From: Myxococcales bacterium
GTDB lineage: Bacteria; Myxococcota_A; Polyangia; Polyangiales; DASUME01
DNA: 64,000 nt
Direction: 5' to 3'
Assembly (NCBI GenBank): GCA_047601445.1
Contig: JASGJH010000001.1
Span: 7,392,001-7,456,000 of the forward strand
Below the pieces are notes generated by a model. The model saw only the letters and a program-made list of their open reading frames with translations. It did no database searches and was not told the DNA's origin. This document shows, piece by piece, positions 1 through 64,000 of this stretch; position 1 is the stretch's first letter, and every line of letters begins with the position of its first letter. Position numbers and translations under genes: made by a program.

Positions 1-273
1 CTCAGCGGCCTTCGCTCCAAGGGACGTGCGGAGGGCATCACCGACCCCCGTGAGGACACGCGAACTTGGCTAACGGCGGGGCTCTCGGCCTACGGGGGGT
101 GGATGTTTCGTTCGCTATTCGAAATAAGCCTGGAGCTGGGCGCCAACCTCGCCATGAGCCCGCGCCCTCGCTACACGATCGCGACGGATCGAGAGGTAGC
201 GCACGCGGGCCTGGGATCCGGCTATGCGAGACTCGGCCTCGGCGTACGATTTCGCTGACGGAAAGGCGCCCCC

Positions 274-849
274 GTGGCCATCAGGGATTTGATGAGTGCG
301 CCTCTTACGCGCGTGGGCTCGGCCGAAGCCGCGGTACCTCGCGGGCAAGAACGATCCTTCGAGGCACTCTACGACGCCCACTTCGACTTTGCCTGGCGCA
401 CCCTGAGGCGCCTGGGGGTGCACGTGTCCGTGCTCGATGACGCCGCCCAGGACACCTTCGTCGTTCTGCACCGGAGACTCTCGGAGCTGCGCCCCGACGC
501 CTCTCCTCGCGCCTTCGTGTTCGCCATTGCCCAGCGCGTCGCCCACGACTATCGCCGCTCGGCCCGCCGCAAGCCCACGAGCTCGCTCGAGGCGGAGATC
601 GTCTCGCGCGAGGCGAGTCCCTTCGAGGACACGGCCAAGGCCCAGGCGAGCCGGCTGGTGCAGCGCTTCCTCGGCGAGCTCGACGAAGACAAGCGAGCCG
701 TGTTCATGCTGGCGGATCTCGAAGAGATGAGCGCACCGGAGATCAGTGAAGCCCTGGCGGTGAACCTCAACACGGTCTACTCCCGCTTGCGCGCTGCGCG
801 GCAGCGTCTGGTGGAATTTCTCGAGAAGGAAGGAGCGCACCGTGGTTGA
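274..849 (+). CDS. ECF RNA polymerase sigma-70 factor
   Basis: Region 2 (LYDAHFDFAWRTLRRLGV..DDAAQDTF) and region 4 (EISEALAVNLNTVYSRLRAAR); start may be ATG 292. Confidence 0.92.
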   Translation: MAIRDLMSAPLTRVGSAEAAVPRGQERSFEALYDAHFDFAWRTLRRLGVHVSVLDDAAQDTFVVLHRRLSELRPDASPRAFVFAIAQRVAHDYRRSARRKPTSSLEAEIVSREASPFEDTAKAQASRLVQRFLGELDEDKRAVFMLADLEEMSAPEISEALAVNLNTVYSRLRAARQRLVEFLEKEGAHRG

Positions 850-1597
850 TCTGCCTCCGGACGCCAAGCGGCTCCTGGCCCTGGCTCGAGATGCCGACAA
901 TCCACCGCCCGGCGCTCGCGAAGAAGTGCGGCGCGCGGCCCTGGCCACGCTGGCTGCGGGCGGCCCTTCGCCGACGAGTTTGAATGCGCCTCCGAGTGGA
1001 GCGCAACCGTGGGGGCTACTCGGGAAGCTCAAGGTGTTCTTGGCCGCTTTCACCTTGGCGGGCGTGGGCTTGCTCGGCTATCGAGCCACCCATTCCGAGG
1101 TTGCCTCGGTGGAGGTGCGCAGTGCGGCGAGCCCCACGAGCGGGTTGCAGTTGCGCCCCGAGGTTGCGCCCCTGCTTCTCCAGTCACCTTCCGTGAAGCC
1201 CTTGCTCGGCGCCGCGGCGCCGCCTTCGGTCGAGGCGTCCCCACCGGTACACGCCCCCGCGCGAGCGCAACGTCCGGCGGTGCGCGAGCTGCCGCGGCTC
1301 GACTTGAAAGGCGACATGGCGCTGCTCGAGCGCGCCACCGATGCGCTCTCTCATCAGCGTGCCCAGATCGCTCTGGACTTGCTGGCCCAGCACCGCGCTC
1401 GCTTCGCTACCACGGCGTTTCCCGACGAGCGCGCGGGGCTCACCGTGATCGCCCACTGTCAGTTGGGCACGGCATCCGCTGCCGTCGAAGCCACGGGCTT
1501 CCTGCGCAGTACGCCCGGGTCGCTGCTCGCTGCGCGCGTGCGCTCGGCCTGCGGCGTCGAGGGGCAGCCCGAGCACCAACCCAAGGAGACGCGATGA
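842..1597 (+). CDS. Putative membrane-anchored anti-sigma factor (myxobacterial type)
   Basis: Overlaps the sigma stop; one TM segment, Pro/Ala linker, C-terminal helical domain (ERAGLTVIAHCQLG). Confidence 0.7.
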   Translation: MVDLPPDAKRLLALARDADNPPPGAREEVRRAALATLAAGGPSPTSLNAPPSGAQPWGLLGKLKVFLAAFTLAGVGLLGYRATHSEVASVEVRSAASPTSGLQLRPEVAPLLLQSPSVKPLLGAAAPPSVEASPPVHAPARAQRPAVRELPRLDLKGDMALLERATDALSHQRAQIALDLLAQHRARFATTAFPDERAGLTVIAHCQLGTASAAVEATGFLRSTPGSLLAARVRSACGVEGQPEHQPKETR

Positions 1598-1932
1598 AGA
1601 CGCTCCGGGTACTCGCGTGCCTGGTGTGTCTCGTCGGCTGCGACGCCTTCCAGACCGGTTCGCTCGGCGACGATCGCGAAGACCTGAGCGACGCAGGAGT
1701 GGGCTCTCCAGAGCAGCAATCGATGGCGGACTCAGGCGCGCGAGATGGCGGCACGAAGATCCCCTCCGAAAAGGACCCACCCGTGGCCCGCGCCGACGCC
1801 GGTGATGGCGACGACGGCGACAAGCACGACGACGACGACGACCCGGACGCGGGAGCTGACGCCGGAAGCGACGCGGGGACGAGTCTCCTGTGCCGTCTCT
1901 CGCCCCATGAGTGCATGGAGCACGGTCTCTGA
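1594..1932 (+). CDS. Small Asp-rich putative lipoprotein
   Basis: ATGA overlap with the upstream stop, AGGAG RBS, lipobox-like CLVGC, DAG/poly-Asp linker. Confidence 0.65.
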   Translation: MKTLRVLACLVCLVGCDAFQTGSLGDDREDLSDAGVGSPEQQSMADSGARDGGTKIPSEKDPPVARADAGDGDDGDKHDDDDDPDAGADAGSDAGTSLLCRLSPHECMEHGL

Positions 1933-1949
1933 CCCGTCACGCGTGTCGC

Positions 1950-2390
1950 TCAACGCGCGCGCAAAGCCAGTGCCACCGTCTCCTGCGCGCCGCCGAGTTG
2001 GCGATACATGTGCTCGGCCGTGGCCACGATCCGACGCGGTAGCTCGGCGCAGGACTGCGAGCAGCGCAGGTGCGCGATGCCGTTGCGCCCGTCGGGTAAC
2101 GTCCACAGCAAGGTCGCGTGTTGGTGCCCGAGCATCACGGACAGCTGACCGAGCTTCGCGTGGCGAGCTTTGCCGTGCGCGCTGACCTTCACGCCCAGCG
2201 AAGCCTCGAGTGAGCGCACCAGATCACTCGTCTGTAGCCGCGCATCGCGGCCGGCCGAACCCACGACGACCAAGGCGAGGCCCGGACGTGCTGCGGCATT
2301 CAGGCGCGTATCCGATGCGTGCGCGTGGGATGCCACGAGCACGAGCGAGAAGAGACTCAACAGGACGTACGCAGCGATGGGGCGGGGCAT
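1950..2390 (-). CDS. Hypothetical secreted protein
   Basis: Signal-peptide-like N-terminus MPRPIAAYVLLSLFSLVLVASHAHA after an AGGAG-like RBS. Confidence 0.55.
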   Translation of the reverse strand: MPRPIAAYVLLSLFSLVLVASHAHASDTRLNAAARPGLALVVVGSAGRDARLQTSDLVRSLEASLGVKVSAHGKARHAKLGQLSVMLGHQHATLLWTLPDGRNGIAHLRCSQSCAELPRRIVATAEHMYRQLGGAQETVALALRAR

Positions 2391-2790
2391 CGGGGGGAGC
2401 TCCTTGGGACCGTCGCAAGCGGTCTTGTCCGCACACTTCCGCAAACCACGTGCCACCCCCGCGCGCGAGGCCGACAAGCGTTCTTGTCGGGCGCGTCGTT
2501 CGCCCGGAATCTCCCAGCTTTCCGTGGGTCGATGTGGGGCAGTAAACCAGCGGTGGCGGGTGCACCCATGACCTCGAAAGGTCGCTTGGGGGCAGGCCGC
2601 TCCCTCAACGTGGTCGAGCCTGCGTGGCAGAGCGCCACGATCCGAGGCGACTTGGTCGAATGCGCATTTTCAGGCCATGGAATGAGCCGCAGCGTGCAAC
2701 CAACCACCACCGAACATGTCCCAATTCCGACCGTCGCTGCGCAACACACCTACCTTTCGAAGCTGCATGTCGTTCGTTACCCTGGCCGGA

Positions 2791-5168
2791 ATGGCGGGAA
2801 AGAAGGGCCTGGGAAGGAAGCGTGCGCTGCCCCTGCGCGCGTGGACGCTTGCAAGCTGTGTCGTCGCGTTGGGTGCTTGCAGCGATAGCGCCAAGCATTC
2901 GAGCCCCGAAGCCAGCGAGTTTGCCTTGAGCGGCCGTGCCTTTGGTAGCGACGTCGGTCAACCGATCGTCGGAGCCGGCGTAGCCATCGGCAAGAAGAGC
3001 GTGAACACCGACGCGCAGGGCGGCTTCGAGCTGACCTACACGCAGGACGACGGCACCAAGCTGATCGTGAGCGAGAAGGAATATGCGCCGGTAAGCAAGG
3101 AGGCTCCCGCGGGTAAGGGCTACCTCGAGGTGTTCGCCAAGCGCATCGACGCGAGCGTGAAGATCGACGCGGACAAGGGAGGCTCCGTGCGCTCCAGCAA
3201 GGGCGCTGGCGTCTCCGTGAAGGCGGGCTCGCTCGTGGACAAGGACGGCGTGAGCAGCAAGATGGCCGAGCTGTCGGTGGCGGCTCCCGACTCCAAGCGC
3301 ACCAAGGAGCTCGCCACGTTGCCTGGCGACTTCGACGCCAAGGGCAAAGGCGTCACCGGCAAGCTCTCGGCCGGCTCGGCAGTGTTCGTCGGGGCCCGTG
3401 AGGACGACAAGGCGCTCGAGCTGGTGCAGGGACAGAAGGCGACCCTCACCGTTCCGGTGCACGAGAAGAAGAAGGCCGCCGAGCCCACGCTCTACTGGTT
3501 CGACGAGGCACAGAACGCGTGGTTGGAGCTAGGGCCTGCGGTCGCCGCGGACGACAGCGAAGGTCTATCGGTGTACAGCGCGGAGATCGATCGACTGGGT
3601 TGGTTCGCGGTGGGCGAGTTGATCAGCGAGCTCACGTGCCTCCACGTGTGCGTGGAGCAGGCGGATCAACAGCCGGCGCGGTTTGCGCAAGTGGTGGCGA
3701 GCGGCGTGGAGTTGTTCACGCGCAGCAGCGCGTTCGCGGGCGAGGATGGCTGTGCAGTGGTCGAGGTCCCAGCGCACGCGCAGGTCACGTTGAGCGCCCA
3801 GGCGCGAAGCGGGGCGGCGCCGGCCGTGGTGTTCGCCACCGGCAGTGGCGGCCAGGTCGCTGATGGGGCCAGCTGCCAAGCGGCGCCCAAGCTCGTGCTG
3901 AGCGCGCCGGCCGCAGGGAGTTGCCCGCTCGGGTTCACGCCGTGCGCGGGCGCATGCATCGATCCCACGGACGATCCGCTGCACTGCGGCACCTGCGACG
4001 TGAGCTGCGCCGCGGAGGCCTGTGTGGCGGGGGCGTGCGGCGATCCAGTTGCACAACCTGACGCGGGCAGCGTCGACGCGGGGGGGACTCCGACGCGAGC
4101 ACGCCCGAGCTCGACGGCGGTGGCATGCTTGGGTCCGATGCCAGCGCCTGTTTCTTCCACCCTGGGCTCGCGCCTGACGTGGGAACCGTGGGTACGAACT
4201 TGGTGCCGTTCGTGTTCTTCACGCTGTGGGTCGACCCAGTGAACGGCAGCGACACCGCCGACGGCTCCATGGCCACGCCGATCAAGACCATCAAGCATGC
4301 GCTGCAGCAGATCGCGCCTGGCGACCTGGCCGATATCCACCTCAAGGACGGCACCTACAACGCCGCGAGCGGCGAGACCTTCCCCATCACGCTGCCCGCA
4401 GGCGTGTCGCTCCAGGGCTCGACCAGCTCGGTGATCGCGGGCTCGGGGGCCTACGCCGGCAACGCCACCGCCGTGGTAGCCGAGGGCGGCAACACCATCA
4501 CCAGCGTCACCTTCGACGTGGGCGCCCCCTCCAACACCTATGGCGTGATCAGCACGAGCGGCGTCAGCATCAGCTCGAGCACGTTCCGCAACGGCTTCGG
4601 CGGCGTGTTCGCGTCGAGCGGTGATGTGACCATTAGCCTGACCACCTTCGACACCACGGGCGTCGGCGTGTATCGCTGCGGGGCGGGCAGCATCGTCAAC
4701 TCCACCTTCGTCGCGATGTCGACTCCGATCTTGTTGACCGACGGCTCATGCACGCTTCAGGACAACCAGATTGGCGGCAGCGGTGGCGTAGGCGTGGAGA
4801 TGCAGTCCACGGGCGTCCACAGCTTGGTCCACAACACCTTCGCTCGCGGGGCCGGCTACACGAATGGCGCGGTCCACATGAGCGGCGCAGTCCAGGTCGT
4901 CATGCGCAACAACGATATCCAGGCAGTGGCGCAGGTCGCGGTCTTCAGTGAAGACATGACCTATCTCGATCTCGGCACGCCGAGTGATCCGGGGCAAAAC
5001 AAGCTTGGTCGCGTGGATGCCGTGGGCATCGATCACCGCTCGAGTGCCACGATTCCCGCTTTTGGAAACACCTGGGCACACGAGCCTCCCGCCGCAAACG
5101 TAGACATCAAGCAGTTTCCGGGGGCGGGGCAGGTAGCTGTGGCTGCTGGCGACTTCTGCGCCATTTGA
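2791..5168 (+). CDS. Large surface lipoprotein (Ig-like region, Cys-rich repeat, DUF1565-like beta-helix), split by a frameshift at about 4080-4086
   Basis: Lipobox VVALGAC; CIDPTDDPLHCGTC repeat; WVDPVNGSDTADGSMATPIKTIKHAL. Adding one G to the G7 run joins ORFs 2716-4242 and 4125-5168 through a DAGGDSDAS linker. Confidence 0.75.
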
Positions 5169-5199
5169 GCGGAGCTCGCGACTTCAAATGAGCGAAGCT

Positions 5200-5403
5200 T
5201 CAGTGCCCAAGTAGGTCGTGCAAAGCATTGTTCAGGCGCGACGTGGCTGCGGGCTGAGCGGTCGTCTCGTTGTCGGTCGGCGATTGCTGCTGGCGGACGT
5301 AGCTACGCGCAGCCATCACCATCATCGAGGTGGTGGTGGCGATGAAGAGCGCGCAAACGGCGAAACAGCGCCAACGACTAGTCGGCTTGGGCTGGCTGCT
5401 CAT
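5200..5403 (-). CDS. Small hypothetical membrane protein
   Basis: Short ORF with one hydrophobic segment; no recognisable family. Confidence 0.35.
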   Translation of the reverse strand: MSSQPKPTSRWRCFAVCALFIATTTSMMVMAARSYVRQQQSPTDNETTAQPAATSRLNNALHDLLGH

Positions 5404-5565
5404 ATTTTCACTATGCCCCGTCTCCTCTGAGTCTGCTCGCTCGAGAGGAGGAGAGAGCGGCGATTCAAAGCGGGTGGACACGCATCTTGCCTGCGTGCCC
5501 GCAAGCGAGACGGTTGTGCACGCGTTCCACGTGTCTCGGTGGTGCGCGGTCCGCCATTGCAGCCA

Positions 5566-7092
5566 TCAGCGCCGCGCGCGCCGCACCCGCTCGCCGAACA
5601 CGCTCTGGGGATAGGCCGACAGAAACGCGTCCGCGGCGCGCTCGGCCTCGGGCTGACTGCCGAGCGCATAAAGCGCCATCACTTCGATGTAGCGACGTTC
5701 TTCCGTGAGGTAATCGGAGCGGCCGTGGGTGGCCACCTTGCGTACGATGGCGAGCGCCTGGGCGGGATTGGAGCGCAGGAGACTCTCGGCGCGTCCGAGT
5801 GCCTGAGCTTCGAGGACCTCGTCGATGGCCGGCACGGACGCCTCGGCAGGTTCTGCTGGCGCCTGTTTGCGCGGCTCCGCGGGCGTTTCCTGGGCGGCCT
5901 CGGACTGGGTGTTCGCTGTGCGCTCCGTGCTGCGCGCGCGGCTCTCCGTGCTGCGAGCCTCCGTGCGGCCCACGCGCGAGCCAACGCGCGGTGAGCTCAC
6001 CACGAGCGCTCCGCTCGTTGTTGGGCTGGCCGCGTTGTCTCCGCGGCGAGACCCCTCGCGCTGCACGCGGGCAGCGCCTTGAGTGACCTCTTCGCTTGCT
6101 GGCTCGGTCGCGTCGGGGCTGACCTGTAGTGGCAACGCGGACGGCACATTCTCCGCTGCGGTCGCCGCGCTTGGTTCTGCAAGCTCGGCCGCAGGCGGCG
6201 GTTCCGCTCGGCTCGGCAAGAGCTGAAGCGCGGCGAGGAGCGCGGCGCCACTCATGGTGAGCACGATCGCGACCTTGGTGCCCGCCATCGATCCCAACAA
6301 ACCTGGAGCCGCCTGCGGTGCGACCGACGCCGCGCTCCCCGAGCCCGATGGCAAGCGCGCCACGCGGTCGAGGTGGCGCGCGAGCTCGCTCGGCACGTCG
6401 TAGGAGAACGGCATCTCCTTGGCGGTCGCCCGCAAGAGTTCCTGAGCCTCCGAGCCTCGCCACGCAGGCGCAAACCATCCCATGGCCATCGTGAGCATCC
6501 TCGCGCTGCGGGCGAATACCGGTGCAGGCGACGCCCCACGCTCGCGTGCCGCGCGGGGCCGTTCGAGCGCCGCATCCACACCGACCAGGGCACGCTGGAA
6601 CTTCTTGCGAGCTTCGTGCAGCCGCCAATACACCGTGCCCACCGGGACCCCCATGGCTTGCCCAATCGAGGCGCAGGTCTCTTCTTCTGCGTCGGCCAAC
6701 AGCAGCGTCGCGCGCAGCTCGGGCTCGAGCTTGTCGAGCGCGCGCTGCAGACGCACCAAGGAGTCGTGGGTCTGGAGCGTGAGCTCCGGGTCCTGTTCCC
6801 GTGCGAGCAGCTCGTCCGGCTCGGTGCTCGCGAGTCGAGATGCTTGCGCGCGGGCCTTGCGACGCTGCGCAGAAGCGGCGTTGACGGCGATGGCGGCCAA
6901 GTAGCTCGTGGGCTTGGCCGGTCCACGACGGTAGCCACCCCGCTGATGCACCACCAGGAACACCTCCTGCACAGTGTCCTGGATCGCATCCGCCGGCACC
7001 CCGAGTCGAAACAGGAAGCGCGCCACGAACGCGCCGTGCTCTCGAAAGAGCTCCGCTGCGCTCATGTCGCCCTGCTCGGACCGTTCGGCCAT
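5566..7092 (-). CDS. ECF sigma factor fused to a TM-containing anti-sigma-like domain
   Basis: GGAG RBS before ATG 7092; sigma regions 2 and 4 (GVPVGTVYWRLHEARKKF), then no stop, a TM segment, a Pro/Ala linker and a C-terminal helical domain. Confidence 0.8.
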   Translation of the reverse strand: MAERSEQGDMSAAELFREHGAFVARFLFRLGVPADAIQDTVQEVFLVVHQRGGYRRGPAKPTSYLAAIAVNAASAQRRKARAQASRLASTEPDELLAREQDPELTLQTHDSLVRLQRALDKLEPELRATLLLADAEEETCASIGQAMGVPVGTVYWRLHEARKKFQRALVGVDAALERPRAARERGASPAPVFARSARMLTMAMGWFAPAWRGSEAQELLRATAKEMPFSYDVPSELARHLDRVARLPSGSGSAASVAPQAAPGLLGSMAGTKVAIVLTMSGAALLAALQLLPSRAEPPPAAELAEPSAATAAENVPSALPLQVSPDATEPASEEVTQGAARVQREGSRRGDNAASPTTSGALVVSSPRVGSRVGRTEARSTESRARSTERTANTQSEAAQETPAEPRKQAPAEPAEASVPAIDEVLEAQALGRAESLLRSNPAQALAIVRKVATHGRSDYLTEERRYIEVMALYALGSQPEAERAADAFLSAYPQSVFGERVRRARR

Positions 7093-7154
7093 CGACTCCT
7101 CCGCTGAGTGGAGGTCACCTTTCAGATGAAACCTTGGCGAATTCGTCATCGCAC

Positions 7155-8072
7155 TCAAAAATGATACGAAGGGCCCGCTCCCAGCGTGAAGCCGAGTCGC
7201 GGCAGCGTGCGCATGCCTGCCAGGGTGCCCGCCTCGCTCTCCACCCCAAAGCTCACCTTGTTCAGGGGGACCACCAGGCTCGCCGGCAGCTCCAACCACC
7301 AAGGGCCCGAGACTCTCACCGATAGCGCGAGGCTGTTCGAGGCGGCAAGCCACGCCAGCCACTCCGAGTGCGACTCTTTGTAACCCTGCCCACGCGCTTG
7401 AAGCGCGCCGATGGCGAGGCCGAGGCAGGCGCGCGCGCTCAGCGAGCCAGCGATGGGAAACAGCGCACAAGCGGAGAGCTGTCCGGAGAGCAGCAAGCTA
7501 CGAAAGACTCCTGGAGCGGTGTCGAATCCGGCCGCGCCCGCGGCATCGGCGAAGCCCTCGGCGCGCAGCCCAAAACGTGTCCCGAGCGCTCGCGACCCCG
7601 CCAGCCCTGCGCCCAAGGAAACCCGCGGCAAGAGGCCGAAGCCCACGCGCGCCAGCAGGCTCGCGCCTTGTTTATCGGTGCTGCCGGTGGCGCCGAGATC
7701 ACTCAGCAGCTCGTCGCGCAGGGATGCCTTCAGCCCCATGGCGATGGCCACCGCGAGGCTGGCTTCGAGCTGCGTGCACACGAAGGGTGCGGGCTGAAAG
7801 CGGCGTTTGCCCAGGATGGTCGCGCCGCGTCGGATCTCCATGGTGACATCGCGTGGATCCTGGGGACTGCCGATCACGTCGACGCCGAGATCGGCGTCCA
7901 CCCGATCGCTGCGCAGCCAGGCTTCCACTTGAGGCACCAGCGACTCCGTTTGCACGCAGGTCGCGCCCGCCTGCACGCGGATGGCTTCGGACAGCGGCCG
8001 TCGATCCCGCGCATGGGCCACGCCACCGGCGAGCATGGTGAGCATGCCCACCAACACCACCGGCGCCGCCAT
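7155..8072 (-). CDS. Hypothetical exported protein, possible C-terminal beta-barrel
   Basis: Signal peptide ending AHA; amphipathic strands; terminal Phe (GPSYHF). Confidence 0.65.
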   Translation of the reverse strand: MAAPVVLVGMLTMLAGGVAHARDRRPLSEAIRVQAGATCVQTESLVPQVEAWLRSDRVDADLGVDVIGSPQDPRDVTMEIRRGATILGKRRFQPAPFVCTQLEASLAVAIAMGLKASLRDELLSDLGATGSTDKQGASLLARVGFGLLPRVSLGAGLAGSRALGTRFGLRAEGFADAAGAAGFDTAPGVFRSLLLSGQLSACALFPIAGSLSARACLGLAIGALQARGQGYKESHSEWLAWLAASNSLALSVRVSGPWWLELPASLVVPLNKVSFGVESEAGTLAGMRTLPRLGFTLGAGPSYHF

Positions 8073-8331
8073 GCGTAGTACGCCCGCAAACCAGGCGCGA
8101 TCGTAGCGACGGGCGGCGCGGTCGTGAAATCTCAAGGCGAGCACGCATCCTGCCACGCGGCGCTCACCGCTCCTGTCCTGGAATTAGGCCTCACGTTCCT
8201 GTCTATTGACCTCGGTCGCGCCGCTCGGTTCCCGCGCGGGAGCGGCGGCCACTATGGGGCGCGTCTGCGTTGCCTGGGAGGCCAACTGCTCGCCGTGCCG
8301 GCCAACCCTGCTCGGCCGTGCCGAGTGGGCG

Positions 8332-9346
8332 TCAGGTCTCTGCGTCGGGGGTCGAGCGCTCGCGATAGCGGGCCGGGCTGGTTCCCGTCCAGCGTTTGAA
8401 GGCTCTCTGAAAGGTGCTCTGCTGCGCAAAACCCGTTTCGTGCGCGACCTCTTTGAGGGTCCGCAGCGGGTGTTGCAGCAGGTCGCAAGCGAGCTCGATT
8501 CTTGCTGTGCTCCACCAGCTCCGAGTACGAGACCCCTTCTTCGCTCAGGCGTCGTCGCAGGGAACGCGTGCTCATGCCCAGGGCGCGCGCGGCATCCTCC
8601 ATGGCCATCACTTCGGGCAGCTTGCGCTGCACCAGCCGCTTGAGCCGCTCCGCGTAGGTGCTCTGGCCCACCACGCGCTTCAGCACGCGCTCGGCCTGCG
8701 TGGTGAGGAACTCGTGCAGCTCTTCGTTGCGGTGTGCTTGCGGCGAGTCGAGGCCCTCGTGCTGGAACTCCATGAAGGTGTCGGCTTGCTCGAAGCACGC
8801 CCGCCCCTCGAATAGCCGCTCGTATTCGCTCGCATAGCTCGGGCGCCCATGGCTGAAGCCCACGCGCTGCACCAGTGCGCCGGACGCTGCGCCGACCACC
8901 TTCAAGAGGCGCAGCATGGAGACGGCGATCATCTCGCGTCTCATGCGCAGACCCTGCTCGGACGCGGACAGGGGCGTGAACACGAAGCGGCCGTGGTTGC
9001 CCCGCGTCTCGAACTCGACCTCGGGCTTGTCGGCGAGGATGGGTTGAAAGCGCAGGATGGCCTCGATGGCGCTCTGCAGGCTGCGCGCCTGGGCGACCAA
9101 CGGCGGCAACACGTCGTACTGCATCAGCGGCGAGTGCTCGGCCCAGTGCAGCCCCAATGCTTCGTCCCCGGTGAGCTCCAACGCGAGCTCCAGCAAGGCG
9201 TCGAATTCCTGGACCTCGAACCACGCGTAGGGATCGCTCAGTCGACCCGGCGCGAGCCCCGCCCGCTCCAGGAAGGCCTGGGAGCTCACGCCGGAGACGG
9301 TGACCGCTTCGGTGAGCGCCCGTACGTGGATGGCTGAGACCCGCAT
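8332..9346 (-). CDS. AraC-family regulator, frameshifted at about 8499
   Basis: First HTH ARALGMSTRSLRRRL; removing one base restores KIELACDLL..EVAHETGFAQQSTFQRAFKRWTGTSPARYR with a stop at 8332-8334. Confidence 0.9.
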
Positions 9347-9722
9347 GCTCCTTCGCTATCGCTCGCGGGTCGGACCCGGACGAGAGTCGCGCCGCCCGCG
9401 CGGCGTGCATCTTGGGGTGGGGTGTCCGAGGGTGTCAAGGCAGGCCGGTCCGCGCCAGGTGCCGGCACATTCTGGCGCACACGAACGGGCGCGCTCATGC
9501 CCAGCGATCTACGCGAGCGGACCACCATGCGCCGCGCGCCGCGCAGCGCTGCGCATGCCCAGCATTCTGAATCGAAATCTCATGGGCCCAGTGCCCTCCA
9601 TCGCCACGGACGGCTCATCGATCACCTCGCGGGAAGCTGCAGTTTTCGAAGCGCGAATTCACCCGGATCCAACGCCCAAGCGCATTGCTCTGCAGATGGA
9701 CGAAAGCTAGCTTCGCAAGCAC

Positions 9723-11555
9723 TTGTCTTCCTTGTTCGCGCGCTTCGTTTCCTCTCGCGCTGCTCGCTTGCGGCCTTGGCCCAATCGACTCGGGCAGCTC
9801 CGTGTTTTGGGGCATGCGCTATCGGTCCTGCCCTTCAGCGCGCTGCTGCTGATCGCTGCGAGCCTCGCGGGCTGCATCGGGTCCAAGAGCGAGGCGGCCC
9901 ATCGGCTCGACAGTGGTCCTATCGATATCGGCGAAGATGGTTCGCTGCCACTCTCGGACGCGGGCGAGGACGCCGCCACGGTCGACGCAGCACCGCCGGG
10001 CTCCGATGCCGCACACGACGCCGCTCAGCCGGATGCGGCATTCCCCGATGGCGATGCGGGCGACGACGCAGGAGACGCGGCGGTGCCGCGGTCATGCAAT
10101 CGTCACTTGCCGCATGTGCTGGTGCTCTTCGGGGGGGCGCTCGGCCCGAACGATCCGGGCACCAACAATCTGCTCAATCTCCTGAACGAGCAGCGCCTGT
10201 TCTACTCCTCGCGGCCCATCGACGCCGAGGTCGCTTTCCAGAGCGAGGCGACGGGAAACTTCGGCGCCATCGTGATCACGGACTACGAGGCCTACGTGGA
10301 GCTGGAGTCGGCCCACAAGGAGCGCCTCGATGCCTACGCCCGCGCCTGCGACGTGGGGTTGTACTTCCTGCATGTCCCAGCCGGTACGGCGCTTCAGGGG
10401 GGGGACCTCGTGGCAGGATTCGATTCGGTCCTGAGCAACCCACGCGTGGACGCCGATAGCCCCGTGCTGCGCCTCACCAAGGACGGCGGGGCTCTGAGCG
10501 AGACGCTGCCAGGCAAGGGCCGCCCCTTCGTCGTGACCGCGACGCGAGGCTACGCGACCATCGCCTCCGCCACGGCGGGCCCCATGCGCTCGCCCAACAT
10601 CGTCGCCGACGACGGAACCCGCGACGGGGTGCGCAAGATCTTCCACGGTCAGGACTTCACGCGTTACTGGCTGCACGACCTCCTGTTCCTCGATGGCTTG
10701 CAGTGGCTGGCTCCGGTGGAGCTCGGCATCGTGGACGAGCGCTGGTTCGCGGTGGACATCGACGACATCTTCATGCCCGCCTACGACGAGGACCCCAGCA
10801 AACAAATCGTGAAGCTACAGCGCTCCGACGTCGACGCCTTGATCGCCACCCAGCACGCCATCGCTGCCATCACCGGCATGCGCTTTCGCTTTACGCTCGG
10901 CTTCAACAGCGGTTTCTATGAACGCCAGCTCGCGCCCGCCCCCTTCGACGACGTCGACGGCGATCACGCCCTGGTGGAGCACCGCGACGAATTCCACTGG
11001 TTCGATCACCTGCCGGAGCACGAGAGCCCGACCGGTGAGAGCGAGGAAGACCTGGTCGCGTTGATGCAGGAGTCGAAGACCTGGGCCGAAGCGAGCGGCG
11101 TCATCGACTACATGACCAAGTACGCCGTGTCCCCCCGGCACGACGGCGTGGCCAAGCGCTACAAGCCCCTGTTCGATGCCTGGCGCGAAGTCTGGGACCT
11201 TCGCTACACCTCGGCACCGCTCTCGGGCGCGGGCTTCGCGTTCGACGGCGTGCTGGTCTCTCCGCGCCTCGATCTGCGCATCTGGTCGAGTCAGTACTCC
11301 TTCGATCAGGTGAGCCCCGACGATCTCGACGCGCTGGCGGTGGCAGGCGGGCCCGTGTTCCGCGCCATGCTCACGAACCTCACTTCCGTGTTCATGACCC
11401 ACCAGGGCAACTACGCCCGCGACCGCCTGGCTCCACGAGTTCTGCTGGCGGCGCTCCAGAACCTGCATACCTGGACCAATCTGCGCTTCCTCAACGGCAC
11501 GTCCGACCGCGTGGTGGAGCAGTACTTCATGCTCCAGGCCAAGCCCGTTCACTGA
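9723..11555 (+). CDS. Lipoprotein with heparan-sulfate N-deacetylase (NDST/HSNSD)-like domains and no sulfotransferase domain
   Basis: Lipobox SLAGC; colinear motifs YWLHDLLFLD, VDIDDIF, FHWFDHLPEH, YAVSPRHDGV, FMTHQGNYARDRL, WTNLRF match NDST motifs as recalled. Start codon uncertain. Confidence 0.8.
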   Translation: MSSLFARFVSSRAARLRPWPNRLGQLRVLGHALSVLPFSALLLIAASLAGCIGSKSEAAHRLDSGPIDIGEDGSLPLSDAGEDAATVDAAPPGSDAAHDAAQPDAAFPDGDAGDDAGDAAVPRSCNRHLPHVLVLFGGALGPNDPGTNNLLNLLNEQRLFYSSRPIDAEVAFQSEATGNFGAIVITDYEAYVELESAHKERLDAYARACDVGLYFLHVPAGTALQGGDLVAGFDSVLSNPRVDADSPVLRLTKDGGALSETLPGKGRPFVVTATRGYATIASATAGPMRSPNIVADDGTRDGVRKIFHGQDFTRYWLHDLLFLDGLQWLAPVELGIVDERWFAVDIDDIFMPAYDEDPSKQIVKLQRSDVDALIATQHAIAAITGMRFRFTLGFNSGFYERQLAPAPFDDVDGDHALVEHRDEFHWFDHLPEHESPTGESEEDLVALMQESKTWAEASGVIDYMTKYAVSPRHDGVAKRYKPLFDAWREVWDLRYTSAPLSGAGFAFDGVLVSPRLDLRIWSSQYSFDQVSPDDLDALAVAGGPVFRAMLTNLTSVFMTHQGNYARDRLAPRVLLAALQNLHTWTNLRFLNGTSDRVVEQYFMLQAKPVH

Positions 11556-11690
11556 CGGCTCGCGTCGCGAGCACCCACGATGCGGGCTCGCATCGCGAGC
11601 CGGTGGCACTGAGGGATCGTACGGCACCGCCGGGGCCGCCCCTGCGCGCTCGGCTTGACAACAAGGTATACATCGTGTTTCCCATAGGTC

Positions 11691-12599
11691 ATGGCGATCT
11701 CATCCTTGGCGCACAAGAAGGTCTTCATCACGGGCGCGGCCAGCGGTATCGGGCGGGCCACGGCGCGCGCGGCAGCCCGCGAGGGGGCTCAGCTGTTCCT
11801 CACCGATCGTCACCTCGAGCCGTTGAGTGGGCTGGTGAGCGAGCTGCGGCATTCGGGCGCTCAGGTGGCGGAATTCCGGGCCTTCGACATCGCCGATATC
11901 CAGGCCGTTCGGGACTTCGCGGAGGCCATTCACCAGGTCCACGGCAGCATGGACGTGCTGATGAACGTGGCCGGCATCTCCATCTGGGGCAGCGTGGAGC
12001 ACCTGCAGCATCAGGACTGGAAGAGCCTGGTGGACGTCAACTTGATGGGGCCCATCCATGTGATCGAGTGTTTCGTGCCGGAGATGATCCGGGCCGGGCG
12101 GGGCGGGCACCTGGTGAACGTGTCGTCGGCGGCGGGCCTGTTCGGGTTGCCATGGCACGCGGCCTACAGCGCCAGCAAGTTTGGTCTGCGCGGGGTGTCC
12201 GAGGTGCTCCGCTTCGACCTGCGGCGTCATGGTATCGGTGTCAGCTTGGTCTGTCCGGGTGCCGTCGACACGGGGCTCGTGAGCACGCTCCAGGTGCGCG
12301 GTCTCGACACCCAGGGGCCTGCGTTCCAACGCATGCGCCAGCATTTTCAGCGTCACGCCGTGAGCCCAGAGCAGGCAGCCGAGGCCATCCTGCGTGGCAT
12401 CAAGCGCAACCGCTACATGGTCTACACCTCCTTCGATATCCGGATGGGACACTGGTTTCAGCGCAAGTTCTCGCTGCCCTACGAGCTCTTCATGCACGGC
12501 ATGAACTTCGGCTTCCAGCGCTTCGCGGCGGCCTCGTCGTCCTCGGGCAAGCGCGTGCCCAGTCGTCAGGACTCCATGCCCAGGGAGCAACTGCGATGA
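11691..12599 (+). CDS. SDR family oxidoreductase
   Basis: TGAASGIG NAD-binding motif, NVAG, YSASK catalytic motif. Confidence 0.95.
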   Translation: MAISSLAHKKVFITGAASGIGRATARAAAREGAQLFLTDRHLEPLSGLVSELRHSGAQVAEFRAFDIADIQAVRDFAEAIHQVHGSMDVLMNVAGISIWGSVEHLQHQDWKSLVDVNLMGPIHVIECFVPEMIRAGRGGHLVNVSSAAGLFGLPWHAAYSASKFGLRGVSEVLRFDLRRHGIGVSLVCPGAVDTGLVSTLQVRGLDTQGPAFQRMRQHFQRHAVSPEQAAEAILRGIKRNRYMVYTSFDIRMGHWFQRKFSLPYELFMHGMNFGFQRFAAASSSSGKRVPSRQDSMPREQLR

Positions 12600-13126
12600 G
12601 TCCGCGTCTGCCTCCCGCTGGTCTGGGCGAGCTCGGCGCCGTCAACTGGGTGTTGTGCCGTGTGATCGCCCTGGCCCAGGGCGTGCCGGAGGCGCACCTG
12701 TTCACCACCCTCGGGCGCCAACGTGGGTTGTTCCGTTCGTGGCTGCTGTACTCGGCGCGGCTCATGCCGGGCGGCAGCCTCTCGCGCAAGGAAACCGAGC
12801 TGGTGATCCTGCGCATCGCCCACCTGCGCGACTGCCAGTACGAACGCGATCATCACGTGAAGCTCGGCCGCCGGGTCGGCATCACCGCTGCCTTGCTGCA
12901 AGCCATCGAGGTGGGTCCAAGCAGCGAGGAACTCAACGAGCGTCAGCGCGCGATCCTCGCCGCGGTGGACGACCTGGTGCGCACCAAGAACATCTCGGAC
13001 GCAAACTGGCGCAGCTTGCGCCAACACCTGCAGAGCCCCCAAATCGTGGAATTGTGCCTGTTGGTAGGGCAGTACGAGACGCTCGCCACCACCATCGCCA
13101 CCCTGGGCATCCAGCGGGATTTTTGA
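12596..13126 (+). CDS. Carboxymuconolactone decarboxylase/AhpD-like protein
   Basis: ATGA overlap; LSRKETELVILRIAHLRDCQYERDHH. Confidence 0.88.
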   Translation: MSPRLPPAGLGELGAVNWVLCRVIALAQGVPEAHLFTTLGRQRGLFRSWLLYSARLMPGGSLSRKETELVILRIAHLRDCQYERDHHVKLGRRVGITAALLQAIEVGPSSEELNERQRAILAAVDDLVRTKNISDANWRSLRQHLQSPQIVELCLLVGQYETLATTIATLGIQRDF

Positions 13127-13129
13127 GTC

Positions 13130-13801
13130 ATGCCCGCCGCGACGCGTGAGCCACGCGCGCCGACCAAGCGAGCTTCGACGTCGCCGCAGCCCAAGAAGAA
13201 GGCGGCGCGTCGGCGCAACGCGACCGGCGTGCAACTCGGTGAGGACGAGGTGCGCTCGCGCATCCTGCAGGCAGGCGCCATGGTCTTCGCGCAGAGCGGC
13301 GTGCGGGCGGCCTCGGTGGAGGACATCCTGTTGGTCTCGGGCATCTCGCGCCGCACCTTCTATCGCTTCTACGAGGGCAAGGAAGACGTGATGCTCGCCC
13401 TCTACAACCTGGGTACCGAGGGGTTGCTAGGAGCATGCCGGTTCGCGGTGGCCAGCACCCACGACCCGCTGCTGCGCTTCGAGCGCTGCATCGACGCGCA
13501 CCTCCAGAATGCACGCGGGCTTGCACGACTGATCTTCGTGCTCGGAGGTGAAGCACAGCATCATGAGTCCCCACTGTACGTGCGCCGTCGCGAGGTCCAC
13601 GACCAGCTCGTGCAGCTGCTCGCACACGCTCCCGGGATGCCGGCCCTCGATGAGCTCATGGTACGCGCGATGATCCTGGCCCTCGAGGGGGTGGTCCGCT
13701 TCATGCTCGAGCAAGGGGACGAGGGACGCTCCGTGTCCTCCTCCGAGCTGGCGCGCGCCAAGAAAATGCTGCTGCAACTGTGCAGCGGCGCACTCGCGTG
13801 A
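13130..13801 (+). CDS. TetR/AcrR regulator
   Basis: HTH ASVEDILLVSGISRRTFYRFYEGKED. Confidence 0.92.
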   Translation: MPAATREPRAPTKRASTSPQPKKKAARRRNATGVQLGEDEVRSRILQAGAMVFAQSGVRAASVEDILLVSGISRRTFYRFYEGKEDVMLALYNLGTEGLLGACRFAVASTHDPLLRFERCIDAHLQNARGLARLIFVLGGEAQHHESPLYVRRREVHDQLVQLLAHAPGMPALDELMVRAMILALEGVVRFMLEQGDEGRSVSSSELARAKKMLLQLCSGALA

Positions 13802-13880
13802 GCTGGCGGCAAGAAACACCTACGCCGACGGTGTCGAAGCCAGGCAACATCCGACGCTGCCGTTCCGGCTTCGAGGTTCC

Positions 13881-14525
13881 ATGTACCGAAAGCTCTTCGC
13901 TTCGTTCGCCCTGGCTTCGCTCTCCCTGGCTTGCAACTCCGAGGCGCCACGCCCACCCAAGCCAGGTGAGGTCTGCTTCGGGCTGCAGTCCGCTCCCAAC
14001 AACGACGCTTGCGAGCCTCAAAGATGCCTGCAGGAGAAGTACGAGCTCGACGTGAACGACCACGCGGCCACGCTCTCGTGCAACCTGTCTGGCCCCACCT
14101 GTGATCTGCCGCCCAATGGAACGGACACGACCTACTTCGACTTCTTCAAGGATGACTACGAGGTCATCCTTGGCTTCGACAACCGAATCCTCGACGGCTA
14201 CTCGCTGGCGGCCTTCAAGCAATACCTCAAGGACGCCGAAATCGAGTTCAACGTGCGAACCTCCGCGCCGCTCTACGCAACGCTCGCGCAGGGGACCACC
14301 GTCGAGTTCCTCTCTTACGACGCGCCCATCCTTCACGTGCGTGTCAAGGGCGGCGCAACCACGACCAACCTCACGACGACCTCGGATCCCTATCCCTGCA
14401 TCACGTTCCAGGGCCCCAAGTTCTGCACGAGCCAACTGTGCACCTACGAAGCGACCCAGGAGGGCGGCGGGCCCGCGCAGCTGATCGCGGATCTCGAGCT
14501 CGCGGTGCAGCAGCCCACGCCGTGA
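13881..14525 (+). CDS. Hypothetical lipoprotein
   Basis: GAGG RBS; lipobox LSLAC; several paired Cys. Confidence 0.75.
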   Translation: MYRKLFASFALASLSLACNSEAPRPPKPGEVCFGLQSAPNNDACEPQRCLQEKYELDVNDHAATLSCNLSGPTCDLPPNGTDTTYFDFFKDDYEVILGFDNRILDGYSLAAFKQYLKDAEIEFNVRTSAPLYATLAQGTTVEFLSYDAPILHVRVKGGATTTNLTTTSDPYPCITFQGPKFCTSQLCTYEATQEGGGPAQLIADLELAVQQPTP

Positions 14526-14592
14526 GGACGCGGGCCCGGACACGCGCTCCTGGCGTGGGCTGGCACGGGAGCAGGCTACTGCCAGCAGCTTG

Positions 14593-15147
14593 CTAGCGGT
14601 ACTCGTACACCGAGCGAACCCCGTCGACGAAGCCCTGCACGATGGTCTCCAGGCGCGGACCGACCTCTGGGTTGAGCTCGGCTCCGTCGTCTTCCGTGAG
14701 CGTGATCCACTGGTCGAGCAAGAAGAGGCCGCTCACTACCTGACGCGGCTCCAGCGACTGCAGCACGGGTCGGAGTCCGTAGTCGAGCGCCAGCACGTGG
14801 GCGAGCGTGCCGCCGGTCAACAACGGCAGCACGACCTTGCCCTGCAGGCCCCGCTGGGGAAGGAGGTCGAGGAAGCTCTTGAGTACGCCGGAGTAGGCTG
14901 CCTTGTACACAGGGCTGGCCACGATGACGCCGTCTGCTTGCTCGATGGTACGGAGGGCAGAGGCGACCTCGGGTGCGCTGGCATCAGCGTGGATCAGCGC
15001 CTGCGCGGGAAGATCGCGGACCTTGATGATGCGAACGCGAAAGGCATGTCGCGATAGCCGATCCGCGACGTGCTGGGCGAGGGCGGCCGTACGTGAGCGA
15101 GCGCTGGGGCTACCGACCACGAGAGCGATACTGAATGGGTCTGTCAC
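14593..15147 (-). CDS. ssuE: NADPH-dependent FMN reductase
   Basis: GSPSARSRT, ASPVYKAAYSGVLKSFLDLLPQ, TGGTLAHVLALDYGLRPVL; GTG start after GGAG. Confidence 0.92.
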   Translation of the reverse strand: MTDPFSIALVVGSPSARSRTAALAQHVADRLSRHAFRVRIIKVRDLPAQALIHADASAPEVASALRTIEQADGVIVASPVYKAAYSGVLKSFLDLLPQRGLQGKVVLPLLTGGTLAHVLALDYGLRPVLQSLEPRQVVSGLFLLDQWITLTEDDGAELNPEVGPRLETIVQGFVDGVRSVYEYR

Positions 15148-15214
15148 TTTGTGTTCTCCCTGAAGGGTTGCGTGAGCGGCAACGATGTCGTTCGCGTGCG
15201 CTGGCAGGTGGACG

Positions 15215-16336
15215 TCAGCCGTCCCAATCGCTGTGCTGCAGAGGCAGGCTCTCTTCGACGAGGCTGCCCGCCGCGCCGCCCGAGCTGGACCGGCTCGGAA
15301 GTTCACCCGCGTCGATCAGGCGCGCACGCAGAATGTTGCGGCTGATACCCAGCAGGCGAGCGGTCTGGACCTGATTGCGATGGCAGTAGGCGTAGGCTTC
15401 GCGGACCACCACGCGCTCGATCTCCTGGTGCAGGTCTGCCACATTCTGCTCGAAGAGCTGCCGTAGGGCGGAAGACAGCGCCGAAAAGCGCAGGTTCGGC
15501 TTGCCGGTGCTGGCCGAGCTCTCTTTGCCTGCTTCACGGACTGCGAGGCGCAGGTCGGCGACTTCGACCTCGTCGCCATGGAATACCAGGAGCGCGCGGT
15601 GGATCACATTGTCGAGCTCGCGAATGTTGCCTTGCCATGGGTGCGAGAGCAGAGCGCGCTCGGCCTCCCGCGAGAGTGCGCCGCGCGTGAGCCCGAGCCG
15701 TTGGCGATAAAAATCAACGAAGTAGCGCGCAAGTGGCAGGATGTCTCCGGGGCGCTCGCGCAGGGGCGGTAGCGCGATTCTGGCTACGTTGAGGCGATAG
15801 AAGAGGTCTTCCCGGAAGCGCCCTGCGCTCACGGCGTCGCTGAGGTCAACGTTGGTGGCGGCGATCAAGCGCACGTCCACGGGCAGGGCCGTCCGTGAGC
15901 CGACTCGGACGACCTCCCGTTCTTGCAGGACCCGCAGCAGCTTGACCTGAACCGGCGCCGGCAAGTCCCCGATCTCGTCGAGGAAGAGCGTGCCGCCATT
16001 GGCTGCCTCGAACCAGCCCGGTCGCGTCGCGTTGGCTCCCGTGAAGGCACCACGCTCGTGGCCGAAGAGCTCGCTCTCGACCAGGGTCTCGGAAAGGGCG
16101 CCGCAGTTCACCGGAACGAACGGACCCGTCTTGCGCGCGCTGAGCTCATGGAGGTGGCGCGCCACGATCTCCTTACCGGTGCCGGTTTCCCCAGTGACTA
16201 AGACGGTGGCCTCACTCGGGCCGATGCGTTCGATGAGCCTGAGCAACTCCTGTGAGTTGGGGTCTTCGAATACCAGCGCCTTGGCCCGAGAGGTAGGTAG
16301 GGCAGTGTCCAGGGTCGGCAGGCGCAGCACGGTCAT
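15215..16336 (-). CDS. Sigma54-dependent activator without a receiver/sensor domain (SfnR-like)
   Basis: [11 protein letters not shown]-terminus, [23 protein letters not shown]-terminal [17 protein letters not shown]. Confidence 0.92.
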
Positions 16337-16352
16337 GGCGAGCACGCGGACG

Positions 16353-16368
16353 AGCAAGATGCAGGCCA
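16353..16368 (-). promoter_or_regulatory. Sigma54 -24/-12 promoter for the activator-ssuE operon
   Basis: Minus strand reads TGGCCTGCATCTTGCT (GG-N10-GC); implied leader is only about 6 nt. Confidence 0.6.
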
Positions 16369-16644
16369 CGTGACGCATCGATCCTGTGGGGCGACCACGT
16401 CCGTTTCTATAGAGGAAGTTTTGGCGTCGAAGACACGACCCTCGTCTTTCTTGCGCGAGCCCGGACGCGTTCAACGGGGGCTCACGGGACGGCTTGCAGG
16501 AGCCTGCTCGCAGCCTGCCCGCGGTACTTCACGGACACCGGTCACGGGCACGGCGCGGCGACGCACTATCGCGGCTCGGCACGCGGCAGGTCGGCTTCCC
16601 CGAGCCCGCGCAACCTGTCCCGGCGCAAGGTGCGCGCGTACTCG

Positions 16645-16660
16645 TGGCAAGCATCTTGCT
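16645..16660 (+). promoter_or_regulatory. Sigma54 -24/-12 promoter for the XRE-cupin gene
   Basis: TGGCAAGCATCTTGCT (GG-N10-GC), 31 nt before ATG 16692. Confidence 0.72.
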
Positions 16661-16691
16661 TTGGGGGCGTGGGCAACAAGAGAGGATCCGC

Positions 16692-17303
16692 ATGAGTGGA
16701 CGAACCCAACCAAGCCGCGTCAAGACCGCCTCGCGCACCGGGCGCGACGCATCGCCTGCCGTGGCCTTCAACGTCCGGCGCCTGCGCATGCGCAAAGGCT
16801 ATACCCTCGACACCTTGGCCCGCGCTTGCAACGTAGAGCCGGAGCTGCTCGAGCAGGTCGAGCGCGGCAAGGAGGCTGCAACGATCACGCTGCTATGGAG
16901 CCTCTCAGCTGCGCTCGGAGTGCCCTTTGGTGCGCTCGTTTCGCAGCCCGGGACCCGGCATAGCGAGTCCGACCTGGTGTCGTCTGAGGCGAGCCCACGC
17001 TCTTCGGGGCTCGTGTGCAGGCCGGTGCTGCCGTCCGCGCAAGGGCCGCGCCGCACCGAGGTCTATCAGTTGACGCTCGCCGCCCATGCCTCCCGCGTCG
17101 CGCCACCTCGACCCGTCGGCGCGGTGGACAACCTACTCGTCACCTCGGGCACCGTGGTGATCGGGTTCGGGAAGGTTCGCCACCTTCTCAAGACGGGAGA
17201 CTCGCTCGACTTTCGGAGCGACGTGCAGCGCACCTACAGCAACCCGAGCGACCGCGAGACGACCATGTACGTGGTCATCACCTACGCCCAGAGCTTGGGC
17301 TGA
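16692..17303 (+). CDS. XRE HTH plus cupin regulator (SutR/YdcN-like)
   Basis: NVRRLRMRKGYTLDTLA..QVERG..ITLLWSLSAAL; cupin LKTGDSLDFRSDVQRTYSN. Confidence 0.88.
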   Translation: MSGRTQPSRVKTASRTGRDASPAVAFNVRRLRMRKGYTLDTLARACNVEPELLEQVERGKEAATITLLWSLSAALGVPFGALVSQPGTRHSESDLVSSEASPRSSGLVCRPVLPSAQGPRRTEVYQLTLAAHASRVAPPRPVGAVDNLLVTSGTVVIGFGKVRHLLKTGDSLDFRSDVQRTYSNPSDRETTMYVVITYAQSLG

Positions 17304-17395
17304 TCATGCACCTGGCCGGACCGAACCCCATCGCGTGTCGCCCCGGGTGTTGCTCTGGCAACGCCGCTGTTGGCGGGGTGTTGATGGCCGGTCAC

Positions 17396-18052
17396 CTAGA
17401 CTCGCTCGTAGCTGATCACGTTGAGAAAGCGGGCCTCGTGCGAGCTGCGGTTCTCGTAGCTATGCGGAACGTCGGAAGCAAAGTAGAGGGTGTCGCCCGC
17501 GAGCAGCTCGTACTCGGAGGCGTCGACCAGGATGCGTAGCGTGCCCTTCAACACGACCACGGTCTCGGTGGTGCCTTTGCCATGGGGGTCACTCTTGTGG
17601 ACGGCCTTGGGTGCCAGTCTGAGCTCGTACAGCTCGACGCCCGGCGCGGCGCCCCCCGGTGAGAGGAGTCGACTCTCCATCCGACCGTCCGCGCTGCGCA
17701 ACGCCACGGCGTCGTTCGAGCGCAAAAGCTTGGCGTTGGTCTCCTCGGGCATTTCCAGCAGTTCCTGGAACGGCACCTCGAGCCCCGCCGCGATCTTCCA
17801 GAGCACGCTCAGGGTCGGGTTCGTGCGCGCGCCTTCGATCTGCGAGAGGGCCGCGCGACTGACACCGCTCTTGATGGCCAGCTGGTCGAGCGAGAGATTG
17901 CGCGCCTTGCGCATGCGCTTGAGGGCCTCGGAGACCCGCCGGTTCATTTCGGCTGCGCCGAGGTCGTCGCCGCTCGTTTCTCCCACGGTGGGACGCAGCA
18001 TCGCTCGCGTGGGGTCCTTCTGTGCCGCCTTTTGCTTCTTCTTGCCCGCCAT
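17396..18052 (-). CDS. XRE HTH plus cupin regulator (SutR/YdcN-like)
   Basis: LSLDQLAIKSGVSRAALSQIEGARTNPTLSVLWKIA; cupin HKSDPHGKGTTE..DVPHSYEN. Confidence 0.93.
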   Translation of the reverse strand: MAGKKKQKAAQKDPTRAMLRPTVGETSGDDLGAAEMNRRVSEALKRMRKARNLSLDQLAIKSGVSRAALSQIEGARTNPTLSVLWKIAAGLEVPFQELLEMPEETNAKLLRSNDAVALRSADGRMESRLLSPGGAAPGVELYELRLAPKAVHKSDPHGKGTTETVVVLKGTLRILVDASEYELLAGDTLYFASDVPHSYENRSSHEARFLNVISYERV

Positions 18053-18216
18053 ATTGCCTTCAGGTGCCTCTCGCGGCGCGGCGCCTCGGCCAGCCGGAGA
18101 TAAACGCGCGGCGAGTATACATGGCGGGAACCAGCCGGGGGAGAGACGCGGGCCCGAAAGAAGGACGCCGGCCGAGTCCCCTGCGCCGGCCCGCCTGGGC
18201 GTGATTGCAGACGTGT

Positions 18217-18232
18217 GTCTTTTGAGATAGAC
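18217..18232. promoter_or_regulatory. Island operator GTCTTTTGAGATAGAC
   Basis: GTCY-N8-RGAC between the divergent XRE-cupin gene and aldolase-like operon; TTGACA on the minus strand at 18239-18244. Confidence 0.75.
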
Positions 18233-18237
18233 GACGA

Positions 18238-18933
18238 TTGTCAAGGAAGCAGGAAATGGAAGCGGATCTGAAGCAGCGCCTCGGGGCAGACACGGCTGCG
18301 TTCGTGGCGCAGGTCACCGAACAGGCGTCGCTCTCGTTCAGGGATTTTCGTGATTCCGGCACCATCAGCGTGAACGGCAGCGCGACGTTCATGGAGCGTC
18401 TGCCAGGTCGACCGGAGCTCGTGGTGGTCAGCTACGCCGGCCCCTTCGGCCGCGAGATCTCGGCCCGACCACGCATCATTGCCCTGGACGACGCCGTGTC
18501 CACCGGGGAGCGCGGCCAGCGGCGAGTCGGCCCCTACGGAAAGCTGCTGAGGCGCAGGCCAGACATCACCACTCTGGCGCTGGTGCGCTCGCCGTTCCTG
18601 GGAGCCTGGTCGCAAGCCTTTAGAGCCCTGCCGCTGGGGTCCTCTGGGACGGTGCGGGAGATCCCTGTCCAGCTCGACGAACGCAAGAGCGAACAGGATT
18701 TCATCCTGCAGCTGCTCGAGCTGACCCCTCGCATGCCCGCGGTCTTGAACGCCCGCTGTGGCGCCACCGTGTGGAGTTCACAGGGGCTGCGCGAGGCGGC
18801 CAAGCTCATCTTGAGCCTCGAGGAATGCGCGCGGGTAGCGCTGCTGAGTGAGTCGCTGCGCGGCTCGCGCGGCGACGCGGGCGCCTCGGCACCTGAGTAC
18901 GCGGTGTCGCGGGCGGCTCCGACTACGACCTGA
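18238..18933 (+). CDS. Class II aldolase/adducin-like protein, metal ligands apparently lost
   Basis: RPDITTLALVRSPFLGAWSQA and GATVWS..AAKLILSLEECA resemble the fold, but there is no HxH. Start may be ATG 18256. Confidence 0.65.
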   Translation: MSRKQEMEADLKQRLGADTAAFVAQVTEQASLSFRDFRDSGTISVNGSATFMERLPGRPELVVVSYAGPFGREISARPRIIALDDAVSTGERGQRRVGPYGKLLRRRPDITTLALVRSPFLGAWSQAFRALPLGSSGTVREIPVQLDERKSEQDFILQLLELTPRMPAVLNARCGATVWSSQGLREAAKLILSLEECARVALLSESLRGSRGDAGASAPEYAVSRAAPTTT

Positions 18934-18947
18934 AGCAGGAGAAATCC

Positions 18948-20042
18948 ATGGACGCACTGACCCTCTGGTATACGCGTTGTCCGGCTCCCACCCCGCTCGG
19001 CATCGCGGCTCAGCTCAACTGGCTCGAGTACGAGTTCGCGAGTGATGGCATCGCCGTGCGGTCGCTGCAGGACGTGGCGGACCCGAAGCTCAGGCAGTCC
19101 CACCAGGATCACACGCTGCCCAACCTGTTCCGGCAGGGGGGGGTGGTGCCGGCCATCTACGCGCGCTCACTCGGGCATGCGACGCGGGTGCTCGGCTTTA
19201 CCTGGACGGACGAGGCCCAGCTGCTGTTGGCGCGCGGAGACGGCCCCCTGCTCGATCCAAGCGGCTTGCGCGGCAAGCGGCTCGGCGTGCGCGTCCGGTC
19301 CGGGGCCAAGATCGACGCCTGGCGCGCCACCACCCGGCGCGCCTACGCGGCGGCCCTGAAGGTCGCGGGGCTGTCCGAACGAGACGTGACGTTCGTGGAG
19401 ATCCCCGCCCCGGAGCAGCACGACTTTTCGGAGGTCGCTCGGCACTGGCCCAGCGTGGAGCCGCGCGAGCTCCCTGAGGTAAGGGCCTTGCTAGCGGGCG
19501 AGGTCGACGTGATCTTCCACAAGGGATCGCGGGGCGTCGAAGTGGAGCGCGCGATCGGGGCGCGGCGCATCGTCGATCTGGGCGCGCACGAGAGTTCATC
19601 CGTTCGCAGTGTCGGTGCGCTGCGCTTGTTGACCGCCGACGCCGACCTCATCGAGCGCCATCCGCGGCTCGTGGTGCGCACGCTGAAGCTGGTGCTGAGG
19701 GCCGGTGAATGGGCGGCGAGTCACCCGTTCGCCGCCATGTCTTGCGTGGTCAGCGAGACGGGCTCGAGCGAGCTGGCGGTACGCAGCGGCTACGGCAACC
19801 AGGTAGGAGAGCACCTGCGTACGGACTTCGACGCTCGGGCGATCGAGGCGCTCGACGACTGCAAGAGCTTCCTGCTCGCGAAAGGCTGGCTGAAGAGCGA
19901 CTTTTCACTAAGGGATTGGCTCGCGCCGGATCCGCTCGCGCAGGCCCAACAGGAGCTCTCCGCGCAACGCGAGCGGACTGCGCTGGGCTTGTCGAGCGTG
20001 CTCGGTTGGAGCAACGCTGCTCCTGCGTTTCATCCTCTTTGA
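18948..20042 (+). CDS. DszB-like protein, paralog 1
   Basis: TLWYTRCPAPT, SHQDH, FRQGG; no signal peptide; AGGAG RBS. Confidence 0.82.
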   Translation: MDALTLWYTRCPAPTPLGIAAQLNWLEYEFASDGIAVRSLQDVADPKLRQSHQDHTLPNLFRQGGVVPAIYARSLGHATRVLGFTWTDEAQLLLARGDGPLLDPSGLRGKRLGVRVRSGAKIDAWRATTRRAYAAALKVAGLSERDVTFVEIPAPEQHDFSEVARHWPSVEPRELPEVRALLAGEVDVIFHKGSRGVEVERAIGARRIVDLGAHESSSVRSVGALRLLTADADLIERHPRLVVRTLKLVLRAGEWAASHPFAAMSCVVSETGSSELAVRSGYGNQVGEHLRTDFDARAIEALDDCKSFLLAKGWLKSDFSLRDWLAPDPLAQAQQELSAQRERTALGLSSVLGWSNAAPAFHPL

Positions 20043-20073
20043 TCATCCGTTTCCGGCCCGGCCCGCACCTCGC

Positions 20074-21352
20074 ATGACGTCTTCGATCGATTCGCCCCCT
20101 GCCGCTGCTGCCAGCTCTGCTCCGTTCGCCGCGTTTCGCTCCGCCGACTTTCGCCGCTTCCAGGTCGGCCGCTTGCTCTCCACGCTCGCGCTACAGATCC
20201 AAGGCGTGGCCGTGGGCTGGCAGGTCTACGAGCTCACCGGCCGCGCGCTGGATCTCGGCTTCGTGGGATTGGCGCAGTTTCTCCCGGCCGTGCTGCTGTC
20301 TGCGTTCACGGGGCAAGTCGCAGATCGCTTCGATCGGCGACGGACCCTTGCGCTCTGCCAGAGCTTGCTCCTGCTCTGTTCGGGTGTGCTCCTGCTCGAA
20401 GCCAGGAGGCCGCAGCCTTTCCGTCAACGGCATCTACGCCCTGCTGTTCCTGGTGGGTATCGCCCGCGCCTTCCACGGACCTGCGAGCACCGCGCTCATG
20501 CCCAGCCTGGTCCCAGCGCAGGACTTCGCCAACGCCGTCGCATGGAGCTCTTCGAGCTGGCAGGTCGCCGTGCTCGGAGGGCCGGCGTTGGGGGGCCTTC
20601 TATACGCCACCGGAGGCGCCTCCTGCGTGTACATCGCTGCGCTCTCGTCCCAGGCCATCGCAGTGCTCGTGTTCTCCCTCATCGCGACCAGGCCCAAGCC
20701 CACCATCATCGATGCACCACCCCGCAGCCGGGAGCTCTCCGCCGGCCTGCGCTACATCTGGCGAAACCCCGTGATCCTCGGCGCGATCTCCCTGGATCTG
20801 TTCGCAGTCTTGTTCGGCGGAGCCGTCGCGCTCTTGCCCATCTATGCCCGCGACATCCTCCATGTTGGACCGCAGGGCCTGGGCCTACTGCGCAGCGCGC
20901 CCGCGCTGGGTGCGCTCATGGTGGGCATCTTGCTCGCACATCGTCCCCTCGAACGCCACGCTGGCCACGCCATGCTGCTAGGGGTCGGTGTGTTCGGGCT
21001 CGCCACCATCGCGTTCGGTCTGTCGCGGAGCTTCGTCGTATCAGTCGCCGCTCTGCTGGTGACGGGGGCGGCGGACATGGTCAGCGTGTTCGTGCGACAG
21101 CATTTGGTTCAACTGCGCACCCCAGACGCCATGCGCGGCCGCGTCGCGGCCGTGAACTCGGTGTTCGTAGGCGCTTCCAACGAGCTCGGCGAATTCGAGT
21201 CGGGGCTCGCTGCGACGGCACTCGGTGTCGTCCCAGCCGTAGTCGCAGGCGGGCTCGCGACATGCATCGTGGTCATCACCTGGGCGCTGCTGTTCCCGGC
21301 GCTGCGGCGCGTGGACCGACTCGAGCCTGCGCGCCTTGCGCACCAAGACTAG
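20074..21352 (+). CDS. MFS transporter (EntS/MFS_3-like), frameshifted at about 20418-20420
   Basis: GQVADRFDRR motif A; removing one T from CCTTTCC joins the two ORFs into one multi-TM protein. Confidence 0.9.
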
Positions 21353-21455
21353 CAGCGACCCCATGACCGTCCCCACGGCGTGGCGCTCGATCCATGGCGC
21401 GACCCTCGGCTAGCGAGCGGGAAGCCGACCGCGCTCCGCCGTCAGGGGCTTCGAG

Positions 21456-21860
21456 TTACTCCACTACGCTGAGTACGGAGAGCTTGCTGACACCGGCGCG
21501 GTTCACGGCGGCCATCACCTTCGCTACCAGGCCGTAATTGCTGGTCTGGTCTGCACTGAGGTGGACCGAGAGCTCGCTGCGCTCGGCTCGTAGCCTGCGC
21601 AGTTCGGGCTCCAGCGCGTTCAGCTTTACTTCCGCCTTGTCCACGTAGATGAGCCCCTTGTCGTCGACGCTCACCGTGACCGCAGGTTTCTGCTCTGCCT
21701 TGGCGGTGCTGGCCGTCTGCGGGAGCTGCACCTTGATCGCGTTGCCGATCAGCGGAGCCGTGATGATGAACACCACGAGCAGCACCAGCATCACGTCGAC
21801 CAACGGAGTCACGTTGATCTCGCTCACGACGTCGTCGGAGTCACCAGTTTGAATGGCCAT
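21456..21860 (-). CDS. exbD: Biopolymer transport protein ExbD
   Basis: SEINVTPLVDVMLVLLVVFIITAP. Confidence 0.95.
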   Translation of the reverse strand: MAIQTGDSDDVVSEINVTPLVDVMLVLLVVFIITAPLIGNAIKVQLPQTASTAKAEQKPAVTVSVDDKGLIYVDKAEVKLNALEPELRRLRAERSELSVHLSADQTSNYGLVAKVMAAVNRAGVSKLSVLSVVE

Positions 21861-22579
21861 TAGAGACTCGCTTCCGGTCGAAAGGTGAGACCGCTCGTGT
21901 CGGCGGCTGCGCCGCGGCTGGTGGCGCTCGGGAGCTGACTGCGCAGCGCCGCGCCCACGAAGCTATTGGCGAACTCTTCGAGCTCGGCGGCGAAGGTCTT
22001 GAGCCTGCGCAGGAAGTAGTTGTAGGCGAGCACGGCCGGCACGGCGACGGCGATGCCGAGAGCGGTCGCGATCAGCGCCTCACCGATGGGGCCTGCGACG
22101 ACCTCGAGGTTGGCCGAGCCGCTGCTGCCGATGGCCTTGAGTGCGCTGACGATGCCGAGCACCGTTCCGAACAGGCCCACGAAGGGCGCCGTGGACCCGA
22201 TGCTTGCGAGCAACGCCAGGCCGGACTCGGCACCGCGGCGTTCGCGCTGCAGCTGCTGCTTCAGGCTGCGTTCCAACAAGTCACGACGCAGCTCGAGGGT
22301 TTGCGGCTCCCCGCTGTCGCCCGTCTCGCTATGAGTCCAGGCGTCGGCGCCCACCAGGGCTACACGCGCAACGGGACCTTCGTGCCGCTTGACTTCGTCG
22401 CTGGTGGGTAACGAGCGCAGCTGCGCGAACGCTTTGCCGAACGACTCGGCCTGACGAGAGAGGCGCCGCTGCTGAAATACCTTCACGATGACGATGGCCC
22501 ACGTGAGGGCAGACGCCGCGACGAGAGCCACGAACGTGGCGTTCACGAACAAGAGAGTTAGCTTCTCGGACATGTGCAA
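21860..22579 (-). CDS. exbB: MotA/TolQ/ExbB proton channel
   Basis: IGSTAPFVGLFGTVLGI, GPIGEALIATALGIAVAVPA. Confidence 0.94.
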   Translation of the reverse strand: MHMSEKLTLLFVNATFVALVAASALTWAIVIVKVFQQRRLSRQAESFGKAFAQLRSLPTSDEVKRHEGPVARVALVGADAWTHSETGDSGEPQTLELRRDLLERSLKQQLQRERRGAESGLALLASIGSTAPFVGLFGTVLGIVSALKAIGSSGSANLEVVAGPIGEALIATALGIAVAVPAVLAYNYFLRRLKTFAAELEEFANSFVGAALRSQLPSATSRGAAADTSGLTFRPEASL

Positions 22580-22624
22580 TGACTCCGGGGGGTTGTTCGC
22601 GCGCCGAGCAGGGCGCGCCTCGAC

Positions 22625-23453
22625 TCACTGAATGCGAAACTCGAATGGCACGGAGACCCAACCGGCGATGGGTTTGCCACCCTGGCTCGCCGGCACGAAG
22701 CTCCAGCTCTTCACGACCTCGAGGGCGGCCTCGTCGAGCGCCTCGTGGCCTGCCGAGACCTGCACGCGGGCGCTCTCGACCTTGCCGTTGGGCAGCACTC
22801 TCACGCGCAAGATCACGCGGCCTTGCAGGCCGTCGCGCAAGGCGGTGCGGGGATAGGCCGGGCGGGGGTTGTTCAGGTAGTTGGCGCCTTCCTTGGCCTC
22901 GATCACGGGTGGAGGCGGTGGCGGCGGAGGAGGAGGCGCCGGCGGGGCCACCACCGGCTCTGGCGCCGGTGGAGCGAGCCCCGCCGGCGCGGGGGGGAGG
23001 TCACCGTCTTCGCCTTGCGGAATGTCGGTTCCGACCTCCTCGGGCGTCTTCGCCGTTTCGGCGGGCGTCGCACTCGGCGTGAGACGTGGCACTGGCTTGT
23101 GGCTGGGGCGCGGCTCGGGCGGCGGGAGCTTCTGCTCCTCTTGCTTGGGCTCGGGCTCGGGCTCTACCTGCTTGGGCGGAGGAGGCGGCGGAGGCGCGAG
23201 CTCGATTCTCGATTTGCTCCGGAATCGGGCGCACTGGCTCCGAGGCGCTTACGTGCAGCACCCACACCAGTGATCCGTGCACGGCCAGCGAGAAGGCGAA
23301 CACGCCCCGCGCGAGGCGGGCGCTGGGCTCGGCCGCCGGTGGAATCGAGATCAATGCTGGTGCGGTCCCGACGGCGGCGCGCGCGCTGCTGCGTGCGTGC
23401 GCGGGGATGCGTCGGCTCGAATCGGGCGACTTCTGCTTGCTCGCTTGCGACAT
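22625..23453 (-). CDS. tonB: Energy transducer TonB, frameshifted at about 23206
   Basis: TM motif SLAVH, Pro/Glu-Pro linker, C-terminal YPRTALRDGLQGRVILRV; removing one base at GATTC joins the halves. Confidence 0.9.
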
Positions 23454-23519
23454 CGCGGCTCTCTCCTCCAAGATGCGCCGCAACGGCGCGACCTGCTTTC
23501 AAGGTCAGTTGGGACCAGT

Positions 23520-23535
23520 GTCTACTATGACAGAC
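23520..23535. promoter_or_regulatory. Island operator GTCTACTATGACAGAC (tonB-exbBD)
   Basis: Palindrome lies over the -10 region of a minus-strand promoter with TTGACA at 23545-23550. Confidence 0.78.
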
Positions 23536-23657
23536 ATGTGGTCTTGTCAAACGTCGGCCCAGCGCCGCTTCGCCTACGCCATGCCTAACTGTCGGGTCTC
23601 TGCGAGGTGCGGCTTGGCCCGAAGGGACCGCCCGGCCAGCGGGAATGGCGTATCAAC

Positions 23658-23673
23658 GTCTTGTATAGTAGAC
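23658..23673. promoter_or_regulatory. Island operator GTCTTGTATAGTAGAC (nitroreductase operon)
   Basis: Contains -10-like TATAGT; about 30 nt before ATG 23703. Confidence 0.8.
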
Positions 23674-23702
23674 ATGAGCGCAGTTGGAAAGAGGTGTGTC
23701 GA

Positions 23703-24311
23703 ATGGTTGCCGAAGTTGCTGAATTTTCATCCGCCGTGGTGGCGCGTGCGCCCGAAGCGGCCGTGGATAGCCAGTTCGTCGAGCGCTGGTCGCAGCGCTC
23801 ATTCTCCGAGAGGGGGCTCTCGCGCGAGCAAATCGGCGCGTTGTTCGAGGCCGCCCGCTGGGCGCCTTCGGCCAGCAACCAGCAGCCCTGGCTGTTCGTC
23901 TACGCCACGAGGCAGGAGGCGCTGGTGAGACTGCGCACCCTGCTCAAGGAGGGCAACCTGCGCTGGGCGACGCGCGCACCCCTCCTGATCTTCGTGTTCG
24001 CGCGTAAACGCCATCCCGAGACCGGTGCTCCCATTCGGACCGCCCAGTTCGATACCGGCGCAGCCTGGCAATCCCTTGCCCTGCAGGCACACAAACTGGG
24101 GCTCTCGACCCGAGCCATGGGCGGCATCCATCACAATCTCGTGTACGACGCCGTCGGAGTATCTCGGGAAGATTACGAGTCGATGGTGGCCATCGCCGTG
24201 GGATATCCGGGCGACCAGGAAACTTTGCCGGCGGACTTGCGCGAGCGCGAGAAGCCCAACACCCGCAAGAGCACGCGCGAGTTTGTCTTCGAAGAGCGCT
24301 TCGGTCGATGA
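23703..24311 (+). CDS. Nitroreductase family flavoprotein
   Basis: ERWSQRSF, EAARWAPSASNQQPW, FDTGAAWQSLALQAHKLGL. Confidence 0.93.
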   Translation: MVAEVAEFSSAVVARAPEAAVDSQFVERWSQRSFSERGLSREQIGALFEAARWAPSASNQQPWLFVYATRQEALVRLRTLLKEGNLRWATRAPLLIFVFARKRHPETGAPIRTAQFDTGAAWQSLALQAHKLGLSTRAMGGIHHNLVYDAVGVSREDYESMVAIAVGYPGDQETLPADLREREKPNTRKSTREFVFEERFGR

Positions 24312-25387
24312 GCCAGCCTGGCGCGGAGCCGGTCGCAGTCTTGGGCCTGGACTGGGCTGCGTGGTCGCTGCACGAGGTTATCGCGGCGTTTTGGGGCGCA
24401 CCGTTTCGCTGGTGGGTGAGCGGCGGCCTCGCCCTGGAGCTTCATTCTGGGCACAGCTGGCGTTTGCACGGTGACACCGATGTCGGGATCTTGCGAAGCG
24501 ACGTAGCCCGCGCCGCGAGCTGGTTACCCGATCTCGAGTTCGTGGTGGCAGCGCAGGGAAAGCTTGCGAACTGGCGCGGTGAACCGCTGGTTGCGGGGCA
24601 GAACAATGTGTGGCTGCGCGCCCACGGTGAGCATCACTGGGCTTTGGACCTGACGCTCTCGGACGGCGCCGAACGGCAGTGGATCTACCGTCGCGACCCT
24701 GCGCTCACGCGTCCGTGGTCCGAGGCCGTGCTCCACACCAAGGAGGGCGTGCCGTATCTCGCGCCCGAGCTGCAGCTCTTGTTCAAGAGCAAGACGCCGC
24801 GTCCAAGGGACACACTCGACGCGAGCATGGTCATCCCGCTCCTGGATGAAGCGCAGCACACGTTCCTCGAGCGTCACCTTGCGCCATCCCATGCGTGGCG
24901 ACAGCTCCTGCGCGAGCACAGAGGCGCTCGAGTGGCGCGTGCGGTTCCTCGTCTGTCCATCGTGATGGATGGGTTACCGGACGGCTTCTCGGCGCTACAT
25001 CGCTGCGCAGAGAAGGAAGGCTTTGCGCACCTGAGCAGGCTAGCCGCGGCCTGGGAGAACGGGCCGTCTACGCCGAGTCCCGGGGAGGTGCTCATGGAGG
25101 TTCGCGCGCAGGAGCAGTTGGTCGCCATCGGTGCTCTCACGGCGGAGCCCGCCGAGAGCATGAAAGGGGCCCTCCGCGTGCGGCGGTTCTACGTGCACCC
25201 GCATTTTCGGCGCCGCGGCCTCGGCCGTCTTCTAGCGTCGGCGCTACTGGACCATGGCCGAGCCCATTCGCGCGCGTTCACGCTGCATGCACCACGCCCC
25301 TCGTCACGTGCATTCTGGGAGGCCATGGGCTTCGTGGTCGACGAGCGCGATGGCTTCAGTCACGTGCGCGTCGAGCCGGACCTCTGA
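24308..25387 (+). CDS. Nucleotidyltransferase (ANT(2'')/Lnu-like fold) fused to a GNAT acetyltransferase
   Basis: WWVSGGLAL..HGDTDV and LAPELQLLFK; then VRRFYVHPHFRRRGLGRLL..FWEAMGF. Confidence 0.8.
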   Translation: MSQPGAEPVAVLGLDWAAWSLHEVIAAFWGAPFRWWVSGGLALELHSGHSWRLHGDTDVGILRSDVARAASWLPDLEFVVAAQGKLANWRGEPLVAGQNNVWLRAHGEHHWALDLTLSDGAERQWIYRRDPALTRPWSEAVLHTKEGVPYLAPELQLLFKSKTPRPRDTLDASMVIPLLDEAQHTFLERHLAPSHAWRQLLREHRGARVARAVPRLSIVMDGLPDGFSALHRCAEKEGFAHLSRLAAAWENGPSTPSPGEVLMEVRAQEQLVAIGALTAEPAESMKGALRVRRFYVHPHFRRRGLGRLLASALLDHGRAHSRAFTLHAPRPSSRAFWEAMGFVVDERDGFSHVRVEPDL

Positions 25388-25396
25388 CGGCGCGCG

Positions 25397-26752
25397 CTAC
25401 TCGCCCGCCGCGGATCGAGGCACGTCGCGGCGCACCAGGCCAGGTCGCACCAGACCCAAATGCTCGCGCAGCGTGGATCCCTCGTACTCGCGGCGCATCA
25501 ATCCGCGCCGTTGCAGCTCGGGCACGACCTTGTGCACGAAGCTCACGAAGCTGCCCTGGGCCAGAGGGGGCAACGGCGGGACCACGTTGAAGCCGTCCGC
25601 GCCGCGCTCCACGAACCACTGTTCGATGGTGTCGGCGATGGTCTTCGGAGAGCCATGGACCTGGAGGTGTCCGCGCGAGGTCGCAAAGCGATACACGAGC
25701 TGACGGATGGTGAGGTTCTCGCGGCGAGCGAGCGTGACGAGCTGCCTGAAGCGACCCTTTCCATTGGCCGACTCCGGCAAATCCGGAAGCGGCCCGTCGA
25801 GGTCGTAGCCCGTGAGGTCGGCGCCGCCGAGCTGAACACCCTTGGAGAAGTCGATCAACTCCTGGAGCTCGGCGAAGAGCTCCTTGGCCTCGGAGTCGGT
25901 CTCGCCCACCACCACGGAGAGACCTGGCGTGATCTTGAGCTGGTCCTGCGAGCGCCCGTACTTTGCCATGCGTCCTTTGACGTCGGCGTAGTAGGCCTGC
26001 GCGTCGGCGAGGGTCTGCGCCGAGCAGTAAGTCATCTCCGCCAGCCGCGCAGCGAACTCGCGTCCAGTCTCGGAATTGCCTGCCTGCACGAACACGGGGT
26101 GTCCCTGAATCGGACGCGCCATGTCGAGCAGACCTTCGGAACGGAAGTACTTGCCCGTGTGTTCGACGGGGTTGGCGGCCTGCACGTCGAAGAAGACACC
26201 GCTGGCGCGGTCCGGAGCGTGGAAGGCGTCGTCTTGCCATGAATCCCAGTAGTTCCTTGCCAGCTCCACGAACTCGCTGGCGCGTTGGTAGCGCTGTTCG
26301 TGTTCGAGCGGCTCCAGGCCGAAGTTGGCGCTGGGAGCCTCTCCCAGAGAAGACACGATGTTCCAACCCGCGCGGCCTCCGCTGATGTGGTCGAGCGAGC
26401 TGAACTGACGAGCGATGTTGTAGGGGTGGGAGAAGTTGGTGTTGACCGTGGCGATCAGGCCGATGCGCTGGGTGCTCACGGCGATGGCCGAGAGCAACGT
26501 CATCGGCTCGAACTGGTAGCTCGCTCCGCGCTTCGCGAGCGAAGGCAGGTCGCTCGCCGAGCGGCCGATGAAGTCTGCCAGGAAGAAGGAGTCGAACTTG
26601 GCCTGCTCCGCGAGCTGGGCCAATTTGATCCAGAGCGCGAGGTCGGGTTTGCCCGTCGCGCCCTCATTCCCATGGTGCCGCCAGGCCTCCGGGTGGTGGC
26701 CGAAGCGTTGGAAGAACACGTTCAGGATCAGCTTGCGCGAACTGGCACTCAT
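25397..26752 (-). CDS. NtaA/SnaA/DszA-family LLM flavin-dependent monooxygenase
   Basis: AEQAKFDSFFLAD, PYNIARQFSSLDHISGGRAGWNIV, QAGNSETGREFAA, VPELQRRGL. Confidence 0.95.
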   Translation of the reverse strand: MSASSRKLILNVFFQRFGHHPEAWRHHGNEGATGKPDLALWIKLAQLAEQAKFDSFFLADFIGRSASDLPSLAKRGASYQFEPMTLLSAIAVSTQRIGLIATVNTNFSHPYNIARQFSSLDHISGGRAGWNIVSSLGEAPSANFGLEPLEHEQRYQRASEFVELARNYWDSWQDDAFHAPDRASGVFFDVQAANPVEHTGKYFRSEGLLDMARPIQGHPVFVQAGNSETGREFAARLAEMTYCSAQTLADAQAYYADVKGRMAKYGRSQDQLKITPGLSVVVGETDSEAKELFAELQELIDFSKGVQLGGADLTGYDLDGPLPDLPESANGKGRFRQLVTLARRENLTIRQLVYRFATSRGHLQVHGSPKTIADTIEQWFVERGADGFNVVPPLPPLAQGSFVSFVHKVVPELQRRGLMRREYEGSTLREHLGLVRPGLVRRDVPRSAAGE

Positions 26753-26785
26753 CGGTTCCCTCCCGCGCCGCCGGTTACGGGGCGA

Positions 26786-29700
26786 CTACGGCGAGTCCAT
26801 CATACGAGACGTAGTGTCCATTGCAAGGTCGACGTTCGTTGCGCCGCGCCGGCCGCGCCAGACTCCCCAGGCACTGCCGAGCCGATGGAGGACGAGATAG
26901 ACCACGGGCGTCGTGTACAGCGTGAGCACCTGACTCAAGAGGAGCCCACCGACGATGGAGATTCCGAGCGGTCTTCTCAACTCGGCGCCATCGCCCGCGC
27001 CGAGAGCGAGTGGGAGCGCTCCCAGCAAAGCCGCCAACGTCGTCATCAGGATGGGACGAAAGCGCTCGAGGCAAGCCCGACGGATCGACTCCGCGGCGGT
27101 GAGGTGCTCGGTGCGTTCGAGCTGGAGCGCGCAGTCGATCAACATGATGGCGTTCTTCTTGACGATGCCGACGAGCAAGATGAGCCCGATCAACGCGATC
27201 ACCGAGAAGCTCTCGTCCATGAGGCGCAGGGCGAGCAGCGCGCCTACGCCCGCCGAAGGCAGTGTGGAGAGAATGGTCAGCGGATGGAGCAGGCTCTCGT
27301 AGAGCATGCCCAACACCAGGTAGACCGCGACCAGGGCCGACAGAATGAGCCACGGTTGGTTGTCGAGGGACGAGAGGAACGCCTGCATGCTGCCAGCGAA
27401 CGTCCCCCATACGCTGCCTGTCGGACTGGCCTGCTCGAGGGTGGTTTCGATCATCCGCGCTGCGCGTTCGAGCGACACGCCCGGGGCCAAGTTGAAGGAG
27501 AGCGTGGCGGCCGCGAACTGGCCCTGGTGGTTTACCGCGAGCGGAGCGTGCTTTCGGCTCCAGTGGGCCAGGGAATGCAGGGGAACCGGCTGCTCGCCAC
27601 GCGCGGGGAGGTAAATGTTCTTGAGGGCTTCGGGGCCTCGCGCCAACTCGGGTTCGACGGCGAGCACGACGTAGTACTGGTTGAGCGGCTCGTAGATCGT
27701 GGATACGATGCGCTGGCCGAAGGCGTCATTCAGGGTCGCGTCGATGTCCCGCGCCGAGATGCCAAGCTCGGCTGCCCGATCGCGATCCAGCGAAACTTGC
27801 GTCGCTAGGCCGCGGTCCTGGAAGTCGCTCGTCACGTCGGTCAGCTCGGGCAGCTTGGCGAGTAGCCCGCGAAAGCGCGGTGCCAGCGCCTGGAGCGCCG
27901 GCAGGTCGCTCGAAAGGAGTGTGTACTGATACTGCGCCGCCCCCTGGCGTGCTCCGATGTTGACGTCCTGTTGAGCGCTGAGCAGCAGCGCCACTCCGGG
28001 CACCTTCGATAGGCGTGGTCGCAGTCGCTGCACGACCTCCTCCGCCGTGGCTGTGCGCTCGGCCCGGGGGCGCAGCTGTGCGAACATGGAGCCCGTGTTG
28101 AACTGGTTGCCAGCGGCGCCGCCGCCGTACTCGTAAAAGGTGTCCACGTCGGGATCGTTCCCGACGATACGCATCAGGGCGGCCACTTTTTGGCGCATGG
28201 CCGCAAAGCCGATGTTCTGGTCCGCGCGAAAGATGCCCTGGAGGCGGCCCGTGTCCTGCTGCGGAAAGAAGCTCTTGGGGATGGCTTGATAGAGGTGAAC
28301 GCTGAGCCACACGCTGCCCAGCAAGCACGTCAGCATCAGCCGCGGATGTCCGAGCGCCCAACCGAGCGTAAGCGCATAAACCCGCTCGGGAAGCGTGCTG
28401 ACCGCGTCGAGTACACGGTGGACCCAACTCGAGGAGCTCGCCGTCGACGGGGGCCTCAGCAGCTGGGCACACAGCATGGGAGTGACTACCAGGGAAACCA
28501 GCATGGAGAGCAGGACCGCGATGGACAAGGTCACCGCGAACTCGCGAAAGAGCCGACCGACCACGCCATCCATCAGCAAAAGCGGAATGAACACGGCGAC
28601 CAGGGAAACGCTCATGGCGACCACGGTGAAGCCCACGTTGCGCACGGCCCGCAGGGCGGCCGACCGGGCATCGAGCCCGCGTTCCATGTGGTGGACGGCG
28701 TTTTCCAGCACTACGATCGCATCGTCCACCACGAAGCCCGTGGAGATGATCAGCGCCATCAACGACAGGTTGTTGAGCGTGAACCCACACAGGTAAATGA
28801 TCGCGAGGGTGCCGAGCAGCGAAACGGGGATCGCGACGCTGGGAATGATGGTGGCCCGGGCGCTGCGCAAGAACAGGAACGCCACCAGCACTACGAGTCC
28901 AATCGAAAGCAGCAACGTTTCTTCGACCTCCCGCAGGGAGCGCCGGATGGTGGTGCTGCGGTCCACCACGACTTTGACTTCCACGTCGGCGGGCACCAGG
29001 GAGTCCGCCTCGCGAAGGAGGTCCTTCACCGCATCCACCGTCTGCACGATATTGGCGCCGGGCTGGTTGATCACGGCCAGGAGCACGGCGGGCTTGCCGC
29101 CGCTCGAGCCTGCGTTTCGCAACTCCTGCACCGAGTCACGGATCGTGGCGACGTCCGAAAGGCGCACCACCCCCGCCGGCGTCGAGCGCACGATCAGGTC
29201 GCGGTAGTCCTGGGCGCGCGCGAGCTTGCCCCGGACGTGTATCAGATAGCGCTCCTCCTTCGATTCGATGAAGCCCTTGGGGAGGTCCGCGGTGGCCGTG
29301 GAGAGGGCCGTCCGCAGCTGCTCCAGCGAGAGACCACGCTGGGTGAGCACCTGGGGGTTTACCTCGATGCGCACCGAACGGATCGAGCTGCCATTGACCT
29401 GGACCTGTCCCACGCCGGCAACCTGCGCGATGCGCTGGCCGAGGTTGGTGAATGCCACGTCATAGAGCTGGTCTTGGGTGCGGGTGGGGGAGGTGAGCGC
29501 GATGGCCAGCACCGGCCCCGAGGCCGAGTTGGCCTTGCGATAGATGGGAGGCGAGGGCAAGTTGGGCGGTAAGAGCGCGCTCGCGGCGCTGATCGCGGAC
29601 TGCACGTCGCGCGCCGCGCTGTCCACGTCGCGGGCGAGATCGAACTGCAAGCTGACGCGCGTGGAGCCCTGCGAGCTGGTCGAGGTCATCTCGGTGACTC

Positions 29701-29926
29701 CGGCGATGCGACCGAGCACGCGCTCGAGCGGCGTCGCGACGGTGGCCGCCATGGTCTCTGGACTCGCTCCAGGGAGTTGCGCCGACACGTTGATGACCGG
29801 CATGTCGACCTGAGGCAAGGAGGCAACCGGCAGCAGAAAGAAGGCCACCGCCCCCGGCAAGGTCAAGGCCAGCGCGAAGAGGCATGTGCCCACCGGTCGT
29901 CGGATGAACAGCTCGAACGCCTTCAC
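26786..29926 (-). CDS. mdtC: RND efflux permease, MdtC-like
   Basis: FIRRPVGT, GFVVDDAIVVLEN, GIVKKNAIMLID, RFRPILMTT. Confidence 0.9.
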   Translation of the reverse strand: MKAFELFIRRPVGTCLFALALTLPGAVAFFLLPVASLPQVDMPVINVSAQLPGASPETMAATVATPLERVLGRIAGVTEMTSTSSQGSTRVSLQFDLARDVDSAARDVQSAISAASALLPPNLPSPPIYRKANSASGPVLAIALTSPTRTQDQLYDVAFTNLGQRIAQVAGVGQVQVNGSSIRSVRIEVNPQVLTQRGLSLEQLRTALSTATADLPKGFIESKEERYLIHVRGKLARAQDYRDLIVRSTPAGVVRLSDVATIRDSVQELRNAGSSGGKPAVLLAVINQPGANIVQTVDAVKDLLREADSLVPADVEVKVVVDRSTTIRRSLREVEETLLLSIGLVVLVAFLFLRSARATIIPSVAIPVSLLGTLAIIYLCGFTLNNLSLMALIISTGFVVDDAIVVLENAVHHMERGLDARSAALRAVRNVGFTVVAMSVSLVAVFIPLLLMDGVVGRLFREFAVTLSIAVLLSMLVSLVVTPMLCAQLLRPPSTASSSSWVHRVLDAVSTLPERVYALTLGWALGHPRLMLTCLLGSVWLSVHLYQAIPKSFFPQQDTGRLQGIFRADQNIGFAAMRQKVAALMRIVGNDPDVDTFYEYGGGAAGNQFNTGSMFAQLRPRAERTATAEEVVQRLRPRLSKVPGVALLLSAQQDVNIGARQGAAQYQYTLLSSDLPALQALAPRFRGLLAKLPELTDVTSDFQDRGLATQVSLDRDRAAELGISARDIDATLNDAFGQRIVSTIYEPLNQYYVVLAVEPELARGPEALKNIYLPARGEQPVPLHSLAHWSRKHAPLAVNHQGQFAAATLSFNLAPGVSLERAARMIETTLEQASPTGSVWGTFAGSMQAFLSSLDNQPWLILSALVAVYLVLGMLYESLLHPLTILSTLPSAGVGALLALRLMDESFSVIALIGLILLVGIVKKNAIMLIDCALQLERTEHLTAAESIRRACLERFRPILMTTLAALLGALPLALGAGDGAELRRPLGISIVGGLLLSQVLTLYTTPVVYLVLHRLGSAWGVWRGRRGATNVDLAMDTTSRMMDSP
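26795..26810. promoter_or_regulatory. Island operator GTCCATCATACGAGAC (LLM monooxygenase 1)
   Basis: Minus strand reads TTGCAA-N16-TATGAT with the -10 inside the palindrome; lies in the last codons of mdtC. Confidence 0.75.
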
Positions 29927-32900
29927 GGACGCGCCTCGTCGGCCACCAAGGCGACTGGTGCCGCAGGCGCGTCGGTGCGGCGTCCGTGCAATCCGGCGAA
30001 GGCCAGGTACATCACGGGCGTGGTGAAGAGCGTGAGCACTTGGCTCAACATCAGGCCGCCGACCAGGGTGATGCCGAGTGGTTTGCGCAGCTCGGAGCCC
30101 GCGCCATCGCCCACGATCAGCGGAACCGCGCTCAGCAGGGCCGCCAGGGTGGTCATCAAGATGGGGCGGAACCGCAGCAGGCAGGCCTCGTAGATCGCTT
30201 GCGCGGGTTCCATTCCGCGCGTGCGCTCGGCTTCGAGCGCGAAGTCGATGATCATGATGGCGTTCTTCTGGACGATGCCGATCAAGAGCACGATGCCGAT
30301 GATGGCGATGACGCTCAGCTCATGTCCGCTCCAGCCGAGGGCGAGCAAGGCACCCACGCCGGCCGACGGCAAGGTGGAGAGAATGGTGAGCGGATGGACG
30401 AAGCTCTCATAGAGGATGCCGAGCACGATGTACATGGTGATGAGGGAGGCCAGCACCAGGAACAGCTCGTTTGATAGGGCCGAGCGGAAGGCCAGGGCAG
30501 CCCCGCGAAAGCGCGTCTGAACACCCGCGCCCAGGTCGAGGGCCGCGCGCTCGTTCTCGATGCGCTTCTCCGCTTCGCCCAGGGAGCTGCCAGCCGCGAC
30601 GTTGAAAGAGATGGTGGCGGCCGGCGCCTGCTTCTCACGATGCAGCACCAGGGCGGTGCTCTCCTGACGCACGTGGACCAGGCTCGAAAGCGGTACCGTT
30701 TGACCGTTCGCGGCCGTCACGTGAAGCTGGTCGAGTACCGCCAACCCGCTGGCCGAGCGCTGAGCTTCGAGCACCACCCGATACTGACTCGTCTGCGTGA
30801 ACACCGTGGAGACGAAGCGCTGTCCGAAGGCGCTGTACAGCAGATCATCGATGTTCGCCATGCTGATGCCCAGGCGGGCCGCCCTGTCGCGGTCGACCTC
30901 CAACGAAGCCGACAGGCCGCTGTGTCCAAACGTGGTCGACACGTCCTCGAGCTCGGGAAGCCGAGCCAGACGTTGTGCAAGTAGCGGCACGGCGCGTTCG
31001 AGCAGGTGCTCGTCCGAGCTCTCCACCAGATACTGGTACTCAGCCCGGGTCACGCGGTCTTCGACCGTGAGGTCCTGTACCGGCAGGAAATACGTCTTAA
31101 TCTCGGGGAGCTCGCGTAGCAGGTCTTTCCAACGGCGCGCGAGCTGGGCACTGCGCACGGAGCGCCCCTCACGACTCGGCTTCAGGGTAATCAATAGGCG
31201 ACCGCTGTTCAGCGTCGGATTCACGCCGTCGATTCCGAGCACGGACGTCACGCTTTGAACGGCCGGGTCGCTCGAGATGAAGCTGACGACCTGCGCCTGA
31301 AGCGCGGTCATCTTCGCGAAGGAGACCGTCGGTGGCGCTTCGGTAACGACTTGAATTACCCCGGTGTCCTGCGTCGGGAAGAACCCCTTGGGGATCCAAG
31401 CGACCAGCAGCACTGTCGCGGCCAATGTGGAAATGGCCGCCAAGAGCGCCACGTTTCGGTGCTTCAGAACCCAACTGAGTCCGTGTCCGTAGGCGCTCAC
31501 GATCTTGTCGAGCGCTCGCTCGACGCCAACCGCGTTCGGCAGGTGGGGGCGCAGCAGGCGCGCGCAGAGCATGGGCGTGAAGGTGAGCGAGACCACGGCG
31601 GAGATCACGATGGCGATCACCAACGTCACGGCAAACTCGCGGAACAGGCGCCCCACCACGTCAGCCATGAACAGCAGTGGGATCAACACGGCGCACAGGG
31701 AGCAGGTGAGTGAGACGATGGTGAAGCCGATCTCCTTGGAGCCGATCAGGGCGGCCTCGAAGGGACGCTCGCCGCGCTCCACGTGGCGGGCGACGTTCTC
31801 GATCATCACGATGGCGTCGTCGACCACGAAGCCGGTCCCGATAGTCAGGGCCATCAAGGTCAGGTTGTTGATGCTGAAACCCAGCAGGTGCATCACGCCG
31901 AAGGATCCGACCAGGGACAGCGGGACGGCCAAGCTCGGGATCAACGTGGCCGCGAAATTGCGCAAGAAGAGGAAGATCACCAGCACCACCAGGACGATGG
32001 CCAGCAAGAGCTCGCCCTCCACGTCGTGAATGGACGCACGGATGGTCTCGGTGCGGTCGGCTACGATCTCGAGCTTGATCGCGGCGGGGAGCGCAGCCTC
32101 GAGCTGCGGCAGGATCTCACGCACGCGATCGACGATGGCGATCACATTGGAGCCGGGTTGGCGCTGGACGCTGAGCAAGATGGCCGGTGTGCCGTTGGCG
32201 GAGGCCGCGAGGAACGAGTCCTCGACGTCGTCACGGACCTCGGCCACGTCGGCCAGGCGGACCATGCCGTCGTCGCGCACGCTGAGCACCAGGTTGCGAT
32301 ACTCCTCGGCGGTCTTGAGTTGGCCGTTGGTCTCGAGCGAGTAGGCGAGCTCCGTGCCGTCGAAGCCGCCCTTGGCTTGGTTCGAGTTGGCTGACGCGAT
32401 GGCCCCGCGCACGTGCTCGAAACCAAGGCCTCGTGCCGAAAGGAGCCGTGGGTTCACGCTCACGCGCACCGCAGGACGCGCGCCGCCGCCGAGGCTCACC
32501 AGGCCCACCCCCGGGATCTGCGAGATCTTCTGGACGAGCCTGGTGTCGGCCCAGTCCTGTACGACCGAGAGCGGTAGCGTCGGGGACGACACGGCCAGGG
32601 TCAACACGGGTGCATCGGCCGGGTTGACCTTGCTGTAGATGGGGGGCGACGGAAGGCTCGGGGGCAAGAAACTCGACGCCGCGTCGATCGCCGCCTGCAC
32701 CGTCTGTTCGGCGATGTCGAGGCTCACGTCCAGACCGAAGCGAAGATTGATCACCGAACTGCCGCTTGCGCTGGCGGACGACATTTGATCCAGTCCCGCC
32801 ATGGCGCCGAACTGACGCTCCAGCGGGGCGGTGATCGTGGTCGCCACGATCTCCGGGCTGGCTCCCGGGTACGAGGTGATCACCTGGATCGTCGGATAAT

Positions 32901-33021
32901 CCACTTCGGGCAAGGCGGACTGAGGCAAGAGTCGATAGCCGAGCACGCCCGAGAGGAAGATGGCCACCATGGTGAGGCTGGTCGCCACGGGTCGCAGAAT
33001 GAAGGGACGCGAGGGATTCAT
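29923..33021 (-). CDS. mdtB: RND efflux permease, MdtB-like
   Basis: MNPSRPFILRPVATSL, LPEVDYPTIQV, GFVVDDAIVMIEN. Confidence 0.92.
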   Translation of the reverse strand: MNPSRPFILRPVATSLTMVAIFLSGVLGYRLLPQSALPEVDYPTIQVITSYPGASPEIVATTITAPLERQFGAMAGLDQMSSASASGSSVINLRFGLDVSLDIAEQTVQAAIDAASSFLPPSLPSPPIYSKVNPADAPVLTLAVSSPTLPLSVVQDWADTRLVQKISQIPGVGLVSLGGGARPAVRVSVNPRLLSARGLGFEHVRGAIASANSNQAKGGFDGTELAYSLETNGQLKTAEEYRNLVLSVRDDGMVRLADVAEVRDDVEDSFLAASANGTPAILLSVQRQPGSNVIAIVDRVREILPQLEAALPAAIKLEIVADRTETIRASIHDVEGELLLAIVLVVLVIFLFLRNFAATLIPSLAVPLSLVGSFGVMHLLGFSINNLTLMALTIGTGFVVDDAIVMIENVARHVERGERPFEAALIGSKEIGFTIVSLTCSLCAVLIPLLFMADVVGRLFREFAVTLVIAIVISAVVSLTFTPMLCARLLRPHLPNAVGVERALDKIVSAYGHGLSWVLKHRNVALLAAISTLAATVLLVAWIPKGFFPTQDTGVIQVVTEAPPTVSFAKMTALQAQVVSFISSDPAVQSVTSVLGIDGVNPTLNSGRLLITLKPSREGRSVRSAQLARRWKDLLRELPEIKTYFLPVQDLTVEDRVTRAEYQYLVESSDEHLLERAVPLLAQRLARLPELEDVSTTFGHSGLSASLEVDRDRAARLGISMANIDDLLYSAFGQRFVSTVFTQTSQYRVVLEAQRSASGLAVLDQLHVTAANGQTVPLSSLVHVRQESTALVLHREKQAPAATISFNVAAGSSLGEAEKRIENERAALDLGAGVQTRFRGAALAFRSALSNELFLVLASLITMYIVLGILYESFVHPLTILSTLPSAGVGALLALGWSGHELSVIAIIGIVLLIGIVQKNAIMIIDFALEAERTRGMEPAQAIYEACLLRFRPILMTTLAALLSAVPLIVGDGAGSELRKPLGITLVGGLMLSQVLTLFTTPVMYLAFAGLHGRRTDAPAAPVALVADEARP

Positions 33022-34232
33022 GGATGCGCTGAGGTGGGCTGCGAATGGTCGCCGCTGGCGCGCGCCGCCGTGCCCTCCGGTTGCACTGGGGCGTCCTTGG
33101 GGGGCTCTTTGAAGCTCACCTGGCTGCCCTCGCGCACGCCATCGATACCCTGCACGACCACCAGTTCACCGGCGCTCACGCCCCCACGCACCACCGCCTC
33201 GGGGCCCTCCGTCGGGCCGAGCTCGAGCTTGCGTACCGAAGCCACGTGGTCCTTCCCGACCACGTAGGCGAAGGGGCCTTCGCGCCCCCTTTGCACGGCG
33301 CCGATGGGGATGACGGTGGCGTCGCGCACGACCTGAACCACGAAGCGCACGTTCACGAACTGGTTCGGGAAGAGCGCGCCATCGTGGTTGTCGAACTCCG
33401 CCTTCAGTTTGACCGTTCCGCTGCTGGCGTCGATTTGATGGTCGATCGTCGCGAGTTTCCCGCGCGCGAGCCGGCGGTGCGAGCCCTTGTCCCAGGCTTC
33501 GACCTCGAGCGGACGCTTGGCCTGCCGGGCGCGCGCCAGCTCCTGGACCACCGCGGCCACCGTGTCCTCGGGCAGGGTGAACACGACCGTGATGGGCTCC
33601 ACCCCGTGGATGACGGCCAAAGCCGTAGTCGCGTCGACGTTGTTGCCCACATCGAGTTGACGGAATCCGATGCGGCCGCGAATCGGCGCGCTGATCCGTG
33701 TGTGACCCAACTCGAGGGCGGCGGCGTCGTGGATGCCCTGGCTGATGCGCTCGTTGGCCTGATACTGCCCCACCAGACTCTCCTGCGCGGCCACTTCCTG
33801 CTCGGAGATCAGACGATCCTTGGCGAGCACGCGGGCACGCTCGAGGTCGGCCCTGGCGTGGGCGAGCACCACGCGGTCCTTGTCGAGCTGGCCTTCGGTT
33901 TGGGTCAGGCGGGCGCGGAACTCACGCGGGTCCACTTCGGCCAGCACCTGGCCACGCTCGACCCACTCCCCTTCTCGAAAGCTCACTCGCACGAGCTGTC
34001 CTGTGACCCGGCTGCGCACGTTTACGGACTCGGACGGCACCACCGTCCCGAGACCCGACAGAACCACGGGTAGGTCGCGAACTTGGGCCTGGCTCACGCC
34101 CACCGTGACGACGCGCGGACCGGCCCGGGTGGGACTCTCCGCGGCGGCCTCGGTGGAGAGCCGTGACCATGTCAGAGCCCCTGCGAGCACGCCGCACGGC
34201 AACGCTGCCAAAAGCAGGAATTTCCTCAACAT
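33018..34232 (-). CDS. mdtA: RND membrane fusion protein, MdtA-like
   Basis: N-terminal anchor MLRKFLLLAAL, VNVRSRVTGQL, ISAPIRGRIG, LFPNQFVNV. Confidence 0.92.
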   Translation of the reverse strand: MLRKFLLLAALPCGVLAGALTWSRLSTEAAAESPTRAGPRVVTVGVSQAQVRDLPVVLSGLGTVVPSESVNVRSRVTGQLVRVSFREGEWVERGQVLAEVDPREFRARLTQTEGQLDKDRVVLAHARADLERARVLAKDRLISEQEVAAQESLVGQYQANERISQGIHDAAALELGHTRISAPIRGRIGFRQLDVGNNVDATTALAVIHGVEPITVVFTLPEDTVAAVVQELARARQAKRPLEVEAWDKGSHRRLARGKLATIDHQIDASSGTVKLKAEFDNHDGALFPNQFVNVRFVVQVVRDATVIPIGAVQRGREGPFAYVVGKDHVASVRKLELGPTEGPEAVVRGGVSAGELVVVQGIDGVREGSQVSFKEPPKDAPVQPEGTAARASGDHSQPTSAHP

Positions 34233-34301
34233 CGGCAGACCTCGGGGCAGCGAGGGAACCCGGAAGGGCGCCCGCCCGCCCGGTCGTCTCGACGGACAAG
34301 T

Positions 34302-34317
34302 GTCTATCTTAATGGAC
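34302..34317. promoter_or_regulatory. Island operator GTCTATCTTAATGGAC (mdtABC)
   Basis: Exact reverse complement of the site at 38133-38148; about 70 nt before mdtA. Confidence 0.82.
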
Positions 34318-34369
34318 TGGTGTCCGCAACCCGATGCGACGACGCGTCCGGGGCCCGAAAGACGGCGCG

Positions 34370-36230
34370 TCAGGCCTCGAGCGGCCGGGCGCCCTCGCTC
34401 GTTGTGCTCCCTGCGCCGGCGGCGCGCGGGAGGTCTCTTGCTCCGCCGTAGCGGCGGGCCACGATGCGACCGTCCTGGATCGTCAGGATCTGATCGGCGT
34501 TCTCGATCGTGCTCAAACGGTGGGCGATGACGAAGCTGGTGCGCCCCCGCATGAGGCGCTGCATGGCCTCCTGAATGTGACGCTCGGTGCGCGTGTCGAT
34601 ACTGCTGGTGGCCTCGTCGAGGATCAGGATGGCCGGATCGGCCAGAATGGCCCGCGCGATGGCCAACATCTGCCGTTGCCCGTGGCTCGAAATTGCCGCC
34701 GCGTTCGTGGAGCAACGTGTCGTAGCCGAGCGGAAGACGTTCGATGAATGCGGCGGCGTTCGCAAGGCGGGCGGCTGTCAGGACCTCCTCGTCCGTCGCC
34801 TCGAGCCGGCCATAGCGAATGTTGTCGCGCACCGTGCCGCTGAACAGGAAAGTGTCCTGCAGCACGATGCCGAGCTGACGCCGGAGGTCCTCTTTGCGGT
34901 ACTCACGCAGATCCACGCCGTCGACCACGATGCGTCCGGCATTGATCTCGTAGAAGCGCGTGAGCAAGTTGACGATGGTGGTCTTGCCGGCGCCGGTGGG
35001 GCCGATCAGCGCGACGGTCTGCCCCGCGCGTGCGTGCAGCGTGACATCCTTCAGCACCGGCACATCCCGGCGATAGGCAAAGTTGACGCCCTCGAAGCGC
35101 ACATCGCCGCGAATCCGTCGGCGCGTGTCCATCTGCTCGGCATCTATCTCGGCGGTCTCGTCAATGGTCTCGAAGACACGCTCGGCCCCTGCCATGGCGG
35201 CTTGGAACGCGTGGTACAGGTTCGCGACCTCGTTGAGGGGCCTACCGAACTGGCGGGTGTAGTTGATGAAGGTCGCGATGGTCCCCACGCTGATCGATCC
35301 GCGGATCGCCAGCAGTCCGCCGACTCCGGCCACGATGGCGAGGGCCGCGTGATTCACGGTATTCATCATGGGGCCGGTGAAGCCGCTCACGGTCTGCGCC
35401 CGGATCGCGGTCTCGCGATAGTCCGCTTCGATGGCCTCGAAGCGCGTCGTGACCGCGGGCTCTTGCCCGTAGGCCTTGATCACTTTCTGTCCGCCGATGG
35501 TCTCCTCGACGAAGCCGTACAAGCGACCGAGGGCGCTCTGTTGTTCTCGGTAGCGGATGTGGCTCTTTTCGGCGAGCCAGCGGTTGAGCCCGATGGTGAG
35601 ACCAGCCACGGTGGTCACCGCGAGCACGCCGAGCACGGGGTGGAGCACCGCCATGGTGATGGCGATGGCGGCCGTAGTCAGTCCCCCCGATACGAGCTGT
35701 GAGACGCTGTTGCTCAGCACCTGATTGATGCTCTCGACATCGCTGGTGAGGCGCGCCATCAACTCGCCGTGCACTCTGCGGTCGAAGAACTCGAGCGGAA
35801 GCTGCTGAAGCTTGTGGAAGAGATCCGCGCGAATATCCCGCATGGTTCGCTGGGCCGCCCCCGCCATCAGATGACTCTGGGCGAGGTTCAAGAGCGCGCT
35901 GCTCGCATAGACGCCGACCATGAGGAGTGCGAGCTGAGCGAGGCCGCCGAGCTGGCGCGGCACGATGTGCCGATCGATGGCGCGGCGCAGTAGAAGTGGA
36001 CCCGACAAGTCCAGCGCAACGATCGCGGCAACTAGGCACCCCGTGATGGTAAGGGGCGCGCGTTGGCGCCCAAGATAGCTCCATAGTCGGCGCAGGGTCG
36101 CCCTGGTGTGCTGAGGACGCTCCTCGCCCCGCGCTCGTGCGCGGTTTCCCCGCCCACCTCCGAGTCCGCGGACAGGGGGCAGCGGGGGCGACGACGCCGT
36201 GGAGTGGCGGGGGCCGTCAGGGGCGGACAT
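34370..36230 (-). CDS. ABC exporter TMD-NBD subunit, frameshifted at about 34688
   Basis: GPTGAGKTT; removing one base restores N(L/F)[28 protein letters not shown]. Confidence 0.9.
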
Positions 36231-37971
36231 CGCGGGCTCCGTGTTGGATCTGTGACGCATGGATTTCTTGGTAGACCGCGCAGGACTCGGCGAGCTCCGC
36301 GTGTGATCCGTCTCCCACGATGGCGCCGTCCTCGAGCACGAGGATGCGGTCCGCGTGGGCCGCGCTGCTGACACGCTGCGTCACCACGATGCGGGTCTGG
36401 CCGGCAAGTCGCTCGCTCAGGGCTGCCTGAATGCGAGCCTCCGTCGCGGAGTCGATGGCGCTCGTGCAGTCGTCGAGGATCAAGATGGGCGTCTCGGGCA
36501 ACAGGGCGCGCGCGATGGCGAGGCGCTGCTTTTGTCCGCCCGAGAGATTCACGCCGCGCTGACCGACGAGGGTCTCGTAGCCCTCCGGGCGTTGTGCCAC
36601 GAACTCATGGGCCTGGGAGCGCTGCGCCGCCGCGACGACCTCTTCGTCGCGCGCCTGGGGCCGGCCGAGGGCGACGTTTTCCCGAACGCTGGCGCTGAAC
36701 AGGATGGACTCCTGGAGCGCTACGCTGACTCGTTGGTGCAGCTCGCTGCGGGGTATGTCACGCACGTCGATGCCATCGAGCTTCACCCGTCCGCGACTGA
36801 CGTCGTAAAAGCGTGGGATCAGCTGGACCAGGCTCGATTTGCCGGCGCCTGTCGCCCCCAAAATGGCCAGCGTCTGCCCTGGCTCCACCCGAAAGCTCAC
36901 CTTCCTCAGCACCTGAGGGCCATCGGGTCCGGCATAGCCGAAGCTTACGTCCTCGAACTCAACTTTGCCCCGCGACGCGGGTATACGTACTGCGGGTGGG
37001 GCCGCTGGGTAAGCGAGGCTCGGAGTCTTGTTCAGCAGTTCCCCGAGGCGGCGCGCAGAAGCCTGAGCACGCGAGACCTGCACCACCAGGTTGCTGAACA
37101 GGACCAGCGCATTGAGTGCCTGGACCAGGTAGTTGATGAAGGCGACCACCTGTCCCACCTTCATGCCGCCTACCTGCACCTGTTGTCCGCCGAGCCACAG
37201 GGCCGCGACGATGCCGGCGTTCAACGTGAAGGTCATGGCTGGCGTGGTGCGTGCGCCGGTGCGCACCGCCTGTGCCATTGACTCGATCAATGCCTGGTTC
37301 TTGCGCGCGAAGCGCTCCCGCTCGTGGGGCGCGCGGGCGAAGGCCTTGACTACCCGCACGCCCGCGAGGTTCTCCTGCAGCACGGTGTGGAGCTCGTCCA
37401 GGCGCTGCTGGACCTGGCGATAAAGTGGAAACGTGGCGCGGATGATTGCGAAGAGCGTGCCCGCTAGCACGGGCAGGATCACGCAAAAAATCAGCGAGAG
37501 TCGTGGGCTGATGGTGCTGGCCATGAGCACGCTGCCGAGCACGAGGAGCGGCATACGGACCATGCCGCGTAGCAGCATCGTCACCATCTCCTGGACCTGG
37601 TTCACGTCGCTGGTGAGGCGCGTGATCAGAGTGCCGGTCTCGAATCGATCGAGGTCGTAAAACGAGAGACTCTGAATCTGCGCGAACACGGCGCGGCGAA
37701 TGGCGCCGCCCATGCGATAGGCGGCCCTGACCGCGAAGAACGTACAACCCCCGCCGCACAGCATGGCCAACAGGAAGGAGCCCGCCATCGCGCTCGCGCT
37801 GCGCAGCACCAGCCCGCTGTCGCCCCGGCCGATACCCTCGTCGATGATGTGCTGCACGAAGCGCGGCTGGAGCAGGTCGAGCGCCACCTCCGTCATCATC
37901 AACAGAGGAGCCAGCAGGGCCAGGCGCCTATAGGGCCGGAGATAGCGAAACAGTCGGTAGAGATCGCCCAT
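36217..37971 (-). CDS. ABC exporter TMD-NBD subunit (degenerate-site partner)
   Basis: GATGAGKSS, LSGGQKQR, Walker B ILDDCTS and switch TQR, as in heterodimeric exporters. Confidence 0.93.
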   Translation of the reverse strand: MGDLYRLFRYLRPYRRLALLAPLLMMTEVALDLLQPRFVQHIIDEGIGRGDSGLVLRSASAMAGSFLLAMLCGGGCTFFAVRAAYRMGGAIRRAVFAQIQSLSFYDLDRFETGTLITRLTSDVNQVQEMVTMLLRGMVRMPLLVLGSVLMASTISPRLSLIFCVILPVLAGTLFAIIRATFPLYRQVQQRLDELHTVLQENLAGVRVVKAFARAPHERERFARKNQALIESMAQAVRTGARTTPAMTFTLNAGIVAALWLGGQQVQVGGMKVGQVVAFINYLVQALNALVLFSNLVVQVSRAQASARRLGELLNKTPSLAYPAAPPAVRIPASRGKVEFEDVSFGYAGPDGPQVLRKVSFRVEPGQTLAILGATGAGKSSLVQLIPRFYDVSRGRVKLDGIDVRDIPRSELHQRVSVALQESILFSASVRENVALGRPQARDEEVVAAAQRSQAHEFVAQRPEGYETLVGQRGVNLSGGQKQRLAIARALLPETPILILDDCTSAIDSATEARIQAALSERLAGQTRIVVTQRVSSAAHADRILVLEDGAIVGDGSHAELAESCAVYQEIHASQIQHGARDVRP

Positions 37972-38053
37972 GGACCAACACTTCGACGACCGCTGGCTCC
38001 CGTCGGGAGTCGACCCGTAGGTGGCCGCTTCCCATCGGCGGGACGTTCGTTTA

Positions 38054-38069
38054 GTCCAGTATACGAGAC
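38054..38069. promoter_or_regulatory. Island operator GTCCAGTATACGAGAC (ABC exporter pair 1)
   Basis: Contains TATACT on the minus strand; in the divergent intergenic region. Confidence 0.8.
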
Positions 38070-38132
38070 GTCGCGTCCTGGGCAATCTCGAAACGGTTCC
38101 CGCTGGGCAGTCCGCGAAGCTTGCCATTCGGT

Positions 38133-38148
38133 GTCCATTAAGATAGAC
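38133..38148. promoter_or_regulatory. Island operator GTCCATTAAGATAGAC (DszB-like paralog 2)
   Basis: Extended palindrome GTGTC-N10-GACAC. Confidence 0.82.
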
Positions 38149-38232
38149 ACGCGGTCAGTGCGTCCAGGTTGCATGGCAGAGGCGGCCCTCTTCCTGGCGT
38201 GATCTACGGCTCTTCGAGGAAGGCACAATCCA

Positions 38233-39308
38233 ATGAGCAAGCAACACAACGAGATCGACACCCTCTGGTACACGCGCTGCGCAGGGAACGGGCGCGGCGG
38301 CGTGCCCACAGCGACCGGCATCGCCCACCAGCTCGGCTGGATCCAGGAAGAATTCAAGAGCGACGGCTTTCGTTTGCGCACCCTGCAGGACGACGACGCA
38401 GTCGACGTCGCCTACAACCACTACGACCACGACCTCACGACGCTGATCCGCGAGGGCGGCAACCTCTACTCGATCCCCGCCAAGGCCCAGGGCGCCAAGA
38501 CCAAGCTCATCGGCCTCACCTGGATCGACGAGGCTCAGTCCATTCTCGTGCGCCCCGATTCGGAGATCCGCACGCCCCAGCAGCTCAAGGGGAAGCGTCT
38601 CGCTCTGCCCGCGTTCCGTGACGAGGACATCCGGGAGAACAAGCGTGGGCGCAGCCTGGCCCGCGTCCAGAGCCTGCACGGCTATCACGGCGCGCTCAAA
38701 TCGGTGGGCCTGACGTTCGACGACGTGAAGCTCGTCGAGGTGGGCAACGAGAACGACGCTCGCTCGGGCGATATCCGTCGCACCGAGGGCGTCTTCTGGC
38801 CGGGCTTTTCCCCGCTGCTCGAGGGTAAGGTGGACGCCCTCTACGTCAAGGGCGCCAACGCCCAGGACATCGCGCGTCGGCTCGGCGTGAAGGTCGGCAT
38901 CGACCTCGACAAGCTGCCGGAGAAGCGCTTCCGCGTGAACAACGGTACCCCGCGTCCCATTACGGTGAGCGACTACTTGCTCGAGAACCACTTCGACGTG
39001 GTGGTGCGCTTCCTGGCCGTGACCTTGCGCGCCGCCGAGTGGGGCAAGACGCATCAGCAGGAGGTCTACGATCTTCTGGGTAAGGAGATCGGCGCATCTC
39101 CCGAGGGCCTGAGGGCCGCCTACCGCGAAGACTTCCACCTGTCACTCGCGCCCGATCTTCGGAGGAGCGCCTCGAGCTCTTCCGACAGGAGAAGGATTGG
39201 CTGCTCCAGTACGGCATCCTCGACCGCGACTTCGACTATGACGCGTGGATCGACCGCCGCCCGATCGAGGCCGCGCAGCGCCTGCTCAAGAAGAGCAAGG
39301 CAGCTTGA
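38233..39308 (+). CDS. DszB-like protein, paralog 2, frameshifted at about 39158
   Basis: TLWYTRC(AGNGRG)GVPT, NHYDH, IREGG, RVNNGTPRPIT; adding one base gives DLSEERLELFRQEKDWLLQYGILDRDFDYDAWID and a stop at 39306-39308. Confidence 0.85.
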
Positions 39309-39391
39309 GCGCACCGGCCCCGAGCAGGAGCTCCAGGGGGCTCTAGACTAGGGGCCGCCGCTACCGGTCCGGCCGCTGCGTCGTCGTGGAC

Positions 39392-39937
39392 TTACGGTGA
39401 GCCGGACCGCAAGGTCGCCAGGAACATGCGGCACTCGCGGGCGCTGCGCAGCCGATGAAACGCCAGGCGGGACCAGGTTGGATCGGACGCGCGAGCGGTG
39501 TATGCCGCGCGGACGTGCTCGAAGCGTGTGGCGGCCCAGAGCACGATGTTCTGCTGCGGGTTGATACGCAGCAATCGCCTGAGTTGCTCACGGTTTCCAT
39601 TCCACACGACCGTACCGTACAGGCCGCGAGCGAGGCTTCGCCGAATGACCCGGACCATGACGACGGATTTCGGCGGATCCAGCCACACCACTGCATCCGC
39701 CGCGCTCCAGACGATGTCGAGTACTCCTTGGGAGCTGTAGTTTCCGTCCACCACCCAGCCCGGCTGCCGGCAATAAGCCGAGACCCGGGCCCGAAACTCC
39801 TCCGAAGGCAAAGGCGACCAGTTCGCCTGGTGGTACCAGCTGTCGAGCTCGAGCCGCGGGATACCGAGTGTGTGCGCGATCGCCGTGGCCATCGTCGTCT
39901 TGCCCGAGCCTGCACAGCCCACCACGGAGATTCGCAT
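39392..39937 (-). CDS. P-loop adenylate kinase-like protein (FlaR/topology-modulation family)
   Basis: VVGCAGSGKTT, ELDSWYHQANW, WVVDGNY, ADAVVWLD. Confidence 0.88.
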   Translation of the reverse strand: MRISVVGCAGSGKTTMATAIAHTLGIPRLELDSWYHQANWSPLPSEEFRARVSAYCRQPGWVVDGNYSSQGVLDIVWSAADAVVWLDPPKSVVMVRVIRRSLARGLYGTVVWNGNREQLRRLLRINPQQNIVLWAATRFEHVRAAYTARASDPTWSRLAFHRLRSARECRMFLATLRSGSP

Positions 39938-39961
39938 CCTCGCCTCTCGTCAGTGCGCGGA

Positions 39962-39977
39962 ATCTCGTATGATAGAC
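39962..39977. promoter_or_regulatory. Island operator variant ATCTCGTATGATAGAC (kinase-like gene)
   Basis: One mismatch to GTC; TTGACG just upstream on the minus strand. Confidence 0.65.
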
Positions 39978-40047
39978 ACGCTCTATCGTCAAGGACGTGC
40001 GCGCAGACCTGGCGCAAGGCCGCGATGGACCGGCGGCCTCCGCGCGA

Positions 40048-41880
40048 TCACGTCACCGTCACCGACTTCGCGAGGTTGCGGGGGCGGTCGATGGCGCAGT
40101 CACGCGCCAGCGCCGTGTAGTAGGCATAGAGCTGAAGCGGCACGACAGTCAGGATCGATGAGAGAGCCGGATGGTGAGGCGGCAGGGCGATCAGCGTGTC
40201 GGCGAGCTGAGCCGCTTCCTGGTCTCCGGCGTCGGCCACTACGATGAGCGAGGCGCCGCGGGCGGCGAGCTCGCGCAAGTTGCCCAGCATGCGCTCGCGG
40301 GTTTCGTCGGGTGGCACCAATGCCCAGACGGGCGTGCCTGGCTCCACCAGCGCGAGCGGCCCGTGCTTCATGGCGGCTCCCGACACTCCCTCGGCAGGCA
40401 CGTAAGCCACCTCCTTCAGCTTGAGCGCGCCTTCGCTGGCTACGGGCAGGTTGCTGCCGCGGCCCACGAACATGGTGAAGCGCGCGCTCTGGAAGCGCTC
40501 GGCCAGTGCACGGCAGGTGGGGGCGTGTTCGAGCATGGTCTGGACGCGCTGCGCCAGCTGGCCGAGACCGCTCAGCCAGGTACGGCCTTGGTCGGCGCTC
40601 AATCCGCGCAACCGCGCGAAGCGCAAGGCCAGGAGCTGAGCCGCCACCAGCTGCGAGGTAAAGGCCTTGGTGGAGGCGACGCTAACCTCGGGGCCCGCAT
40701 GGGTATAGATGCCGAAGTCGGTCTCACGGGAGAGAGAGCTGCCCGCCACGTTGGCGATGCCCGCCACCAGCGCGCCACGCAGACGCAGCTCGCGCAAGGT
40801 GGCCAGCGTGTCAGCGGTCTCTCCGCTCTGGGAAATGGCCACGTAGAGCGTGCGCGGTTCCACGATGGGGTTTTGTGTCAGCAGCTCCGCGGCATCTTCC
40901 GCGCTGGCGGGGATCCGCGCGTGCCGGTTCATCAAGTAGGCCCCGATTTGCCCCGCGATCAGGCTCGACCCCGCGCCAAAGAACACCACGCGCGTCAGCT
41001 CGTGCAAGCGCGCCTCGTGACCCTGCAAGCCACCGAGCCGTACCGAGGCCACGCTCGGATCGAGCCGCCCGCGCAGGCTGCGGTCGATGGCCGCAGGTTG
41101 CTCATGGATCTCCTTGAGCATGAAGTGCGCGTAACCCGAGAGGTCGGCCTCTTCGGCCGCGTGCAGGATCTTCTGCACGCGATTGTCACGGTCGCGCAGG
41201 TCCAGATCGAAGGTCTTCACGCCGTCTGCCGCGAGCTCCGCGACCTCGTTCTCCTCCAGCACGATCATGCGGTCCGTGTGCGGGCGCAGCGCGAGAGCAT
41301 CGGAGGCGACCCAGCACTCACCGTCTCCAAGCCCTACCACCACCGGGCTCCCGATGCGGGCAGCTACGAGCCGTCCGGGATCGTCGCGGTCCATGGCGAT
41401 GATCCCAGCCGTGCCTTCGACGCGCTTGAGGGCCTGTACGACCGCGCCAACCAGGGACGCGCCAGGGGTGGACAAGCCGCGCCCGATCAGCTCGGCCAGG
41501 ACTTCGCTGTCGGTCTCGGAGCGAAAGCGAACGCCCTGGGCCATCAGGTCCCGGCGCAGCTCCTCCACGTTGTCGAGAATGCCGTTGTGCACGAGCGCGA
41601 CTCGGTTGTGGCTATCGAAGTGAGGGTGACAGTTGGCCTCGGTCACCCCTCCGTGTGTGGCCCAGCGGGTGTGACCAAGCCCGACTTGTCCCGGCAAGCC
41701 CCGTGGCTTGGCCTGCTCGAGCACGCGCAGCGGTCCGATGCGCCGCTCTCGCTGCAGCTCGCCCTGGTCGATGGTCGCGATGCCGGCGGAGTCATAGCCG
41801 CGGTACTCGAGCCGTTTCAATCCGCCGAGCACGACGTCCCACGCAACCTTGGATCCAACGTAGCCCATGATGCCGCACAT
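40048..41880 (-). CDS. glmS: Glutamine-fructose-6-phosphate transaminase (isomerizing)
   Basis: MCGI, EYRGYDSAG, GHTRWATHG, SQSGETADT, EGALKLKE, PRNLAKSVTV. Confidence 0.96.
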   Translation of the reverse strand: MCGIMGYVGSKVAWDVVLGGLKRLEYRGYDSAGIATIDQGELQRERRIGPLRVLEQAKPRGLPGQVGLGHTRWATHGGVTEANCHPHFDSHNRVALVHNGILDNVEELRRDLMAQGVRFRSETDSEVLAELIGRGLSTPGASLVGAVVQALKRVEGTAGIIAMDRDDPGRLVAARIGSPVVVGLGDGECWVASDALALRPHTDRMIVLEENEVAELAADGVKTFDLDLRDRDNRVQKILHAAEEADLSGYAHFMLKEIHEQPAAIDRSLRGRLDPSVASVRLGGLQGHEARLHELTRVVFFGAGSSLIAGQIGAYLMNRHARIPASAEDAAELLTQNPIVEPRTLYVAISQSGETADTLATLRELRLRGALVAGIANVAGSSLSRETDFGIYTHAGPEVSVASTKAFTSQLVAAQLLALRFARLRGLSADQGRTWLSGLGQLAQRVQTMLEHAPTCRALAERFQSARFTMFVGRGSNLPVASEGALKLKEVAYVPAEGVSGAAMKHGPLALVEPGTPVWALVPPDETRERMLGNLRELAARGASLIVVADAGDQEAAQLADTLIALPPHHPALSSILTVVPLQLYAYYTALARDCAIDRPRNLAKSVTVT

Positions 41881-41912
41881 GTTCGTATCCCTTCGCGTGT
41901 CGCCCTAGGCGC

Positions 41913-42179
41913 TCAACCGTAAATGCGTCGTCGGATCTGGCGCGCCGTGAGCGGCTCGGCCCGGAAGCGCAAGGCCTGCAATTCGCGCGCAATCTGTTCG
42001 TAGATCTCGGCGTTGGGCGTGCCCTCGGCCTGGAGTTCGTCGTGCCGCGCACGCACGTAGGTGCCCACGTCCACGTCGAAGCAGTCGAGGACCTCGGCCA
42101 CGGCCCGGGCAGCACGCTCAGGCGACAATCCCAGCACGTGCTGGAGGCGAAGTTCCGCCTCGGTTCGCAGCCGACTCAT
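41913..42179 (-). CDS. Small hypothetical protein upstream of glmS
   Basis: 88 aa, helical, ends LTARQIRRRIYG; co-oriented 33 nt before glmS. Confidence 0.75.
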   Translation of the reverse strand: MSRLRTEAELRLQHVLGLSPERAARAVAEVLDCFDVDVGTYVRARHDELQAEGTPNAEIYEQIARELQALRFRAEPLTARQIRRRIYG

Positions 42180-42316
42180 GCCGGCGACTGTGCGCGCGTG
42201 CGCGCGGGAAGTCGAGCTTCGTGCCCGAATCCGGGCAACGACAGGCCGCCGAGTTTCTCAGACCGGCCGCCCGCGCTGACCATGGCATCCACTGGCGACC
42301 CTGGGGGCCGTTCGTC

Positions 42317-44209
42317 CTAGACCGAGATAGGCGAGAGGTCTCCCGCTGGCGCCACTGGCAAGGTGTCGGCGCGGCGAACCCCCAGCGCGTTCTCCTCGTA
42401 GGCGCGATAGAGCGACGCATAGAAGCCGCGCTCGCCCATCAGCGCGTCGTGGTTGCCGAGCTCCACCACGCGCCCCTCGCGAATCACCGCGATCCGATGC
42501 GCGTCGCGGATGGTGGAGAGGCGGTGCGCGATGATCACCGCGGTCCGGCCCTCGCACAGGCGTCGCAGGGCGAGCTGGATACGGCGTTCGGTCTGCACGT
42601 CCACGGCCGAGGTCGCCTCGTCGAGCACCAGGATGGCCGGGTTGGCGACATACGCGCGCACGAGACACACCAGCTGGCGCTGCCCGTGGCTGAGGTTGGC
42701 CCCGAGGGGCCCCACGTTGGTCTGATAGCCGTGGGAGAGGTTCGAGAGGAGGGCATCGGCACCGAGCTCGCGTGCGGCCGCGATGAGCTCGCGGTCGCTG
42801 GCGTGGGGCGCTGCGAGTCGCAGATTGTCGAGGATCGTGCCGTGGAAGAGCACGTTGTCCTGCAGCACCACGCTCACGTGCTTGCGCAGGTTGGCCTGGC
42901 TGAAGTGACGCACGTCGACTCCGTCGATCCGGACACACCCAGCATTCGCCTCGTAGAAGCGCGTCAAGAGCTGAACCAATGTACTCTTGCCGTGACCGGT
43001 CGGTCCGACGATGGCGAGCACCTCTCCGGGGAACACCTGCAGGTCGAGGTCGTCGATGACCCAGCGCTTACTACCTGGCACGTAGCTGAACTGGACGCGC
43101 TCGAAGCTGACCAATCCTTTCACGCTGGCCGGCTCATGGGGAACCGCCCGGTCGAGGATCTCCGGTTCCGTGTCGAGCAGCAGGAAGATCCGTTGTGCGC
43201 AAGCAGCGCCGTTGGCGTAGCGCTCGAACAGGTCGCTCAGCTCCTGCAGAGGCGCCAGAAAGACGAACACATAGAAAAGGCTGGCGGCCACCTGCCCGAG
43301 CGTGATCTCCCCGTTGGCGACCCCTCGTGCGCCCACGGTGAGCAGCACGCCCATGGCGGTCGCGTTCAACACAGCGGTCAGGGGGGCAAACCAGCTCGAG
43401 CGCAGGTTGCCGCTGATCAGCGCGTGGTTGAAGGCCCGGACCAGCTGGTGATAGCGCTGGTAGTTTTCGGCTTCCTGCACGCACTGCTTGATCACGCGCA
43501 CGCCCGACACGCTCTCGACCAGGTGGGCGGTAAAGCGACTACGGCATTCGGCCACCCGGCCCCAATTGCGCTGCGAAATGCGCTTGAAGAGCATGGTCGC
43601 CAGCGCGAGGATCGGCAGCACGCCCGCCACGCTGAAGAACAGCGCCGGCGCGATCTGATACAGGAGAACGCCGGCCAGCGCGCAGCGCAGAACGGCGGAT
43701 ACGAGCTCTGGCGGCCCCTGGATCAAGAGCGGCTCCAGGGCGTTCACGTCGCTGTCGGCCCGTGCTGTGATCCGGCCTGCCTTGGTACGGTCGAAGTAGC
43801 CTACGCTCAGGCGCTGCACGTGAGAGAAGAGCGCCACACGCAGATCGTTGATCATGCGGATGGCCGCCCTACCAGCGAGATACTGGCCCACGCCGGCCAG
43901 CGCGAAGCGAGCGACCCAGCTAGCCGCCAGGGCGAGCGATGTCCAGAGCACGACGTCGAAGTCGACCCGCAGCGCTCCGTCCTCGCGGATGAAGCCTTTG
44001 TCGATGGTGACCCGCAGCAACCAGGGACGCAGGAAGATGACGCTCACTAGCAATGCCTCGATGAGCACGGCGCCCGCGACCCATCCACGCACGGGACGAA
44101 GCAGTGGAACGAGGCGCTTGAACACGCCGCGTTCGAGCGATTTCTTGGCCAGCGCTTCCTCGAGCTGGATATCGTTGAGGGCTACGTTGTTGCGTACCAA
44201 CGGCGGCAT
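42317..44209 (-). CDS. ABC exporter TMD-NBD subunit
   Basis: GPTGHGKST, LSHGQRQ, LDEATS, IAHRLST. Confidence 0.93.
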   Translation of the reverse strand: MPPLVRNNVALNDIQLEEALAKKSLERGVFKRLVPLLRPVRGWVAGAVLIEALLVSVIFLRPWLLRVTIDKGFIREDGALRVDFDVVLWTSLALAASWVARFALAGVGQYLAGRAAIRMINDLRVALFSHVQRLSVGYFDRTKAGRITARADSDVNALEPLLIQGPPELVSAVLRCALAGVLLYQIAPALFFSVAGVLPILALATMLFKRISQRNWGRVAECRSRFTAHLVESVSGVRVIKQCVQEAENYQRYHQLVRAFNHALISGNLRSSWFAPLTAVLNATAMGVLLTVGARGVANGEITLGQVAASLFYVFVFLAPLQELSDLFERYANGAACAQRIFLLLDTEPEILDRAVPHEPASVKGLVSFERVQFSYVPGSKRWVIDDLDLQVFPGEVLAIVGPTGHGKSTLVQLLTRFYEANAGCVRIDGVDVRHFSQANLRKHVSVVLQDNVLFHGTILDNLRLAAPHASDRELIAAARELGADALLSNLSHGYQTNVGPLGANLSHGQRQLVCLVRAYVANPAILVLDEATSAVDVQTERRIQLALRRLCEGRTAVIIAHRLSTIRDAHRIAVIREGRVVELGNHDALMGERGFYASLYRAYEENALGVRRADTLPVAPAGDLSPISV

Positions 44210-44228
44210 TCCCGAACTCCCGGTGCGT

Positions 44229-46022
44229 TCAGATTCCCATCAGCTCGCGGTAATCCGCGCTGCTCTGCTCGAGCTCCCGGTGCGTCCCCTGAGCTACCAG
44301 CTTGCCGTCGATGAGCACAAGCACTCGGTCGGCCAGGAGCACTGTCGAGAGCTTGCTCGATACGATCAGCACACTCACCGCGCGCCCTTGCGAGCGCTTG
44401 AAGTCCCGGAGATTGTCGAGGATGCGCCGCTCGGTGGCGGCGTCGAGAGCGCTGGTAGCGTCATCGAAGCCCAGGATCGAGGCCTGGCTCAGGAAGGCGC
44501 GCGCAAGGCAGATGCGCTGGCGCTGGCCGCCGGAGAGCGTGATGCCGCGGTCACCGATGCGGGTGTCGAGGCCCTGCTCCAGGCGCTCCAGGACCTCGTC
44601 CGCGCTCGCCAGGCGCAGGGCTTCATGCAGTTCCTCGTCGCTGGCCCCGGGCCGGCTCATCTGCAAGTTGGCTCGCAGCGTATCGGAGAACAGAAAGCTC
44701 TCCTGAGGCACCACGTGCACGCGTCGCCGTAGGTCGCCGTCGGCGAGCTGCTTCACGTCTCTCAGACCCAGCGCATCGGAGCCGATCTTCACGCTCCCAG
44801 CGTCCGCGTCCGCGAGCCTCGGCAGGAGGTTCATCAAGGTGCTCTTGCCACTGCCCGTGTTGCCGACCAATGCCACGATCTCACCGGGTTCCACACGCAG
44901 CGAGACGCGCTCCAGGACGAAGCGCTGGCCCTCTGCCTTCTCCACGTACACGTCCTCGAGGCTGAAACCCAACGGTCCAGGAGGGAGTGCGCTTTGCCCG
45001 CCCTCGTGGCGCGGACGCGCGTCGAGGATTTCCCAGATGCGCGCGGCGGACGAGCGGGCATCCGCGAAGATCTGCATGACGCGGCCCACACTCTCGACGC
45101 GCAGCACGAGGGTGTTCGCGAGCAGCATGGCAGACACGAGCTCGCCGATGTTGAGTCTCTCGAGTCCCACCAGCTGGGCCCCGTAGGCGAGCACCCAGGC
45201 ATGTCCGAGCGCGACGACCATCTGGGGAACCGGGATCCGTGACGAAGCGTAGGCCAGTGCTCGGTAGGAGTTCTGCGTGAAGGTCTCGACCTGGGCGGAG
45301 AAGTCTCTCACACGGGCGCGCTCCAGTCCGAACGCCTTGATCACCCGCACGCCCGCCACGCCTTCGCTCAAGTTTTGGTTCACGTTGTCGTAGGCGTCCC
45401 CCACGGCGCGGTCGAGCGAGACCAGGTGGTTGGTCTGCAGCACGAAGATGCCGAGCCCGATGGCCGTGATCAACAGCGGAACCAGGCCCAACAGCGGGGC
45501 GTACCAGCACAGCATGCCTACCGCGGCCACGATCACGATGGCAGTCTCGACGACCTGGCGCCAGAAGTTCACCAGCGCATCACGCATCTTGTCAGCATCG
45601 CGCGTGGTGCGCGTCACCATGCCGCCGACGCCGTGCTCACGGTGATAGGCCAAGTCGAGTCGCTGCACCTGCGCCATGATGCGAACGCGCAGCAAGTACA
45701 GCAGCTCCTGCCCGATCACCAGGGCGGAAATGCCCGCAAAGTACTGGAGGATGCCGCGCGCCAGCGCGACGCAGGCCAGGAGACCCAACCATCCGAGCGC
45801 GACCTGGTAGTCGAGGCCACCGTCCTGCTGGCGCACCACGGCGACGCCACGCTCGACGTCGTGCACCGCTCTGCCGATCAGCCATTGCTGCAGGACCAGG
45901 CTCAGGTTGCCCACCAGGAACAAGAGCGCCGTCAGCGAGAAGCGCCAGGGCATCTCCCGATAGAGCGCGAAGCAGCGCAGGAGTGGGGACTCGCGGCTGA
46001 CCCGCCAGCTGGTGCTGCTCAT
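44229..46022 (-). CDS. ABC exporter TMD-NBD subunit (degenerate-site partner)
   Basis: GNTGSGKST, LSGGQRQR, Walker B GFDDATS, switch His absent (VSSKLST); GAGG RBS. Confidence 0.92.
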   Translation of the reverse strand: MSSTSWRVSRESPLLRCFALYREMPWRFSLTALLFLVGNLSLVLQQWLIGRAVHDVERGVAVVRQQDGGLDYQVALGWLGLLACVALARGILQYFAGISALVIGQELLYLLRVRIMAQVQRLDLAYHREHGVGGMVTRTTRDADKMRDALVNFWRQVVETAIVIVAAVGMLCWYAPLLGLVPLLITAIGLGIFVLQTNHLVSLDRAVGDAYDNVNQNLSEGVAGVRVIKAFGLERARVRDFSAQVETFTQNSYRALAYASSRIPVPQMVVALGHAWVLAYGAQLVGLERLNIGELVSAMLLANTLVLRVESVGRVMQIFADARSSAARIWEILDARPRHEGGQSALPPGPLGFSLEDVYVEKAEGQRFVLERVSLRVEPGEIVALVGNTGSGKSTLMNLLPRLADADAGSVKIGSDALGLRDVKQLADGDLRRRVHVVPQESFLFSDTLRANLQMSRPGASDEELHEALRLASADEVLERLEQGLDTRIGDRGITLSGGQRQRICLARAFLSQASILGFDDATSALDAATERRILDNLRDFKRSQGRAVSVLIVSSKLSTVLLADRVLVLIDGKLVAQGTHRELEQSSADYRELMGI

Positions 46023-46029
46023 GTGGACC

Positions 46030-47377
46030 TCAGGCGCTCTTGCGCCCGCGCGCACCCGCGCGTGCATGGGGGTGCTGAGGGAAGGGCAGGGCGAGGTGCT
46101 CGCGCAGCGTGGTTCCCGCATACTCGGTGCGGAAGATGCCGCGCCTTTGGAGCTCCGGAACCACCAGCCGGATGAAGTCCTCGAGGTCGTCGGGCAACAG
46201 GGCGGGCTTGAGGTTGAAGCCATCGGCGGCGCCGTTTCGGAACCAATCCTCGAGCTGATCTGCGATGTCCGAGGGCGTCCCGACCACCGTGCGATGACCC
46301 TGTACGGCGCTGAAGCGCACGAGCAGCTGGCGGATGGTCAGGTTCTCGCGCCTGCCGAGCTCCACCGCCTGATGCCAGCGCCCCTGGCCGTTGGCGGGAA
46401 CCGTGATCTCCGCGGGCAGCGGGGCGTCGATGGAGTGCTTGGTGAGGTCCACACCGAAAGCCTCCTTGAGGTTCGAGGTGTCGACCGCTTCCTGAAAGGA
46501 CTCCAGCTTTTCCTGCGCCTCCTGGCGTGAGGATCCGATGTGATAGAAAAGGCCCGGCGATACGATGAGGTGGTCGGGATCTCGGCCGTACTTGGCCAGC
46601 CGCCCCTTGACGTCGCGGTAAAACGACTGCGCTTCCTCGATGTCTTGCGCCGCTGCGTAGATCAGAATCCGCATACTGCGCGGCGAACTCTCGTCCGCTG
46701 TCCGAGTTGCCCGCCTGGAAGAACACCGGGTGACCCTGGAGCGGGCGCGCCACGTCGAGCACGGTGTCGGCATCGAAGTGCTTGCCATGGTGGTGCACCA
46801 CGTGGGCGCTGCTCGGATCGAAGTATTGCCCAGTCTCCTTGTTCGGCTGATCGAACGCGTCGCCGTCCCAGCTATCCCAGAGCTCTCGCGCGAGGTCCAC
46901 GAACTCGGCAGCGCGTTCGTAGCGCTGGCCATGATCCAACGGATTCTTGATGCCAAAGCTCTTGATCGCACTGTCCTGGAGCGAGGAGACGATGTTCCAG
47001 CCGACCCGGCCGTTGCTCAGGTGGTCCAGTGACGAGAGCTGCCGCGCGAGGTTGTAGGGATTGTTGGTGTTGGTGTTCACGGTCGCGACCAGGCCGATAT
47101 GGCTGGTCACCTGGGTCAGCGCGCCGATGAGCGCCAGCGGCTCGAAGCTATCGCCGCGCGGCCTGCGCCCTCCGCGGGTCACCATTTCGGGGTCGGCACC
47201 TACGAAATCCGCGAAGAACGCCAGGTCGAATTTTCCACGCTCTAACAGCTTGACCAGGCTGGCCCAGCGCTCGAAGGAGGGCGGGCCCCCCACTGCCACG
47301 CCCTTGCGCCGCCAGGCGTGGGTGTGAGTTCCGTACTGCTGGACGAACACGGAGAGGACCAGGTGCTTCCGGGACAT
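46030..47377 (-). CDS. NtaA/SnaA/DszA-family LLM monooxygenase 2, frameshifted at about 46667
   Basis: KFDLAFFAD, PYNLARQLSSLDHLS, QAGNSDSGREFAAQYA; removing one base gives DLIYAAAQ continuing to VPELQRRG. Confidence 0.92.
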
Positions 47378-47437
47378 GGAACGGTCTTTCTGGGCAAACC
47401 GGCTCGGCAGTGCGTGCCTCGCGCGGATTGGAGTGGT

Positions 47438-47453
47438 GTCTTCTATACAAGAC
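47438..47453. promoter_or_regulatory. Island operator GTCTTCTATACAAGAC (LLM monooxygenase 2)
   Basis: Overlaps the stop of the upstream gene, 60 nt before ATG 47377. Confidence 0.78.
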
Positions 47454-48567
47454 TTGTGTTCGTCTGGCCAGCGGGAAGCACGCCGCCACGGCCCGTCGGG
47501 CCCGGCGCGGCGCCCTGCGAGCTCGCGTCGCGCTGCGCGACAGAGCGTTCGCGCAAGGCCGCGAGCGGCGCCCGGTCGATCCAGGCGTGGACCTCGAAAT
47601 CAGCCGTCAGAAAGCCCCACTTGAGCAGGAAGTCTTTGTACGCCTCGAGGTGACCGATCCAGTCCTCGCGCAAATCCGTCCGCAGCTGGGTCGGCAAGCG
47701 GGGATAGGCCAACTCGGCGAAGTGCACGGGCATGGCCACCTCGCGCGCGGCGAGCTCCAGAGCATCGCGCGGGTGCTCTTGGGCCCACTGGCCGGCTTCG
47801 AGCACGAGGCCGAGCAGACGCTCGACGACCTCGGGATAGTCGCGCGCGAGGGCGCCGTCCACGGTCAAGGTACGCGGAACTCCGTAGTTCACTCGCACCG
47901 CCGGATCGGGGTGGTTGCCCACGTCGATCACCTCTACGGCTCCAAGGAAGCTCTCGATGGCCTTTCCGCGCGCATCCTTCACGAAGATGGCGTCGACCTC
48001 ACCGTTCAGGAGCGCCAGCACCTCCTCCCCGAATCCATAGGCGAATCCTCGATGAGCTGCCCGGTTGTTCGGCTCGCGCTGTTCGACCTTGGCGAGTTTC
48101 ACGAACTGGACGTCTCGTTCGTCGAGCCCCTCGGTGGCCAGCGCGGCGAGAAAGCCCCGCAGCGCCGCTGCGCCTCGGATGTCGAGGCGCGGCAAGTCAT
48201 CGCTTTGGTGGTGCGGCAGCGCGAGCTTGCGTCCCTTGAGGTCCTTGACCGACTGAATCTTCCTGCCGGGCAGCGTCAAAATCTGTTGGCTCTCGTCCGT
48301 CCAGATCAGTCCGATCAGGCGGGTGTCGCGGCCTTGGGCGCGCGCCCAAATCGCAGGGCTGCTGCCGCCTTGTCGGACCGAGTAGGCGAGCCTGTGGTCG
48401 AAGTGCGAGCGGCGCACGTCCTGGTCGTCGGAGTCACGCAGCGACGCGATCTTGGTGCCGTCGCCGCCGAACGTCTGCTCGAGCCAGCCGAGCCTCGCCG
48501 CAAGGCCGAGGGCGGTGGGAACTCCGCAGCGTGTGTACCAGAGCGTCTCGAGGTGTTTACGAGTCAT
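47443..48567 (-). CDS. DszB-like protein, paralog 3
   Basis: TLWYTRCGVPT, SHFDH, VRQGG, RVNYGVPRTLT; no signal peptide. Confidence 0.85.
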   Translation of the reverse strand: MTRKHLETLWYTRCGVPTALGLAARLGWLEQTFGGDGTKIASLRDSDDQDVRRSHFDHRLAYSVRQGGSSPAIWARAQGRDTRLIGLIWTDESQQILTLPGRKIQSVKDLKGRKLALPHHQSDDLPRLDIRGAAALRGFLAALATEGLDERDVQFVKLAKVEQREPNNRAAHRGFAYGFGEEVLALLNGEVDAIFVKDARGKAIESFLGAVEVIDVGNHPDPAVRVNYGVPRTLTVDGALARDYPEVVERLLGLVLEAGQWAQEHPRDALELAAREVAMPVHFAELAYPRLPTQLRTDLREDWIGHLEAYKDFLLKWGFLTADFEVHAWIDRAPLAALRERSVAQRDASSQGAAPGPTGRGGVLPAGQTNTSLV

Positions 48568-48629
48568 GGGTCCCTTTCGTGGTCGCAGGAAGGCCGGCGT
48601 GGCGCCGTCTTCGCGCGAACAAGGCGCGT

Positions 48630-48645
48630 GTCTATTTTACTAGAC
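48630..48645. promoter_or_regulatory. Island operator GTCTATTTTACTAGAC
   Basis: Single site between divergent DszB-like paralogs 3 and 4. Confidence 0.82.
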
Positions 48646-48722
48646 CAGAGTCCTGCGTCGTGCCACAAAGCTCATGCGTCGGGCTCGACGAACGCCCGAC
48701 CTCATCGCGCTGGAGGTCTCTC

Positions 48723-49826
48723 GTGAGCCAATCTCAGAACCCGTCCAATCCCGTCGAGCTTTGGTATTCGCGCTGTGGCGCCGCCACGGCGTCGGCCATC
48801 GCGATTCGCAAGCACTGGCTACAGGACGAGTTCGATCGCCCGGGCACCGTGCTGCGCTCGCTGCGCGACTCCGAGGACAACGAGATCCAGGACTCTCACT
48901 ACCACCACAAGATCTCCGGCTTTTTCCGTGAGGGTGGGAACATCCCGCCGATTTGGGCTCGCTCTGGTGGGCGCGACACCGTGGTCGTCGGCATCACCTG
49001 GCTCGACGAGTACCAGGGAATCTTGGTGCGCAAGGACAGCAGACTCCGCTCGGTCGCCGACCTGAAGGGCAAGCGGCTCGGCCTGCCTTTGCACAACAAC
49101 CTGATCGATTTCCAGCGCGGCGCGGCCAAGCACGGCTTCACGACTGCCCTCGCGTTGGCGGGCCACGGACCCGACGTCTCCACCTACGTGGACCTGCCGG
49201 CCCCGGCCGAGTCCCGCCGCGGAAACCGCTGGACCGATGACGCCCGCGCGGATCGGCCCCGCTTCGAGGTGGAGGCGCTGCTCGCCGGTAGCGTCGATGC
49301 CATCTTCCTGCGCTTCGCGCACGGCGTGCGCTGGTCGCGCGACGAGCGTCTGCGCCAGGTGATCAACCTCAACGATCTGCCCGACCCCCTGCTGCGTGTG
49401 AACAACGGCACTCCGCGACCCATCACGGTGGACCGCGCCTTTCTGGAGCAGCACCCGAACCTGGTGGCGCGCTATCTGGCTGTCCTGATCAAGACGGCCC
49501 GCTGGGCCGAGGCCAATCCGCAGGACGTGCTGAAGCTGCTGGTTACCGAGGGAGGCGCCGCGAGCGTGGAAGAGGTGCTGGCATCCCATGGGGCGGACGT
49601 GCATCGCTCGTTCCATCCCCAGCTCTCCGAGCGCTACGTGAAGGGCCTCGAGCTCCAGAAGAACTTCTTGCGCGACCACGGCTTCCTGCGGGGCGATTTC
49701 TCGGTTCAGGACTGGGTCGATCCCAGGCCCCTGCGCGCCGCCCAGCAGCTCGTGGAGAAGGAGGCGGGCTTCGCCCAGCCGCACGTCGTGCGTGTCGCCG
49801 CCGAGCTCGCGAGCAGCGCCACCTGA
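48723..49826 (+). CDS. DszB-like protein, paralog 4
   Basis: GGAGG RBS and GTG start; ELWYSRCGAAT, SHYHH, FREGGNIPP, RVNNGTPRPIT. Confidence 0.85.
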   Translation: MSQSQNPSNPVELWYSRCGAATASAIAIRKHWLQDEFDRPGTVLRSLRDSEDNEIQDSHYHHKISGFFREGGNIPPIWARSGGRDTVVVGITWLDEYQGILVRKDSRLRSVADLKGKRLGLPLHNNLIDFQRGAAKHGFTTALALAGHGPDVSTYVDLPAPAESRRGNRWTDDARADRPRFEVEALLAGSVDAIFLRFAHGVRWSRDERLRQVINLNDLPDPLLRVNNGTPRPITVDRAFLEQHPNLVARYLAVLIKTARWAEANPQDVLKLLVTEGGAASVEEVLASHGADVHRSFHPQLSERYVKGLELQKNFLRDHGFLRGDFSVQDWVDPRPLRAAQQLVEKEAGFAQPHVVRVAAELASSAT

Positions 49827-49847
49827 CGCACGAGGAGACGCGCCGCC

Positions 49848-50909
49848 GTGTGGCAGTACCTGCTCAAACGCATCCTGCTCATGATCCCGACCCTGGTCGG
49901 GGTCCTCACGCTCACCTTCGTGGTCACGCAGTTCGTGCCGGGGGGACCCATCGATCACGCGCTGAGTCAAATCGATCAGGAGAGCGTTCGCAGCGGCGGG
50001 GACGGCGGCGGAGCGAGCGCTGGAGGTTGGAGCTACAGCGGACGCCAGAGGGTCGACGAGAAGCAAGTACGTGAGCTACGCGCCCTGTACGGCTTCGACC
50101 GGCCGCCCTTCGAGCGCTACCTGTTGATGCTCGGGAACTTCGCGCGCTTCGAGCTGGGTGAGAGCTATTTCCGCAACGAGAGCGTTTGGTCTCTGATCCG
50201 CTCCAAGCTCGGCGTCTCGGTGTCCATCGGCGTCTGGACCTTTCTGCTCACGTATCTGGTGTCGGTGCCGCTGGGCATCGCCAAGGCGGTGCGCGCGGGC
50301 AGCCACTTCGATTTCGTCACCAGCCTGCTCGTGCTGGTGAGCTACGCGGTCCCGGGCTTCGTGCTCGGGGTGCTGCTGATCGTGCTGTTCGGCGGGGGCT
50401 CCTTCTGGGACCTTTTCCCCCTGCGTGGACTGACCTCGGACAACTGGAGTCAGCTCGGGCCGCTGGAAAGATTCACGGACTATATGTGGCACGTGACGCT
50501 GCCGGTGATCGCCTCGGTGGTCAGCACCTTCGCGCTCAAGACCCTGCTCACCAAGAACACCTTCCTCGAGGAGATCGGACGTCAGTACGTGCTCACCGCC
50601 CGCGCCAAGGGACTGTCGGAGCGCCAGATCCTCTACAAACACGTGTTCCGCAACGCGGTGCTGCCGCTCGTGACGGGCTTTCCCTCCGCGTTCATCGCGG
50701 CCTTCTTCACGGGCAGCCTGCTGATCGAGACTCTGTTCTCCCTGGATGGCCTCGGGCTCCTGTCGTTCGAGTCGATCAACAGCCGCGACTTCCCGGTGAT
50801 CCTCGGCGCGCTCTACCTATTCACGCTGATCGGCCTGCTCGTGAAGCTCGTCGGTGATATCGCGTACGTGCTGGTCGACCCACGGATCCGCTTCGACGCC
50901 CAGAGGTAG
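49848..50909 (+). CDS. yejB: Peptide-type ABC permease, YejB-like
   Basis: YLLKRILLMIPTL, LYGFDRP, QYVLTARAKGLSE, VDPRIRF. Confidence 0.9.
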   Translation: MWQYLLKRILLMIPTLVGVLTLTFVVTQFVPGGPIDHALSQIDQESVRSGGDGGGASAGGWSYSGRQRVDEKQVRELRALYGFDRPPFERYLLMLGNFARFELGESYFRNESVWSLIRSKLGVSVSIGVWTFLLTYLVSVPLGIAKAVRAGSHFDFVTSLLVLVSYAVPGFVLGVLLIVLFGGGSFWDLFPLRGLTSDNWSQLGPLERFTDYMWHVTLPVIASVVSTFALKTLLTKNTFLEEIGRQYVLTARAKGLSERQILYKHVFRNAVLPLVTGFPSAFIAAFFTGSLLIETLFSLDGLGLLSFESINSRDFPVILGALYLFTLIGLLVKLVGDIAYVLVDPRIRFDAQR

Positions 50910-50913
50910 CCAG

Positions 50914-51966
50914 GTGAACCCGACCGCATTCTCGAGCCCCACAGCGCCCGGCCAGCGGCTATGGAGCCGCTTCAAGCGCAGGCGCCTCGGCTACTACAGT
51001 CTGCTCGTCTTTGTCGGTCTGTATGCCTTCAGCTTGGTGGGCGAGTTCGTCTCGAACGACCGACCGCTGGTGGTGCGCTACCAGGGGGAATGGTTCTTCC
51101 CGCTGTTGCACGACTATCCGGAGTCCACCTTCGGAGGGGCCCTGCCCATCGCGGCGGATTACAATGATCCATTCATCGTCGAGCGGCTCAAGAGCCCGGG
51201 AAATTGGGCGCTCTACCCACTCAATCCCTACTACTACGATACCCTCAACTACTTCTCGACCGCGGCCCACTTTCCAGGGCCCCCCTCGCGCGAGAACTGG
51301 CTAGGGACCGATATCGCGGGCTACGACATCGCGGCCCGCCTGCTGTACGGCTTCCGCGTATCGGTCACCTTCGCGCTGGCCCTCACCGTCGTCGGCATGG
51401 TGTTGGGTGTTCTGATGGGCGCCGTCCAGGGCTACTTCGCGGGCCGCGTCGATCTGCTGGCACAACGCCTGATCGAGGTCTGGGGATCGATGCCGGAGCT
51501 GTACCTCCTGATCATCTTCGCTTCGCTGTTCGACCACAGCTTTTTTCTGCTGTTCGTGTTGCTCTCGCTGTTCGGCTGGATGCACCTGTCGGAATACGTG
51601 CGAGCCGAGGTGCTGCGCAATCGGCAGCTCGAGTATGTGAAGGCGGCCCGCGCGCTCGGGCTCTCCAGTCGGCAGATCATCTGGCGTCACGTGCTGCCCA
51701 ATAGCCTCACGCCCGTGATCACGTTCCTGCCCTTCCGGATGAGCGCCGGAATCCTGGCGCTAGCCAGCCTCGACTTCCTCGGCCTCGGCGTGACCGCGCC
51801 GGCGCCGAGCCTCGGGCAGCTGCTGACGCAGGGCAAAGAGAACCTCGATGCCTGGTGGATCTCGGTCTTCACCTTCGGAGTCCTCGTGATCACCTTGCTC
51901 TTGCTCACCTTCATCGGAGACGCGTTACGCGACGCGCTGGATGCGCGTCTCTCGGAGGCACCATGA
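50914..51966 (+). CDS. yejE: Peptide-type ABC permease, YejE-like
   Basis: RFKRRRLGYYSL, EFVSNDRPL, NWLGTD, EYVKAARALG. Confidence 0.9.
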   Translation: MNPTAFSSPTAPGQRLWSRFKRRRLGYYSLLVFVGLYAFSLVGEFVSNDRPLVVRYQGEWFFPLLHDYPESTFGGALPIAADYNDPFIVERLKSPGNWALYPLNPYYYDTLNYFSTAAHFPGPPSRENWLGTDIAGYDIAARLLYGFRVSVTFALALTVVGMVLGVLMGAVQGYFAGRVDLLAQRLIEVWGSMPELYLLIIFASLFDHSFFLLFVLLSLFGWMHLSEYVRAEVLRNRQLEYVKAARALGLSSRQIIWRHVLPNSLTPVITFLPFRMSAGILALASLDFLGLGVTAPAPSLGQLLTQGKENLDAWWISVFTFGVLVITLLLLTFIGDALRDALDARLSEAP

Positions 51967-53568
51967 CCGACTCCTCGCTGCTGAGCTTGAAAGGCGTATC
52001 GATCTCGTTTCGCGGCAAGCCCGCGGTGGAGGATCTCGAGCTTGTCGGTCCAGGCTGGCGAACGGCTCGCGCTGGTCGGCGAGTCCGGGTCCGGAAAGAC
52101 GGTGACGGCGCTCTCGGTGTTGCGGCTTTTGCGTGGAGCCAAAGTGGAAGGCAGCATCCGCCTCAACGGCGACGAGCTGACCAGCAAGTCCGAGGCGGAG
52201 CTGCGCAGCATCCGCGGCTCTGAGGTCGCCATGATCTTCCAGGAGCCGATGACCGCGCTGAATCCGCTGTTCACCATCGGCAACCAAGTCCAGGAGACCT
52301 TGTCGCTCCACGAGCGCATCTCTCTGCGCGCTGCGCGCACGCGGGCGGTGGAGCTCCTGGCGCGTACCGGGGTGCGTTTTCCCGAGCGCAAGGTCGACTG
52401 CTTTCCGCACCAGCTCTCGGGCGGGGAGCGCCAGCGCGCCATGATCGCCATGGCGCTCGCTTGTCGGCCGCGCCTGTTGATCGCCGACGAGCCCACCACG
52501 GCACTCGATCTGTCGGTGCGGGCTCGCATCGTGCAGCTGCTCCTGGACCTGCAGCGGGAGGAGAACGAGCGACCGGACGGTAACGGCATGGCGATCATGC
52601 TGATCACCCACGATCTGCCCCTGGTGCGGCGCTTCGCGCAACGCGTGGCGGTGATGGAGCGGGGTCGTCTGATAGAGATGGGCCCCACAACGCAGGTCTT
52701 CGAGGCCCCACAGCACCCGTACACCCAGAAGCTCCTGGCCAGCGTGCCCGAGCGCAGGATCGATCGCGTAGCCGAGGACTCAGCCGTGGTGCTGGCCACG
52801 CGTGAGCTCCGCGTGGCGTACCGTCGACCCCGTCCGGGCCTGAGCGGCTGGTTTTCCTCGCAAACTCAGCTGGCGCTGGTGGGGGCGAACCTGGAGTTGA
52901 GGGCGGGCGAGACGATCGGCGTGGTGGGCGAGTCTGGCTCGGGCAAGTCGACGCTGGCCCAGGCCATCCTGGGCTTGATTGCCGCGGAGTCGGGTCAGAT
53001 CGAGTTCGAAGGGGAGCCGCTCGCCAGCCGGCGTGCGCGCGACGAGCGGGGCTTCCGATCACGCCTGCAGGTTGTCTTTCAGGACCCCTTCGGCTCGCTG
53101 TCGCCGCGCCGGACCGTGTGCCAGATCGTGGGCGAGGGCCTGGAGCTGCATTTCCCCGAACTGAATGAGGCGCAACGGATGGAGCGCATCGAAGGCGTGC
53201 TATCCGACGTGGGCCTGCCGTCGAGCGCCCTCGACGCCTACCCGCACGAATTTTCGGGCGGTCAGCGCCAGCGCATCGCCATCGCGCGCGCCATCGTGCT
53301 CAGACCGCGCGTGCTGGTGCTGGATGAACCGACCTCGGCCCTCGACTTGTCCATCCAGAACCAGGTGCTCAAGCTGCTGGTGGCCCTGCAGCAGAAGTAC
53401 GGCCTGAGTTACGTGCTCATCAGCCACGACCTGACGGTGATCCGGGCCCTCGCGCACCGCGTCTACGTGATGAAGGACGGCGAGTTCGTGGAGGCCGGTG
53501 AGACCACGAGCGTGATCGAACGTCCGCAACACGCCTATACACGCAGCCTGGTCCAGGCATCGATGTGA
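51963..53568 (+). CDS. yejF: Dual-NBD ABC ATPase, YejF-like, frameshifted at about 52037
   Basis: Two GESGSGK motifs with LSGG/FSGG signatures; N-terminus MTDSSLLSLKGVSISF is in another frame and overlaps the yejE stop. Confidence 0.9.
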
Positions 53569-53578
53569 TCGCAGCGCC

Positions 53579-55618
53579 ATGCCCAGCCCTCTCTTCCGCC
53601 CCGCTTCCTCCTCGACGCTTCCGCTGCAGCTCCTGCGCATCGCGGTGGCCCCGGCTGCCGTCGCGTTTGCCCTGGCGTTGCCCACTCGGGCTGCAGCCGA
53701 GCACGCCATGGCTTTCTTTGGACAGCCCAAGTACCCTGCGACGTTTTCGCACTTCGACTACGTGAACCCAAACGCCCCGCGCGGCGGCACGCTGACGCTG
53801 TCCGTGGTCAGCCAGAACAGCAGCTTCGACAAGTTCAATCCCTTCAGCCTGAAGGGTAAGCCAGCTCCAGGGTTGACCGAGCTGGTGTTCGAGACTCTGA
53901 CGGTGCTGAGTCTCGACGAGCAGAACACGCAGTACGGATTGTTGGCGGACGACATCCGCGTGGCGCCGGACTTCTCGGCCGTGGAGTTCCATCTACACCC
54001 GGCGGCACGCTTTAGCGACGGCGCGCAGGTCACGGCCGAAGACGTGAAGTACTCCTTCGTAACCCTGACGAGCAAGCAAGCCAGCCCACGCTTCAAGGCC
54101 TATTTCGCCGAGATTGCACGTGCGGTCGTGGTCGATCGGGCTACCGTGCGCTTCGAGTTCAAGCGCAAAGGGCGCGATTCTTCTTTCGTGGCCGGCAGCT
54201 TGCCCGTGTTCTCACGCCGCTGGGGAGCCAAGCCTGGTCGCGCTCAGGTACCCTTCGACCAACTGCGGCTCGAAGATCCGCTGGCATCGGGTCCCTACCT
54301 CATCGAGCGCGCGACGAGCGGCCAGGACATCGTCTATCGCCGCAATCCGGGGTATTGGGGCGACGCCACACCCGCGCGCCGGGGCATGTTCAACTTCGAG
54401 CGCGTCTCCTACAAGCTCTACAAGGACGCGGATACGCAGGTCGCGGCGCTGCGGGCGGGCGAGTTCGATTTCTTCAGCGAGAATCGCATGCGCTACTGGT
54501 GCTGCCAGTTCATCGGCAAGCGCTTCGACGAGGGCGAGCTGATCGAGGAGATCGTCCCGCACGAGAATCCTCCTGCCATGAACGGCTGGGTGATGAACCT
54601 GCGCAAGGAGCGCTTTCGCGACCCACGCGTGCGCGAGGCCATCAACTACGCGCACGACTTCGAGTGGGTCAACGACAAGATCTTCGCCAGCGAGTTCGAG
54701 CGCGTGACCAGCTACTTCTCCGGCACGCCGCTCGCCGCCCGAGGCTCTCCCAGCGCCGAGGAGCTCGCGATCCTGGAGCGCTATCGCGGGGAGATCCCCG
54801 ACGCCGCATTCGGACCGATGTTCGAGCAGCCCTCCACGCGGCCGCCGAGCAGCCTGCGACAAAACCTGAGCCGCGCGCTCGAGCTGTTCGCCGAGGCAGG
54901 CTGGAAGAACGTGGATGGCGTACTGCGCAACGCTCGGGGCGAACCCTTCGTGATCGAGGTCGCCGGGACTCGCATGCAGGGACCCTATGCGGACGCCTAC
55001 TACCTCAACCTGGCGAAGCTGGGTGTCGTGATCCGCAAGCGCCTCTCGGACACCGCCACCAGCCGGCAAAACTTGAGCAACTTCGACTTCGACTTCGCCT
55101 CGACGGCGCTGCGCGAGGCTCGCATGCCGGGCGCCGAGCTGTGGCGCAGCTTCAACAGCGCGGACGCCGACAAGCCGGGTTCCGACAACGTGGCGGGGGT
55201 CAAGTCGCGGGCGATCGATGAGCTGGTGCAGCGTCTGCTCGATGCGAGCAGCCAGGAAGAGCTCGAATTGACCGCGCGCGTGCTCGATCGGGTGCTCACG
55301 CATAGCCACTACATCGTGCCTTGGCGCTACCTGACCAAGCACTACCTCATCTACAATCGCCGCCTGGGGCAGCCGAGTGCGCGCCCGCGCTACTACGGAG
55401 CCTACGAATGGGCCCTGGGGACCTGGTGGGACGGCGCGAGCCACCTGGCCAAGGCGGCGCCGCCAGCGGTGGCCTCGAAGACCAGCTCCTCGTCGCCGGG
55501 CACACGTACCCTGCTCTCGGCCGCTCTGCTCGCGGTGCTCGCCTGGACGAGCCTGCGTAGCCTGCGCGCCAAGCGGCACGCCGAGCGTGGCGCCGCGCCG
55601 CCGCGCACGGCGGCCTGA
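53579..55618 (+). CDS. yejA: Family 5 solute-binding protein, YejA-like, with a C-terminal membrane anchor
   Basis: PKYPATFSHFDYVNPNAPRGG, FDKFNPF, FRDPRVREAI; terminal hydrophobic helix and basic tail. Confidence 0.88.
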   Translation: MPSPLFRPASSSTLPLQLLRIAVAPAAVAFALALPTRAAAEHAMAFFGQPKYPATFSHFDYVNPNAPRGGTLTLSVVSQNSSFDKFNPFSLKGKPAPGLTELVFETLTVLSLDEQNTQYGLLADDIRVAPDFSAVEFHLHPAARFSDGAQVTAEDVKYSFVTLTSKQASPRFKAYFAEIARAVVVDRATVRFEFKRKGRDSSFVAGSLPVFSRRWGAKPGRAQVPFDQLRLEDPLASGPYLIERATSGQDIVYRRNPGYWGDATPARRGMFNFERVSYKLYKDADTQVAALRAGEFDFFSENRMRYWCCQFIGKRFDEGELIEEIVPHENPPAMNGWVMNLRKERFRDPRVREAINYAHDFEWVNDKIFASEFERVTSYFSGTPLAARGSPSAEELAILERYRGEIPDAAFGPMFEQPSTRPPSSLRQNLSRALELFAEAGWKNVDGVLRNARGEPFVIEVAGTRMQGPYADAYYLNLAKLGVVIRKRLSDTATSRQNLSNFDFDFASTALREARMPGAELWRSFNSADADKPGSDNVAGVKSRAIDELVQRLLDASSQEELELTARVLDRVLTHSHYIVPWRYLTKHYLIYNRRLGQPSARPRYYGAYEWALGTWWDGASHLAKAAPPAVASKTSSSSPGTRTLLSAALLAVLAWTSLRSLRAKRHAERGAAPPRTAA

Positions 55619-55804
55619 GCTTCGCGAGTAAAACGCGCTCACACGAGTTCGCGCCGGTGCGTCGTCCGGCGCAACGCGACCGCGGGCCTGCGTCACCCTG
55701 AGCGTCTGACCGCACGAACGATGCCCGAAACTCTCGGGCGCGTAACGCACGTGTTGCGTCGTCCGCGCGCGCTCACAGTGCCTGCATTAAAGCCTCACTT
55801 GAGT

Positions 55805-55820
55805 GTCTTGTATACTGGAC
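55805..55820. promoter_or_regulatory. Island operator GTCTTGTATACTGGAC (TonB receptor-TolC)
   Basis: Contains -10-like TATACT; about 65 nt before GTG 55887. Confidence 0.82.
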
Positions 55821-55886
55821 GATCGTCCTTTGCTGTGCTTGGCTGCGCGCATCAACCGCTACGCCATCCATTCACGAGGAACCGAA

Positions 55887-58514
55887 GTGAAAACCCCCCG
55901 AACCAGTGCACGGGCCCGCGCTCGTTGGGCCGTAGCCGTGCCGTTGCTCCTGACGGCCGCAGGCTCCATCTCGACCATGTCTCGCGTCCACGCCCAGGCA
56001 GCTCCCGAAGCGCCTGCGCCCGTGGTGCCCGCGCCGAGCGAGCCGCCTCCAGTGGCTCAGCCCGCGCCCGCGGCTCCAGCTCAGCCCGCTCCGGCTGCGC
56101 CCCAGAGCCCCGCGCCGGCGCCCGAGCCTGCGCAGGCCGCACCCGCGCCAGCTGCTCCGCCAGTACCACCGGCGTCGGTGGAGGCCCCAGTTGCCGCTCC
56201 GCCCGCGGCGCCCGTCGCGGCGCCGGTGCAGTACGAGCCGCAGCCCGTCGCCGGGGATGTCGCGTTGGAGGCCGGCGTCGAGCCTGCTCCCGTGCAAGCC
56301 GAGGTGGAGGCCAACGAGCCTACCAAGGTGCTCTCGGACGTGGTCGTGACCGCCCAGAAGCGCGAAGAGCGCGCCCAGGACGTGTCCACCGCCATCACGT
56401 CGGCCAACACCAAGCAGCTGCAGGCCGCCAACCTGGTCGGGTCCACCGACGTCGAGCGCCTCACGCCCAACCTGTCCGGTCAGCAGAGCGGAACGCGCAG
56501 CGCACGACCGCGCTGGTTCTTGCGCGGCATCGGCTCCAACGATCCGTCGGTGAACCTCGAGTCGCCGACCGGCGTGTACCAGGACGAGGTGTATATCGCG
56601 TATGGACCGCTGCAGTCGTTCCCGCTGTTCGACCTGGAGCGGGTCGAGGTCCTCAAGGGACCGCAAGGCACCCTGTGGGGCAAGAACACCACCGGTGGCG
56701 CCATCCATTTCGTCTCGAAGAAGCCGAGCTTCACGCCGAGCGGCTACCTGCGCGGCACCATCGGCAACTACGGCACGCGCGGCATGGACGGCGGCTTCGG
56801 CGGCCCCGTGATCGGCAAGGTGTTGGCGGCTCGTGGCGCCTTCTCGTACGAGGGGCAGGAAGGCTGGGCCCGTAACAAGTGGGACGACACTTATGGCCCG
56901 CAGTACCAGGACATCGCCACGCGTCTCTCGTTGCTCGCCGATTTGGGTGAGAACCTGGAGATCAACGTCACCGGTCGCTTCCGCAACCTGAACAACGCCG
57001 CTGGTATCACGTACCCGATCGGGGCGTTGCCGGGTGGCGAGATTCAGCAGTACCCGATGGCACCCAAGACCTATACCCCGTCCTATGGGAAGCATCCCGA
57101 GGCGACCGACCCTTTCTGGCGCGGACCCACCACGGGCATCCTGCGTAGCGAAGGCGCCACGGCCACCATCAACAACTACCTGGGCGACTACACGCTGACC
57201 TCGGTCACCGGCATCGACAACGCGAAGAACACCACCAACACCGAGGCGCACTGGCCAAACCCGACCTTCGACCGGGCCGCCAGCTACGCCAACATCAGCT
57301 CGTTTCAAGCTACCCAGGAGCTGCGCATCACGTCGCCCCAGAAGGATCGCTTGAGCTGGATCGCCGGCTTCCACTACTTCTACTGGGACCTCGACAGCGA
57401 CGCGGCCGCGGCCAACTTCAGCCCCACCGCCATGCGGCAGAGCTTCCAGGACAACACGTTCCACCAGAAGAACAACGCGACCGCAGGTTTCGTCAGCGCC
57501 AAGCTGAGGATCCTCGACGGTCTCTCGATCACCGGCGGCCTCCGCTACACGTACGACAAGAAGAAGATCTCGGCGGTGCGCCGCAGCCAGCGTGGCGCCG
57601 CAGTGAACTACCTCGACGACCAGGCCTGGTACGACCCCGATCTGCTCGCCAACGATCCCGATGTGATCAAGAAGCGCGCCCACAAGGGCTGGTCGCAGGT
57701 CACCTTCGACGTCACGCCTGAATACAAGATCACGGACGACGTGCTGGCGTACTTCAAGTTCGCCAAGGGCTTCCGCGCCGGTCAATTCAACCCCACCATC
57801 CTGGCCGCGGTCGGCGACCGCCCCGCGAACCTCCCGGTGGCCAACCCCGAGGTCCTCTACGACTGGGAGCTCGGCCTGAAGACGTCTTGGTTCGACGATC
57901 GCTTGATCGCCAACGTGGCCGCCTTCTACTACCTGCTCAAGGACGCGCAGCTCAACGTGCAGCAGCCGAATCCCATGGGCATTCCGGGCGCCAACACCAG
58001 CTCGGTGCAGAACGCCGCGGGCGGCAAGATCAAGGGCATCGAGCTCGAGCTCGAGGCGCTGCCCTTCGACACCATCCGCCTGCGCTCGGGTATCGGTCTG
58101 CTGAAGACCGAGTACACCGACTTCCAAACCTTCCAGGGCACCGAGGCGGTCGACGCCAGCGGCAACAAGTTCTACCGCACGCCCTCGTTCTCTGGCTCGT
58201 TCGGCGCCGAATATCGGCTCCCCATCGGTGAGACCCAGGCCGTCACGGCCGGTACGGACTGGACGGTTCGTAGCCGCATCTATCACAACGCCGTGGTTCA
58301 GGACGACAAGCAGCAGCAGACGCCGGCCTACGCGCTCGGCAACGTCGAGCTGCGCTACTCGTTCGCCAACGAGCGCTTCACGCTGCAGGGCTACGTGCGC
58401 AACGTGGCCGACACGACCTACAGGATCCTGTCCACCGTCGTGAACTCGGGCGCCTATCCCACGTACATCGGTCCGCCGCGTACGTACGGTCTGCAGCTGA
58501 TCGCGAAGCTCTGA
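55887..58514 (+). CDS. TonB-dependent outer membrane receptor
   Basis: Signal peptide, Pro/Ala linker, TonB box DVVVTAQKR, plug ERVEVLKGPQGTLWGKNTTGGAI, terminal PRTYGL. Confidence 0.95.
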   Translation: MKTPRTSARARARWAVAVPLLLTAAGSISTMSRVHAQAAPEAPAPVVPAPSEPPPVAQPAPAAPAQPAPAAPQSPAPAPEPAQAAPAPAAPPVPPASVEAPVAAPPAAPVAAPVQYEPQPVAGDVALEAGVEPAPVQAEVEANEPTKVLSDVVVTAQKREERAQDVSTAITSANTKQLQAANLVGSTDVERLTPNLSGQQSGTRSARPRWFLRGIGSNDPSVNLESPTGVYQDEVYIAYGPLQSFPLFDLERVEVLKGPQGTLWGKNTTGGAIHFVSKKPSFTPSGYLRGTIGNYGTRGMDGGFGGPVIGKVLAARGAFSYEGQEGWARNKWDDTYGPQYQDIATRLSLLADLGENLEINVTGRFRNLNNAAGITYPIGALPGGEIQQYPMAPKTYTPSYGKHPEATDPFWRGPTTGILRSEGATATINNYLGDYTLTSVTGIDNAKNTTNTEAHWPNPTFDRAASYANISSFQATQELRITSPQKDRLSWIAGFHYFYWDLDSDAAAANFSPTAMRQSFQDNTFHQKNNATAGFVSAKLRILDGLSITGGLRYTYDKKKISAVRRSQRGAAVNYLDDQAWYDPDLLANDPDVIKKRAHKGWSQVTFDVTPEYKITDDVLAYFKFAKGFRAGQFNPTILAAVGDRPANLPVANPEVLYDWELGLKTSWFDDRLIANVAAFYYLLKDAQLNVQQPNPMGIPGANTSSVQNAAGGKIKGIELELEALPFDTIRLRSGIGLLKTEYTDFQTFQGTEAVDASGNKFYRTPSFSGSFGAEYRLPIGETQAVTAGTDWTVRSRIYHNAVVQDDKQQQTPAYALGNVELRYSFANERFTLQGYVRNVADTTYRILSTVVNSGAYPTYIGPPRTYGLQLIAKL

Positions 58515-58530
58515 CCGACGGATCCCTGCC

Positions 58531-59916
58531 GTGAGCGCTCGCCGTACACTGCGCGTCGCTGCGCGCTGGCTCGTCCTTTCTGCCTTCGCGGCAGGCGGGG
58601 CGGGCCGTTCGCGCGCCCAGGATGTTCCAGGCGCCCACCAGGCCTCCTCACGTGTTTTGCGGCTCGAGGACGCCCTACGCATCGCCCGCGAGCGCCAACC
58701 GGCCTTGCGCAAGGTGCGCGCCGAGCATGATCAAGCCGAAGCTCGCCTGATCGCCGCGCGCGCTCCGCTGTTGCCCCAGCTCACGGGGACGGCGAGCTAT
58801 CAGCGCACGACGGGCAACTTCGTGCCTCGTCCGGGCCAGGTCCCGCGCACGGTCCCGGGGGCGACTGGCTCGAACGCGAGCCCCAACCGGGACCCGTATA
58901 CGCTGTACAACTTCTTCAACTTCGGCATCACGGCCAGCCAGCTCATCTATGACTTCGGAGCCTCGAGCGGCTCTTACCAGGCGAACCGCGAACTTCTGCG
59001 GGCCCAGGAGAGCGAGAGCGAGGCCACCTCGCAGGACGTGACTGCCCAGGTCAGCATGGCGTTCTTGCAAGCGCGTGCCTACCAGGAGCTCGTGGCCGTG
59101 GCCCGCGAGAACCTGGCCAACACCGAGCGCCACCGCGACCAGGCCCAGAGCTTCGTTAGCGCGGGCGCACGACCCGAGATCGATCTGGTGCAGGCCCGAG
59201 CGGACGTGGCGAACGCACGCGTGAAGCTCATCGAGGCAGAGAACGCCTACGCCATCGCCATCGCGGCCCTGGAGCAGGCCATGGGAAGGGACGACGCCGA
59301 GGCTTACGAGCTCTCGGAGGAGAGCGTGCCTCCGGTGCCATCGGAGGAGCAGGCGAGCTCCGAGCTCTACGCGACCGCGCTGCGCGCGCGTCCGGACCTC
59401 GCTGTGTTCGAGCACCGCGCACGTGCTCAGCGCCTGACGATCCGCGCCAACAAGGGCGGCTACGGTCCCGCCCTGAGCGCATCGACAAGCCTGACATCGG
59501 GCGGCACGCAGCTCGACGCTTTGGTGACCAACTGGAACGCCGGAGTGCTCCTGGTGTGGCCACTGTTCCAGGGGGGAGCGAGCCACGCGCGCGTGCTCGA
59601 GTCCCGCGCGGTGCACGAGAGCCTGCTCGCTGACCAGGACGCGGCGCGCCTCGCCGCACGCTTCGAGCTCGAGCAGGCCCGACTGGGGGTGCGCGCCGCC
59701 AAAGCCGTGGAGCAGGCGGCCCAGGAGGTGCAGGTCAACGCAGAGGAGCGTCTGCGGATGGCCGAGAAGCGCTACGCCGCAGGGGTCGGCAACGCCATCG
59801 AGTTGGGCGACGCGCGGGTCGCCTTGGCTACCTCGCAAGCCCAGCGCGTGCAGGCCACGTACAGCCTGGGCGCGGCGCGGGTATCCCTGCGCAAGGCGCT
59901 CGGGGACCTTCCCTGA
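58531..59916 (+). CDS. tolC: TolC-family outer membrane efflux protein
   Basis: LEDALRIA, LLPQL, SQLIYDFG, WPLFQGG, RYAAGVG. Confidence 0.9.
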   Translation: MSARRTLRVAARWLVLSAFAAGGAGRSRAQDVPGAHQASSRVLRLEDALRIARERQPALRKVRAEHDQAEARLIAARAPLLPQLTGTASYQRTTGNFVPRPGQVPRTVPGATGSNASPNRDPYTLYNFFNFGITASQLIYDFGASSGSYQANRELLRAQESESEATSQDVTAQVSMAFLQARAYQELVAVARENLANTERHRDQAQSFVSAGARPEIDLVQARADVANARVKLIEAENAYAIAIAALEQAMGRDDAEAYELSEESVPPVPSEEQASSELYATALRARPDLAVFEHRARAQRLTIRANKGGYGPALSASTSLTSGGTQLDALVTNWNAGVLLVWPLFQGGASHARVLESRAVHESLLADQDAARLAARFELEQARLGVRAAKAVEQAAQEVQVNAEERLRMAEKRYAAGVGNAIELGDARVALATSQAQRVQATYSLGAARVSLRKALGDLP

Positions 59917-59976
59917 TCTCTCGGGCCCCTGCGCTTGCCTCAGCTGCGTAGAGCTCGCTCCGGGGCGGCGTCGGAC

Positions 59977-60753
59977 TCAAGCGGAGTGCACGACACGCGG
60001 GCCCACGCCGAGCTCGGCGAGCAGCATGCGGCGGCACTCCATGAACTGCCGGTCGCTGCGGTCCCTGGGCTGCGCGGAGGTGATCGCGTGGTCCACCACC
60101 ACGCGTCCGTGGCGCAGCACGAGGACGCGGTCGGCCAGTCGAATGGCCTCGTCGACGTCGTGGGTCACGAGCAAGACAGCGGGGTGGTGTTGGGCCAGCA
60201 GCGTGCCCACCAGATCCTGCATCTGGAGGCGCGTGAGCGCGTCGAGCGCAGCGAACGGTTCGTCGAGCAAGAGCAGCTCCGGCTCCCGCACCAGGCCTCT
60301 CGCAAGCGCAACGCGCTGCGCCTCGCCGCCCGAGAGGGTGGCCGGCCAGGCCTGCTCGTGGCTCGCGAGGCCTACTTCGGCCAACGCACGGCGCGCGACC
60401 TCCTTGGTGGTCTCGTTGCGCCGCTGTCCGATCGTCACGTTGTCGAGCACGCGCATGGAGGTGACCAGGCGCGGCTCTTGATAGACCACGGTGCGGGACT
60501 TGGGGACCAGGACCGACCCTTGATCCGGCAGCTCCAAACCGGCCAGGATCCTGAGCAAGGTGGTCTTGCCGGTGCCGCTCGCGCCGAGCAGCGCCACGAA
60601 CTCGCCGCGCGCGATGTCGAGGTCGACCTCGTCGAGCACGACCTTGGCGCCGAAGCGCTTGGAGATCTTGCGGATGCGCACGGCGGGGCCGCTCGGGCGC
60701 GTCGGCTTGAGGTCGGTCTCGGCCAGTCTCATGGGCTTGATCTCCGCGCTCAT
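59977..60753 (-). CDS. ssuB: Sulfonate-type ABC ATPase
   Basis: GASGTGKTT, WPATLSGGEAQRVALAR, LDEPFAALDALTR, VTHDVDEA. Confidence 0.9.
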   Translation of the reverse strand: MSAEIKPMRLAETDLKPTRPSGPAVRIRKISKRFGAKVVLDEVDLDIARGEFVALLGASGTGKTTLLRILAGLELPDQGSVLVPKSRTVVYQEPRLVTSMRVLDNVTIGQRRNETTKEVARRALAEVGLASHEQAWPATLSGGEAQRVALARGLVREPELLLLDEPFAALDALTRLQMQDLVGTLLAQHHPAVLLVTHDVDEAIRLADRVLVLRHGRVVVDHAITSAQPRDRSDRQFMECRRMLLAELGVGPRVVHSA

Positions 60754-61742
60754 CCGCGCACCGTGGTGTAGCGACGCCAAGGCATCGTGACGCGCTCTAG
60801 GGCGCGGATGAACAAGTCGAAGGCGATGCCGAGCAGCGCGTAGAGCGCCACGCACAGCACCATGTAGTCCTGCCGGTAGTACTGCTTGGCCAGCAGAACC
60901 AGGTATCCGATGCCCTTGGTGGTACCGACCTGCTCGGCGGCGATCAAGCCCACCACGCTGATCGCGAGGCAGATGCGCAAGGCCATCAAGAGGTTGGGCA
61001 ACGCCGAGGGCAAGATCACCCGCAGCAACAAGCCTGCGCCGTTGAGTCCGAAGCTGCGCGCCGCCTCGACCACCTTGCGATCGACGCCACGCACGCCCAG
61101 ATAGGAGTACGCATACATCGGCATGGCAGACGAGGACGCGATCAACACGACCTTGAATTGGTCGCCGATGCCGAACCAAGAAATGTAGAGCGGGACGACC
61201 GCCAAGAAGGGCACGGCCCGCAGCATCTGCATGGTCGGATCGACCAGCTCCTCCCCGAGCGCAGAGAGCCCAGCCACCACGCCCAAGAGCAGCCCGGCCG
61301 TCACGCCCAAGCTCACGCCCAGCGCCGCCCTGACGAGCGACGCAGCCAGGAACTCCTGCAGCTGCCCGCTTTGTTGCAGCTCCACGAAGGCGAGCGCCAC
61401 GTCGCGTGGAGACGCCACGATAGAGCTCGGGATGGCTCCCGTGGCCGAACCAATCCACCAGGTAAGGCCCAACGCGAGCGGAACGCTCACGCGCAATCCG
61501 AGGGACAGCCAGCGCGGCCGCGATCGCGCGCCCAGGTAGCGAGGTTGCTCGAGGTCGCCCCCGAGCGCCTCGTCCTCCTGGCTCTGCTCGCGGGCGAACT
61601 CGCCGGCTTCGACCGCGCGTGGCGCCGCCGGCTTGGTGGCGGACACGCCGCGCTCGTCCTCCGGGCCGGCCGGGAGCCTCTCGGAGACGGGACGCGCGAC
61701 GGACACCGCGCTGGACCTGCGTTCTGTGCTGATGCCGTTCAT
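60750..61742 (-). CDS. ssuC: Sulfonate-type ABC permease
   Basis: DPTMQMLRAVPFLAVVPL, WFGIGD, GVRGVDRKVVEAARSFG. Confidence 0.88.
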   Translation of the reverse strand: MNGISTERRSSAVSVARPVSERLPAGPEDERGVSATKPAAPRAVEAGEFAREQSQEDEALGGDLEQPRYLGARSRPRWLSLGLRVSVPLALGLTWWIGSATGAIPSSIVASPRDVALAFVELQQSGQLQEFLAASLVRAALGVSLGVTAGLLLGVVAGLSALGEELVDPTMQMLRAVPFLAVVPLYISWFGIGDQFKVVLIASSSAMPMYAYSYLGVRGVDRKVVEAARSFGLNGAGLLLRVILPSALPNLLMALRICLAISVVGLIAAEQVGTTKGIGYLVLLAKQYYRQDYMVLCVALYALLGIAFDLFIRALERVTMPWRRYTTVRG

Positions 61743-62761
61743 GGTGTGACTTGCTTTGCGCGCGCGGCCGCTTCGATGTCGAAGACCACGTTGTCCACGC
61801 TGAGGTTGCGATCGATCGAATGATTCTCGAAGAACAACTTGATCACGTTCGCGACGCGCCCGCGATCGTGCGGGTTCGGGACGCGCGGGACGGGCGTGGC
61901 CCGGGTCTCCGCCAGCTTGTACTCCAGCCGCTCCCCCGAGACCGCCGAGGGGCCCTTGTCGGTGAACACGTTCACGAACTTCTCCGGCTGCGCGTGGGCC
62001 TCCTGCGCGAGTCGCTGCGCGACCCGGAGCAGCGCCTGGAAGGCTGCCGGGTTCTTGGCCAGTACCTCGGCGTTGGCGGCCAGGATGGTGACGTCGTCCG
62101 AATCGAGCTCCGCCTCGTAGGCGATCACGTGGGCGCCGTTCTTCACCGCCGTGGAGAAGAACACGCCGAAGGTCGACCAGGCGTCGATCTTGCCGGTCGC
62201 GAAGGCGGCAGCGGCCTCGGGCGGCTGAATCGGCACGCGCTCCACTTTGTCGACGGGGATGTGGTGGTTGGACAGCAACTTCAAAAGCAAGTAGTCCCCA
62301 TGGGCCGCGGCGTTTACGGCCACGCGCTTGCCGATCAGGTCCTGAGGAGACTTGATGGGGCTGTCGTTGGGCACGATGATGCCCGCCTGGCGCATGTCGG
62401 ACGGATCGCCGATCGCGTAGATCTTGAAGTTCAGGTTGTGCGAGAGCGCCCCCACCACGGGGCTGATCGCGCCGCCCGAGGCATTGATGGCGCCCGTGTT
62501 CATGGCCTCGAAGTTGGCGCTGAAGGCGCCCGCGGCCGGCACCCACTCGATCTTGGCGTTCACCTTGGCCAGCTCGGGCTCGAGCAGCTTCTCGTGCTTG
62601 GCGTAGGCCCAGATGCCCGCGTTCTCCGGGTCGGAGAAGCGGAGCGTCACCGGCTCGTACCCACCCACCACAGGCTCGCGGCGGCGGTCGGCTGCGTTGC
62701 CCTTGCTGCAGGCCACGAGCAGCGCAGCCAGCAGGAGGGGGTGCAGGCGCGCGGCGCGCAT
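61739..62761 (-). CDS. ssuA: SsuA/NrtA-family substrate-binding lipoprotein
   Basis: Lipobox LLVAC, DSPIKSPQDLIGKRVAV, AFATGKIDAW. Confidence 0.8.
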   Translation of the reverse strand: MRAARLHPLLLAALLVACSKGNAADRRREPVVGGYEPVTLRFSDPENAGIWAYAKHEKLLEPELAKVNAKIEWVPAAGAFSANFEAMNTGAINASGGAISPVVGALSHNLNFKIYAIGDPSDMRQAGIIVPNDSPIKSPQDLIGKRVAVNAAAHGDYLLLKLLSNHHIPVDKVERVPIQPPEAAAAFATGKIDAWSTFGVFFSTAVKNGAHVIAYEAELDSDDVTILAANAEVLAKNPAAFQALLRVAQRLAQEAHAQPEKFVNVFTDKGPSAVSGERLEYKLAETRATPVPRVPNPHDRGRVANVIKLFFENHSIDRNLSVDNVVFDIEAAARAKQVTP

Positions 62762-62815
62762 GGGCAGGCGGCGAAGCGCGTGGTTGGCGGAGCTCCGAGT
62801 GTGATTCGTGCGCCT

Positions 62816-62831
62816 GTCTAGCATGCAAGAC
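62816..62831. promoter_or_regulatory. Island operator GTCTAGCATGCAAGAC (ssuA-C-B)
   Basis: Near-perfect palindrome, 55 nt before ATG 62761. Confidence 0.72.
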
Positions 62832-62897
62832 TCCGAGTCATCGACGACCGAACTGCGTCCGAGCCCGCCGGCGGGGCCCGGACCACGCAAGAGCGCT

Positions 62898-63962
62898 TCA
62901 GACGCTGAGCTCGCTCAGCACGGCCGCGTCCTTGGGGCGCTCGGCAAGCTCCTTCCTCGCCTGCGCGAGGGGAGCCGGATCGATCCACTGACGGATGTCG
63001 AAGTCGCCGGCCAGAAAGCCCCACTTCAGTAGGAAATTCTTGAAGTCGTCGAGCGCCTCGATGGAGGACTCTTCGAGATCGGTGCGCAGGTGGCTGCCCA
63101 CGTCGTCGCCGTAGCCGAGCCGCACGGCGGCCTCCGTGGAGCCCGTCTCGCGCGCCACGTGAGTCACGGCCGCGTCGTGATTCTTGTCGGCCCACTGACC
63201 TGCCTGCAGCACCAGCTTGACCAGCCTCACCGCGATGTCCGGGTGGCGGTCTACTAGATCGGCGTCCACCGTGAGCGTGCGCGGGGACCCGTTGTTGACC
63301 CGCACCTTGGGGTCAGGGTGCCTGCCCACGTCGTAGATCACGTGAGCCTCGATGGCCTGGGTCGCCTCGAGTCCGCGCGATCCCTTGTGGAAGATCACGT
63401 CCACGTCGCCGGCGAGCAGCGCCTTGACCTCCAGCAGCTCCCGCGGGTTGGTGCGCGGCCAGCCTCGCACGCCGCCTCCGGGGATGGGGTTGTCGGTGCG
63501 CGGCAGCTCCACCAGCGTGACGTCGCTTTCGGAGAGCCCCTCGAGCTTCAGCGCCGCGCTGTAAGCGCGCAAGGTGGTGGCCTGCCAGAAGTCGATCTTG
63601 CTATGGGGGTTGGTCAGCACCCCGAGCCGCTTGCCCTTGAGGTCGCCGATGGTCCGTACCTTGCTGTCGGGCCGGGTGAAAATGAGCTGTGCCTCGTCGG
63701 TCCAGCTCAGCCCGAGCACGCGCGTCTTGCGCCCTGTCGAGCGGGCCCAGATGGCAGGGATGTTGCCGCCCTGTCGAAACGAGTTGGCGAGCGTATGGTC
63801 GAAGTGAGAATCGCGTAGAATAGGGTCAGACTCGTCCTGCAGCGTGCGGACATCGATGCCGTCGCGCGCGAACTCCTTGCGCACCCAATCGAGCTGGGCG
63901 GCGATGCCGAGCGGGGTGGGCACGGGACAACGCGTATACCAGAGAGTCTGTAGCTTGCTCAT
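62898..63962 (-). CDS. DszB-like protein, paralog 5
   Basis: TLWYTRCPVPT, SHFDH, FRQGGNIPAIW, RVNNGSPRTLT; AAGGAG RBS; no signal peptide. Confidence 0.87.
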   Translation of the reverse strand: MSKLQTLWYTRCPVPTPLGIAAQLDWVRKEFARDGIDVRTLQDESDPILRDSHFDHTLANSFRQGGNIPAIWARSTGRKTRVLGLSWTDEAQLIFTRPDSKVRTIGDLKGKRLGVLTNPHSKIDFWQATTLRAYSAALKLEGLSESDVTLVELPRTDNPIPGGGVRGWPRTNPRELLEVKALLAGDVDVIFHKGSRGLEATQAIEAHVIYDVGRHPDPKVRVNNGSPRTLTVDADLVDRHPDIAVRLVKLVLQAGQWADKNHDAAVTHVARETGSTEAAVRLGYGDDVGSHLRTDLEESSIEALDDFKNFLLKWGFLAGDFDIRQWIDPAPLAQARKELAERPKDAAVLSELSV

Positions 63963-64000
63963 CGAGATGCTCCTTCGGTTCCGGGCCGGGACGCCGCCAT

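Follow-up and report, generated by a model that had tools for sequence, protein, structure and literature searches.

What reads the 16-bp palindrome GTCY-N8-RGAC that recurs before the genes of an organosulfur island in the 64-kb stretch of DNA analysed here (the window), and to what end? Our main reading, to which we give a probability of roughly 80%, is that the palindrome serves as operator for an XRE-cupin protein of the SutR family, the product of gene 17396-18052, a predicted dimer that would repress organosulfur scavenging by covering promoters when sulfur is plentiful.

The palindrome in the window and in the genome

The original prediction counted 12 copies of the palindrome in the window, and all 12 are present where it placed them, the copy at 39962 carrying one mismatch and being followed 3 bp on, at 39981, by a second weak copy. 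The sites, to which no strand is assigned, are:

18217..18232, operator between the regulator and an aldolase-II-like/DszB-like/MFS operon (ATG at 18256, 23 bp away; regulator start 164 bp away)
23520..23535, operator before tonB-exbB-exbD (minus-strand TTGACA 15 bp before the core hexamer)
23658..23673, operator before nitroreductase and GNAT genes (pattern match, start distance)
26795..26810, operator before an NtaA/DmoA-family monooxygenase (TTGCAA-N16-TATGAT geometry)
34302..34317, operator before HlyD-RND-RND efflux genes, start 34232 (pattern match, start distance)
38054..38069, operator before two ABC exporter genes on the minus strand (pattern match, start distance)
38133..38148, operator before the DszB-like protein at 38233 (pattern match, start distance)
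39962..39996, one-mismatch operator (39962-39977) and weak tandem copy (39981-39996) before gene 39392-39937
47438..47453, operator before an NtaA/DmoA-family monooxygenase (frameshifted) and two ABC exporters
48630..48645, operator in the spacer of two divergent DszB-like genes, of which the one on the right heads an ABC importer operon
55805..55820, operator before a TonB-dependent receptor and a TolC-like gene (pattern match, start distance)
62816..62831, operator before an ssuABC-like importer (pattern match, start distance)

The strict pattern matches exactly 13 times in the window against 5.37 expected, a count of 13 or more being reached in 0 of 100 shuffles; 11 of these matches belong to the 12 sites above, and the two extra ones, at 6037 and 14645, have GC-rich cores and lie inside coding frames. 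With one mismatch allowed, the pattern is uninformative in the window (90 matches, 105 expected). The copies at 34302 and 38133 are exact reverse complements, as had been noted, and the claim that every site lies within about 100 nt of a start codon holds for all 12, which stand 23-84 bp from an ATG or GTG when start codons are picked by hand. The 34302 site seems intragenic because the upstream ABC gene carries a frameshift, and the 26795 site overlaps the final codons of an RND gene. A weak candidate proposed at 16399 is unsupported, as nothing in that spacer scores above 4.1 bits (at 16444), against 17.6-26.4 bits for the 12 sites. The refined consensus reads GTC(T/C)W-(G/T/C)(T/C)AT(A/G)(A/C/G)-W(A/G)GAC.

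The genes behind the sites are arranged as follows:

18256..21366, plus strand, aldolase-II-like gene, DszB-like protein and MFS transporter (frameshifted)
21456..23453, minus strand, tonB (frameshifted), exbB and exbD
25397..34232, minus strand, NtaA/DmoA monooxygenase and HlyD-RND-RND efflux system
34370..37971, minus strand, two ABC exporter genes, the second frameshifted
42317..48567, minus strand, DszB-like protein, NtaA/DmoA monooxygenase and two ABC exporters
48723..59916, plus strand, DszB-like protein, peptide-type ABC importer, TonB-dependent receptor and TolC-like protein
59977..63962, minus strand, ssuABC-like importer and DszB-like protein (the operator of the latter, 64071, lies beyond the window)

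Nearly every promoter of the island had been said to bear the motif, and of the 18 putative transcription units that the gene layout, as we read it, suggests between 14.5 and 64 kb, 15 do have a strong site; one of these sites, 64071, falls just outside the window. No strong site accompanies ssuE-sfnR, glmS or the XRE gene at 16692. Sites occupy 12 of 28 intergenic stretches in the extended island versus 11 of 5,122 in the rest of the genome.

A matrix built from the 12 window sites returned 14 further sites in the genome, all intergenic and of at least 18 bits, which brings the total to 26, most of them directly ahead of sulfur-scavenging genes; in simulated DNA no hit of the same matrix reached 14 bits, and strict-pattern counts are at most 4 per strand in the 250 other genomes of the phylum searched. 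The genome-wide scan had been expected to return cys, ssu and tau genes. It did yield more ssu- and dsz-like genes but not the core cys genes, as sir, cysC, sbp, metY and cysK of this genome have no site by the matrix scan; relatives, unlike this genome, do have sites before cys genes. A few strong sites (3653838, 4036217 and 9364512) have no sulfur-linked gene, or no gene at all, downstream.

An XRE-cupin of the SutR family as the probable reader of the motif

The candidate regulator and its neighbours occupy the left edge of the island:

17396..18052, minus strand, XRE-cupin transcription factor of the SutR family, "clade A", the likely operator binder (HTH_3 plus Cupin_2, SutR homology, co-distribution)
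16692..17303, plus strand, degenerate XRE-cupin paralogue "C", no operator upstream (alignment, tree, orthologues)
16645..16660, plus strand, sigma54-like -24/-12 element (GG-N10-GC) before gene C
15215..16378, minus strand, sigma54 activator, which from its context we take to be SfnR-like, followed by ssuE at 14593-15147; no strong operator

The 17396-18052 protein joins an N-terminal XRE helix-turn-helix (HTH_3, PF01381) to a C-terminal cupin (Cupin_2, PF07883), is homologous to E. coli SutR over its full length (34% identity over 182 aa, E 2e-35) and is the best SutR match within this genome; its closest structure, by sequence and by fold, is 1Y9Q. Residues H157, E163 and H197 are invariant across clade A. 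One source automatically gives some 18% of close homologues the name "regulator of sulfur utilization", a count of names only. Across ten genomes of the genus, a clade A orthologue (65-73%) is present in G000, G002, G003, G005 and G006, whose exact-pattern counts are 17, 1, 11, 7 and 16, and was not found in G001, G004, G007, G008 and G009, where the counts are 0, 2, 1, 0 and 0. In G002 one stretch was scanned, and it has a pair of intergenic sites that score 16.6 and 21.6 bits.

Of the 178 confirmed orthologue loci, the best 80 were scanned with the window matrix, which picks out 61 sites around them versus 3-7 in simulated DNA; 37 of these 80 loci have a site, and 43 have none of 12 bits or more. 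An untrained word count over the same best 80 of 178 loci ranks GTCT-N8-AGAC first (20 versus 1.3 expected) and AGAC-N4-GTCT third (10 versus 1.3).

The motif varies with the protein. In sister clade B, which is slightly closer to SutR (37%), the top palindrome is TCCG-N6-CGGA (18 versus 1.2 expected), and G stands at position 5 in 14 of 28 half-sites versus 4 of 142 half-sites from the genus of this genome. Among genomes without clade A, a site lies upstream of sbp in 12 of 18 with clade B versus 0 of 7 with neither clade (p=0.005, the kin not being independent). Clade A by itself does not predict sbp sites, which occur in 3 of 16 stretches from clade-A genomes (6 of the 16 having less than 60 bp of intergenic DNA) versus 12 of 25 from genomes without it; the remaining sbp sites were explained by clade B after the fact, with the clade-B test set before its result was seen.

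The E. coli ydcO-sutR spacer holds the two best clade-B matrix matches within 12 kb, one of which is the centre of the strongest SutR ChIP-exo peak (S/N 1345; PMC8464067 Dataset S4), and the best clade-B match lies no more than 2.5 bp from the peak centre in 6 of 8 further SutR peaks scored. Since the matrix of this genome misses those 8 peaks, the operator is linked to SutR by way of clade B. SutR peaks, clade-B sites and window sites can all be aligned in one register, GTNN..AT..NNAC, within a 16-bp palindrome. The sites had not been recognised as a described myxobacterial sulfur regulon, and we too found no account of how myxobacteria regulate sulfur acquisition in the literature searched, but the motif does belong to the SutR operator family; we consider it likely a SutR-family operator whose specificity has shifted and which has spread to govern a large organosulfur regulon. 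The choice of the 17396-18052 protein as best candidate is backed by co-distribution, the de novo motif, co-variation and the SutR peaks.

Other proteins that might bind the sites

There is a small chance that another XRE-cupin binds instead, either the paralogue at genome position 3967225 or the product of gene C (16692), acting on its own or paired with the 17396 protein in a heterodimer. The 3967225 paralogue lies near metY-metA-cysE and keeps an intact clade-B-like helix (SGVSR..LGQIE), yet that helix is of clade-B type while the sites of this genome are of clade-A type, its cupin is degenerate, and no intact clade-B protein was found with it as query in G005, a genome with 7 sites. Gene C has orthologues in G003 and G005, upstream of which the spacing of the sigma54-like element is also visible by eye. 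A predicted A+C complex lends weak support (0.54 versus 0.00 for the best control, contacts agreeing at 64% or more between runs, partner pLDDT at least 71). The mark it passed is also passed by 116 of 157 solved complexes and by 2 of 215 mismatches, but among those passing, scores of 0.60 or less account for only 18 solved complexes and for both mismatches. C has, however, lost the recognition helix and the cupin metal residues (His/Glu/His).

We assign a similarly low probability to an unrelated global regulator (Rrf2/CymR-, LysR/CysB- or MocR/TauR-like, or the local sigma54 activator) binding the sites, with the XRE-cupin a fellow traveller of sulfur genes. The XRE-cupin always lies amid sulfur genes, so linkage alone is unable to separate these readings, and 10 of the best 80 of 178 orthologue loci contain Rrf2 genes. 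The cysK-linked Rrf2, however, is found in 10 of 10 genus genomes, including 5 without the motif, and none of the Rrf2 loci has a site; an Rrf2/CymR regulon was rejected, as Rrf2 neither tracks the motif nor is preceded by it. A CysB/Cbl regulon was likewise set aside: no CysB orthologue was found in this genome (best match 28%), and the motif is a 16-bp even palindrome, LysR-type sites reading T-N11-A. The sigma54 activator has a 60% relative in G004, a genome poor in the motif, and no orthologue of it was found in G005 and G006, which are rich in it. The genome does have MocR-type genes, and the TauR box CTGGACYTAA shares the word GGAC with the motif, but TauR binds direct repeats (PMC5320631) and the motif here is an inverted repeat. 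An unrelated regulator would, moreover, leave the co-variation with XRE clades and the SutR peaks unexplained.

A sulfur-sparing gene set behind the sites

Gene context and composition tie the SutR-family protein to sulfur. Neighbours in the best 80 of 178 orthologue loci include sir (16), sbp (14), cysC (12), ssuA-like genes (11), metY (10), cysK (7) and cysH (6). Median Cys+Met content is 1.33% in the island versus 2.71% genome-wide (p=1e-10), and in relatives 1.0% in 45 genes behind sites versus 2.1% in 63 others of the same stretches (p=1e-4). When island proteins are paired with their paralogues, the island member has less Cys+Met in 14 of 18 pairs and more in 3. Such sparing would, indirectly, also fit induction of the whole set when sulfate is limiting. 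The "LWYTRC" proteins match Rhodococcus DszB (PDB 2DE2) with E 8e-16 and an aligned N-terminal Cys, and all 6 DszB-like copies in the genome stand behind a site. By Pfam/NCBIfam they are NMT1/SsuA-like binding proteins, below the SsuA cut-off; given the distant match to DszB, those of the window are putative desulfinases. The original proposal of one dimeric regulator, acting by repression in a sulfur role, is backed by this comparative evidence, sulfur sparing included.

Promoter geometry and a proposed mechanism

TTG at -35 spacing occurs at 17 of 69 oriented sites versus 2 of 69 in antisense (sign test p=7e-4), an orientation bias consistent with repression by promoter occlusion; among island sites only 4 of 13 have it, and the TA..T asymmetry is not significant (19 versus 11, p=0.2). 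At 61 of 135 sites there is an extra GTC half-site at a distance of 4 or 5 bp, versus 13 at control gaps of 8 or 9 bp. This neighbouring half-site was absent from the original prediction.

We envision that the 17396-18052 protein would bind the palindrome as a dimer and occlude the sigma70 -10/-35 elements, with the half-site 4-5 bp away probably serving a second dimer. The co-repressor would be a sulfur metabolite (cysteine, methionine or a relative) held at the cupin metal site. Starvation would then jointly release uptake (the TonB system, SsuABC-like and peptide-type ABC importers), C-S cleavage (flavin monooxygenases and DszB-like desulfinases) and export of the desulfurised carbon skeletons (RND, ABC and MFS). 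This co-repressor and starvation-release step is the least certain of the mechanism, and we put it at about even odds.

It is very improbable that the same protein binds but activates, or that an organosulfur inducer frees it where we would have a sulfur co-repressor hold it. The annotation of E. coli SutR is that of a dual regulator, Pseudomonas XRE-cupins are modelled in PMC7901475 as being released upon sensing a pathway precursor, and most island sites lack a clear -35 geometry; the sites, however, lie 23-84 bp from starts and over the -10 element where geometry is visible, and their targets, diverse and sulfur-lean, better fit a general starvation signal than a single inducer. That the sites are chance matches or mere sigma70 -10 boxes in AT-rich spacers is already contradicted by the controls: the cores do contain TATAAT-like hexamers and the first matrix was trained on these very sites, but the 14 untrained intergenic sites, the empty simulated DNA, the concentration in island spacers, the scarcity of strict matches across the phylum and the untrained recovery of the motif in other genomes all argue against it.

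Implications and comparison with known systems

If the SutR-family reading is true, myxobacteria gain a sulfur-starvation switch with a concrete regulator, operator and target list, and gene context throughout a bacterial class ties the poorly understood SutR family to sulfur metabolism. A large regulon would belong to a family whose described members are local repressors. SutR, clade B and clade A would form a three-step series of matched helix and operator variants, useful for XRE recognition rules, and the operator would tag likely sulfur-starvation genes (DszB-like, aldolase-II-like, DUF2325, glutathione transferases and nitroreductases). A bolder scheme, which we regard as unlikely in its entirety, would make SutR-family XRE-cupins the master sulfur-status repressors of Polyangia, replacing CysB/Cbl or CymR, with a sulfur amino acid bound at the cupin metal as their co-repressor; clade A would have captured its 26-site regulon in this genus, and the degenerate C, expressed from a sigma54 promoter that the adjacent activator controls, would act as a dominant-negative partner pulling the repressor off its operators.

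CysB/Cbl (LysR), CymR (Rrf2) and Pseudomonas SfnR govern sulfur-starvation regulons whose targets include ssu, tau, sfn, dsz-like and TonB uptake genes and whose proteins are sulfur-lean; the kinds of target and the sulfur-lean proteins are alike here, whereas protein family and site differ. The Vibrio cholerae HTH_3 regulator 1Y9Q, the best sequence and fold match (~32% identity), holds D-methionine and Zn in its cupin pocket, and we found no operator or regulon for it in the literature searched. Likeness to the 1Y9Q dimer may be what let the A+C complex prediction pass.

The Pseudomonas XRE-cupins ErfA, PsdR and PauR, as the accessible text of Trouillon et al. 2021 (PMC7901475) presents them, bind palindromes as dimers and repress core promoters by occlusion, but are local and specialised, with 1-12 binding sites versus 26 here; that text describes no sulfur-starvation regulon, and the signal predicted here differs in being a co-repressor. 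E. coli SutR (YdcN), an XRE-cupin "regulator of sulfur utilization" with a sulfur link (PMC5210515, PMC5934670), shares the two-domain build, a 16-bp even palindrome in equal register and a site in the regulator's own divergent spacer. Its peaks read approximately GT(G/C)CGTTATAACG(C/G)AC, and operator specificity differs, the site being GTCT(A/T) here versus GT(G/C)CG for SutR with its CGTTATAACG core, as does the helix (SRAALSQIE here versus SKAMLGQIE). SutR, finally, has one dominant peak (S/N 1345 versus 141 for the next) and most of its peaks within genes, whereas here 26 strong sites stand before ssu/dsz-type genes.

Predicted operator sites across the genome

The pattern GTCY-N8-RGAC matches the window 13 times against 5.37 expected, a count reached in none of 100 shuffles; 11 of these matches are sites of the original prediction, and the other two (6037 and 14645) are GC-rich and coding. 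Allowing one mismatch renders the pattern uninformative (90 matches vs 105 expected). The palindrome noticed in the sulfur island is real: a weight matrix trained on the 12 listed sites and applied to the whole 9.5-Mb genome detects 26 sites of at least 18 bits, compared with zero scores of at least 14 bits in 3 Mb of fourth-order Markov DNA, and all 14 sites outside the training set are intergenic in a genome that is 87% coding by gene caller. A site occurs in 12 of the island's 28 spacers, vs 11 of 5,122 in the rest of the genome. All 12 listed sites lie 23–84 bp from a start codon (starts hand-picked), as claimed, and by our reading of the layout a site precedes 15 of the 18 transcription units from 14.5 to 64 kb, in keeping with a site at nearly every promoter.

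The weak candidate at 16399 falls away: it scores below 4.1 bits and is unsupported, and its rough score against the sister-regulator (clade B) motif comes from a matrix built on a hand-made pattern that let in coding matches. Spacers upstream of orthologues of the neighboring sigma54 activator in the congeners G002 and G003 hold no site; a more distant activator in G003 does have one (21 bits). We did not count 37389, which is coding, in a GC-poorer stretch and just below 18 bits, nor is the 1-Cys peroxiredoxin a target, the site at genome position 3653838 being downstream of its gene. The strong site at 4036217 is flanked by two convergent genes and precedes no called gene; it is perhaps a relic or the mark of a short missed gene. 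Because no site above 7.4 bits occurs at 7028000–7050000, that region is not directly under the operator. Isolated matches in G004 and G007, genomes without the regulator, were treated as background: one is coding, one precedes an ABC/urea-type gene (16.7 bits) and one (13.4 bits) has a LysR gene on one side and a gene for a putative flavin oxidoreductase on the other.

Genes behind the sites

Targets in the window comprise NtaA/DmoA-family monooxygenases, SsuA-like and peptide-type ABC importers, a TonB system with receptor and a nitroreductase, together with RND, ABC and MFS exporters. Proteins with the LWYTRC signature, which match the desulfinase DszB, are all behind sites (6/6), five of the six within the window. 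Beyond the window, sites precede SsuD-like monooxygenases, DoxX together with a glutathione transferase, and one gene each of aldolase-II-like, SsuA-like and 5'-nucleotidase-like type; a few further genes behind sites have no link to sulfur. The genome scan had been expected to reach core cys genes; sir, cysC, sbp, metY and cysK here are without a site. Almost all sites of the congeners G003, G005 and G006 are intergenic, and the genes that follow them include TauD, monooxygenases, SsuA-like proteins, an arylsulfotransferase, glutathione transferases, nitroreductases and TonB receptors.

Further clusters of sites (genome positions)
7456071–7460833 (window 64071–68833): continuation of the island beyond the window, with a further four sites, each upstream of one of these: a DszB-like gene, a small gene, a glutathione transferase/ABC exporter pair, an SsuD-like monooxygenase
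1387437–1391705: second small cluster, four sites, with aldolase-II-like, DszB-like and two SsuD-like monooxygenase genes

A second glmS in the island (40048–41880; 42% to its counterpart at genome position 8573788) has no site of its own and may be transcribed by read-through from the upstream operon. The stretch L006:1203–1679 gave no match in Pfam, NCBIfam or PDB, and a plasmid search returned 91 records, all below 60%. Four island genes are split over two frames, probably by assembly indels in this single-contig genome.

Two-frame genes in the window
20074–21366: MFS
22625–23453: TonB
34370–36008: ABC exporter
46019–47377: monooxygenase

The island proteins (14593–63962) are strongly depleted in Cys and Met. 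Median Cys+Met is 1.33% in island proteins vs 2.71% in the genome, and about 1.5% in targets outside the island (p=0.003; 12 rows, one gene twice). For relatives the figures are 1.0% (45 genes behind sites) vs 2.1% (63 neighbors) and 2.9% (105 unrelated genes). Set against their paralogues, island proteins are lower in 14 of 18 pairs and higher in three. SsuE, ExbB, the C-terminal part of TonB and a glutathione transferase just outside the window have no Cys or Met past the start; some DszB-like proteins retain one such residue. Sulfur sparing of this kind is an independent sign of function.

Anatomy of the predicted operator

The consensus is GTC(T/C)W-NYATRN-W(A/G)GAC. This genome and its relatives together give 135 sites after removal of duplicates (270 sides). 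An extra GTC half-site stands 4 bp off on 43 sides and 5 bp off on 23, vs 2–9 sides for each other gap; 61 of the 135 sites have an additional half-site 4 or 5 bp away, and full tandem copies 20 bp apart occur at two loci. For the 69 sites with a single downstream gene, TTG lies at sigma70 −35 distance from core positions 7–12 in 17, vs 2 on the opposite strand (p=7e-4), while −10-type asymmetry inside the core falls short of significance (19 vs 11). Only 4 of 13 island sites have the −35 geometry. The operator would thus cover the −10 element of some of the promoters.

The probable regulator

Regulatory genes of the island
15215–16378 (−): sigma54 activator
16692–17303 (+): degenerate XRE-cupin paralogue, C
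17396–18052 (−): XRE-cupin of the SutR family, clade A, the candidate regulator

Co-distribution, an untrained palindrome count and the SutR binding peaks all point to the XRE-cupin at 17396–18052 as the best candidate binder, as originally proposed; from this comparative evidence we put the probability that it binds the operator and represses at roughly 0.8. Among ten genus genomes its orthologues are found in exactly G000 (this genome), G002, G003, G005 and G006, where the pattern counts are 17, 1, 11, 7 and 16, vs 0–2 in the other five; these assemblies are 72–99% complete, so that a missing orthologue means one not found. G002 has two good sites in the one stretch examined. The best 80 of 178 confirmed orthologue loci are almost all from Polyangiaceae, Polyangiales, Myxococcales or delta proteobacteria, which makes the present genome a likely myxobacterium, and in these 80 the neighbors are genes of sulfate uptake, sulfate reduction, cysteine and methionine. 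Around the same 80 loci the window matrix finds 61 sites (at 37 loci) vs 3–7 in controls, and an untrained word count ranks the same palindrome first. A search of 250 further genomes across the phylum found orthologues of at least 50% in 12, and no genome exceeded 4 strict matches per strand, a per-genome count too insensitive for small regulons; therefore the large regulon looks genus-specific among the genomes searched, and small local regulons look more widespread.

Other binders fare less well. The distribution of the sigma54 activator does not match that of the motif. It is labeled SfnR-like by context, after SfnR of Pseudomonas; CysB, Cbl and CymR govern sulfur-starvation regulons elsewhere. 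The motif is followed by no Rrf2 group, and sites are missing from every Rrf2 locus; a search of the genome for a CysB orthologue found none. MetJ, TrpR and HutC-type boxes were also considered; the operator flanks do not fit Met boxes. Separately, a LysR gene with 28% identity to CysB (genome positions 8914365–8915249) is transcribed divergently from the site-less sulfite reductase operon and may regulate the core sulfur pathway here.

A sister clade with a variant site

In a family of 121 genomes (f17), clade A is present in 39. Sites precede sir in 7 of 20 stretches from genomes with clade A vs 1 of 19 from genomes without (p=0.044), and precede sbp in 3 of 16 vs 12 of 25, a result at first against assignment to the XRE-cupin. 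The sites in genomes without clade A are of a variant form, RTCCGYTATARCRGAY. We predicted, before the result, a sister XRE-cupin in genomes with this variant, and it is present in 4/4 unassigned site-bearing genomes and in G335, which has a weak site. The sbp site occurs in 12 of 18 clade-B genomes vs 0 of 7 with neither clade (p=0.005, overstated because several genomes are congeners; G287 was assigned to clade B from a match that is partial, at 55%). An untrained count around clade-B genes ranks TCCG-N6-CGGA first among palindromes (18 vs 1.2); therefore the site changes with the clade. Of 28 clade-B half-sites, 14 have G at position 5, vs 4 of 142 from the own genus. The present genome combines clade A with clade-A-type sites, and no intact clade B was found in it.

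Clade B itself occurs in roughly 40 of the 121 genomes (L279–L308, L199–L238), often upstream of DUF2325 and sbp and accompanied by the variant site RTCCGTTATAACGGAY; with both clades, DUF2325 is repeatedly among the genes behind sites.

Proposed mechanism

In sequence and fold the best match of the regulator is 1Y9Q of V. cholerae, which has D-methionine within the cupin pocket (PMC7901475) and contains Zn (PMC2684688). H157, E163 and H197 are invariant across clade A; an AlphaFold model (pLDDT 69, 8 rows) added nothing to the 1Y9Q match. The XRE-cupins studied in Pseudomonas are dimeric repressors with 1–12 sites that occlude core promoters (PMC7901475). With sulfur plentiful, the regulator would repress its targets, and a sulfur metabolite, at about even odds, would be the co-repressor; starvation would release uptake, C–S cleavage and export of the leftover carbon skeleton.

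Paralogue C is without a recognition helix and without the cupin metal residues. It is divergent from the sigma54 activator, and a sigma54-like GG-N10-GC element precedes it (element and gene together, 16645–17303); by eye its orthologues in G003 and G005 have the same element. The tree was built by the quick method; C, D and E have long branches in it, and their placement is unsure. A predicted complex of the regulator with C has weak support, with a score of 0.54 vs 0.00 for the best control (agreement in at least 64% of contacts; pLDDT of the partner at least 71). Of 157 solved complexes, 18 reached the mark with a score of 0.60 or under, and so did both of the mismatches that passed; the score may reflect resemblance to the 1Y9Q dimer. 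That C is an anti-repressor of the regulator is speculative.

Comparison with known systems

The observation is real, and the predicted operator is well supported by comparative evidence. The full texts searched, among which subscription papers are few, yielded no paper on such a myxobacterial regulon. PMC5210515, PMC4797297, bioRxiv 10.1101/2021.06.10.447994, PMC5934670 and PMC5320631 were also consulted; the XRE protein of the methylcitrate pathway (PMC5373536) is not relevant. A SutR box may already be shown in Yamamoto et al. 2015, in the YdcN logo of PMC8464067 or in RegPrecise.

E. coli SutR (YdcN) offers an experimental anchor, with 34% identity to the window protein and 37% to clade B. 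In the K-12 ydcO–sutR spacer (L332:6091–6138) a 16-bp palindrome occurs twice, as GTGCGTTATAGCGTAC and GTCCGTTATAACGCAC, at a distance of 32 bp; within 12 kb these copies match the clade-B motif best. In PMC8464067 (Dataset S4), the strongest YdcN ChIP-exo peak (S/N 1345, next 141) is centered on the first copy, GTGCGTTATAGCGTAC. Eight of the 62 peaks were scored beyond the strongest, and in six the best match of the clade-B matrix lies within 2.5 bp of the peak center; the other two, and the dppA peak, show a related palindrome by eye. A family member thus binds a palindrome of the same length and register in vivo, which makes the XRE-cupin assignment much likelier than linkage alone would. 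Three of the eight peaks needed no genome-version coordinate offset, and for the rest we assumed the offset. Because the matrix of this genome does not score the SutR peaks examined, clade A would have a shifted specificity. In the strict sense the operator does not share the specificity of SutR; in its working it resembles the SutR/XRE-cupin operators, and in the broad sense it belongs to their family.
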